The notes under the pieces were generated by a model, which was given only the letters and a program-made list of their open reading frames with translations, was not told the origin of the DNA and did not search any database. The translations under genes and the position numbers were made by a program. This document shows, piece after piece, positions 1 through 64,000 of a stretch of DNA of 64,000 bases (the stretch's first letter is position 1; the number at the start of each line of letters is the position of its first letter). Location of the stretch: positions 11,718,001 to 11,782,000 of the forward strand of contig NC_088861.1 of NCBI RefSeq assembly GCF_963853765.1. Direction: 5' to 3'. The stretch is from Magallana gigas (Eukaryota).

Positions 1-354
1 AAATGGCGTCCTTACGTAATCGCGAAAATCAAAGTAAAGCTTTTGAGAACCAGATTAACTGCACTATTGAATTCAAAATCCACTGCTATTCCCGAAAATC
101 GACTGACATTGTCGTCTGTCGGGACACCTACTGTTTAATCATTGTACCCTAGTGTAAATTCACTGTATATCTACGGTACAGAGCTACTGTACTCATTCAA
201 AATAACAAATGACATGCATTCAATTAAAAGGGGAATAATATTTATATCTATATCAATATCAATGTTTTAGTGACTACATATGTATACAGTTAGTTTTTTT
301 TACAATGAATTTAATCTTATCAATACTGTCAATACTACAATACTAGTGTATATA

Positions 355-1630
355 TAGGAGGGGGTGGGGCAATATGACTTCCCTGAAGATGAAGACGTCG
401 AAGAATATCGATTTCCAGGTGTCGGGGACAACGAAGAGTTATCAGGTGTTAATATCAACTAAGAGCTGAGCCCTAAAGATAGGCAGAAATCTAACTTCTC
501 TTTTGAACTAGTTTGATGATGTGTTATCTGACTATCCGTGATATATTCATGTGATTGAACATGATATTAAACAAACTCAAATCAACCTATCAGAGTAAAA
601 GCATATGCACTCCCCTTTTCGATGAGAGACATAGTAGATAGGGAAGTTGAGAAAATGCTAGATCTGAATGTAATCAAACCGTCAGATAGTCCCTATAGCT
701 CGCCAGTAGTACTTGTGAAGAAAAAAGATGATTCCTACCGATTCTGTGTGAAATTTAGAGCCATAAATTTATGTCTCAATTTGATGCAGAACCAATGCCT
801 AATGCAGATAATATTTTCACAAACTTTGCGAATTATAAGTTTCTCTATAGAATAGACCTATCCAAGGGATACTGGCAGGCTCAACTGATGACAATATCGT
901 CTAAACCTAAAACAGCATATCAGACTTCCATAGGACTCTTCCAATTCTGGTCGCTGCCGTTTGGATTGTTGACAGCTCCAGCTACGTTTTCTAGATTGAT
1001 GCTTATGTTGTTGTATGAAATGACAAACATTGGCAATTTCATTGATGACATCATTAATTTACAACAGACGTAGATTAGCATATAACAGTACTTCGTGTGC
1101 TCTTCACGCGATTAAGAAACGCAAACCTGACAACAAAGCCAGGAAAATATACAATAAGGTACAAATGCATAGAATGTCTGGATCACATCCCAGACAAGGT
1201 AAAGGCAATCCAAGAAGCGGTGGCACCTAGCACAATACGTCATGTAAAATCTTTTCTTAGGCTTCTCAGTTTTTACAGGAAGTTTATTCCAAACTTTTCA
1301 TTCATTGCGTTACCCCTTACAGATTTAACAAAGAAAGGGTCGCCAAACAAGCCTTTGGAATCAGCATCAGGAGAAATCTTTTCAATCATTTGAATTCATG
1401 CTTTTACAGTTACCTATTCTCAAACTTCCAGAAAATATATTTAAATATTTTATCAAAATTTATTTAAATATTTTATCAAAGCAGTTTATTCTTTAGACAG
1501 ATGCTTTTGAAAGAAGAATTGGTGCTGTCCTGATGCAGTTTGACAATGAAAGCGGATTGAAACTTTTGGTAGCATATGCCAGCAGGGTACTAAAAGATGA
1601 ATGCAGGTATTCAACAATCGAGAAGGACGT
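355..1630 (+). pseudogene. Decayed Ty3/Gypsy pol fragment (RT + partial RNase H), multiple frameshifts and stops
   Basis: ORF pieces 622-855, 771-1073 and 1097-1393 read SPYSSPVVLVKKKD..RFCV, IDLSKGYWQ, PFGLLTAPATFSRLM, NFIDD and FLRLLSFYRKFIPNFS. Out-of-track frames at 1490-1630 read FILRTDA..IGAVLMQ and AYASRVLK..YSTIEK (RNase H). Confidence 0.9.
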
Positions 1631-1691
1631 ATGAACTGCATGTTTAAGGTGTTCGTAAATGTATGATCGGAAGTAAAAGTATACTTCTTGT

Positions 1692-2139
1692 AAAGGGGAA
1701 GGTATTGTTACATTTACGATGTTGGTTTAATTTATCTGTTATTTTTAGTTATCCTGTACTGGGTCTCTGATTCAATTACCCTTTTCGGTACCCCTAGATA
1801 CCTGTATAAATCCATCCGAGGTTTTGGCTATCTTTGGACCGGCTAAAACCTTCCTGTACGATCTTCCTGCAGCTTATAAGTTACAGTAACTGTAGTTTAA
1901 TTATCGTCTAACTTTAAATACAGACACAGCTTCTGAGGTCCCGAATAGTGAATAGTGTACAGGAATGAGTTGTAAAATTTTGGTGTCTTCCCTAGCTACC
2001 TACCAGTGTCTCCTTTGACGATTATCAACCTATGAACTTGTTCTGAAATTCTGGCTACATTAATTGTGGAAACGTTACTTTTGTGTCTTTGTTTATTAAT
2101 TCTGGACGTGTTATGAAGTATATCGGTCAGCCGGCAACA
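1692..2139 (+). repeat. Polypurine tract plus probable 3' LTR of the decayed Gypsy element
   Basis: AAAGGGGAAGGTA (1692-1704) is followed by TGTTACA (1706). The candidate end GCAACA (2139) gives imperfect TG...CA termini. No second LTR is in the window, so the right boundary is a guess. Confidence 0.45.
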
Positions 2140-3307
2140 GAGATATTATAGGTCTAGAACGTGCAACTATTAAAGTACTGAATGAATGTATTGATACTTT
2201 TGCAGAAAATTTCTTTTAACATTTTATATTTTACCCAAGCAAACCATTATGAAGAAGATAAGTAAGTTCTTTTCGATTTTTTAATTTTACCCCAGTGGGT
2301 CATTTTGGGAAAGATGGAGAGGTTATTTTTGTAAGAGCAAAGTACAGACATTTTCTTTAAATATAATCTTCATCCATATATAAGTAACAACAATAACACT
2401 TTGTTCATACAAGTCTTTCATATTTCACTACACAGATCTGAGATCATTAGATAATATTTTTGACAAATAAAAAAGTGAGACATGTTAGTGTAATGCATGA
2501 ATTCAATGGGAAATTTATGTAAATAAATAAACTATAGTTATCATCGTTATAGAGACTGACAATGTTAAAACTGACAAAAGGAGTGAGAGGTATATCAGAA
2601 TAATATCCAATGAAATGAGATAAGAAATAAACTCATTTTCCAGAACAGTGATCTGATAAGTTTAATGGTGTATTGGGACATTGCGTAATCTTCCAATTTG
2701 GTAAGGTTTAGAAAGAACTGGAAAAGTAATACATTACACTGCTATTAAGCAACTTTCATATAATCCATGTGATCATCTCAATTAGCCCCATTTTTATGAT
2801 TTCTGCTCAATGGCAGTTGATAAATCTGAACTTTTTTCTTACAATTAACCTCTGTTTTATATGCAGACTTTGGTTCTATAATGACATTTGGATGGTTTTT
2901 TTTTCAGAGCATAAGAAGCCTATGACTGCCAAGAGCGACTTCAGCAAATGGAAGTCCTTTTCTGTTTACCTTATGAGCTAACTTAAATTACAGTATTTGT
3001 TTTAAATTTGAAATTTAAACTAAAATTATGAATAAAATAAGATGCAGAGGGGGCACATAACCTTTTGGAAGGGGTTTATATGTGAGACTGGTCAGAATAT
3101 GAGCCATTTGCCCTTCAGTGAAAGTATGCATATGTTTATCATGTAATTTAATTATTATTAAAAATTTACGCGAAAGGTTTTCTGAGCACATTATTCATAT
3201 TATTTAATATTGAGTTGTAGAATATACCTGTCAAGGAATACTTTTGAAGACACTACATCACAAGATGGCGCTTTAAATATATTGTTTTAAATTAACATTT
3301 AGTATGA

Positions 3308-3924
3308 TGTAAACCTATAGGGTTTGAGACAATTGTTTTAATTTAATAATAATAAACATATTGATTATTTTTTATAATATATTTACGATATAATATATTG
3401 ACCTTTAACAATGTACTTACTATAAAGTACATTGACCTGGGATCTAATCAGGATGTGAAAGTGCAAGACTTTTTCGAGACATTTCCGAAATAGTAAACAA
3501 ACTATTAATCGGATTAAGGACAGTGTAAACAAAACCAGGATGTACATCTATTTAGAGGAGCCGATAATGGAACAATAATTGAACATTACTAAAATTTATG
3601 TTAACATTATATTAATTTTTAAATAAGACTGTGACGTTAAATTAAAGACAGCAGAAATTTATATTATATTATAAATTATTTTGTGAGTTTTCAGGATTTT
3701 ATCATGATCTATTATAGAACTTAATAGTACAAATAATTATGGAATTTGTTTACTTGAATATTAATTTGTTTATTTTGTATGTAAATAACTGTTATGTATG
3801 TAATCATATAAAATATACTCGACGGCACTCTTGCGAGAGAGCCACTATACGATCCTCCATACGATCTGGACCTGTACCAAATAAACTATTGGAAAAGACG
3901 TTTGACTTGTCTTATTGGCTTACA
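3308..3924 (+). repeat. 5' LTR
   Basis: Direct repeat of 11407-12022; about 15 substitutions and 1 indel by manual count (~97% identity); TG...CA ends. Confidence 0.97.
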
Positions 3925-3939
3925 TCTACTAAGTCAATT

Positions 3940-3952
3940 TGGTGCCGTGACT
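3940..3952 (+). promoter_or_regulatory. Primer binding site complementary to the tRNA-His 3' end
   Basis: TGGTGCCGTGACT matches the reverse complement of the eukaryotic tRNA-His(GUG) 3' end (recalled sequence). It lies 15 nt downstream of the LTR end. Confidence 0.8.
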
Positions 3953-4101
3953 GACCAGGATTGGCGAAGTGCCTTTAGACAGACCTTGTAGAAGCAAAAC
4001 GGTGAGATACTGTATTCTGTTCTACCTAGTTTATTTTAGCTGACCACTTTAATTGAAATTCTAATTCTTTTTTACAATTGAATTTTAAAGTCAAAATTTA
4101 A

Positions 4102-5304
4102 ATGGCGAAAGTACCATCTTTTGGGGATGAGTTATCAAAAGCAATAGATGATTTAACTAATCAAACGTCAGAAACTGAAATTTTGGATGATCAGTGTAAT
4201 GGGGGAATGAGTTCAAATTGCTTTCCGTCTACAAGTGGAAAAGGAAATGTAAGGAATGATGATGAGGATACAGATATTAAAGAATGGATGAATTCTATTT
4301 CAAATCAGGTTAAATCACTAACTGCTGCAATTGCTGTTCCTATCAATCAAGTTAATACAATATTTGAGGGGGATCCAGGACAATTGAAACAATGGATAAA
4401 AGATATATAAAAATACGCAAAAATGTCTGATATGAATAATGAAGATATTCCAAAAATAGCGTATGTAACTTGTAAAGGGTCTGTGGGAGATTTTATTAAA
4501 AGATATTTGACAGAAATAGAAGCTTCGGGTGAATTACCTAGCTGGAATGATTTAAAACAGTTTTTAAAAAATAGATTTGCTGAAATAACAGATTCACAGC
4601 ATGCATTGGCAATCATGAGAAAAATGAGACAAAATTCCAATGAGAATGTACAAATATTTGCTGAAAGAATTTTACAAGTTGCGGACGATGCATACACGTC
4701 TGAAAATTTAGAACATAATATTATTAAAAAACAGTTGGTTGACATTTTTACTGATGGGTTATCATTTGATTTTTTGAGAATGAAAGTTTTTAGAGGAAAT
4801 CCTAAAACATTAGAAAATGCGGTACAAGTGGCAATGAGAGAGCAACATTTGCGCAAACATTTCGCTTTAAGATCTCAAGATAACGGGGGTGACATGTCCT
4901 TTAATCAAAATTCCACCAGTACAGTAGGAAATAATTTTTTATTTAAAATTCCTGAAATTAAATCAAACAATTTTCGAAGAGAAGAACCAATGGAAATTGA
5001 TCATTTTCGAAATCAACGATGTCACAGGTGTAGAAAAATTGGGCACAGAGCAAAATTTTGTCCTTTTCAAGTTTCAGCAAACAAATCAAATCCTAATCAA
5101 CAAAGATCCAGGGTACATGTAAGTGAAATTTCAAATGATTTAGAACGGGGAAGGTGTCATTTACAGTGTTGGCATAGTGAAAAATACGGTCATGTTCGTA
5201 GAAATTGTCCTGAAATGTATCAAAGGAGGAGGCCTTTTAGTTATCAAAATTCATGCAAAACTCCGTACAATTCTTGGCGACATTCTAAACATTAGGAAAA
5301 CTAA
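4102..5304 (+). pseudogene. gag: gag (capsid-like region, PMEID motif, CCHC zinc knuckle plus a second degenerate knuckle) with in-frame stops
   Basis: ORFs 4102-4410 and 4423-5295 share a frame and are split by TAA 4408-4410. Motifs EPMEIDH, CHRCRKIGHRAKFC and CWHSEKYGHVRRNC. TAG at 5293, then GAA AAC TAA ending at 5304. Confidence 0.9.
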
Positions 5305-8300
5305 GGGTCTCTCTTCATAATGAAGCCGATGAAGAGAGAATAAATAAATGTGATAATAAAATTGTATATAAAATTAGTTTAACTGGGAATCCAAGTTCTT
5401 GCCTTGTTAAATTTGGGGAAAATAAATTTAGGGCTTTAATTGATACTGGGGCTGAAGTATCACTAATTAGTAGAAAAATGTACAACAGTTTAAGCTTTCC
5501 ACATAAAGTAAATAAAAATCAAAAACCTTATTTACAAGCGGCAAATGGTGAATCACTTTCAGTTGTAGGTAGAGTTAATCTTTCCTTTAAAATGAATGGG
5601 CTTCCACTGTCTCACAATTTTTATGTAACGGAAGGGCTTAATAGATGTGTCATTTTAGGAAGAGATTGGTTAAGAATGAATGGAGTCAGGATATACTTTG
5701 ATTTGGGGTGTTTAAGAATAGGAAAAACATATGTTAAATTACAAGAAGATATTCATATTTCATCTTTGGTGAGAATAAATAAAAAACTTGTAATTAAACC
5801 ACAAACAGCAGTGGTCTGTCATGCAAAATTAAGCTCAGGTTTTCAAAGAAAATATGGTGATATAATCGAGATTCAAAACATTGATGAATGCATTAATGAT
5901 GAACCAGGGTTATTTATAAAAAGATCAGTAGATAGAGTAAGGAAAACGCGTAAAGATTCAATCTTAGTTGTTAATCGCTCTAACAAAGCATACGCGTTGA
6001 AACGAGGATTTGTTTTAGGAAAAGCAAAATCTGCGAACAAAAGCGAGATAAATAATTTTGAATTATCCAACAATAATTCCAGCCATTCGGAAGATTTTAA
6101 AGAGATTGACGTGCCGGAAGAATATAAATCTTGCGTTTTGGACATAGTTCAAGCCAATAAAGATTTCTTTGCGAAGCATGACGTTGAGTTGGGGCATACT
6201 GAAACTGCTAAAATGAAAATTGAAACGGGAAATCATCCTCCTATTAAAAATAGACCGTATCGCACTCCGTTGAATAAAAGACAGACTATTGATAAAGCTA
6301 TTGATGAAATGTTGGCTGCAAAAATAATCACCAGACCGCAGTCACCATGGTCATTTCCGTTAGTAGTTGTGGGAAAGAAAGATGGAACTCAGAGAATGTG
6401 TGTAGACTTCCGGTCATTAAATAAAATTGTTACACCTGCGTCATATCCGTTACCCCTCATTGATGATATTTTAAGTTTATTAGATAAATCTAAATATTTT
6501 ACAACACTTGATTTAAAGAGTGGGTATTGGCAAGTTCAGTTAGATGAAGAAAGTAAAGAAAAGACGGCTTTTGCGTGTCATAAAGGCTTGTTTCAGTTTA
6601 ATAGAATGCCTTTTGGTTTAAGTAATGCGCCAGCAGTATTTCAGGAATTAATGAACATTGTTTTACAGGGATGTGAGAAATTTGCGACCGCGTATCTTGA
6701 TGATGTTCTTATATTTTCAAAAACCGCCAGAGAACATCAAAAGCACATTCAGGAGATATTTCGTCAAATTCGTGAACATGGTCTCAAGTTAAAATTAAAG
6801 AAATGTAAGTTTTTCCAACAGAAAACAGAATATTTAGGTTTTGTAATAAGCTCAGAAGGTGTTAAACCAGATCAAAAGAAGGTACAAGCTATTCAAACAC
6901 TACCAGCACCAAGTACAGTGAGAGAGGTTAGAGGTTTTATTGGTATGTGTAGTTATTATCGTCGTTTTATACCAAACTTTTCTAAGATTGCCGAATCACT
7001 GATAGATCTTACACGTAAGTATTCCCGATTCAAATGGACAGAGCAATGTCAACTTGCTTTTGATTTTCTTAAAGAAAGTTTAAAAGTAGTACCTTTACTC
7101 GCATACCCAGATGTCAACAAACCGTATGTATTGTATACTGATGCTAGTGACAATTGTATTGGGCCTTGCTAAACACAGAAAACAGATGAGGGAGAGGAAA
7201 ACCCCATTTATTATCTTTCTCACAAACTTAGTAAGACACAAGAAAAATGGTCCACAATAGAACGCGAAGCATATGCAATACACTATGCACTACAAAAACT
7301 TGATCATTATTTGCATAATGCCACTTTTATTATTAAAACTGACCACAAACCCTTGAAATATATATTGGATGCTCCTATGCAAAACAAGAAAATACAACTC
7401 TGGGCATTAAGTCTTGCTGGATACAATTGTAAGGTTGAGTATATTGAAGGTAGGTATAACTGTTGTGCAGACTTTTTTTCGAGACTTCCATCTAATACAC
7501 AGGATAATAAAGAGGGTAAGGATGAAAATGAACTGGATGTTAATGATAACACATTTGAAGTCAGTGCAATAAATTCCAACCGTATTGAATCTAAGTTATT
7601 TGTTAACTCTGATTTCAAAGTACATGATGATTTGATTAAGCCATTTTAAGATTTACCAGAACATATCAATGTTCAAGAATTACAAAAATCAGATGAACAA
7701 ATTGTTAAATTAAAAGAAAGAATTGAAAAAGGAAAAGCTACTCGATTTGAAGAACCAAAGTTTTTATAGATTGAAGGACTCTTATATTATTTGGCATATG
7801 GAGATTCCGAATCTCCAAGACTACGGTTATATGTTCCTCAAGAATTAGAGGAAATTACTTTAAAACAATATCATGACAACTTAGGACAAATGGCAGAAGA
7901 CAAAACTTATGATGCTATAAGACAAAAGTATTATATTCCGAATTTATACAAAAAGTTAATTCGTTACATTGAACAATGTATAATTTGTCAAACTAGAAGT
8001 TCCAGAAAAAGTCATCCACCGGTACAAGAAACGGAAATTCCTCCTTATCATTTTGCTAAGATTGCATTTGACCTGTCAGGGCCTTACCCAACTACTCTCT
8101 CCGGAAATAAATACATTGTATCCCTGATAGATATTTACTCAGGTTGGCCGGAAGCATTTTGTGTAGCCGACAAATCAGCAGATAATATAGATCACATAAT
8201 TTTGGATGAGATATTTCCTCGTTATGGATGTCCTTTACAACTTTTGACAGATAATGGTACAGAAAATGTTAATAAAAAATGAAAGACACTCTTCGGGAAT

Positions 8301-9700
8301 TAAACATTCATCATATTACTACCTCTTATTACAATCCACAGGGTAATGGTAAGGTAGAAAGGTTTCACAGAACTCTTCATGATGTTATGGCTAAAAAGGT
8401 ACAAGAAGACGTACAAACTTGGGATCTTTATCTAAATCAAACTTTGGCTGCAATCAGGTTTCATGTAAATGAGTCCACTAAATACTCTCCATTTTTCCTG
8501 TTGTACAATAGAGATGTAGTTTTACCTTTAGATACTATATTAAAACCACGGAGAAGGTACATGGGGGAAGATCAGAATCAGGTTGCATTACAACAACAAC
8601 ATAAATCATTTGTTCAAGTTCATAGAAATCTGAAAGAAGCTAAGCGTAAGCAGAAAATACAAGCTGATAAAGGAAGTAAGGAAGAAATTGTTCATGTTGG
8701 TGATTCTGTCTATTTGAAAAATCATCGCAGAACAGGTAAGCTTGATAAACGATGGGTACCATATTACCGCATAATTGAACAAACAGGACCGGTAAGTTTT
8801 ATAGTTAAAAACCAACTTAATGGTACCACAACTAAAGCACATGCTAGGCACCTTCATCATGCTAAATTAGACGAATGGGAAATACCACAAAATATGGGGG
8901 GACGAGTTTTAAGACAAACACAGTATGTAGTTCCACCGGAAAATGTGTCCGAAGAAGAAAATTCGGACGAGGAAGGAGAAACGGCATTGCAGAGACTGGT
9001 AAGTCAAAAGAGAGTTGAACGTGATAATTCTTCAGATGAAGACGATATTCTGTTGCAAGAACTTAGAAGAATTCGCGCTCGTGCTTTAAACAACGATGCG
9101 GATAATGAAAATACACTAGATAATCTAAATAATAATGAAACTTTAACGTCACCTAAAATAAATGATCGAGATTTACAAGAAAATCTAAATAATAATGAAA
9201 CTTTAACGTTACCTAAAATAAATGATCGAGATTTACAAGAAAATCTAAATAATAATGAAACTTTAACGTTACCTAAAATAAATGATCGAGATTTACAATC
9301 CGAAATGGAATATTATTCTGACTCTTCTATTGATAAAGACCGACAGTCGACTGCTTCTGCCTCCAAAGACGAGCAAAATAGGTTAGATGTAAATGTTGAA
9401 ATAAGTGATTCAACAGAACAATTGGAAATAAAACAGGAAATGGAAATTGATGAAGTAAAGGATGTTAATGATAACCACATTTTGAAAATAGGCTTTAATA
9501 ATAAAGTAAAACCACCTATAACACCAAGAACAAGTATTAATAAATTAAATAAGGGATGTATGGAAAACATGAAACAAAGGTTTAAGCCAGAAGTAAAATT
9601 AAGAAAGTCTCAGAAACATAAAGTGTGTAATGGTGATACAAGTGATAAACTTTCTGTTAAACAATTGATTAAGATGATGGGGAAAATGTTACAAGTATAA
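5295..9700 (+). pseudogene. pol: pol (protease, RT, RNase H, integrase, long acidic C-terminal extension); 3 stops and 1 frameshift
   Basis: The frame is open from 5295. PR ALIDTGAEVS (DTG at 5442); RT LDLKSGYWQ, MPFGL, AYLDD; RH YTDAS, EREAYA, TDHKPL; IN H-x-C-C zinc motif, FDLSGP, TDNGTE, NGKVERFHRTL. Stops at 7170-72, 7647-49 and 7767-69; frameshift in the A-run at ~8275-8280. Confidence 0.96.
9122..9298 (+). repeat. 3 x 60-bp in-frame tandem repeat in the pol tail (NLNNNETLT(S/L)PKINDRDLQ)
   Basis: Sequence lines 9121, 9181 and 9241 are near identical. Confidence 0.97.
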
Positions 9701-9745
9701 GCATTTTTTTAAATTGTAGAACAAATTTTGTTGTGTTTTTTTTTT

Positions 9746-10968
9746 TATAAAGTTTTACCTTGTACAACCTTGTTGGAATACGATCGTCTTGTCATTGTAT
9801 TGTCAATTCCGTTATTAGATTGGGGAAAAACTTTTCAATAATATAAAATGCATACTCTTCCCATACCAAACCAAAATAATAATTAAACTAATTTATTGGC
9901 CAAATATGAGACGAGAGGTAACGCAATTGCAGTAGATGATATTCGCACCACTTTTGCTATTTTAAATAATAATGAATTGGAACAATGTATCAAACAAGAA
10001 GATGATTTCTGACCATTAAATAGTCCATTTTATCCTATTACCGCTAATAAAGCATGTATCATACAATTATTTTCAGGAAAAAAACAAGATATTAACAAAC
10101 ACTGTAAAATCCTCATTGAACCTAATCAAAATGGTCCAAGAATAACTTATTTAAGTGATGGAAAATTGTTAATTATCTCATCAAAAGTAATATCGTTTGT
10201 CATTAAGTGTAATAGAAAAGTTAAACAATATAGCATTAAATCTCCAGTTGATATTTTAACGTTAAGACAGGGATGCACTGCGTTCCATGGTTCATTGGTA
10301 TTACCTCCATTTTATAATAAGGAAAGTACGTTTGATCTCTCACCTTCATTTGATAAATTTGTAAAAGAAACTTTCATTTTAAAAGAATTGATTTGTGGAA
10401 CTCTTTTAATGAACATTTTCCAAAAGTTCAAAAGGTATCATTACCTGAGAAATTGAAACCTATTAAGGAAATTCCTATTCAAAATTTGATGAATGAAATG
10501 TCACTTCAAAAAATTAAGTCTATGCCTCACGAAGAATGGTTACAATCGCTTTGGTTCTATTTAGCAATATGTTTGGCGCTTTTCTGTTTGATTTGTATTA
10601 CTATTAAATTTCGAAAACAAATAAGTAAACGATGCAAAACAACTAAAAATAAGTGGTCAGTTAAGTTTAAGGGTAGAGAGAATTCTGTGTCTAAACCACC
10701 TTCTGAGTCAGCTTCCATAGACGAGGATACAGAACATTACGCCAAGGACTGGAGAGATGTGTCTACACTGGGACCAGAAGTTAAACTGGTACAACAGTAT
10801 ATCCAAGAGAAAAAGGACTTTATAAACAATTTAGGACAATATTGTGGGTCGGATCGGAATTCAAGAACACAGGATCAATTGATGGCTTCTACTCTGAAGG
10901 GCGATACTACCGCTTGGAGTGACGACAAATATACTCCGTCATCGACAAAATCTCATTTCAGGAATTGA
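9746..10968 (+). pseudogene. env: env-like glycoprotein ORF, C-terminal half with transmembrane anchor and cytoplasmic tail
   Basis: One frame from 9746 reads YKVLPCTTLLEYDRLVIVLSIPLLD..FQ*YKMHTLPIP..YETRGNAIAVDD..LNNNELEQCIK..F*PLNSPFYP..ACIIQLF..INKHCKILI..YLSDGKLLI..IKC..ILTLRQGCTA (stops at 9839, 9884, 10010). After a frameshift at ~10390 it continues into ORF 10393-10968 with the hydrophobic LWFYLAICLALFCLICITI (10549-10605) followed by KFRKQ. It sits between pol and the 3' LTR. Confidence 0.8.
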
Positions 10969-11397
10969 AGAAATAACTTTCAATGTGAACAATTTACAAA
11001 GATATACATATCTTACGTGAATATCTGGCCCGGAAACAACACCTACATGATGGAATAAGACAATATTTCCTACGATACATCCATGGGACATGAAGAAAGT
11101 GAAACAGTGTATATCCGTATTTGAATGTATTATTATAACTGTGTAATCCAAAAGTGAATTTTATTCCTTCTCATCAGTAAGCACACTGAAAATTTACTAC
11201 TAAGAAGAGGAAAACACAGAAACGCTAGTTACAACCGATTACCGTTATGAACATAATGCGATTATTTCAGTGAACCGTGTTTTAGTGATTTCCTATGTAG
11301 GAAGGATTAATATAATTGCTTCCTATTAGTGTATTTTATAATAATATAATTGTCTTATTTTCATTCAGAAATTTCTTTTCGAAATTTCTTATTACAT

Positions 11398-11406
11398 GGG
11401 GACGAA
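11398..11406 (+). promoter_or_regulatory. Polypurine tract
   Basis: GGGGACGAA directly abuts the TGTAAAC start of the 3' LTR. Confidence 0.65.
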
Positions 11407-12022
11407 TGTAAACTATAGGGTTTGAGACAATTATTTTAATTTAATAATAATAAACATATTGATTATTTTTTATAATATATTTACGATATAATATATTGAC
11501 CTTTTACAATGTACTTACTATAAAGTACATTGACCTGGAATCTGGTCAGGATGTGAAAGTGCAAGACTTTTCCGAGACATTTCCGAAGTAGTAAACAAAC
11601 TGTTAATCGGATTAAGGACAGTGTAAACAAAACCAGGATGTACATCTATTTAGAGGAGCCGATAAAGGAACAATAATTGAACATTACTAAAATTTATGTT
11701 AACATTATATTAATTTTTAAATAAGACTGTGACGTTAAATTAAAGACAGCAGAAATTTATATTATATTATAAATTATTTTGTGAGTTTTCAGGATTTTAT
11801 CATGATCTATTATAGAACTTAATAGTACAAATGATTATGGAATTTGTTTACTTGAATATTAATTTGTTTATTTTGTACGTAAATGACTGTTATGTATGTA
11901 ATCATGTAAAATATACTCGACGGCACTCTTGCGAGGGAGCAACTATACGATCCTCCATACGATCTGGACCTGTACCAAATAAACTATTGGAAAAGACGTT
12001 TGACTTGTCTTATTGGCTTACA
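11407..12022 (+). repeat. 3' LTR
   Basis: Direct repeat of 3308-3924, followed by TSD ATGA. Confidence 0.97.
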
Positions 12023-12044
12023 ATGAGTTGATTTCGTTGAATAT

Positions 12045-12112
12045 AATCATAGCTAAGTGGTTAAAGTATCGGGCTTGTTAATCACAGATCATGGGTATGA
12101 ATCCGCCTTGGG
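12045..12112 (+). repeat. Degenerate tRNA-derived (SINE-like) fragment
   Basis: A-box-like TAGCTAAGTGGTTAAAG and B-box-like GGGTATGAATCC at tRNA-like spacing. No intact cloverleaf. Confidence 0.4.
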
Positions 12113-12551
12113 CTTTGTTTATCTTTACTGAGAGAAACTCTTGAAAATCATTTTGTTTTCAAAATTACAAATACATTTTTGCCTATTTGACTTCTATGCA
12201 TCTTATACGTCATGCAATCAATCATAATCAAGTAATGTTCTTCTGATTTAAGAAACTATCTCATGGTGTAGTGAGCCACCCTAAACAGGATAATCTCGAA
12301 AATAATTTTTTTTTTACGTTAACCATTTTTTTTCAAAGGAAAAATATGTTTTCATGACATATATAAATAAGGATATTATTAACATTATTTAGCTATATAT
12401 TTTTTGTTGGTAATTCCCTAGGGTAAAACTCAATATTTGATATGAAAAGGAAATCAAACGAAATTATCAATGGTATTTGGCACGATATCCACAAGGATTA
12501 TTTTGTGTTAACCATAATTGTTTTGCAGCAGACTTTCTTGCTTGATTTCAG

Positions 12552-13008
12552 GAAAAGAAAGCACATTATAGTAATACCGCAAATGATGCAGTTTTACCAA
12601 ACATAAAAACTACCTTTTTTAAAAAAGTGTTTATTCGCCGGTTATTGAAAAGGAGTTATCCAGTAACGTTGTTTGTAAGGTGAAATGTTTTCATGAATTC
12701 AATGTTGTTTCAGACGAAGATTTGCCTGTTGACTTGGAAGACATGGGCCAAGAGGACGGAATATTAGTGTCAGAAACGTATAGTGGTGAGAATGTGAATC
12801 GATGCACAAGCCATGTCTTCATTGACATTAAAAAATTTTCAAAGTCATCTAATCAAAATGAGGAGAAGGTTCTTTGTGACATAAATAGTAATTTAAGTAG
12901 TAATAATAATGTGTTCAATGGTGAACGACTGCACTGGTCACCCAGCATGAAAAACAGATCTCTTTCATCTGCCTCCAAATCCGTGGCTCATAATATCGCC
13001 TTTAACGT
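12552..13008 (+). pseudogene. Probable upstream low-complexity exon of the TULP4-like gene, frameshifted
   Basis: Acceptor TTGATTTCAG at 12551 and a Ser/Asn/Glu-rich reading frame (ORF 12680-13021). A frame change is needed at the T6A6 run (~12615-12626); the donor is weak. Assignment to TULP4 is by position only. Confidence 0.35.
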
Positions 13009-13746
13009 AGTCTATCCATAACTAAGGCAAATTAACAATTTGCATTGATCTATACTACATTAAATTCATATTTTAAAGTTATTATGGGGGTGACATAAAC
13101 CAATTTCAAATTCTGGAATATGTATGAAGTCACTTAAAATAACATTTTTGCACTTAAAACTTTTTTTAGAGTTGTCTGCCCTTAAGGAAAACTTTAAAAA
13201 ATCATTTTCTGAAAATATGTATGGTAAATAATGATTTACTTGTATTAAAAAATATAATGAAAATGCATTTTAACAATTGACTTATAAGTTAACTTGAACT
13301 TATGGTTAATTTGTTTATATTTATTTTGTATAGTCCGATATTCAAGAAAAAGTCTTGACATTTTAATCCAAGCAATTACCATAACGGGGATGAAGAACGG
13401 ACGATAAAAGATGGAAAGTATTACCTATGTTTTAAAAACCTGGAAACTTTCCAGAAATCACAACTTAAACAGAACGTATCTTTTGCATTTTGTAAATCTC
13501 TGTCAAACCAAAGAGAGATAACTTTCTTTCATACCTTCCGTTATTTGTAATATCTGGATCATAGTTAAATACTTTCTTTTGTGATCTATGTATTCAACAT
13601 CTGATTAATTATATATATGTTTGATATGCTTCTAACATTTATATGTGTAAGTATTTGATAATATTTTAAGCTTCACTCAGATAGTTAACTGAAATGGTGT
13701 AATGGGAATCTTTAGATAATTTTTTTTCTTCAAATTTTATGTAAAG

Positions 13747-15859
13747 CTGCAAAAGTGAGCTGGAACGAGACCAGCCAGGTGTATCAGCTAGACTTTGGGG
13801 TGACGGTCAGCCAGGAGTCTGCAAAAAACTTCGAAATAGAGTTCCAAAGTCATCAGGTTTGTCCATACCTAATTGCTCACGGAAATTTGGGGTTTCATTT
13901 ACAATCAAATTTATTTAATGTTGTAATTTGATGTCTTTTTTGTATTCTAATTAGTCATTGTTTGCTTGTATCAAGAACAATGCTACAAAAAAGTTCTAAA
14001 AGGTTTTTATTGAAATTAAAAACAGATTACATTGTGTTACAATACAATACATTTCATTGATTCAAGACCCATTATGATGTGAAAAACCCCCCATTACTTT
14101 ATTCTTTCTGGAAAAAAAACATGACGGTTATTTTCCTTAAAGAAAACGTTTTCATTTTTATGCATACATATTGTATTTAGATTTTCAAGGTAAATAACGA
14201 AAGTTTTGTTTTCATTAATGAGACACATACAAGTATATCAAAAGTGGTTCAAAAGATATTTTTTAACTTGTATTGCTATAAATTAAAGAAAAGCAGTCTA
14301 AGCAAAGTTTATCTGTAGAAGATGAGAATTGATTCAATGACTAATGCATTTATCATTAACGAAATATTATCGAAGTAGCTGAAAGAACTTGATAACTTAT
14401 TTTTTTGCAAGCCATGTTTTGTTGACACAATTTAACGATTTGAATCGGTGTTACAAGTATGTCGCATGATCAAAGTCGCTTTTTTCTGTCGTTGTGTTAT
14501 CAAAAGATGTATCTGAACTTTATATTTGATCCCGGAAACAAATACGATAAGTCGCAGACTTTGGGGAAAAAGGACACTTAAAGATAAATAGAAAATAGAT
14601 TAAATCGTTAGATCATGACAAAGACGCATATACATGCACTGTATTGTTAATCGGTGCTTTAAATGCCCACCTCACCTAAATAAACATTTATCTTCAACTA
14701 CCTGAATCATGTAGATTACATTCTACACTGTCAGGGTGTGCTCTTGACATTTTTATAATGCATTTATATTGTCCTTCACCTGTACAAAATGATTTCGACA
14801 AAGAAAAATTGGGGTAACTCTTGGAAAGTTTTGTTGACTAATTTTGTTAAACTGCGTAGTTCGGTTTTTTTTAAACAATTCAGTTTAATACAATTTCACT
14901 CAGTTTAATACAATTTTTACCAAATTTTGTAAAATAAAAAGTTTTATATTTATGAAAGTTTTTTTTTAAATAAAATGTATGGGTTTCTTATCAATTAATA
15001 CAGACGTTTTATGTATAAAAGTGTGTATGTTAAGTATAAATTTAACAAAATTTAGAAAAGACACGGTTACCTATACGTTTAAAATAGCTTTCACATAAAT
15101 TGGCAACCAAGGAAATACAGAATTTACACCAGGATCTTATTGGACCCTACTGTATATATTTCTAAAAAAAAAAAAAAAAAACCAAACAAATCAGAGATAT
15201 TAACAATTATTGAAAGCACTCCTAATTTGATTTATTTTTCATAAATAAAACCGAAATCGAATTCAAAGCTTTATTTGGTGAATATTACACAGAATGCTCA
15301 TTTAAAACGATTGACTTGGATTTTAATTAGAGCTGTAATCTTCTCTAAGGTTTTCAAATTACTTGTACAGCTTCATCCCTGCTGTAAACATTTCTACAAC
15401 ATGTGCAGATTTCAACTTAAACTAGTTTTAAAGTATATTTCCAAGAAGGAAGGGAATCAAAAAAGTTTGATAAAGACTGAATATCTTTTTAAGGCACATG
15501 TATGAGATTTTATAGAATTAGTTTCCCAAAGAGGAAAGTATCTTAACATCAATGATTCTCTTGGTGGTTTCCAATGCATTCCCACTATATTGCACTAATG
15601 AAAGTAATTATTAATTGCAATTAATTAGACACATTAATTGTAATTAGGATAACATTTGCTTGAGTTTAGTTACAATCTTCGTTTAGACAATAGATTAAAC
15701 CAATAATCATTGAGGGAATAAGTTTGACATTTTGTATCACAGGTGATGCAGTTTGGTAGAATCGGAAGCAATGCGTACACATTGGACTCCCAGTACCCAT
15801 TTACTACCCTGCAGGCTTTTGCTGTAGCTCTAGCAAATGTGACTCAGCGCCTGAAATAG
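13747..15859 (+). CDS. TULP4: Tubby-related protein 4 (TULP4)-like C-terminal exons (~13747-13856 and 15743-15859); possibly a pseudogene copy
   Basis: WNETSQVYQLDFGVTVSQESAKNFEIEFQSHQ, then a GT..AG phase-0 intron (13857-15742), then VMQFGRIGSNAYTLDSQYPFTTLQAFAVALANVTQRLK*. This matches the recalled TULP4 terminus (WNEATQVYQLDFGGRVTQESAKNFQIE..VMQFGRI..AY.LDFQYPFS..QAFAVALANVTQRLK*). Confidence 0.88.
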
Positions 15860-18800
15860 CCTAAAATGCACTAAAGTATGGCTCGACTACGAGGTAGACG
15901 AACAGACGACTTTAGTGCAAATTTTTTTTTTCGCATGCACTTAAAAGAGACCAGATTTAAAAAAAAACAGTTGGGCATAACAAGTGCAAGCGTAACCTAA
16001 TAAGTGGGACTTATCAAAACCGATGAATCATTGTCACCTATTTTGTCTTGTCAGAGAAGGTTATAAACTTTGACAAAATGTTAAGTTTTAAAATCATTTT
16101 TCTCAGCAGGCTGACGCTGTAATCTTTATTGCTAGCAATATTTTCTTTCAATGCAGAAATCAATAGTTTTTGCGAATGAAATACAAGAGCCAATGAAAAG
16201 ACTTCATTAATCCTGTACATTTTAATGCTTTTCTTGTCTCTATATTCTCTAATTGAATGACTTTAACGAAGAGAATTTTAAGTTGTGCGTTGTTATTGTG
16301 AAAAAAGTATACATAATATATAAGTAATTAATGAAAAAAGCAAATGCCTAAAGAGATTTGATTAAAAATTAAAAAGTTATTTCTACTAATATTGTGTAAT
16401 GAATAAGAATTTAAAAATGCTGAATCAATATTATTGCGTTTGTAAAAGATGATGGATTTATGAGTTAAATAAAAACTGAATACATATTAATTGATGATAG
16501 TTCAATAGTTTTTTATGTTTTGTTATTCACACATAAAGCGAGCATAGTAATTTTTTAGTGTCTGCTTATCGTGATAATAATAAGCAACAAAGAAACCAAT
16601 GCAAAATGCTTCCATCATGTTTACGTATTTATTGACGTTTATAATGATGAGCAAGTCTTCTTGAAAAAATATCATCTTTACTTTATGTACCATGAAAATA
16701 ATGAGGAATTATACTTATAATATACATGTAATATGATGATATTGATTCCACTCCGTGTCATCAAAACTTCTAGCACCCCGTTTGTTCGACTGCTGTTGGT
16801 TAAAAAGTTGCGATCGTGGATCTGTTAAAGATACATTTTATGGCTAAGATGGCTCCATCGATAACATTTGCCACCTCTAAGCTCTTTTTACAGAAAACAA
16901 GAGGATGTTAATACCGATCCTTGCAGTAGGCAGTGTTTCCCTGTCGGCATGGCTCAAATATTTTAGCACTATCGAACGAAAGTCCTTTATATATACACAT
17001 ATTCTGTAAGAATGTTGTTTTAATCATCCATCAGTTTTAATTAAGTAGCAAAGTCATTATAATGATATCGATGCTTGCGTCGAAATTCGCTGTTGTTGAA
17101 CCAAATTGCCAACTCGATTTGATAATTGCACGCTGGCATTATATTACTATGCCATAAGGAAAACTTTACTAGTACTGTTTCCGTTGTGATGCTATTCATT
17201 TCTTTATGTGCTTACAATAGTTTCCGATTAGGTATTTTTAAGACATGACAATCACAAAGTAAAAAAGTCATAACACTGACAAAATTAAATCACTTGTCAT
17301 ATATTATATAATTACTTGTTAACCAAACGTACACAATGACGGGACCCTGAAGCGTCTTTGTTTGCAGGGGATATCGACATTGTTTACACACTCTCTTTTT
17401 ATAATTTGAATTTTCTATATAGCGTATCATATATCTTATCTTGCCAAGTAATTTTTTTTTTGGTGGGGGGGGGGGGGGTATCGACCAAGTTGAAGGTATT
17501 TTTATATGTTTTATTTTACTCGTCGACCTGCAATTTGAACTCGGAATGGTTATAAAAACGTGAAATTGGATAATACATAACCGAGAAAACTTTAACAATT
17601 TGTCAAATGATTAATCATAGCTGCAATCCAAGTAGGTAGTTAATATTTAAATAATGTTTCAGATATGCCAAACGGTCTATTAAAGAGCACTCTCGTCACA
17701 TTTCATTGTATTGAATTCGTCAGCAAGACGGAAGAAGGGAATATAATTCTGGAAATTCTAAATTGGGATTATTTTTTTCTCACCATGATATTATTACAAT
17801 TATACGAGGAAATATTGGTTTAAAGAGACCGATTTCATTTTTTTTTTGCGTAAGAAACTGCAATAGAAAAACATTTTTATATTTGCGAAGTTTCAAGAAC
17901 ATCTACTTCTATCTGGTTCGTTTTAGGGACAGACACAGGAACAATTACTAAAGTAATATAAAGGAAATTGTTGTTTTCCGCACTTCAAGTCAAATTTAAA
18001 AAATACTTTAATAGCGCTTTTGCTCAATTTGTAAGATGTGATTAATCATATCCTTTTTTTACTTTTTATTAGCAATGTTTCTTAAATTTTGCCAGTTTCA
18101 GTTTTTTTTATGTAAAATGATTGTCTTACAGATACTCTCTGTAAAACACGTTTATAAAAAGATTTTATTCATAGGTTTGAAAAAATATATAAAAAAAGGT
18201 GTTTTTTGATTAATGTAAATAGTTTCTTTTATTTAAAGTGGTATTGGACACCTCCATGTTGTGAAGTATTGTTTATCGAAATAAAAAATGAAGTGTAATT
18301 ATATTTTAAGTAATATATATAAGTAAATCATTGTCACCTTATAGAGTAGCGCAGTGGGTTAGCCCTACTACCAATCTGTAAGTAGGGGTTTTGTTTTTTG
18401 TGTTTTTTTTGTTTTTTTTACATTTTACCTCTCTAAATATTTTCAAAAGTTATTTTTTGGGTTAGATTTTGTAAAATATAAGAATTCTAAAGTATTTATA
18501 TTATTACAATATTATCAGCAGATTTCCCATACAACCTTAAAAAAATCAAAACGATTTATTGACATTAATGGTTACGATTTATAAGATATTAAAATCATGA
18601 ATTTATAAACACCAAATTTTTAACTTTACTACAGTGCAGTGTTACTTGCAACCAAAACACAATTCTCACTTTCTCTTAAAAATATTCAAAATTCGTATAA
18701 AGTAGTTAGCATTCCACCTAAAGTTAGATATTTTCAATGCTCAAAAACATTTTTTGCGCCATTTGTTGAATTATAAGCGAGATACATAGGTCATAATTCT

Positions 18801-19685
18801 TTGTTGACTAAAGTGTAAACATTTTAGGCTTGTGCCCTTTTTTACTTTGAAAAGTAAAATTTCTTCAACAAAATCGAGACCTTGTATTATTTAAGCATTT
18901 AGCTCAGTAGAGCATTGATGCGGGGATTTACATTATATTATCATAGTGTAATTGCTCCCTTATTGGTGATTTTACCAGATACTAAGTAATTAAAAGCCAT
19001 ATATAATATGCATATTCTTTATTTCAAATCATTTTTGTTGAAACTTACATGAATTATTGACAAAGATAAAATGGTTTAATTCAGATGTTAAAAAGACTTT
19101 AACCAATTAAATTAATTTTTTTTTAATGTTTCAAATGGTTCATTTGCGCATTTTGAATAATTGGTCACGATTTGAATGTTGGAAGTCAAGTAGTACGAGA
19201 GATACAGAGGAAATAATTCATTGTTATGTGAACAAACCTGGAGTCTTACATTTGTTTACAAATACTTTAGATATGGATTTACCATTTTTTGGACAAAATG
19301 ACTCGTGGCAAACAAGGTAAACTGATTCTAAGTGTTCAAAAAAAATATTATCAACCGAAGAAAGCAACATTTGATTGAAACTTATACTTATAAAACGCAT
19401 CCAATGTATGTTTCCCAAACAGAGAATATTATATTTTGGCAAAGCATCGAAAATACCTATATTTTACTATTTACTATTCTAAACATTAAAAATGGAAAAA
19501 CAATATTTTAAAACTCAGAGCTTAAATCGCTTCTACGTCATTTAACAAAAAATATATCTTGTGGCAAATACCAAAACAGATATTATTACTTGCCCACATA
19601 CAGAATATTTATTTTTATATAAAAAGAAAAAACACAAATAACAAAGATGATTGATCAAGCCATTGAGTGCAAGATGTTTTCGTTT

Positions 19686-20465
19686 TTACAGGTAAATAAT
19701 TATCAATGGCTTTTTGGGGTTTGATTTCCCTCCTAATGCTTTCCCAAGGCGACCGATAGCTTTTTGGATCTTTTTACCGTTTTTGCCGAATCTGCAAGAA
19801 TTAGAAAGAAATTTTGGAAATGCGCAATGACATTAAACGTTTCTGTCTTTATAAGATGCAAAATACATCCTCCCCTATTAAAAAGAATAAAAGACCGTTA
19901 AACGTAAATATATTATCTACCTTTCAGTAAAAAGTGTAACAACCTCATTACGGCATTGCGGGTTCAATGGCAAAAAGATTCTGCTTCTGGACGATTTGGT
20001 ACTGTCTTTTCGTCGTTGGGATATCTCCGAATCTGTATTAAAAAGTTACAAAGCACCATATCGTTGTAGACCTCTAATATTATATCTCCAATAAAAATTG
20101 CATTTACGCATGGAACTTTTTACTCTTCACGTTATTTTTTACTTGAAGAGTTTTTTCAGCTAGCGATAAACAAAACTACATATGTTTCGATACACTTAGA
20201 GTTTTAAAAAACCACAATGAAATATAGAACTTCTGTTGTCGGTGTGCTTTTATTCTAAAAGGGCATGATCACAATTTTGGTTAAACCTTATTTTTCTATT
20301 TTTATTGTTTAAAATGCTTAAGAAAAGTGTTTCTAATTATCAACAAAACTTTGAGTATCGTAAAACTAGAAGCAAAATAAAGAGCCCAAAATTCGTTGTC
20401 ATATAAACAAGACTCATGCCCTTGTTTTGTTATCATTGTTTCAATAAATCGTTAAAGTTATTTTC

Positions 20466-20551
<86 letters not shown>

Positions 20552-22019
20552 ATTCATTTTAAGCAGAAATAAATAATCCTATTCACTTTAGATCTAAAAC
20601 AAAAAGTTTTGCTTCGAATTTCAAAACGTGAACAAAAACCTTGTTCACATTACAAAATATTATGAGCTCTATATCTCGCTTGTAACACGACGAATTACCC
20701 TCAAAATTTTGGGGGAATATTAGAAATTCCTTACTGAACCATTGGAAACATGCAAATCGGAAACATGATTTTTGACTAAAGTCGTGACTGTGTACTTTAA
20801 AGTAAACAGTTTTAATCTGTATACTTTGCTACATTTAACGTTTTGTTGTTCTGATACAAGGACGAGTTGTATACCATGGATATACTACATAATAATTAAC
20901 ATATAAGCGACCATAAAGCTAAAAGACAATGGTTTTGCACAAATTAAAGTTATTTTTAATGCTATAAACACGGGTTTGCAACTATTTAACGAATTGCTAT
21001 ATCTAGGATGCGATGAACAATGAATTGATATAACGTTTTAAAACTTACTATTTCCACATGCTGTTTTCACGTCCTTTTGTGTACATTGTCCTGTATGCCG
21101 TTTGTAAACTCCGTCTAAACAACAAACAAATAACATTGTAATCTATGGAAATCGTGCAGATGCATATATGTTTAATGATAACATTTATGACTAATTCATT
21201 TGACTATACAGTTACACTTAATACTTGGGATAAGTAACTTTTAACGAATTGAAAAATCTAAATACGACCATGCATTCCCCTTCCTTTTATCGTTAAGATG
21301 GCTTTTTTTAAATTCAAGAATTATATGTCTGACTCAATACATACCTGCACAACAGTCAACTTCCTCATTCTCTTGATATCTTTCGTGAACACCTGAACTT
21401 TTGCAGCAAATATGTGTTCTGTTACGCATAGTCTTTTTGGCAATTTCTAATGTGATAACAAACGATATATATACATTGCTTTAAATGAAAAAANNNNNNN
21501 NNNNNNNNNNNNNNNNNNNNNNNNNNNNNNNNNNNNNNNNNNNNNNNNNNNNNNNNNNNNNNNNNNNNNNNNNNNNNNNNNNNNNNNNNNNNNNNNNNNN
21601 NNNNNNNNNNNNNNNNNNNNNNNNNNNNNNNNNNNNNNNNNNNNNNNNNNNNNNAATCATTTTACCGTTATTTTTTTCAGCTTAAAAACATCTCATTTCG
21701 TTTACGGCAAATAATTGTAAAAGCCGTGCATTTCGTTTCTTACCCCCACAGCAGTCCATTTCCAGGCCTAGCTCAAATCTGTCTCGAACCCCTGCTTTTG
21801 GGCAGCAGATCTGTGTTGCTAGGTTAAACACTGCGTTTGTGATTTTACCATTTTTTTCATATACACACTTGCAATCTACAACTAAAAGGTTATAAAGTTA
21901 TCGTATGTTTACAAGTAGTTCTTACTTGAAATTTTATCCCTTCTTCGAATTCTTTAACCACCTTTAGCAACAGCCGTTTTGCAAAAAAATGCAACAATCA
22001 TCAAATGAAAAATGACCAT
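19686..22019 (-). CDS. Secreted galaxin-like Cys-rich protein, paralog E (6 exons, 193 aa, frame intact)
   Basis: Exons 22019-21962, 21881-21744, 21446-21345, 21114-21049, 20032-19921 and 19791-19686, all with GT-AG boundaries. MVIFHLMIVAFFCKTAVAK|VVDCKCVYEKNGKITNAVFNLATQICCPKAGVRDRFELGLEMDCCG|EIAKKTMRNRTHICCKSSGVHERYQENEEVDCCA|DGVYKRHTGQCTQKDVKTACGN|NSEISQRRKDSTKSSRSRIFLPLNPQCRNEVVTLFTE|RFGKNGKKIQKAIGRLGKALGGKSNPKKPLIIIYL*. An N gap lies within intron 2. Confidence 0.85.
20259..20796. mobile_element. Kolobok-type non-autonomous element (MITE) inside intron 4 of paralog E
   Basis: Left end AAGGGCATGATCACAATTTTGG; imperfect inverted right end CTAAAGTCGTGACTGTGTACT followed by TTAA. The body resembles 56516-56941. 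Confidence 0.55.
20469..20546. repeat. (TC)39 microsatellite
   Basis: Perfect dinucleotide run. Confidence 0.99.
21494..21654. other. Assembly gap (N run)
   Basis: 161 N. Confidence 1.
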
Positions 22020-22869
22020 CTTGAGGAGTGTTGACCTATCAAGTATTACTTCAAGCAAATGGTGCCAAGGCCCTTAGAAATTCACTATGGTCTCATTTCA
22101 GTCCAACATGCCTTTATAAGCTACAAGCTTCATTGAAGTGTCACTAGGGTGTCATCGTGAAATCCCCAGATTTATTTTTAATTTTGTTTCAAATTGCATC
22201 AGATCTTTAACCTTGTGTTATTCTTTCTATGCAACATATGTAACTATGTTTTTGTCAATCTTTAAGTAAATTTAGTTAAAACTGATAATTACGATTCCTG
22301 ACAGAGTGGTTGTTTTAAAAAAAAATCCAGCAAACAGAAGAGTAGATATTATTTCAAAGAGGTCGAAACACATATTCTTTAAAAGTACAAACAAACGTAA
22401 ACCAACGTATATTTCGATAAAATTAAAAACAATATCCACTTACAACAAATATTTGGGATTTAACAAAAGTAGGATTGCTGCTTTTGAAAACAGTTACAAT
22501 ATTTGTATGCGAGTTTGCCACGGACACAATTAAAATCACAAAGATGTGGTGTTCCTTTATTGAAAAAATCGCCGTTTCAACCTATTTTATTTGGCGAAGA
22601 ATGATTTACCTGTTTCTAATATAAACGTGGCGTTCTAGTCTTTTTTGAATGATTTTTCTATTAATTAAAACAAGTTTCACTTTATTGTTTTCAAAATGCG
22701 TTATGTCTTTACTTTTCAATCTACTGCATGTATTAGTATCGCAAAATAATTTATGATTTTTTTAAATATAGAAAAGCAACATTAATAGAATCAAATACAT
22801 TTAAAAGAATTCATATGGAATGATTTGATTGTAAAATTGAAGTATTTCTTTAACATTTCGGTAATTTAA

Positions 22870-23206
22870 AGCAATATGAGCTGTATTGTTTAGAATTTTA
22901 TTTTGCTGCAAAAACCTGCTAGTATGATAAGTCTGCATATAACTTAAACTTTCACGATAAATAAGGTTTGAAAAAATCATTAATTTTTTTCAAAGGAAAT
23001 ACTTCTCTTCTAAGGAATATATTGCAAATCAATTTTTGTACAGGACGACAGTAATTCACTTTTGCACCAAATAAGGCTTCTTAGCGACCTTTTCCACAAA
23101 AATATGGCTAACAGAAATTTAAAAACCATGATTTTTTGTCATTTTAGTAGAAAAGAACATGTTAGTAAAAAAACAATTCAACATAAAAAATGCAGCTCAT
23201 ATTGCT
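22870..23206. mobile_element. Kolobok-type MITE with perfect 14-bp TIRs and TTAA TSD
   Basis: TTAA|AGCAATATGAGCTG ... CAGCTCATATTGCT|TTAA. AG...CT termini with a TTAA target are the Kolobok signature. Confidence 0.85.
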
Positions 23207-24029
23207 TTAAAAATTAGGTGTCAGTAACGTGCCTAGTTTAATTCTTGTCCAAAGGAACGGTAAAAAGACCAAGTTAATAGACAAGCAAGGTTTTTATTCC
23301 TTTGTGTTCTTATATATTATCCTAAAGAGCAGCCAAAGGTTTACTACTTAGAGGAAGCGGAAAGGTAGTCTGTCTTGTCTGTAATTCACAATGTAGACAA
23401 TGTATTATGTTGCATCATTTTCCACAACTGTTTGGTGTTTTTGTTCGATGCATAATGCATACCTTTTTTTCGGTGCACTATTTTGCTTCTTGTACGGTAA
23501 CAACCGAGAAAATGATTGTTTTTGTGTCCCTTGATACAATAAAAGCACTAGAATTGCTTTAGTCTGAAGAATGATAGGAATTTAGTAAACATACTTTTGC
23601 ATCTTATACTCATTTTTCTGCATTTTCATTCTTTAAACTATTCTTTTGGAATTCAGTTACATTTAAACGTATATGTAATCCATCCATCCATACAGTATTT
23701 TAAACTCAGGTGTAAAAAGGTCAGACGCGACCTATCTGACATTATTGTTGATTTTTTCCTATTTTTACAATGTGAATATTTCCGCTACGTATTTTCAAAA
23801 TTATATTTTCATGTTTTATGATATTTTTCTTTTTGTATTCCATATTTTCATTTAAGAAAATATACTACTACTTAATCAATAAGTATACCATTGCATATAT
23901 GCTGTTAAAAGAAAAATTCAAAGTATTCTCATTCAAAAACAGCCGGGCGGTACACCTTGAGTAATTGGGAATGAACATGTTTAAATGCAAGTAAAGAAGA
24001 AAAGAATTATCAAGGAGAATTGTGTCCTT

Positions 24030-24420
24030 TTGAATGAAAAAATGATAATAAACCGTGAACCATCTCAAAAATCCAGTAAACAAAATAAAATTCAAAGCAG
24101 AGCAGCACGAACCTCCAATTTGACAGAGGTAGGATTAGGTGCCTAGGAGGAGTGAACATCCTCTGCTGACAGGTCACACCCGTCGTGTGCTCTTTGTCGT
24201 AATCGGGGGAAAAATCGAAAAAGTCCGTAGACAATAAGGTGATTAATTATGGTCTAACAATTAGTATGAAAAACGTCAGAAAGCATGCGACCAAGTGGAA
24301 AATTGTATTTACTGACAAGGTCGTTGTATCGCGCGCGATCGACCATAGAACTTACGGAAAGATGACTTCAAGCGGCGAGACAGTTGATAGTCCTGTTTTA
24401 TCAACGTGTTCGTCAGAAGC
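24030..24420 (-). mobile_element. 3' remnant of a Penelope-like (probably Naiad-type) retroelement
   Basis: The minus strand reads LTNTLIKQDYQLSRRLKSSFRKFYGR..YNDLVSKYNFPLGRMLSDVFHTNC*, followed by the conserved 3' UTR GGGTGTGACCTGTCAGCAGAGGATGTTCACTCCTCCTAGGCACCT. The superfamily label is from memory. Confidence 0.65.
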
Positions 24421-25242
24421 AAAATAAAGGTGAATTAAATCATGCAAAGACTTGGTAAAAATAACAATCATGTCATCTCCTATCTTTATTGAAACACAGA
24501 AATATTATCAACAACATCAACAATACCATAAAGAGCTGTTATCTAGCTAAGACCTACAAATATCTGATGTAGCTACAGACGTAACCAGGTTTTTATACAT
24601 TACAATTTAGCTATAGCTGTGATTAAATTAAATATATAATTTATATGTATGCATAAGAAATAATGGCAAACGTTTCACACATAGAAATTTATATATCTTC
24701 TACATAGTTGTAAACCAGCTGACCAGGCATTGCTTCTCTGTTTTAATGCATCCTTCGATAGGAATACATATTTTTTGCACATTTTGGGATTTAAATACAT
24801 TGTTTGTAAATATGACTCAGCAGTGTCAGACTATCTATCTGCCTATATTTACATTTTCAACTGTCTTTGTGATAACATTACAAATCAATTTTGAACCCTA
24901 AAACCCTAAAACCGAATAACATCAAAAAATATGAGTGACACAAAATGGGCGTGTCTTATAGCAAAACCGAAAAACGGTATTGGCTGCACGGCGCGCGTAG
25001 TAATACATTGCATGTGCTAAATAAAAAAAGTAGTGGTTTTGAAATGTTTTCTTTTCGCACACAAAATGAATGAAAATTAAAATGAGCATGTAAAGGTTAC
25101 CATTACAATAAAATTTATAGAAAAATATCTTAATATGCAATTTAAATATTTTATATAAACGGCTCGTCTGCTGATGAATAGATTTCTTATAATGATCGTC
25201 TGCTGATCACTTCATTTTTTATTTCGATCGAATGCAGCCACC

Positions 25243-26910
25243 ATGAACGACGATATATCAGATGCGGTAAAATATGGCGATTTTGAAGTATTTAGTGGGG
25301 ATAATTATGAAGCCCTCCTGCCAGAATTAAAATTAGAAGGTTTTGATTCTGATTTTGACAATTTTCTATCCGAAATGGTCGTTTCGGACTTCGATATAAC
25401 ACCCAACAGGCATTTGCCGATTTGAAAAAATCCGATGATCCCGGGTTGCCAGCCCCAGAAACGCCAACAAGTACTCGTTTTGCCAAGCTTTCCGACGACG
25501 AAATTAAAGGATTTCAGGAACTCACACAATCAAAGGCTACAAAACAAAGCACCAAATGGGGTTTAAAGATTCTTACACGTACGCTTCTTTTTTTTAAAAA
25601 AGTGAATATTAGTAAGCAGCAATTAAACGCAAACAAAAACAGCCCATATTATGCAGTTACAGTTTTTTCTCAAATAACTGTCAAAACATGGATATCATTG
25701 TGCGTTTTCTATTACAGATTGGCATATTGAAACGTTTGGAGTCCCTCTAGATCTGGCTGAGATTTGCGAGGAGGATCTGGCGAAAAAACTCAGTCGCTTT
25801 TACTGTGAAGCAAAACCCCAAAACCCGAAAAAGGAGCATACCTCTCGAATATCATAAAAATACCATGAAAGCAATCAGAGCCGCCATAAACAGGCATTTA
25901 TCCGACATCGGTCGAAATATAGACATTGTAAACGATAAAGCATTCAAAACTGCAAATAAAAGTTTGACCGGTCTCATGAAGCATAGAATGGTCACTGAAA
26001 CTTCTCGCCCTACAACTCATAAGGAGATCATTCACAAATCAGATTTACAGAAAATTTCTGCTTACCTGGAGAGTGCATATTCTTCTCCAGTCAATCTGCG
26101 ACTTGCAATGTGGTACATCATCGCGATACATTTTGTGTCTCGTGGTCTTGAATTCCATCATCAGCTTCGGGTAGATTCCTTCGATTTCAAAGTTGACGAA
26201 GAAGGCTCCATATATGCTTGTTTAAAGCATGAAACAAAACCAAAAAACTATCAAGGTGGCATTCACAAACTTGGAGCACTGAACAACAAAAGAATGTATG
26301 AAACTGGAAACGAAACTTGTCCTGTGAAGATGTTGAAGTTCTTCTTGTCTAAAACGGACCCAAATGCGTCTCATCTTTTCAATAAATGCGTTAAAGATGC
26401 CATTTCTTACCCGAAAGATTGCAACATATGGTACACAGCCGATCCCATGAAAAAGCGATCATAAGTTAATTTCCTTCCGGATATTTGCAAGGCCGCCGGG
26501 TGCAAACGTTACACAGCTCACTGTCTAAGAGCGACAGCAATTCAGGCCATGAACGACGCTGGATTTGAAGCAAGACACATCATGTACTTCTCCGGGCATC
26601 GCAACGAAGCTTCCATACGTAGCTATTATCGTGAACTGTCTTCTACCCCAAAAAAAGTGCGAGTGCAACTTTATCTACAATAACCACCGCAAGTGTCAAA
26701 ATAAATGATCCATCTGAAGATTCATGTGTAATTTCCGGCCAACAATCACAGAATCTTCAAATCGTTCCCTATAATTCTGAAAATTCCAACTTACCTGTCA
26801 AAAATGAACTAAATTGTTCCACCATGTCCGACTCGAGCATTAAATCTGGAGTTTTGAATAACTCCCGCTTTGAGAACTGTTCCATTACCATCAAGTACAA
26901 TCTCGACTGA
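25243..26910 (+). pseudogene. Crypton tyrosine recombinase (DUF3504/ZMYM-QRICH1-KCTD1-like), two exons, frameshifted
   Basis: Exon 1 25243-25578 (RFAKLSDDEI..SKATKQSTKWGLK), GT-AG intron 25579-25717, exon 2 to TGA 26908-26910. Catalytic set FVSRG, HCLR, SGH, RSYY; C-terminal FENCSITI. Lesions: frameshifts at ~25395, ~25818 and ~26655, and stop 26462-64. Confidence 0.9.
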
Positions 26911-27247
26911 GGTGTAGATCGACCGCCTTACCGCGCAGGAGGAAAGTACCTTCCGCTATCACGAAATAAACACTCTAGTTATTTACTATTTTGCAACTAC
27001 ACACATTTTTTTAAAAAATCAAATGATATTTGATTTGATATTTTGTTGTATCGACTTAATAAATTTGCAAATTTGACTCTTCAATACATGTCTGTGAGTT
27101 TTCATGTACAACACACGTGTGATGCAAGTGTCAAATGACGTATTCCTGGGGCGCCAGTGGGGTTTGCATAATTATACGAATTAAAACAACGGTAAAAATG
27201 TTATTATTATTAGATCTTTAATCGTGCACATTAGAAATAATATAAAT

Positions 27248-27408
27248 ATAAGTAATAAGGAATCATTCTTTGAATATTATGAGGTGATAATTTCGGTCGG
27301 AGCGTGGTCAAATCTATCATAAAGCCCTTCGGGCTTTATTTGATTTGACCACGCCCCGACCGAAATTATCACCTCATAATACTCAAAGAATGATTCCTTA
27401 TTCCTTAT
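27248..27408. repeat. ~160-bp imperfect palindrome at the Crypton 3' end
   Basis: AATAAGGAATCATTCTTTGAATATTATGAGGTGATAATTTCGGTCGG...AAAGCCC-TTC-GGGCTTT...CCGACCGAAATTATCACCTCATAATACTCAAAGAATGATTCCTTATT. Confidence 0.97.
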
Positions 27409-30400
27409 TTAATTCAGTTGAAATTGAGTTTTACATGTAATTTAAGCCCCCCCCCCCCCCAAAAAAAGGAGAGATTTCATATAAATGAATGAAAACAGGT
27501 TAGTGAGTACATATATTACCATGAATGATCAAAACATGTACATTCTTTTTTCAACCGCAGTTTTTGAATGTTAAAAACCTTTCTAAATGCTAAAAAAAAA
27601 CGTTGGATATATTTTAGTGTTTAATTATTTGGTAAAATGTTTAAAATCAAGATAAAATATACCGGTGATATCAGCCATCTGTAACGTCTTTTGCCTTGTT
27701 ATTCAATGACAGTATTTTTTAAATTGAATATTGATTACTTTTTTTTTTACATTAATATTCTAAAGAAATTTACACTGGGATGCTAATTTCTAAATTCTCA
27801 AGATTTCATTGCTAAAAACACTGACTAAGTATATTTATGTCAACTTCACAACAGAAGATGCAGTATTAACTATCCATTTCAGTTTATGTATCTCAAACGG
27901 TGGCAGATGTTTTAGATTTAAACTTTGATAGATAAAGCAAGAACAATCTTTTACGATAGTTTAATTTATTTACAAAAAGATATGCCTATTATGTTTCACA
28001 AAACGAGAACAAGTTATTCAAAGACCAGGATATGAATCACATAATTCACCTTATTTTTTGTTGCACCCATGTAAAGCGACTATTAGTCTGCTTTTATTTT
28101 TAGAGACTAATGTTGATCGACGGTTACCCGAACTGGTGATCATATTCAGTGCTACATTAAAAATATGTGAACACTTCCACTGCTTATACACAATCACAAT
28201 CTAATCCTAAACTTGTATGGAAAATGATATCAACTACGTTAGTAAGTTCTGATTTAAAACACTAAATTGAGGCAACTTTAAGTAAGCTTGCTGTAAATAT
28301 ATTTTTTGTTTGCATAAATTTAATAAGAATTGATGTGTTGTGACATCTTTCTATTAAAATCCAAAATACACAAAAGGAAAACTTGTCTCGAAAGACCACC
28401 AGTTTTCTTGAGTTACTCTTGAAGGCAGGGGTGGCTGTACTTAATATTATGTATATAAACTTTATCAAATCTTGGTATTGAGTCACTAGCTTCGGATGAA
28501 ACTCTGTCACCCAGTCTTTACAAATATATGTTTGCCAAAAGTAATGAAAAGCTGACTGAAGAACATAACCTTGCCTTTCAACCACATTGGCAGTAAACAT
28601 TTAGTTACATTTGAATTGACTGAGTCTAACAACATCATCGCTTCGCTCGCCCAGCGTTGAATAACGATCTAACGTTCGAGAATTTCTATTGTTGTCAAGT
28701 CGGTCACTTTTATTTCTTATTTTCATAAAGTTTACTATCATTGACCAATATTAATCATCAATGGCTTTACTTGCTTCGTTTTGCCCGACAAATTTTTTAA
28801 ATATAACTGGTATAACTTTATATGCATGTTTTCACCTCGTGATGGAAAGAAAGAAAGATACCTGTTTGTTTGTTAGAAAATTAAAATCAGATCTACCTTT
28901 CTTCAAAAATTTATTTGTTTAGTGATTAACTATCATAAAAAAAAGAAATGTTCAGTTCATTTTAGCTTTCGAATAAGAATTATAGCATTCCCTACATTTT
29001 TAATTACATTCACAGATTATGGTTCCTTCGATTTCTTACGGAACTTGATCGTAGTTCATAGCTCTGTAGAAACTGACAGTACTGAAACCTACGCGCCCCG
29101 TTTATCGATTGCTCGAAACCTACAGCAACTTTAGGAAAAAAATCACGGACTGCACGAAATAATCATTAGGATGTCAGACTTAAATTCCTATACATGGCGA
29201 TTTGGCTGGTTCTTTTAGCTAAAGTACTGATTTTTATTTTTTTAAAAAGTAATTTACTTAACCATACTTACTTTTTACTAAACTTAATTTTTCTATTAGT
29301 CAAAAAATGTAAATCTAAACAATCAATTGCATTCTTTTATGATTCATGCGGGTAATGAAGATAAAGATCAAAGCAGAAAAAAAAATACATAACCCGCTAA
29401 CGCTTGCTATGTATTTATCTGTAATTACAAAAAAAAAGCATTTTTTTATCTATATAAAAGCTCGTCATCTCAAGGTAATTCATATTGTCTAAAACGGTCA
29501 CGTCCATCAGAACTCCTATTATGTTTATTTACCCACAAATACTTGTGATACATGTATGTAGACTTCAAATGCATGGAAAGACTTTAAAATACATATTGTG
29601 AAAAATATTGAAGAAAAGGTTAAAGTAATTATATAAAATTGTTTTATTACCACTTAAAGGGAATAAAATAGGGTCCTGATTTCCCCCTACTTTTATTTGA
29701 GTGCGCGTTGTAAACTAAATTGTTTAATCTTTGTTTAGACACATCGCGTTGCTTCCCTGTGATAAATATTGCCTCTTTTCTGATCTACGGTAACTTTGTT
29801 ATGGTTAATCTGATTAGTCATAAGGGTGAGTAATGTCCATCGACAATTTGAATTTATCACCTTACAGCAACAACCAAGTTGATTGAGTCATTCATGGCGC
29901 CATATACCAATTGCCCGTTTGAATGTTTATTAAATGCATTGAATCAGAAGGGGGAATTCAGGGTCAAAACCCAAAATACATTTTGTAGCTTGTAAAAGAG
30001 GAATTTAGGTAATTTATTGGACATTTTGAAGATACGCAGATTTTCTAGACTTAACTTTTTGAAAGACCGTGAGCTAGAAACTTTTATTTTCAATATGAAT
30101 GACTCAACGTGTGACGTAAATAGCCTTCTATGATGCACTGGAACTCCCCATGTTGGTATTTCCAGTTACACTTAAAAGTTTAGTAAATAGGTTAAAGAAG
30201 AAGTAAGACATGCAGGTGCAAAAGAGCTGTGTAAAATTACCTTATTAAGACCGTGAGAATATCTTATACCATTTTGAATGTCTTAGAAAATTTTAAAAAA
30301 AAATTAAAAATACATGGCGAACTTGTTAAACTTCCCATTCAAGCTACGTTTTGTTTTGTTTTGTGTGTTCCTTTGGTCAATGATTTTTTTTAAATTTTTA

Positions 30401-30889
30401 ATTTTTAATGCAAATGGGTGCCACCTAAAATATAAGTGATCTATACACGCGTTACAAATATTGTAATAATTGAAATAATGCTCTGTAGTATATGCATTGT
30501 GTGCAAATATACGATACTATGGTAACACATTGCGTTGTGTGCAAATATGCAATTATTAACCATCTAGCAAAATGTTTAACTTATAAATATGATGATGAAC
30601 ACCAAACACATAATCATGTAATTTAGTTTACAAAACGAAGATTATTTGTAAAAATGTGTTTGTGTTTTTCAGCTTTTTTTTTTTTTAGATCAATGTACTT
30701 CTCCGTTGACGAAAGGTTAGCTTTAAAAATATTTTTTTAATGAATTTAAACATAACGGAAAAACAATAGTAAATACAATTTCAATCAATTTTGTTATGTC
30801 CGAATGTTAATTAAATACATGTGATAATTTTTAAAAATAAATGTAGAAATTTTTAATAAGATTACACCACCTAATTTCTTAATATATAT

Positions 30890-31310
30890 GTACTTGTGTG
30901 CTTTTGTATGAACAGTTTCTAAGGCGAGACAAGCTACTGACAAAATAGTTGATAAAACAGGACTATCAAAAGTCTCATTTGAAGTCATCTTTTCATAAGT
31001 TCTATGGTCGATACAACGACCTTGTCAAAAACTATCTTCCAATGGGTCGCTGCTGACTGAAGTTTTGTATACTAATTGTTAAACCATAATTAATCACCTA
31101 ATTGTCTACGCGCTTTTCCGTTTGTTCCCGAATACGATAAAGATCACACGGCGGGTCTGACCGGTCAATAGAGGATGCTTACTCCTCCATGGTACCTGAT
31201 CATACCTCTATCTATTTAGGGCTTCGTTTTGCTCTGCTTTGCTTTGAATTTGTATTTCGTTTTATGGATTTTTGAGATAGTTGACAGTTTGTTATTGTCT
31301 TTTTTTCATT
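30890..31310 (+). mobile_element. 3' remnant of a Penelope/Naiad-like retroelement (copy 1 of the tandem duplication)
   Basis: KLLTK*LIKQDYQKSHLKSSFHKFYGRYNDLV plus the same 3' UTR motif as at 24030-24420. Confidence 0.65.
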
Positions 31311-32043
31311 GTAAGTATGGGGTTATTATGATCCCGCATACCATATATGGTTTTGAAATCCAATTATCATATTTTTAGTGATATTGTTTCGAAGTATTTG
31401 TTTTTATTTATATCACTTTATTAGAAGAGATGTACCAAATTTTTTAAAAATGCTCCAATTTTTTTTCAAGTATGCATTTTTACGAGGTGACACACACACT
31501 GATAATATGTACATGTAATAACTACTTCTTGACCTAATACTTGGTTCCGGGATCAGTTGTAAAAGAATATCTTGGGAACACTATGGGATATTTTTAAAAG
31601 GAATTTTCTTTAAATCAATAAGGGGGCTATAGAATGTCTTAAATCCTTTAGACTCGGTGATTTCGTATGCTAATATTACTTGATCATTGACAAATAAAAT
31701 AAAGATTAACATGACTATAAAGCAACAACACTACATGCATATTGGAAGAAAGAAATGGTAATGCAAGCATTTGGAATTTCAATGGGTGCCACCTAAAATA
31801 TTAGTGATCTATACACGCGTTACAAATATTGTAATAATTGAAATAATGCTCTGTAGTATATGCATTGTGTGCAAATATACGATACTATGGTAACACATTG
31901 CGTTGTGTGCAAATATGAAATTATTAACCATCTAGCAAAATGTTTAACTTATAAATATGATGATGAACACCAAACACATAATCATGTAATTTAGTTTACA
32001 AAACGAAGATTATTTGTAAAAATGTGTTTGTGTTTTTCAGCTT

Positions 32044-32991
32044 CGCGGGGGTGTTAAGGAAGCATATGGGCAATTTAGCGTCTTATTTTGACTGTTATAT
32101 TCAAAATCGTGGAATAAAATAATTATTTTGAATAAGGTCAAAAACTTAATATTGTCCTTTAAAATAGATGTCAGTGCAATAAAATCGGGTAGTACATTAC
32201 TGCCACATTAGTGCATTATCACGTGACAACTATAAATAGCTTACGTATATTCCTTAACATAAAATGAGATAGAACAACACTACCCCGCAGTTTCCAAAAT
32301 AAAATAAACATACCAAGCGAAAGCAAAACATCTCAGTTTAATCAAAACCGCTGCTAGAATCCTATGTTTTTCATTATTAAAAAGTTATTCATCCGGTTCT
32401 TGTAAAACCTTCCCATCTTTTATATAGTTTGCACGAAAAACGGCAAATTGCATCAAAACAACACACAACATGGGATTCTAGCAGCACTTTTCAATTTAAG
32501 CATTGATCAAACTAACGATACGTATAAAATTTCAAGTTCAATATATACGGGGTAGTGTTGTTCTAGTCGGATTTTTATATCGTAAACAACGACAGAGGAA
32601 AGCCTGGCCGAGAAAGAAAAGCAAATTTACATACCTTTTAAAGAATGATTGATAAAACTAACATCTCCCCCAGTATTCTTATGTTCAATTCTCAATAAAT
32701 CACACCACAATACTTTATCAGAGTTCTTAGATTAGTTATATTTTGAATATGTTTACAATGCTTTCCGATCAAATTCACACGACATTCAACTTTTAGTCAT
32801 GACGTCATCAATGTGTAAATCTACGTAATACAAACTAATTTCTGGAAAAAAATTGTCTTCAGTATTTTTCATTTGTTTTTGATCTACGTTTCGTTGCTTA
32901 GATATTTGAATATGTACATAATAATTAAGATTTGTGATTTCATGGAATTACATGCAACTCAGATTCCATATGCTTCCTTAACACCCCCGCG
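32044..32991. mobile_element. 948-bp non-autonomous element with perfect 26-bp TIRs and nested internal inverted repeats, inserted in a poly-T run
   Basis: CGCGGGGGTGTTAAGGAAGCATATGG (32044-32069) pairs with CCATATGCTTCCTTAACACCCCCGCG (32966-32991). The empty site is visible in the duplicate at 30674-30686. Confidence 0.92.
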
Positions 32992-33209
32992 TTTTTTTTT
33001 TTTTTTAGATCAATGTACTTCTCCGTTGACGAAAGGTTAGCTTTAAAAATATTTATTTAATGAATTTAAACATAACGGAAAAACAATAGTAAATACAATT
33101 TCAATCAATTTTGTTATGTCCGAATGTTAATTAAATACATGTGATAATTTTTAAAAATAAATGTAGAAATTTTTAATAAGATTACACCACCTAATTTCTT
33201 AATATATAT

Positions 33210-33630
33210 GTACTTGTGTGCTTTTGTATGAACAGTTTCTAAGGCGAGACAAGCTACTGACAAAATAGTTGATAAAACAGGACTATCAAAAGTCTCATTT
33301 GAAGTCATCTTTTCATAAGTTCTATGGTCGATACAACGACCTTGTCAAAAACTATCTTCCAATGGGTCGCTGCTGACTGAAGTTTTGTATACTAATTGTT
33401 AAACCATAATTAATCACCTAATTGTCTACGCGCTTTTCCGTTTGTTCCCGAATACGATAAAGATCACACGGCGGGTCTGACCGGTCAATAGAGGATGCTT
33501 ACTCCTCCATGGTACCTGATCATACCTCTATCTATTTAGAGCTTCGTTTTGCTCTGCTTTGCTTTGAATTTGTATTTCGTTTTATGGATTTTTGAGATAG
33601 TTGACAGTTTGTTATTGTCTTTTTTTCATT
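33210..33630 (+). mobile_element. 3' remnant of a Penelope/Naiad-like retroelement (copy 2)
   Basis: Duplicate of 30890-31310 at an offset of 2320. Confidence 0.65.
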
Positions 33631-36600
33631 GTAAGTATGGGGTTATTATGATCCCGCATACCATATATGGTTTTGAAATCCAATTATCATATTTTTAGTG
33701 ATATTGTTTCGAAGTATTTGTTTTTATTTATATCACTTTATTAGAAGAGATGTACCAAATTTTTTAAAAATGCTCCAATTTTTTTTCAAGTATGCATTTT
33801 TACGAGGTGACACACACACTGATAATATTTACATGTAATAACTACTTCTTGACCTAATACTTGGTTCCGGGATCAGTTGTAAAAGAATATCTTGGGAACA
33901 CTATGGGGTATTTTTAAAAGGTATTTTCTTTATATCAATAAGGGGGCTATAGAATGTCTTAAATCCTTTAGACTCGGTGATTTCGTATGCTAATATTACT
34001 TGATCATTGACAAATAAAATAAAGATTAACATGACTATAAAGCAACAACACTACATGCATATTGGAAGAAAGAAATGGTAATGCAAGCATTTGGAATTTC
34101 AAATTGCAGTAGAGTGTAGATCCATGCGAGGAAGACAACGGAACAAAAGAACACAAGAGTTTTTGATTCGGATATTTTATGTTTGATCTAACTGAATAAA
34201 CTTGATAAAAAAAGATCAACACTTTCCATCAGTCATAATAAATAATGCTAGCGCTGTTATTTGATATTCATAATTATGCTAATGATAAAGATGAATATAG
34301 ATTTTAACTGTTCCCCCAATGTAATGCATTGATATTATGAAATAAAAATATTAGTTTGTCTTGCCGTTGGGATTGCCGATTTCCATCAAACTTTTCAATA
34401 GTTAAGAACAATATAACAATCTTTACCTTCAGTTTCGACCCAAGACCTTGACCTCTCCTAGATATCATGAACACTTGCCTCTTTAAAAAAATCAAAACTG
34501 ATAAGGCATAAACAATTGTAATTAACCGTAATTTCTCAAAGTATTCATTTCTCTATTATTAAATTAAATAAAAGATAAAATGTATTACATCTTGGTTTAT
34601 TAAAACGTCTGATAACCATATTATAAGTTTTACAATGATATTTATATCATACTACTTAGAATACAAGTAAATTCTTAATTTCATAGCTATAAAATATAAA
34701 ATTATACTTGTTTCAGAGACAAGTATTCTACTTAAAGGACAGTTTTAAAGACGTTTACTTGCACGCTAAGTATACCAATACAAAACTGCATTTGCATATT
34801 TAATGTGGAAAGTCCTCTAATGTCTAGCTACAAGGGACTGTGGATGCGAAATCAAAAGATCCAATTTTAGAAAAAAAACTTAATGGGGTATCAAATTTGA
34901 AATCTAAATGGATAAAAATTAGTTGACGTTAAGATACGTTTAAATATAATCAAAGTTCTAATATTAGATAAAAAGTGAAATCAAAACAAGTTATTTTTTC
35001 AATTACGCATTACGAAGCTTGAAGCATTGCAAACCAAAGGTACATCACACATGGACGTTTCCTTTCAAAACATTTTCATAAAATCAAAACTTTCAGTAAG
35101 ATAAGATAATCAGCTCGAAAGATTTTGTGATTTTTTATGTGTTTTTCTACAATGAATTTAAACTTTAATCTTGAAAAAGTCGCTTTTAGATATAAATTAA
35201 TGTCTTGGTTGAAGCTCATGGATCGAATTCGTTCGAAAAAACTTTATCAAAAAGAATGTAAATAATATATGCCAACAATTTTGACGTCAGGGTTTAACGT
35301 TTCAGGAATATAAAAAAGTAGGTCAGGACATCCCCAAGTCATCAAGTCCAGTTTATTTTCGTATTCTTCATTTTTAGATGCATTTTCAATAACTCAATTC
35401 ACAACCATTTTTACATAACATTAAAATCTGTATCATTTTTTGTCTGATGTAAATAAACGCGATAAAATAAGAATGGACCTTTATGTTTTTAACACTTTAT
35501 TCATGATTTTAAATTACAGATGTAAGCGATCTTGCTTAGTTTTATACCGTCAGTAATTGTCAAAACGGAATAAAAGGATACCATATCCCATTCCAAACCC
35601 CTCTCAAAAAACAACCAAACAACCCAACAAGCAAATAGAAACTTGATCGTTTATTAAGTGATTGCAGATAATTTTGAATGAAGATGATTGCTAATATTCG
35701 TTTATCTGAGAATACAGTTCTGATGGATGAAGATCAAATAATTCTGCTGATAAATTTGAAAATGGAAAACAGTGTCATAGAGCTGTTAATTAAAAAAAAT
35801 ATTTCATTTCGGAGTTTTTATCTTGAATACCATATGGTGATTTGATGACACATGGCTGTTAATGCAAAAGATATGTAGGAAATGTATGTGGATTTGGAAA
35901 AATGCGGCTGGATTTTCCCAAGCTATCCGTTTACACTGATATTATGTCAAATTAATTTTAAATATCGGTTGTTGTCAAGCCGTAATCACTCTATCATACA
36001 TTGTAGCTAAAAAAAGGTGCATAATTATTTTGATAAGTTGCCGTACGTAGTTAGACAATAGCTGTGGAAAAATTCAAAATTGCGTGTACAAAAACCATAT
36101 ATTATTAAACAATCAATAATAATTTGAAGAATATGTGTATTATATTAATATAAAAAACAATATTTTGTTTTATGTCATTGTAAGGAAGGGGGAAATATTT
36201 GATTTTTGATATTTGAATATATTTAAATATTATTTAAATATAACCGTGTAATTTATACTGCCCTTATAATGTATAAGAGTATTCAAAAAATCAAAACGAT
36301 ATCTAACGGAAATAAAATTCCAGCAAGTCATTTAAACACGCTCCAATTACAAGTAACATGTACACAATTATCATACATGCAATGCATTTTTTATGTTGCT
36401 TCTCTATTCAAAATTTGCAATTCATGTTGTCGCTGAGACTTTCAGTGCCTTTTATTTTTCTTTCAATGTTGAGTCGTCGTTCAAAGTGTCTGATTTTATT
36501 TAAGTTGAATATCCAAATAGTTTACTGTGAATCATATTGATATCATCTGTTCGTGTGAACCAGGTCAGGTTTATACATTCAGTTATCTGCTGCTCGGATG

Positions 36601-50806: not shown

Positions 50807-50959
50807 NNNNNNNNNNNNNNNNNNNNNNNNNNNNNNNNNNNNNNNNNNNNNNNNNNNNNNNNNNNNNNNNNNNNNNNNNNNNNNNNNNNNNNNNNNNNNN
50901 NNNNNNNNNNNNNNNNNNNNNNNNNNNNNNNNNNNNNNNNNNNNNNNNNNNNNNNNNNN
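50807..50959. other. Assembly gap (N run)
   Basis: 153 N. Confidence 1.
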
Positions 50960-51868
50960 TACAGGCAGTGGGAGCTAGTAGCTAAAATACGTTGTCAGTT
51001 AATGCACTTATGCTGTTGATAAGATCATAATTAAATAATATAATTCAAAAGTTATGACTATACTTATTTATTGTTTTTACTACTTTATGTAATTGATATA
51101 TTCATAAGTTGTATACGTATTCGGAATTGTTGGAATATAAATGGATTGGATTATATCGGATCGACCATACGCATTTAATATTATTACTCGTAATAATTAT
51201 CAAACGAGTGATCTATTCATTTCTCTTTCTCATTGCATTAATTAAAAAAATCCATAATTCTTAATTTTATGCTTTCGACATAAAATATCTACAATGACTC
51301 TATCTGCCAAAGTAATTGTGGGCTGCAAACCATGTCAGCAATCCTATAAAATGATTATATAAATAAAGGCAAAGTAAAACGTTTGTACTTAAATAAAAGA
51401 TAGTATTTTGAATATACAAGGTATTACAAGTTTTTGACAAAGTCTTTTTACAAGGAGATATGAAAAAGTTCAGACAAGGCATAGAAAGTAACGTTTTTTA
51501 TGTGCCTGTGTTATAAACCTAATATTTAAAAACAATCCAGCCAAATGCGATGTATTTATTAACTGTGTATGTCAAAAAACGTATATCGTTCAGAGTTCAC
51601 GAACTTTTCCCCATAAATTTAAAGTTATTTATTGTGACAGCTAAACTGCTTCGTCCGACGCCAAATCTCGTCGCACTCGGGAAATATTAAAGAAAAGTTT
51701 AAAAACTGCCTTCGGGTAATGATTTGATTTTCCACAAAAAAATGTCTTTGAAAAACATTTATTAAAAATGTTCATACTTGAATTTTAAATGTTGATTTTT
51801 ACAACATACTTAAATACAAATAGAAACAACAACGTAAAATGTGTCTTAATATTTTTATTAGCTCCATA

Positions 51869-53162
51869 TCAAACTCTTATAAAAAAGGAGCTGCCACTGA
51901 GTATGGATATTAAAATATGTTTGCTGTTCTTAGATTTCGTTGTCCGTAGTTTCCAGATGCAAAACAAATTTTTAGAGTTGCGTGGATATTTCTTTCTGCA
52001 CTTACGTACACAAATATACCATGATTTTCAAGACAAGTTTGATAAAATTACTTTAAATCTTTTAAAGCTTGGAAATCAGTCTATTGCATATTCAAATTGA
52101 AACATTCATGAAAATATTTACTTTTACCTTTTCTCCAAACTGTTCAACTCTTTCCAACGCTTTTGATGAGTCCGTGGTGAGTAACCTATAGCTGCACCAG
52201 ATTTTATTCTATTCTCGTCCTTCTCAAAAGTTGATTTTCCTTTTAAATGAAAAATAGATGACAAAAGAATTTTTAATTTTTATCATGATGATCCGAAAAA
52301 GAGACTAAAGAGATACTTTTGAAAGCACGATGATTAAATCTAAACAATAATTCGTTTTATTATGTATTCATTTTCGATTTCTTCCTTTAAAATGAAGCAA
52401 TTTAATATTATATACCCATGATATATTCTTGACAAACTTTATTTACTAGTCAATTTTTACTGTATTTAAAAGTTATTTTCTTGTCAAAGGCTAATTTGAA
52501 TGTATAAAATCTAGTGTTTGAAACGACAAGAGTATATAATGCATTATAAAAGGATTACTTACCACACTTACAATCACAGTTTGTTTGCAGGTCCTTTACA
52601 TACACTTGCTCGTTACAACACAACTCTATTTGAGGTTTGTAAATTCCCTCTGAAATCAACAACCAACGACTTCAATTCACATGGGATAACATAACAGAAA
52701 ATAGTTCGACTATAATGTTTTCTTGCATAAGTTTAAAGCAAAAAATCTGTCATATTCTCTCTTTCCCTTTTTCATATTGCAATTTGCTCACGTGAAAAGT
52801 AGTCCGTATATAAACAAAATTTTGAGTTGTTTGAACACTTATTAAATACTTGCCACCACAACAATCAATTTCCATTTCCTCTTGATATCTCGCATGGACA
52901 CCGGATCTCCGGCAACAAATCTGTGTTGTTTGATTAATCTTTGCGCTGGTAATTTGGTCAATCTTTGAATATACACATTCTCCATCTACAACTACATGTA
53001 CATTCCAGGTCAAGCAATCTGCATTTGCAAATAGTGTATTGGTCTAAATTTTCAAAGGTTTTATACGTATGTATAAAACCAGTACATACCTTTTAAATTC
53101 GAAGAGTTTACGACCGTTATAATGAGACGAAAACTTAGCATCAGGAATGTAAATGCCTTCAT
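51869..53162 (-). CDS. Secreted galaxin-like Cys-rich protein, paralog B (5 exons, 178 aa, frame intact)
   Basis: Exons 53162-53090, 52991-52854, 52649-52563, 52239-52128 and 51995-51869; intron 2 is GC-AG. MKAFTFLMLSFRLIITVVNSSNLK|VVDGECVYSKIDQITSAKINQTTQICCRRSGVHARYQEEMEIDCCG|EGIYKPQIELCCNEQVYVKDLQTNCDCKC|GKSTFEKDENRIKSGAAIGYSPRTHQKRWKELNSLEK|RKKYPRNSKNLFCIWKLRTTKSKNSKHILISILSGSSFFIRV*. Confidence 0.87.
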
Positions 53163-56100
53163 ATTCTTCTTGAAAAATATTGATCCCAAGGTCTCTGGAC
53201 TTCTTTGCTCAAGTATCGGGCAGTAATGTATTTGTTTAATATGATATATTAGAGTATATCATAGCATACTCCTTCATATTCGGAATTTCCTTGCATATAT
53301 CAACCCACGGGTTTTATCTTCTTTTGGATAGAACTTGGGATTTGTCATTTTGGATTTTCCGCTATGTTTAATTGGCCACTAATCTGTGTCCGATAAAATG
53401 CATATTGTCAGGTAGTTGTTAATTTTATCATCGTTTGATGGAATGTACATTGGGCAGCAACATTTAATATGTTCATGTACTTTATTAATTTGACTGGTTA
53501 AAATGGACTGAGTCTGTATGATTTCATAATCTTCATATATAAAGATATCAATTTTTTTGTTTTATAATAAAGGATCATATTTAACATTCGAGCAATTGAA
53601 TCGAAGAACGTTTGGACCAACACACGACGACAAAACAACACATATCAAAGCAATGAAACAAGTGGCAATTTTGTTGCAAAGTGTAAGTCAGAATTTTAAT
53701 GATTGTTTTATATTTATTAAAATTCCAATGCTATATTTGTTATGTAATGGTACAGGACATAAAATGTGAAACATATTAGTTTAACAAACAACCAAGAATA
53801 CGCTATAGTGAGGATTAAATATACAGTGCGCAAAAATATGTGAACGGTTCATTCATGAAAGTCCAATCCTACGAAAAAGATATCGTTGAAATCATTAATT
53901 TAAAGAGCATTTATAAAGTATTTGCTTATCATAAATACTGAATGAAAAATTTATAGGACAAACTGTAAATACAAATCTGGCATGATACACTTAAAAAGAA
54001 TGCTGAGGTTATAATTACCTTGACATTTTTTAAAAGTTGAGTGCACTCATTCGATTAACGTTCGTGTGCATTGAAATCCGGTATGTAAAAACGCGTATCA
54101 GCAATTATATATCAATGAGGCTTTAGAACACGATCAAAGCTCGTTTTGAAAACATTTTTTGCCTCACATCGATTAATTTATCATATTTATCTACACTGAT
54201 TAAATTACGAAAAAAAGGGTGGAGTTGGAAAATCTTCTTTAATCACAAGGGATTATAATTATTTAAGAATATATTTAGATGATTGTGAAAAAGAAATAAG
54301 TACCTACAAAACCCTTTTAAGTTTAAATAGGTTATCTTCAAGAAAAACTGCGCCAGTTTGGATTACTTGTAAGCATTCTCTAGATTTCTACCCTCATTCA
54401 TATACTGTCTCAAATGATGAAAAAATCTAGCATTTCAAAAGAAAAATATTTGCGTATTTCTTACGTTTTTTTAAGTTAAAGGTGGAAATAAATTGCAATG
54501 AACAAATTTGAATTGAAAATTTGTTCAGCACATCTATATTTATACTTGATATCCACTAGATCTAAACTATTACCCAAGAAAATATGAAATGAAATTAATT
54601 TTAAAAATTTTCAGCTTTATGATGCAGACGATCACTAACAACATTACACAATTCAAGATCAATGTCCCCTTATCTTGTCAGATAAAAAATGTAATAAAAA
54701 AACCTTTGTTGTTTCTAGTAGGCAAATGGCTTAAATATGCAATTTTAAATTAAACTTCTAGTTAAAACTGTTAAGCTTTAATATGCGGACGATCACTAAC
54801 AATATCACACATTTCAAGATCGATGAATCCTTATCTTGTCAGATAAAAAATGAATTAACCAATTGCCGTTGATATGTCAAATGCATTACTTTGGGTAGCT
54901 GTGGGTATCTACAACATTGACGAAGCCTGCATGTATTCATAACCTTAATGGTGAGTTGATATTTTGATGACACTGCGTACCGAAAACGCCACTGGGCCAT
55001 ATACTGTTAAGTAAGACACTTGTTTGAAATTTAAAGACTTAAATTTATCAATCTTGGTCATACTTTGATAAATAAGAAAAAAAATATTTACTCCACCAAG
55101 AAAGTACCTTTTCCCCATGGTTCTAATAATTAAGGTTACTATTTTAAGCTCCTTCAAGTTGTCTTAAATGTTGCGCGACCTACTGCTGCATTATTTACGT
55201 TTATATATAATGTTACTTATATTTTGAAATGAAATAGAATGTACGCACTACTTGCAATCTGTAAGTCTAACAAACAACACAGATTAGGTTACTTCGAGGA
55301 TTACCCCAGGGCGCAAAACTATGTCAATGATTCATTCATAAAAGTTCGTTACGACAATTCATACCTACATAAAAGGTATCTTTTCAATCATAAATTTAAA
55401 TAGCAATTACAATGCATTGCTCATTACAGTTACTTAATAAAAAGTTTCACATGGCAAACTGAGATTTAAAATCTGGCATTATACATAAATAAAGAACAAT
55501 GTGGTTTACCTTGACATTTTGCAAAGTTAAGTGCATTCGTTTGATTATTTGCTGTGTATATTGGACAAAAGTATCTAAAAAGGCGAATCAAAAGTTGTAT
55601 ATAAACACGATCAAAGTTCCTTTTCAATGCTTCCTTCACATTAAATAGAATATTCTATCATATTATCTGCATTGATTAAATTAGGGCAAAAAAGATGGTA
55701 TTGGACACTTTGTCTTGAATCATAGGGTTTTCTTAAAACTTATATTTGGATGTTTGTACAAAAAGTGAATATCTGTCAAAACCCTTTTAATTTGAAATAA
55801 GTTATCGTCAAGAAAAACTGTGTCAGTGTGGATCACTCATATGCATTCTCCAGATCTATACCTTCATTAATGCACCGGATCAAATGTTAAAAAATCAAGC
55901 ATTCCAAATGAAAAAAAAAAAATGCTTATTCCTTATATATTTTTTTTTGGGGGGGGGGGGGGTAAAGGCAGAAGATAATTTACAATGGACAAATTTCAAT
56001 TGAAAAAAAATCAGCATATCTATATTTATCCTTGATATCCACTAAATCTAAAACAATACCCGTGAAAATATGACATAAATTTTTACGCTTTTTCATGCAG

Positions 56101-56515
56101 ACGATATCTTACAATTTTAAATGTGATTCATGCCTACAGGAATGGTATCTTTTCAATCATGAATTTAAAAAAGGTTGGTAATTTTTTGTTTGTTTTGTTC
56201 TTTCAATAATACGATATCTCAAAAAATGCACAAATTATTTTCGATTGAAAAAAATTATTGATACCATGCATAGAAGATCAAATGGTCTTCTACAGGAAAG
56301 AATTACATTTTTAAGCCAGTATAGAAACTAATCTACACTTTTTAATGCTTAAACTCGAATTGGTTATTCGTTCGGCTGTTAAATATAAGTTTGTCCAAAA
56401 ATCTTTACCCTTGTTTTCGTACAAAATTAATGTCTAACCCATCAATATTAAGACTTACAGATATTTATGAATAAGCTTTTTAAAATCTCTGTATTATATA
56501 ATAATCAAATATTAA

Positions 56516-56941
56516 ATGGGCATGGTCACGATCTAGTCATTTTTTATATTGTTTATTGTTAAATTGCTTTCGTCATCCTCTTCTAAACAACCAAAATGTG
56601 GATGTCAATTAAAGAGTGATAAGCAAACATAAATCTCACAATAGCTCATGCCATATTTTTGTGTTACATTAGTTCAATAAACCAGTAAAAATTCTATTTC
56701 AAGCTGATTTTTCTGTCTGCTAAATCGTTTTGAACAAAAATAAACGGTTTCAAGCATATCCATTTTAGGTCTAAACCTTCCATATTCTTGTCAACATTCA
56801 AAGGAAAAAAACATACAAACATGGCCTAAACTTTGTTTATATACTAAAAACTTATGACTCCTGTATCTCTCTTAAATCTCGTCGACTGCCACTCAAATTG
56901 TGATTGATTTGAACGTCTTACCAAAGCATTGTGACCATGCC
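56516..56941. mobile_element. Kolobok-type MITE (same family as 20259-20796)
   Basis: TTAA followed by ATGGGCATGGTCAC; the right end GTGACCATGCC is an 11-bp inverted match. Confidence 0.6.
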
Positions 56942-58761
56942 AAGTTACAACTGAGGTTCTGGTCACTAAAGATTTAAGTACTTGGATGCGTTATTAAATT
57001 TTTAAATAAACCAATGCCTTTATTGATAGGAATTTAAAAAAGTAAAATTCATTTATTTATTTTACAATAGAAATACTTACATTTTTCACTTGCCAAAATT
57101 ATCACTTGTTTAAAATTAGAATTTTCTAAACATTATCTGAAAGAAACGTTTTGGCCGTTTGCTTGCTAACAAGTTAAATGGGTTATCTAATGGACTAGCT
57201 ACAATGAGTTCATGTTTTTATCGTGCTCATTGTATAATCTGCGCTTGAAAATGAGGACATTGTGCCTACATACACTTCTTTTGCTATATAAATACACCCA
57301 TTACACACACCATAAAATTGGCTGAATAAGCTGGATTCTAAAAATATGTAAATTATGTATTCAGAGTTCTGTGTGTTATTTTATGAGTTCACTTGGATTT
57401 AATTTCGGACTCGGAAAACAATTTATGGGGGCGATTAAAGTGAGAGGTGTGGAAATCCATTGTGCAGTTCAGAGAGCAATTAACCTTTTTTATTACCACA
57501 CTTAAACACAAATACGCTAAATTTGAAAAAAAGAAATCATTATCTTGAAGCTATTATTAACGTACATACAATAATGTAATGTAATATATTTGACATAAAG
57601 CTAAAAACCTGATTGAAGAGCACATAGAAAGATTGATAAAAATACTTAAATTTTTGAGTAAAAAAAAAGAAATGTTTACACTTAATTGAACTCAGTTCAT
57701 AATTACAATCACTAAATTAAGCATAAACATTTACATGCACAATTTATATCAACGCGTGAACATGTATGCAATTTTTTTAATTTATGATAAAAAATCGCAA
57801 ACTTTTTTATGCATTTAAAATGCGAAGTTTTTTTTTTAGTATTAATAGTTTAATAAAATTTTATAAATAATGATATCAAGATATCAGCCTAGATGTTTCA
57901 ACGTCTGTAAATTACAAATGCATTTTGCATGTTGTCTATTATTTTGTACTGAACGTCAACTACACAACATAATTTTGACAAAAATCAGTATTTTATTTTA
58001 CATAAATACATGTAGTATATACATTGAAAATGCTGCTCTTTTAATCACGTAATAAGAATCGGTAGCTCTTAAATACCTTTGAATAATACACGATATTACT
58101 TAACGACACTTCAACATTCTTGCTCTGGTTTTCAATGTCTCCAGAATCGGACATAAACCTTTTAATTTTTTTGACCAAACAAAGAAAGTATTAGTCAGCT
58201 TTGAGGGGGATTCATGGAAACTCAATGGAAAGTTTCAACTTATGGTGATATATATTGAACTTTTTTAAACTAAGCCTCAGGTAAGGCGTTTAAGAAAGAT
58301 CTCGGTCAAATAGCAACAAGCTTTCCCAAAAAAAAATGTGTCAGCAAATAAAGGGTTTTCTCCTTGCCATTTCTGTCACATTCTATTTGCATCATATATA
58401 AGTTGTAAACAAGAACCCTGGTATTTTTATGGATTGACTACCAATAGGACATTCCTTATTATGCAAAGAATAAATAGCGGAAATATGTTTTGTTTTCATT
58501 TTGTCGTATAGAATTGCACTGGTGTGCTCTCAAGCATTTAAACTATGATTAATAACTCAATTTTAACAAGACTATTTTTCTTTCGTATAACATAATTTAA
58601 CAGCCCTGAAAGCAGTTGCTGCTTCACAGGTAAATGTAACTTTACCCATCATATCCCTGTTATGTGTTTAGAATTCAAATGAGACAAATAAGTAGCATCA
58701 GTTTATCTGTCAAATCTATATTTATATACCAAGAACTAAAAAAGATCCTCTGCATGTGGTA

Positions 58762-59810
58762 CGAGGGTTGTTCGGAAATTATTGAGACAACACAGATATT
58801 TCCATTTCTATGTGACGAATTATGGTGAAAGTTGGCATGAACATTGAAGAAACCTTAGCAAATAATTAAAGAAAGTAATATTTAAAAAATGTTTAATATT
58901 TTGTATACAACGGTAGATTAACAAATCGGTGGTCGCGGTACCCGGCGCAAGCATAAACTCGGAGAATAAGAAAACTAAAACATCGTCTATCTAAGTGTCC
59001 GCAAACTTACAGCTTAAACTAAAAGAAATCAGATTATATATGTTTATTTTGCTATTAATTGTGACTAACTTTTGATCAACTTTCACGAGTGTGTGAGTTG
59101 AAATACGGATATGGTACAAACATATTTACCAAGCAATAGGAATTTGAAAACGACAGTAGATAGAAATTTGACGTCAAGGCGGCGCAGCGAATAAACATCA
59201 AATTGATGGAAATTTCGGAAAAAGCCCTTTTAATACCACCCAACTGCTTTAACAAAATCTATACGATGGCAAGGGATAAAGAACTTTAGTTTATCGTCTT
59301 TTTTCACTAATTTTTTAACTAGAATTCAGTCAAAATGACAAAATATCAAGTACTTTTTACACACTAACTGATGTAAACAGTTCTAAAATATGTACACAGA
59401 ATCACTGTAGGAGACATTTCACAGTAATTTGACTTTCAGTTAGAAATGACCCGTTTTTATCCAACAAAATCAAGAATGGAGGGAAGATGCAAATGTTGAC
59501 ATCTTGAAATGTAAACAAAAGATGAGAAATGAAGAATTAATTCTAATTTCCCTTCGTCTGTTAGGTTTTTAAAACATTGGATCAATAAGAAGCGTCAAAA
59601 TGACGTTGCGGTAAGTTTGCGGTTGCGCCGGGTCACTGGGCGATGGCAATTTGGTCAGCTTACCAGGAATGATCCAATCATGCTATGGACAATAATTTTT
59701 TTACATTGAAAAACTCTATCCTGGTGTACGTTTTGGTGAAATTTCAAGGATTTATCTTTTTCCCCAAGGAAATAAGAGTAAATGTCTCAATAATTTCCGA
59801 ACAACCCTCG
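58762..59810 (+). mobile_element. Mariner/Tc1-family non-autonomous element with perfect 28-bp TIRs and TA TSD
   Basis: TA|CGAGGGTTGTTCGGAAATTATTGAGACA ... TGTCTCAATAATTTCCGAACAACCCTCG|TA. Internal remnant AQRINIKLM (~59185-59210) resembles a mariner transposase N-terminus. Confidence 0.9.
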
Positions 59811-61539
59811 TAATGAGAGACATTTGGACTAAATGCTTGCTAATAAAAAGGTTAGTAGGATTTAGACAGCACAATTCAGGCACGATTAAAACCGTTTTTG
59901 AAAGGGTGGGAGAGACTGATCCAAAATTGTGACAAGCCAAATAAAAAAAATTAAAAGTGGGGTGGGGGCAACTCTCTCTCTTTATACGTATTTTTAAGAC
60001 AAATGTTTCCTGGGGGAAAGCGGGGCCCAGTCGTTAACTCACATATATTGATTTAGAAGTATTTAATTTAGCAGATCAGTAAAAGCATGCGTTCTATATA
60101 AATATTGTTTTATAAAATGAGTAATGCTATATAATTCTTGTGGTTTCCTAAAACTATTCATAGGAAACATTTTCGGTGTAATATTCAAAACAAATCTGTT
60201 TCACATTTTCCTTAAATTCCAAAAACAATTATGGGTCAATAATATTCTTTCCCATAATTAAAAGATATACCCTGTGTCAGATAAGCCAGTAATACTGAAG
60301 TCTTGTGGTTTTTTATGAATGAAGTTTATCCATTTAAAGAGCAGAATAAAAAAAAGATATCCTTTTATATAACCTTAAACTTATCTGTGCTACGAATAAA
60401 GACTCTGAATACCCATTCACCTATATATGTGTCATTTAAATTCTTTTCTGTAGATCTCATTAGTTTAGCTAACGATAAAAATTCTGTATGCATAATCAAA
60501 AAATCAAGACGGTATTTGGAGCAATTCTTTAACGAATTAAAAACATAACAAGCAAATTTGCAACACATTCATTACAACTGTTTATACAAAATTAACAGAC
60601 TGAGTAAAGGCTTTGTTTTTATGCCTGTTAGCAAATATTACGAAATCAATGATGTTATTTTACAGTCAGTGGATGTTTATAGCTAAGAAACATTGTCAGT
60701 TAAGCGTTTATAAAAAAAATACGATGTTGATAAGATCATAATTAAATTAATTAATCTTAACGAATGATTTATTTGATTCTCTTTCTAAATGCATTATAAA
60801 TCCCCAATAATTCTTCATATCATGTCTTAGACAGACTCAAACTTTTTACAATGACTCTATTTGCCATAGTAAATGTAGGCTGCAAACCATATCAGCCATG
60901 CTATAAAATGATTATATAAAAAAAACTAAAACGGTTGTACTTCGCGCAACAAAGTATTCTATCTCATATTTTGAATATCCAAGGTACATGTATCATAATA
61001 TTTTGTAATCTTTACCGACAACGTCCTTTTACCAAGAGTCATGAAGGCGAAGATCCGATTAGACATAGAACGTTAGGTTGTTTAGGTGCGTATTTTATCT
61101 TCCAAATATTTCAAACCTTTCAGCTAATTGTGATGTTTTAAATGTGTTTGTCAAAAACATATATCATTCAGTGTTCACATACTCTTTACCATTATTTAAA
61201 GTTATTCACTGTGTCAGATAAACCGCCTCTTCCAACAACAAATATCAACGTATATTATTGAAACAGCAAAACGTTACATTTACAGAATAACGTATTTTCT
61301 AAAGAAAAGGTAAACAACTACGTTCCGGTAATGATTAGATTTTCCAAATAAAAGTCTTTGAAAAACTTTTATTTTAATTTTTATAGATAGAAAATGTTGA
61401 TTGTTACGATTTAATTAAATACAAACACATAAGCTTGAACAACGTAAAATGAATCTTCATATTTTTTTTGGGCTCATAATCAAACTCTTATAAAAAAGGA
61501 TTTGCCACTAAGTATGGATATTAAGATATGTTTGATGTT

Positions 61540-62795
61540 TTAAGATTTCGTTGTCCGTAACTTCGAGATGCAAAACAAAATTTTAGAGTTGCTTCGATGT
61601 TTCTTTCTGCACCTACAAAAATATATATTGACATGATTTTTAAGACAAATTCATTATGATTACTCTAAATCTTTTACAGCTTTAAAATCAATCTATCGCA
61701 TATTCAAATTGACACATTTATGAAAATTTTTACTTTTACCTTTCTTTCAATCTGTTCAACTCTTTCCAACGGGTATGACGAGTCCGCAGTGAGCCAACTT
61801 TAGGCACACCTGATTTCACTCTGTTCTCGTCCTTCTCAAAATTTGATTTTCCTATAAAATGAAAAATAGAATGACAAATAAAATTAAAATTTTTTAAAAT
61901 GATAATCCGAAAGAAGCCTTAAGAGATATTTTGGAGAGCATAAAGATTAAATGTAAACAATAATTCGTTTTATTTGATATTCATTTTTGTTTTCTTTTTT
62001 TTGAAATGATGCAATTAAATTTTTGGAAATCCCTCAAGATATAATCTCAACAAACTTTATATGCTAGTCCATTTTTACAGTGTTTGAAAGTTATATTTTT
62101 GTCAAATACTAATTAAATGTAGAAAAAACAAAAATATACACTGTTTGAAACGATAAGAGTTATATACTGCATGATAAAAGGATAAACTTACCACACTTGC
62201 AATCACAGTTTGTTTGCATGTCCTTTACGTACACTTGATCGTTGTAACACAATTCTATTTGAAGTTTGTAAATTCCTTCTGAAATCAGCAATCAGCAATT
62301 TCAATTCACATAAGATAAAATTACAACAAAAATATAGTACAAAAATATTTTTTCTTCCATAAGTTAAAAGCCAAAAATCTTTTAAATATTCTATCTTTCC
62401 TTTTTTTCAAATTGCGATTTGCTCACGTGAAAATTATTCCGTATATAGACAAAATTTCGAGTTGTTCAAACATTGTTTTAATACTTGCCACCACAACAAC
62501 CAATTTCCATTTCCTCTCTATATCTCGCATGGACACCTGACCGACAACAAATCTGTGTTGTTTTATTAAACTTTGCGTTGAGAATTTGGTCAATCTTCGA
62601 GTACACACATTCATCGCCTACAACTGCAAATACATTCCAGTTCAAGCAATTTCCATTTGCAAATTAAGTGTATTGGTCGAAATTTTCAAAGGTTTTCATA
62701 CGTATTTATATATCTGTATAACCTCTTAAATTCGTAGAGTTTGCAATCGTTATTATGAGAAAAAAACATAACATCCAGGGTGTAAGTGCCTTCAT
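61540..62795 (-). CDS. Secreted galaxin-like Cys-rich protein, paralog A (5 exons; last exon ends 20 codons early; possibly pseudogenising)
   Basis: Exons 62795-62723, 62623-62489, 62278-62192, 61851-61740 and 61612(or 61606)-61540; intron 2 is GC-AG. MKALTPWMLCFFLIITIANSTNLR|VVGDECVYSKIDQILNAKFNKTTQICCRSGVHARYREEMEIGCCG|EGIYKLQIELCYNDQVYVKDMQTNCDCKC|GKSNFEKDENRVKSGVPKVGSLRTRHTRWKELNRLKE|RCRKKHRSNSKILFCISKLRTTKS*. The frame continues to the paralogous TGA at 61482-61480. Confidence 0.82.
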
Positions 62796-64000
62796 CTTCT
62801 ACTTCCAAATGCTCAGTCAACGACTGGACTTCTTCGCTGAAGCATCGGACAGTGGTATAGTTTTATAATATGTTACATTAGATTATATTATAGCATACTT
62901 CTTCATATTTGGACTGTCCTTGCATAATTATATCAACCCACGGGCTGTTTTTTTTTTTGGATAGAACATGTGATTTGTCATTTTGGACTTTCCACTAATG
63001 TGTGTCCGATAAACTACGTTTAGTCAGGCAAACTCATCGTTTGATGGAATGTACATCGGGTAGCAACATTTAAAATTTTCATGCATTTTATTCTATTACT
63101 GGTTAATATGCATTACTTTTGGGCATCTCCAACATTGACGCGGCATGTAAGCATGTTTAGCATTTAAAGGTGATTTGATATTTGAGGACCCTGCGAACCA
63201 AAACACAACTGAGCCATTTCCTGTCAGGCATTGCTATAAAATTCGAGACTTAAATCTATTTATCTTGCTAATGCTTCTAACATAAAGAAAGATAAGAAAT
63301 AATCACTTACACCACCGAAAAAATTATCTTTTCCCATGGTTTTAATCTCGAAGGCTATTTGAAGCCCATACAAGTTTATTAAAATGCTGCATTACCAACG
63401 TGTATACAACGATATTCATTTTGATTTGTTTTATATTAAAGTATTATGCTTTGCATTTGAACAGTTGAATCGAAGAAATTTGGAACAACCTACAATACAA
63501 ACACAAAACATATCATAGCCATAATAAGACATTCGTGAATTTTGTTTTAAATTCTTACACAAAAATTATTGGTAGTTTAATTCTTATTTCAATTTCAATG
63601 TTATGTTGTTTTTATAATGTTACAATACTTATATTATAAAATGAAGTTTAATGTATTCACTACTTACAATCTGTAAGTCAAAGAAACAGTCTAGAATATG
63701 CTACCTTGAAGATTACTCATCCGGGGCGCAAAACTATGTCAATGATTCATTAATAAAAGTCCATCACGGCAATTCAAACCTACATGAAAGGTATCTTTTC
63801 AATCATAAATTTAAAGAGTAATTACAATACATTTGCTCATTACAATTACTTGATAAAAAATTTTCACATGGCAAACTGTGATTATATATCTAGCATTATA
63901 CATGTATAAAGAACAATGTGGTTTACCTTGACAAGTTAAATGCATTCGTTCGATTAACAGCTGTGTGTATTGAATAAGTATCGAAGATCGCGAATCATCA

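What the first reader, a model, noticed from the sequence alone, without database searches (positions are those of the whole stretch)
9746..10968. Envelope-like third ORF in a bivalve Gypsy element (retrovirus-like architecture)
Seen: between pol and the 3' LTR is a disrupted reading frame with spaced cysteines, an IVLSIPLL..F.LYK..LPIP segment, a 19-aa hydrophobic anchor and a ~120-aa basic cytoplasmic tail. Known: insect errantiviruses carry an env related to baculovirus F-type class I fusion proteins in this position, whereas the well-known bivalve element Steamer lacks env. Inference: this is an env-bearing, potentially infectious LTR lineage in an oyster-like host. The ~97% LTR identity suggests relatively recent activity, so intact relatives may exist.
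Basis: partly seen in the sequence, partly recalled or inferred. Interest (0 to 1): 0.7.

Follow-up and report, generated by a model that had tools for sequence, protein, structure and literature searches.

The report
Broken envelope gene in oyster retrotransposon
This is the broken back half of a virus-type membrane-fusion (envelope) gene in a dead jumping gene of a likely oyster host, a kind already described in bivalves, but its relatives also carry up to four small extra genes of unknown function that are repeatedly lost together with the envelope.

Summary
Window 9746-10968 is the C-terminal ~60% of an F-type (class I, Baculo_F) env in a tRNA-His-primed Ty3/gypsy element (LTRs 3308-3924 and 11407-12022, 97.6% identical). 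Uninterrupted relatives in the same genome (45% identical) hit Baculo_F at 1e-21 and fold like RSV and baculovirus F. A 2.9-kb deletion, shown by a 93%-identical sister copy, removed the signal peptide, furin site, fusion peptide and first heptad repeat; three stops and a frameshift break the rest. Chary and Hayashi (eLife 2026) list 36 bivalve elements, all F-type, oysters included. What I did not find in print: this clade carries one to four small accessory genes between pol and env, under purifying selection, mostly behind splice-acceptor-like sites, with no family or fold match. In all three families examined, derivatives delete accessory genes plus the fusogenic part of env; in the two sibling families they outnumber env-bearing copies (35:5 and 10:2), fitting the env-less superspreader model. 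Splicing and infectivity were not shown.

The parts
3304..3307 (+). 4-bp target-site duplication, left copy (ATGA)
   Evidence: solo LTRs L048, L049, L051 of the family also have 4-bp duplications
3308..3924 (+). 5' LTR, TG...CA, 617 bp
3940..3961 (+). tRNA-His primer-binding site, 15 nt behind the LTR, with a 4-nt duplication after the first 12 nt
   Evidence: 12 of 12 nt complementary to the tRNA-His end tabulated in PMC13524379 supplement 1
4002..4007 (+). predicted leader splice donor (GTGAGA); donor-like sites lie at similar places in L140, L045, L144
   Evidence: inference, no spliced read seen
4102..5295 (+). gag with zinc knuckle; one premature stop (4408)
5289..9700 (+). pol, order protease-RT-RNase H-integrase, long acidic tail with a 60-bp repeat (9102-9298); stops at 7170, 7647, 7767, frameshift near 8280
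9704..9719 (+). predicted splice acceptor of the first, now deleted, accessory ORF
   Evidence: inference from sister copy L039
9720..9745 (+). junction of the 2.9-kb deletion (accessory ORFs plus 5' part of env), short shared word at both ends, T-run
   Evidence: window 9726 and 9742 map to L039 5457 and 8357
9746..10384 (+). env remnant, beta-rich head region (residues about 306-513 of the 746-aa relative); three stops
   Evidence: 94 of 211 identical, E 1e-69; model
10393..10968 (+). env remnant after the frameshift: stem, transmembrane anchor (10549-10605), 120-aa tail
   Evidence: (29 of 79 identical, E 7e-16)
11394..11406 (+). purine-rich tract before the 3' LTR (likely polypurine tract, imperfect)
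   Evidence: sequence
11407..12022 (+). 3' LTR
12023..12026 (+). target-site duplication, right copy (ATGA)

Best explanation
The segment is the C-terminal remnant of an F-type class I envelope gene in a decayed tRNA-His-primed Ty3/gypsy element, left by a 2.9-kb deletion that likely arose by a microhomology-guided jump and that would leave no working fusion protein. Shown: in relatives the gene encodes signal peptide, RxxR site, fusion-peptide-like segment, long helices, beta-rich head, anchor and tail, and is preceded by one to four small accessory ORFs under purifying selection. Inferred: the ancestral element expressed env and accessory genes from RNAs spliced from a leader donor to an acceptor just ahead of each start codon; furin-cleaved Env trimers would let particles enter neighbouring cells, as for Drosophila errantiviruses; derivatives that drop the accessory genes and the fusogenic part of env keep gag, pol and the 3' signals and multiply inside cells. 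This copy is such a derivative that has since decayed throughout.
For: Relatives hit Pfam Baculo_F above its cut-off (3 of 3; 9 of 13 rows, best 2.3e-21); their profile matches PDB 'fusion protein' 9w4d/9w4c at 4e-21; the model of one relative (pLDDT 64.8) matches RSV F (E 5e-11) and baculovirus F/Ld130 (E 2e-22, TM 0.51). The window pieces align to residues 303-513 and 519-597 of that relative. Sister L039 holds 2.9 kb more at the junction, with extra ORFs, signal peptide and furin-site region. Accessory ORFs: dN 0.12-0.33 against dS 0.6 to saturated; acceptor-like site before 12 of 13 correctly placed start codons against 29 of 406 control ATGs. Parallel deletions: sister L040 (different right end); 10 of 12 fetched copies of the L045 family; 35 of 40 scored copies of the L037 family stop early, and 25 of 25 examined rejoin just before the anchor. 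In those 25, shared changes give w 0.08 for integrase and 0.59 for the env remnant, which is broken in 22.
Against: The remnant by itself has no Pfam match and found no protein, so the assignment is transitive. The fold is a model of a relative, pTM 0.43. No leader-to-acceptor splice joint was listed in four runs, and raw RNA reads nearly vanish over accessory genes b-d and env (about 1 in 100 of each raw run read). Start codons were chosen by eye and homologous ORFs are not independent. Truncated env halves of the L045 family still show w 0.15-0.34, which I ascribe to recombination with env-bearing copies without having proved it. The junction has filler bases, so the breakpoint and the mechanism (reverse-transcriptase switch or DNA repair) are not resolved.
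Confidence: 0.92

Rival explanations
1. The truncated env (anchor plus basic juxtamembrane patch) was repurposed as a small FAST/sORF2-like cell-to-cell transmission factor, and the deletion is an adaptation that keeps it.
For: All three families keep the anchor-coding part; the tail starts with a basic patch; truncated halves in the L045 family stay open for up to 397 codons with w 0.15-0.34; sORF2 precedent (PMC11952523, abstract and section 7).
Against: In 25 deleted copies of the L037 family the kept env part is broken in 22 (14 within the first 75 codons) with w 0.59-0.82, against integrase broken in 11 with shared w 0.08. The window copy lost the start codon behind the acceptor and has four breaks. 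All four pol/env deletion combinations occur in the L045 family, so recombination can explain low w there.
Confidence: 0.04
2. The segment is a captured host membrane-protein fragment unrelated to viral fusogens.
For: No direct Pfam match for the remnant.
Against: Of the 77 genomic matches, every longer stretch fetched around a strong match also held gag or pol sequence; relatives match Baculo_F and class I structures.
Confidence: 0.01
3. This copy, or its own family, is a recently active infectious element.
For: LTRs 97.6% identical (K2P 0.025); reads from related copies are present in RNA runs.
Against: gag has one stop, pol three stops and a frameshift, env lacks its fusogenic half; next LTR matches are 93% or less and mostly solo or partial; only 4 of 451 reads in run X22 are 99% alike; no uninterrupted family member in this assembly (lower bounds).
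Confidence: 0.03

Closest known systems
Bivalve F-type 'ancient errantiviruses' (Chary and Hayashi, eLife 2026, PMC13524379)
   Same: gag-pol-env order, F-type env with furin site and fusion peptide, bivalve host; 36 of 36 Bivalvia rows in supplement 1 are ENV_F, 5 from oysters, 7 with a tRNA-His site, 6 of these set 8-20 nt behind the LTR as here.
   Different: This copy is deleted and decayed. Its clade has 0.9-2.0 kb of accessory ORFs between pol and env; the paper's first filter allowed up to 1,000 nt there (with a manual 3-kb extension step for protostomes) and its main text has no 'accessory' or 'splic'.
Drosophila errantiviruses (gypsy, ZAM) and baculovirus F (Pfam PF12259)
   Same: Class I F-type fusogen after pol; 4-bp target duplication and spliced env RNA are recalled for gypsy, not from a call.
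   Different: tRNA-His rather than Lys/Ser/Leu primer; accessory genes; infectivity untested here.
Env-less 'superspreader' endogenous retroviruses (as described in PMC4643047, passages)
   Same: Env-deleted derivatives outnumber env-bearing copies and keep selection on pol.
   Different: Invertebrate Ty3/gypsy host system; the window's own deleted copy did not visibly amplify in this assembly.
MDG1-group accessory sORF1/sORF2 (PMC11952523)
   Same: Small accessory ORFs in a Ty3/gypsy element.
   Different: Those lie upstream of gag, unspliced, in env-less elements; these lie between pol and env, are soluble-looking paralogs b/c/d, and coexist with env.
Steamer (Mya arenaria)
   Same: Bivalve LTR retrotransposon.
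   Different: Steamer lacks env (recalled; the paper was not held); no sequence comparison was made.

Membership tests
Ty3/gypsy LTR retrotransposon | pol order protease-RT-RNase H-integrase | tested here: met
Ty3/gypsy LTR retrotransposon | two TG...CA LTRs, target-site duplication, tRNA primer site | tested here: met
F-type errantivirus (sensu PMC13524379) | third ORF after pol homologous to F-type fusogens | tested here: met
   to relative; relative to Baculo_F and class I folds
F-type errantivirus (sensu PMC13524379) | signal peptide, furin site, fusion peptide in this copy | tested here: not met
   deleted here; present in relatives
F-type errantivirus (sensu PMC13524379) | uninterrupted gag, pol and env (the paper's 'intact' class) | tested here: not met
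   stops and frameshifts in all three; the lineage, not this copy, qualifies
'Ancient errantivirus' pol clade | placement in the published RT/connection tree | not tested
   no reference sequences at hand; my RT tree holds only elements of this genome; His primer site is shared with 7 of 36 bivalve entries
F-type errantivirus (sensu PMC13524379) | spliced env RNA | tested here: inconclusive
   donor- and acceptor-like sites; no joint listed, depth near zero over env
F-type errantivirus (sensu PMC13524379) | Env-dependent infection of cells | not testable with these tools
   needs bench work
HSV/gB-type (class III) env | gB-like five-domain fold | tested here: not met
   sequence and fold matches are class I F throughout
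sORF2/FAST-like small fusogen (kept anchor part) | conserved open small membrane ORF | tested here: not met
   sibling family: broken in 22 of 25, w 0.59-0.82
F-box / SOCS-box adaptor (accessory proteins b/c/d) | match to the box profile or fold | tested here: inconclusive
   LP..v...I.kY motif resembles these boxes from recall only; no Pfam match in 10 and 32 proteins, no PDB sequence match, low-confidence model with no clear fold match

The most novel reading that the evidence does not exclude
The His-primed clade is a 'complex' retrovirus-like lineage of invertebrates: besides env it makes up to four accessory proteins from separately spliced RNAs, and the paralogs b/c/d are cullin-ligase adaptors that destroy host defence proteins, like Vif, needed for cell-to-cell infection and therefore lost together with env. 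That the ORFs are real genes is well supported (about 0.9); the adaptor function is a guess from a motif.
Probability: 0.12. Interest if true: 0.75.

Novelty: new variant of a known kind. Interest (0 to 1): 0.38.

Why it matters
The env itself adds one broken copy to a published class. The useful part is the lineage: an oyster genome holds young env-bearing copies beside far more numerous env-deleted derivatives of the same families, arising independently at least four times, which gives a natural invertebrate test of the idea that envelope loss turns infectious elements into genomic spreaders. The accessory cassette between pol and env is a small uncharacterised protein family whose joint loss with env predicts a role in the extracellular or cell-to-cell phase.

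Tried and rejected
Pfam on the remnant alone: nothing. Protein database search with the remnant against longer proteins: 0 of 447 candidates. The ESM Atlas was not consulted, so look-alikes there are unknown. Accessory proteins: Pfam (only weak sub-threshold rows such as AAA_35), PDB sequences (best E 0.04 to a ribosomal protein, taken as chance), AlphaFold model pLDDT 64/pTM 0.34, VIA-align best Z 5.8 on generic helical hairpins, BFVD no match under E 0.001: no function assigned, and absence of a match does not show a new fold. Profile search of 1.84 billion representatives returned 34 proteins, the 20 read all members of the same family. Splice joints were sought in 4 runs and none from leader to acceptor was listed. 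The joint that skips the whole element (3286 to 12050) was not taken as an empty-site allele because the flank is itself a high-copy repeat. A splice origin of the deletion was considered and dropped: the junction keeps the acceptor-like site and does not match GT-AG ends. Earlier scan notes: none. Literature searches for accessory ORFs in such elements: 0 papers; 12 titles, none on this; 1 unrelated; irrelevant listing; 10 titles, not read. Repbase and Dfam could not be searched and may already hold these families.

Full report
Observation. The element runs from 3308 to 12022. Its LTRs are 617 bp, begin TG and end CA, and match at 602 of 617 positions (12 transitions, 3 transversions; K2P 0.025); ATGA flanks both ends. 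A site at 3940 is complementary over 12 of 12 nt to the tRNA-His end listed in supplement 1 of PMC13524379. gag (4102-5295) has one stop; pol (5289-9700) has protease, RT, RNase H and integrase in Ty3/gypsy order, with three stops and a frameshift. The tail is basic only near the membrane.

What the frame is. Alone it has no Pfam match and found nothing among 447 candidates in the protein collection. In its own genome (564 Mb, 29 contigs) it has 77 matches, several in open frames of 694-848 codons. The closest uninterrupted ones (L008-L010, 45% identical) read as a 746-aa protein with a hydrophobic N-terminus, an RxxR site at 131, a fusion-peptide-like segment, long helices, a cysteine-bearing beta region, an anchor and a tail. 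Three of three such proteins tested match Baculo_F above the cut-off, as do 9 of 13 alignment rows. The alignment profile matches PDB 'fusion protein' entries 9w4d and 9w4c at 4e-21 and 4e-19. An AlphaFold model of the unaltered relative (pLDDT 64.8, pTM 0.43) matches RSV F (E 5e-11) and baculovirus F/Ld130 and granulovirus F (E 2e-22 to 7e-20, TM 0.44-0.51). The window pieces align to residues 303-513 (94 of 211) and 519-597 (29 of 79) of that protein. So the segment is an F-type class I env of which the first ~300 residues are missing.

Why they are missing. The closest sister copy, L039 (92.6% over 5.1 kb), has 2.9 kb more between the equivalents of window 9726 and 9742. That stretch holds extra ORFs and the env start, signal peptide and furin-site region, itself frameshifted. 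Both ends of the missing stretch share a short word, and the junction has filler and a T-run, which suggests a microhomology-guided jump (inference). A second sister, L040 (83-85%), starts its deletion at the same place and ends about 110 nt earlier. A contig of another sample carries the window-type left side with a further 297-nt deletion. No uninterrupted member of the window's own family was found (6, 9 and 8 matches; lower bounds), and other LTR matches are 93% or less, three of them solo LTRs with 4-bp duplications. This copy is therefore dead, and its family is not visibly expanding here.

The lineage. An RT tree of 21 rows from this genome separates 13 rows, the window among them, from 8 others at 100/100 (midpoint root, no outside references). 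In the first group the primer site is tRNA-His wherever it was seen, and undeleted copies have 0.9-2.0 kb between pol and env with extra ORFs: four in the L037 family (a, and paralogs b, c, d), two in L094, one each in L044 and L045, at least three in L039, one of which matches d (E 2e-11). In the other group env follows pol within about 350 nt in the seven rows with a long env frame. Between sibling families the accessory ORFs show dN 0.12-0.33 against dS from 0.6 to saturation, like env (w 0.13-0.14). An acceptor-like site precedes 12 of 13 start codons (a 14th row was misplaced by one base and is dropped) against 29 of 406 ATGs in pol; the starts were picked by eye and are partly homologous. 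A donor-like site follows the primer site. Homologs exist in other datasets (45 proteins, one named from Magallana gigas; 34), and RNA runs labelled oyster hold the family, which supports an oyster host. No function could be assigned; the shared LP..v...I.kY motif recalls F-box and SOCS boxes from memory only.

Repeated loss. In the L045 family 10 of 12 fetched copies lack the accessory ORF and 5' env, by two different junctions, and all four combinations of pol deletion and env deletion occur, which implies recombination (these copies were found with the env 3' half, so the sample is biased). In the L037 family 40 of 118 candidates were scored: 5 run through the accessory region and 35 stop by position 629; the 25 of these 35 that came back as loci all rejoin shortly before the anchor. 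In those 25, changes shared between copies give w 0.08 in integrase and 0.59 in the kept env part, which is broken in 22 copies against 11 for the longer integrase. The derivatives thus replicated with working pol while the env remnant decayed. Raw RNA reads in three runs cover gag, pol and ORF a and fall to about 0-2 beyond it, and no splice joint was listed: expressed copies are mostly env-less, and splicing remains unshown. A result against a clean story: truncated halves in the L045 family keep w 0.15-0.34, which recombination may explain.

Mechanism. Shown: anatomy, homology, deletion, selection pattern. Inferred: ancestral expression of env and accessory genes from spliced RNAs; furin cleavage and class I fusion giving cell entry, by analogy with Drosophila errantiviruses; intracellular spread of env-deleted derivatives, as in the superspreader model (PMC4643047, passages; the original paper not read).

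Known or new. PMC13524379 (seen: abstract, passages, section 14, first parts of sections 5 and 6, and all Bivalvia rows of supplement 1) lists 36 bivalve elements, 36 of 36 ENV_F, five from oysters and seven with a His primer site. The accessory cassette was not found in print, which do not cover Repbase, Dfam, most subscription journals or that paper's figures and sequence repository. PMC11952523 (abstract and section 7) describes accessory ORFs in another position and context. Steamer's lack of env is recalled only.

Verdict. A real but broken F-type env in a known class of element; the lineage is a variant with an undescribed accessory cassette and repeated env loss. Interest 0.38.

Noticed in passing
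L037:5354-7344 (also L041, L042, L093, L094, L096): Cassette of up to four accessory ORFs between pol and env; b, c and d are paralogs, under purifying selection, with no family or fold match.
   Followed up: yes
L045:6373-6906 and L044:6537-7145: Single accessory ORFs unrelated by BLASTP to b/c/d; the L044 one begins with an F-box-like-looking motif (recalled resemblance), no Pfam match.
   Followed up: partly
L045, L098-L104, L146-L148, L150: Family with all four combinations of internal pol deletion and env deletion, including a copy without RT and integrase core but with an open env: suggests complementation and recombination between defective copies.
   Followed up: partly
L105-L112: A second, distant env-bearing clade without accessory ORFs; its F-type env has a second hydrophobic segment and a conserved C-terminal domain of about 120 aa. 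Several copies have long open gag, pol and env frames.
   Followed up: no
model me01352a3057e, rank 6: An uncharacterised abalone herpesvirus protein (A0A145VUZ2) is among the best structural matches (E 3e-20, TM 0.47): a mollusc virus with an F-type fold, possibly relevant to env origin.
   Followed up: no
window 3250-12100, run X22: Reads from related copies lie mostly with the first mate on the + strand, which in common stranded libraries means antisense RNA.
   Followed up: no
window 571-1393: Decayed RT/RNase H region of a second LTR retrotransposon (three short frames; recognised by eye).
   Followed up: no
window 25359-26464: DUF3504 frame (E 3.7e-8), typical of Crypton-derived tyrosine-recombinase sequences (recalled).
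   Followed up: partly
window about 3250-3286 and 12046-12100: The element sits inside a high-copy short repeat (depth above 1,100 and many loose ends).
   Followed up: no
window 9102-9298: Three 60-bp tandem units in the acidic pol tail; sister L039 has fewer.
   Followed up: no

What the first reader, a model, noticed from the sequence alone, without database searches (positions are those of the whole stretch)
19686..62795. Hidden tandem family of small secreted galaxin-repeat proteins (at least 5 paralogs over 43 kb)
Seen: five minus-strand gene models share one architecture. It runs signal-peptide exon (phase 1), a 138-nt exon (135 in A) with C..TQICC...GV..R......CCG, a short GxY..C exon, a 112/109-nt linker exon ending in phase 2, and a basic last exon. 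Three (E, C, B) have intact frames with valid splice sites, and the ORF track misses nearly all of it. Known: dicysteine CC repeats of this spacing characterise galaxins (coral skeletal matrix protein; a squid galaxin has been linked to antimicrobial symbiont selection), which normally carry many repeats. Inference: this is a lineage-expanded, miniaturised galaxin-like family with only 1.5-2.5 repeats fused to a different C-terminus, a candidate shell-matrix or mucosal defence system in a bivalve.
Basis: partly seen in the sequence, partly recalled or inferred. Interest (0 to 1): 0.85.

Follow-up and report, generated by a model that had tools for sequence, protein, structure and literature searches.

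The report
Oyster array of cationic mini-galaxin genes
The window holds four real genes and one relic of an oyster-only family of small, secreted, strongly basic proteins built from one to two and a half galaxin-type cysteine repeats. They are part of an array of about 46 copies that is already in public annotation as "uncharacterized" and whose function has not been tested.

Summary
The observation largely holds. Four minus-strand genes (E, C, B, A) share one architecture: a signal exon, a 132-138-nt di-cysteine exon, a GxY..CC exon, a 109/112-nt exon and a basic tail exon. "D" is only a 3' relic with a stop codon.

- **Splicing evidence.** RNA-library contigs show three B-type splice junctions and a poly(A) end. 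cDNA-like contigs from relatives map exon by exon on E.
- **Corrections.** Exon 3 is 66-87 nt. A and B use GC-AG introns. Window B has AA at its last acceptor, where 14 paralogs have AG. Window A has a premature TAA. The RNA contigs fit other B paralogs better than the window's copy.
- **Gaps.** All three assembly gaps lie outside the exons as modelled.
- **Galaxin reading.** Pfam Galaxin_repeat is the only meaningful hit (21-28 bits for window types, 60-78 bits for Saccostrea relatives). Fold searches rank galaxins first.
- **Family size.** There are 46 copies in 635 kb of one chromosome, mostly an F-C-B-A block repeated about eight times. All named relatives come from oysters.
- **Not hidden.** RefSeq and UniProt already model these genes as uncharacterized proteins.
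- **Function.** This part is inferred. The proteins are cationic (net +13 to +17) mini-galaxins, most likely a defence or surface-binding repertoire like the squid galaxins. A shell-matrix role is the main rival.

The parts
19686..22019 (-). Gene E, 6 coding exons, 193 aa, intact. Exons: 22019-21962 (signal, phase 1), 21881-21744 (138 nt, CC exon), 21446-21345 (102 nt, second CC exon, phase 1-1), 21114-21049 (66 nt, GVY..C), 20032-19921 (112 nt, ends in phase 2), 19791-19686 (basic tail plus stop). All introns are GT-AG. The assembly gap 21494-21654 lies in intron 2.
   Evidence: cDNA-like contigs L051 and L052 from relatives map exon by exon and join exon 2 directly to the second CC exon.
37757..37926 (-). 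Relic 'D'. It holds remnants of a C-type exon 4, intron 4 and exon 5, with an in-frame stop. No exons 1-3 were detected. The gap 39163-39329 lies upstream.
   Evidence: tblastn with P0047. blastn against gene C gives 87.5% and 78.7% identity over 48 and 61 nt, with nothing else found.
44754..46863 (-). Gene C, 5 exons, 167 or 169 aa, intact. Exons: 46863-46788, 46689 (or 46695)-46558, 46286-46203, 45084-44976 (109 nt), 44858-44754. All introns are GT-AG.
   Evidence: The protein is at least 95% identical to the public models P0047, P0007 and P0050.
51839..53162 (-). Gene B, 5 exons, 180 aa by the paralog-type junctions. Exons: 53162-53090, 52991-52854 (138 nt, GC donor), 52649-52563 (87 nt), 52239-52128 (112 nt), 52001-51869. 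The 3' UTR runs to about 51839, after AATAAA at 51859. The last acceptor reads AA at 52003-52002 in this copy. An alternative AG lies at 51997-51996.
   Evidence: Junctions and the poly(A) end come from read laying.
61480..62795 (-). Gene A, 5 exons. Exons: 62795-62723, 62623-62489 (135 nt, GC donor), 62278-62192, 61851-61740, 61612-61480. A premature TAA at 61542-61540 removes the last 19 residues.
   Evidence: The other A-type copies examined have Lys at that codon.
21494..21654 (.). Assembly gap inside intron 2 of gene E. It does not touch the coding frame as modelled.
50807..50959 (.). Assembly gap in the spacer between genes C and B.

Best explanation
The region is a slice of a large tandem array of 'mini-galaxin' genes that is known only from oysters.

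**Gene product.** Each gene encodes a protein of about 165-195 residues with four parts:
- an N-terminal signal peptide;
- a disulfide-rich beta-hairpin module made of 1.5-2.5 galaxin-type di-cysteine repeats;
- a decayed further repeat;
- a conserved, strongly basic, predicted-helical tail that ends in a short hydrophobic stretch.

**How the array grew.** It grew by repeated duplication of a multi-gene block (F-C-B-A). The phase 1-1 exons also allowed repeat exons to be duplicated inside genes, as in E.

**What is shown.** The genes, their splicing at subfamily level, the galaxin-type repeat and fold, the copy number, the restriction of all named relatives to oysters, and the lesions in window copies A, B and D.

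**What is inferred.** The proteins are secreted. They probably act as a diversified set of cationic surface-binding effectors, in which the rigid galaxin module carries a polycationic tail that binds anionic surfaces. The most likely targets are microbial envelopes at mucosal surfaces or in haemolymph, as proposed for squid galaxins. I put about 0.4 on this defence role.
For: **Genes and splicing**
- The exons are conserved and the models have matching phases.
- Spliced contigs and a poly(A) end were found in RNA libraries.
- cDNA-like contigs with uninterrupted E-type reading frames map exon by exon on gene E.
- The RefSeq protein P0043 is identical to my translation of paralog L014.

**Galaxin identity**
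- Pfam Galaxin_repeat scores 21.2-27.8 bits for A- and C-type proteins, and 28.7-78.5 bits for other family members.
- BLASTP of the C-type against the Saccostrea galaxin-like protein gives E = 5e-21.
- The AlphaFold model has pLDDT 85-91 over residues 31-80 of the hairpin stack (strands 25-89).
- Galaxins top both AFDB fold searches.

**Expansion**
- 59 exon matches were found, 58 of them within C9:11.655-12.290 Mb.
- The types form clades of 7-8 near-identical copies, in the recurring order F-C-B-A.
- All ten named representatives are Ostreidae. Only 34 hits were found among 1.84 billion representative proteins.

**Features that fit an effector**
- Net charge is +13 to +17 and pI is 9.2-9.5. 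The tails carry +9 to +12, and the hydrophobic moment reaches 0.77 in E.
- dN/dS among paralogs is 0.55 (B) and 0.88 (A), with occasional pseudogenes.
- Squid galaxins are cationic, have a beta-helical plus an alpha-helical part, are expanded to ten genes, and yield antibacterial peptides (PMC12773714).
Against: - There is no tissue, induction or protein-level evidence.
- The poly(A) raw-read run sampled gave only 7 reads and no exon pattern.
- Window-type proteins fall just below Pfam's gathering score, and E-type proteins give no Pfam hit at all.
- The amphipathicity of the tail is high only in E; it is 0.30 in C.
- The conserved residue before the tail is a single Arg (mostly E-R), not a classical dibasic cleavage site.
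- Basic, fast-evolving, tandemly arrayed small proteins are also typical of shell matrix families. A small bivalve galaxin-like protein, cysrichin, is a shell matrix protein (PMC10045328).
- Signal peptides were judged only by hydrophobicity and by the model's N-terminal helix.
- Some near-identical copies (up to 98.6%) could be assembly duplicates.
Confidence: 0.7

Rival explanations
1. The proteins are shell or larval-shell matrix proteins. They would be secreted by the mantle, and their basic tail and Cys-rich module would bind the acidic matrix, chitin or mineral and modulate calcium carbonate deposition, like coral galaxin and the mussel protein cysrichin.
For: - Galaxin is a coral skeletal matrix protein with di-Cys repeats (PMC2726143).
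- Cysrichin is a 17.5-kDa, pI 8.15, galaxin-like bivalve matrix protein expressed in mantle and gill (PMC10045328).
- The family is secreted, Cys-rich, basic and tandemly expanded.
Against: - No shell-proteome or mantle evidence was found for these loci.
- Coral galaxins are acidic (pI about 4.5), whereas these proteins have pI 9.2-9.5.
- High copy number with relaxed or diversifying evolution fits host-microbe interfaces at least as well.
Confidence: 0.25
2. The array is mostly decaying or non-functional DNA. On this reading, a recently amplified segment carries gene copies that are transcribed at a low level but are largely pseudogenes, and its copy number is inflated by assembly of haplotypes.
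For: - In the window, A has a premature stop, B has a mutated acceptor and D is a relic.
- dN/dS is 0.55-0.88.
- Copies are up to 98.6% identical including introns.
- Three assembly gaps lie in the region.
- There were very few reads in the sampled poly(A) run.
Against: - All 8 B-type copies and 5 of the 7 A-type copies whose coding sequence was translated keep full reading frames with conserved cysteines.
- C and E are intact in the window.
- Spliced, polyadenylated transcripts exist.
- The architecture, including the tail, is conserved in Crassostrea virginica, Saccostrea and Ostrea.
- C. angulata and older M. gigas annotations each list several distinct loci.
Confidence: 0.1
3. The proteins have another extracellular role, unrelated to defence or shell. 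Examples are gamete recognition, larval settlement or adhesive cement, or mucus structuring.
For: Fast-evolving, lineage-restricted, tandemly duplicated secreted Cys-rich proteins also occur in these systems. A conserved N-glycosylation sequon lies just before the first CC in A, B and C.
Against: No specific evidence points this way. It rests only on the absence of expression data.
Confidence: 0.15

Closest known systems
Scleractinian galaxin (Galaxea fascicularis, Acropora millepora; Pfam PF24748 Galaxin_repeat)
   Same: Both have a signal peptide and tandem units of about 30 residues with two di-Cys motifs. Both have a predicted beta-hairpin stack. Galaxins are the best structural matches and Galaxin_repeat is the only meaningful Pfam family.
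   Different: Coral galaxins are about 300-340 residues long, consist almost wholly of repeats, and are acidic (pI about 4.5). The oyster proteins have 1.5-2.5 repeats, pI 9.2-9.5, and a conserved basic helical tail with a hydrophobic end. The window types score below Pfam's gathering threshold.
Squid galaxins EsGal1-10 (Euprymna scolopes)
   Same: Both are molluscan, cationic and expanded in their lineage. Both have a predicted beta-helical part plus an alpha-helical part (PMC12773714). For the oyster proteins.
   Different: EsGal proteins have more repeats (up to 7) and ten genes. The oyster family has about 46 genes with fewer repeats. Antibacterial activity is shown only for EsGal partial peptides and nothing has been tested for the oyster proteins. 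Sequence relatedness beyond the shared repeat was not tested here.
Cysrichin (Hyriopsis cumingii shell matrix protein)
   Same: It is a small (17.5 kDa), basic (pI 8.15), secreted bivalve protein with galaxin-like di-Cys repeats, expressed in mantle and gill (PMC10045328).
   Different: It has five regular repeats, and no basic or hydrophobic tail is described for it. It is a single characterised gene with a vaterite-inducing role. It did not appear among the profile hits.
RefSeq/UniProt models of the same family (e.g. LOC105346141, LOC117690673, LOC128186309; A0A8W8JFJ0; K1RTS4)
   Same: These are the same genes or near-identical paralogs with the same exon structure. P0043 equals the translation of paralog L014.
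   Different: They are named only 'uncharacterized protein'. No paper in the searchable library mentions them. The array structure and family definition are not described.

Membership tests
Galaxin-like repeat proteins (Pfam PF24748) | The protein's own score against the Pfam Galaxin_repeat model reaches the gathering threshold (28 bits). | tested here: inconclusive
   C-type proteins score 26.1-27.8 bits (E 3e-6 to 9e-6). A-type proteins score 21.2-21.8 bits (E 2e-4 to 3e-4). E-type proteins give no hit. A precomputed PF24748.2 is listed for P0007 and P0050.
Galaxin-like repeat proteins (Pfam PF24748) | Clear homology to proteins that do pass the model. | tested here: met
   C-type P0050 against Saccostrea 'galaxin-like' P0032 gives E = 5e-21 over 137 residues. 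P0032 scores 60.2 bits and P0052 scores 78.5 bits. All were retrieved by the exon-2 profile.
Galaxin-like repeat proteins (Pfam PF24748) | Tandem units carrying paired di-cysteine (CC) motifs at regular spacing. | tested here: met
   B has three CC motifs plus C.C.C. C has four CC motifs. E has four CC motifs across two CC exons. This is only 1.5-2.5 units, against about ten in coral galaxin.
Galaxin-like repeat proteins (Pfam PF24748) | A beta-hairpin stack fold like that of predicted galaxin structures. | tested here: met
   The model has nine strands over residues 25-89 and pLDDT 85-91 over residues 31-80. The top Swiss-Prot AFDB hits are Galaxin and Galaxin-2 (probability 0.93 and 0.75). 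In the AFDB clusters, 14 of the top 30 hits are named galaxin or galaxin-like. E-values are weak (3e-3 to 0.2). No solved structure exists for comparison.
Galaxin-like repeat proteins (Pfam PF24748) | An N-terminal signal peptide, meaning the protein is extracellular. | tested here: met
   This is a heuristic judgement only. There is a hydrophobic N-terminal stretch (Kyte-Doolittle 2.2-2.9 over 11 residues), a model helix at residues 3-18, and a conserved N-x-T sequon. No dedicated signal-peptide predictor was available.
Scleractinian skeletal galaxin in the strict sense | An acidic mature protein (pI about 4.5) made almost wholly of repeats and occluded in the skeleton. | tested here: not met
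   pI is 9.2-9.5 and net charge is +13 to +17, and about half of the protein is not repeat. For the coral values see PMC2726143. Occlusion in shell is not testable here.
Antimicrobial galaxins (squid EsGal type) | Expression at microbe-facing epithelia and antibacterial activity of the protein or its peptides. | not testable with these tools
   Only the shared physico-chemical features were checked: cationic charge and a beta module plus a helix.

The most novel reading that the evidence does not exclude
Oysters carry an array of about 46 genes encoding cationic mini-galaxins, restricted to their lineage, that serves as a diversified antimicrobial or microbiome-shaping effector repertoire. In this reading the conserved basic, hydrophobic C-terminal tail is the membrane-active part and the galaxin hairpin module is a stable carrier or recognition part. 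It would be a bivalve counterpart of the squid EsGal system, generated by block duplication and exon duplication.
Probability: 0.3. Interest if true: 0.7.

Novelty: new variant of a known kind. Interest (0 to 1): 0.5.

Why it matters
Galaxins are best known as coral skeleton proteins. More recently they have been proposed as antimicrobial factors that shape squid symbioses. This work points to a compact, strongly cationic variant that is amplified to dozens of copies in commercially important oysters. These animals suffer mass mortalities from Vibrio and OsHV-1. The family is therefore a concrete, testable candidate for either innate defence or shell formation, and a clean example of family growth by block duplication with symmetrical-phase exons. 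The genes are already in public annotation but are unnamed and undescribed, so defining the family and its array has practical value for interpreting oyster transcriptomes.

Tried and rejected
- **Pfam on single exon peptides.** This gave nothing, even at E <= 10. The repeat is only recognised in spliced proteins.
tblastn, blastn and three-frame reading on both sides of gap 39163-39329 found only a relic of exons 4-5.
- **A short 44-nt exon 3 ending after ..CCNEQ.** Rejected for B, because the RNA junction uses the donor 43 nt further downstream.
- **A GT donor 3 nt upstream of the GC donor in B.** Rejected, because the junction contig shows CT..GC ends.
- **GPI anchor or transmembrane tail.** The terminal hydrophobic stretch is only 7-8 residues in C and E, so this is unlikely as a family feature.
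- **Classical dibasic propeptide cleavage before the tail.** The conserved residue is a single Arg, so this is not supported.
- **PDB sequence and fold searches.** No relative was found.
- **ESM Atlas.** No usable hit.
- **Word-indexed protein searches.** These added only near-identical models and one longer Saccostrea protein.
- **Literature searches.** Searches by locus, accession and run identifiers found nothing.
- **Earlier notes of this scan.** Nothing on this family.
- **Fetching the whole 660-kb cluster.** This failed. Typing of copies therefore rests on 30 loci of 3.1 kb.
- **Raw poly(A) reads (X21).** Only 7 reads, all in one orientation and not exon-shaped. They are uninformative.

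Full report

A six-frame scan for CC..CC peptides and tblastn with the exon peptides find one conserved Cys-rich exon of about 46 residues. Its motif is C-V-Y .. T-Q-I-C-C .. G-V-H-x-R-Y .. D-C-C-G. It lies on the minus strand at four places in the window, and a second, partial copy lies next to the first one. Copies match each other at E = 1e-11 to 1e-29, so this is not chance. tblastx also picks up the following GxY..CC exon between copies C and B. Copies A and B are recent duplicates, 76% identical over 2.4 kb including introns. The window's three N runs are at 21494-21654, 39163-39329 and 50807-50959.

**2. Gene models**

I used public proteins found by the profile search as guides and read the splice sites directly.

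| Gene | Coding exons (minus strand) | Product | State |
|---|---|---|---|
| E | 22019-21962, 21881-21744, 21446-21345, 21114-21049, 20032-19921, 19791-19686 | 193 aa | intact, all GT-AG |
| C | 46863-46788, 46689/46695-46558, 46286-46203, 45084-44976, 44858-44754 | 167/169 aa | intact, all GT-AG |
| B | 53162-53090, 52991-52854, 52649-52563, 52239-52128, 52001-51869 | 180 aa | last acceptor reads AA |
| A | 62795-62723, 62623-62489, 62278-62192, 61851-61740, 61612-61480 | truncated | premature TAA |

- The signal exon ends in phase 1.
- The Cys-rich exons are all phase 1-1.

- Intron 2 of A and B is a GC-AG intron (donor GCAAGT).
- Exon 3 is 87 nt in A and B, 84 nt in C and 66 nt in E.
- All four genes have two acceptors 6 nt apart before exon 2 (..AG TTGTAG). 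Public models use both, giving forms with or without Val-Val.
- 'D' is only a remnant of a C-type exon 4, intron 4 and exon 5 at 37757-37926, with an in-frame stop. Nothing resembling exons 1-3 lies on either side of gap 39163-39329. Whether they sit in the gap cannot be known.

**3. RNA evidence**

Runs holding 11-17% of the words of a 3-kb stretch around B were found. This share fits the exons only. Laying four runs on 51000-54000 gave contigs from RNA or probable RNA libraries with these features:
- joints 52854|52649, with ends CT..GC, which is GC..AG on the gene strand;
- joints 52128|52001;
- a contig ending in a T-run at 51839, which is a poly(A) tail on the gene strand, 20 nt after AATAAA at 51859.

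The last junction is non-canonical on the window's own sequence. The acceptor reads AA at 52003-52002, whereas all 14 other A/B-type copies examined read AG.

At most sites where the contigs differ from the window, they carry the letter shared by the other B-type paralogs. The contigs therefore prove the splicing pattern of the B subfamily, not expression of this particular copy. Window B could still use an AG 6 nt downstream, which keeps the frame.

The exon 1-exon 2 junction of B was not seen. One contig reads through intron 1, and another ends exactly at the exon-1 donor.

For E, two cDNA-like Logan contigs from relatives (L051, L052) carry uninterrupted reading frames of 197 and 191 residues. 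They map exon by exon on the window's E gene at 74-86% identity across the coding exons, with boundaries that match my model. This includes a direct join of exon 2 to the second CC exon. In addition, the RefSeq protein P0043 is letter-for-letter the translation of paralog L014 under the same exon structure.

**4. The assembly gaps**

- Gap 21494-21654 lies within intron 2 of E. The donor after exon 2 and the acceptor before the second CC exon are both present outside the gap and both are in phase 1. In this genome's other E-type copies, the matches to the two exons lie about 180-260 nt apart, against about 290 nt here.
- Gap 50807-50959 is intergenic.
- Gap 39163-39329 lies upstream of the D relic.

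I did not look up or fill any gap letters.

**5. What the proteins are**

- *Pfam on exon peptides.* Single exon peptides hit nothing.
- *Pfam on spliced proteins.* These hit one meaningful family, PF24748 Galaxin_repeat. C-type scores 26.1-27.8 bits against a cut-off of 28. A-type scores about 21-22 bits. Other family members score 28.7-30.4 bits. Two Saccostrea proteins that NCBI names 'galaxin-like' score 60 and 78 bits. E-type proteins give no hit.
- *Direct homology.* The C-type protein aligns with the 60-bit Saccostrea protein at E = 5e-21 over 137 residues. In that alignment the 109-nt 'linker' exon lies over a regular third repeat (CCG-x-x-T-Y-S-P .. CC). The linker is therefore a decayed galaxin repeat and not foreign sequence.
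- *Predicted structure.* An AlphaFold model of the C-type protein (mean pLDDT 70) has a beta-hairpin stack over residues 25-89, with pLDDT 85-91 over residues 31-80, followed by helices that include one long helix at 121-154.
- *Fold search.* Among 550,129 Swiss-Prot models the two best matches are Acropora Galaxin and Galaxin-2. Among 2.3 million AFDB fold clusters, 14 of the top 30 hits are named galaxin or 'Galaxin-like repeats' proteins. E-values are weak but the ranking is consistent.
- *Solved structures.* Nothing in the PDB resembles the protein by sequence or fold.
- *Physical chemistry.* The proteins are strongly basic: net charge +13 to +17 and pI 9.2-9.5. The last exon alone carries +9 to +12 and ends in a short hydrophobic stretch.
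- *Conservation of the tail.* The tail follows a nearly invariant Arg, encoded across the last exon junction. It is conserved in Crassostrea virginica, Saccostrea and Ostrea relatives.

**6. Size and shape of the family**

The exon-2 profile finds 59 matches in the window's own genome, and 58 of them lie on one contig between 11.655 and 12.290 Mb.
- 46 are full exon-2 copies: 36 on the minus strand and then 10 on the plus strand.
- 12 are second, partial repeat exons.
- One weak match lies on another contig.

Typing the 30 fetched loci gives eight B (window B among them), seven A (window A among them), eight C, two E, four F and one G. The coordinates show the order F-C-B-A recurring about eight times. 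The window holds E, the D relic, C, B and A.

B-type loci are 92-98.6% identical over 3.1 kb including introns. All eight B-type coding sequences are open. Five of the seven A-type coding sequences translated are open; the exceptions are window A (stop codon) and L023 (frameshift). Mean dN/dS is 0.55 for B and 0.88 for A.

A tree on only 46 columns puts each type in its own clade and leaves C. virginica, Saccostrea and Ostrea outside those clades (resolution is low). This fits block duplication within the Magallana lineage.

In 1.84 billion representative proteins the profile finds only 34 hits, and every named one is an oyster. The contig length, 50,364,239, equals that of a Magallana gigas RefSeq record carrying a family member.

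**7. Is it hidden or novel?**

It is not hidden. RefSeq and UniProt have spliced models for M. gigas and C. angulata, named 'uncharacterized protein', and PF24748 is precomputed on some of them. No paper in the searchable library mentions these loci, accessions or runs. Searches for galaxin together with oyster or Crassostrea return only work on corals, squid, mussels and other bivalves.

What is new here is the definition of the family:
- its mini-galaxin architecture with a conserved cationic tail;
- the block-duplicated array of about 46 copies;
- the restriction of every named relative to oysters.

**8. How it most likely works**

*Shown.* These are secretory-type, disulfide-rich, cationic small proteins encoded by a rapidly duplicating array, and they are transcribed and spliced.

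*Inferred.* The galaxin hairpin stack gives a protease-resistant scaffold, and the polycationic helical tail binds anionic surfaces.

By analogy with the squid galaxins, I favour a defence or microbe-management role, at about 0.4. The squid proteins are cationic, have a beta-helical plus an alpha-helical part, are expanded to ten genes, and yield antibacterial partial peptides (PMC12773714).

The main rival is a shell-matrix role, at about 0.25. Coral galaxin and the small basic mussel protein cysrichin, which is expressed in mantle and gill, are the models for it. Mussel 'galaxin' transcripts are among the genes modulated in gills after Vibrio infection, which is only loosely relevant (PMC7772429).

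Nothing here distinguishes these roles. Tissue-resolved expression and proteomics would.

**9. Verdict**

The family is about ten times larger than stated. It is already modelled in public annotation, and two of the four window genes carry lesions in this assembly. It is a new variant of a known kind, of moderate interest.

Noticed in passing
window 3307-12022 (+): An LTR retrotransposon. Direct repeats at 3307-3924 and 11406-12022 are 97.4% identical. They flank reading frames with gag/zinc-knuckle, reverse transcriptase, RNase H and integrase domains, split over several frames. I only described it.
   Followed up: partly
window 30413-34102, 24033-24420: A near-identical (99%) tandem duplication (30413-30675 against 31781-32043, and 30674-31782 against 32994-34102). 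Inverted copies of about 390 nt, 78% identical, lie at 24033-24420 against 30933-31310 and 33253-33630. It is probably a repeat element lying between genes E and D.
   Followed up: no
window 25805-26464 (+): An open frame of 219 codons with a DUF3504 domain (E = 3e-8). Its nature was not examined.
   Followed up: no
window 52852-52853 and 62487-62488 (-): Intron 2 of genes A and B uses a GC donor (GCAAGT). An RNA-library contig confirms this for the B type. C and E have GT at the same place.
   Followed up: yes
window, just upstream of exon 2 in all four genes (62623, 52991, 46695, 21881): Two acceptor sites lie 6 nt apart (..AG|TTGTAG|). Public protein models exist with and without the resulting Val-Val right after the signal peptide.
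   Followed up: partly
window 30241-30282 and 17455-17538 (-): The older UniProt model K1RTS4 (P0001) has N- and C-terminal parts that match these places, far outside gene E as modelled here. This is either an alternative or chimeric old gene model, or further exons.
   Followed up: no
window 51202-51605 and 53525-53827: The few raw poly(A) RNA reads of run X21 lie outside the B exons and all share one orientation. This could be low-level transcription of unknown origin, or reads from paralogous spacers.
   Followed up: no
G000:C9:12217406-12289859 (+): Ten further exon-2 copies lie on the opposite strand at the far end of the array. Several are only about 1.7 kb apart. This is a differently organised sub-cluster (type G, L025).
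   Followed up: partly
P0052 (Saccostrea cucullata, 314 aa): This 'galaxin-like' model contains two complete mini-galaxin modules in a row. The second has its own basic tail. It is either a true two-module protein or a read-through of neighbouring genes.
   Followed up: no
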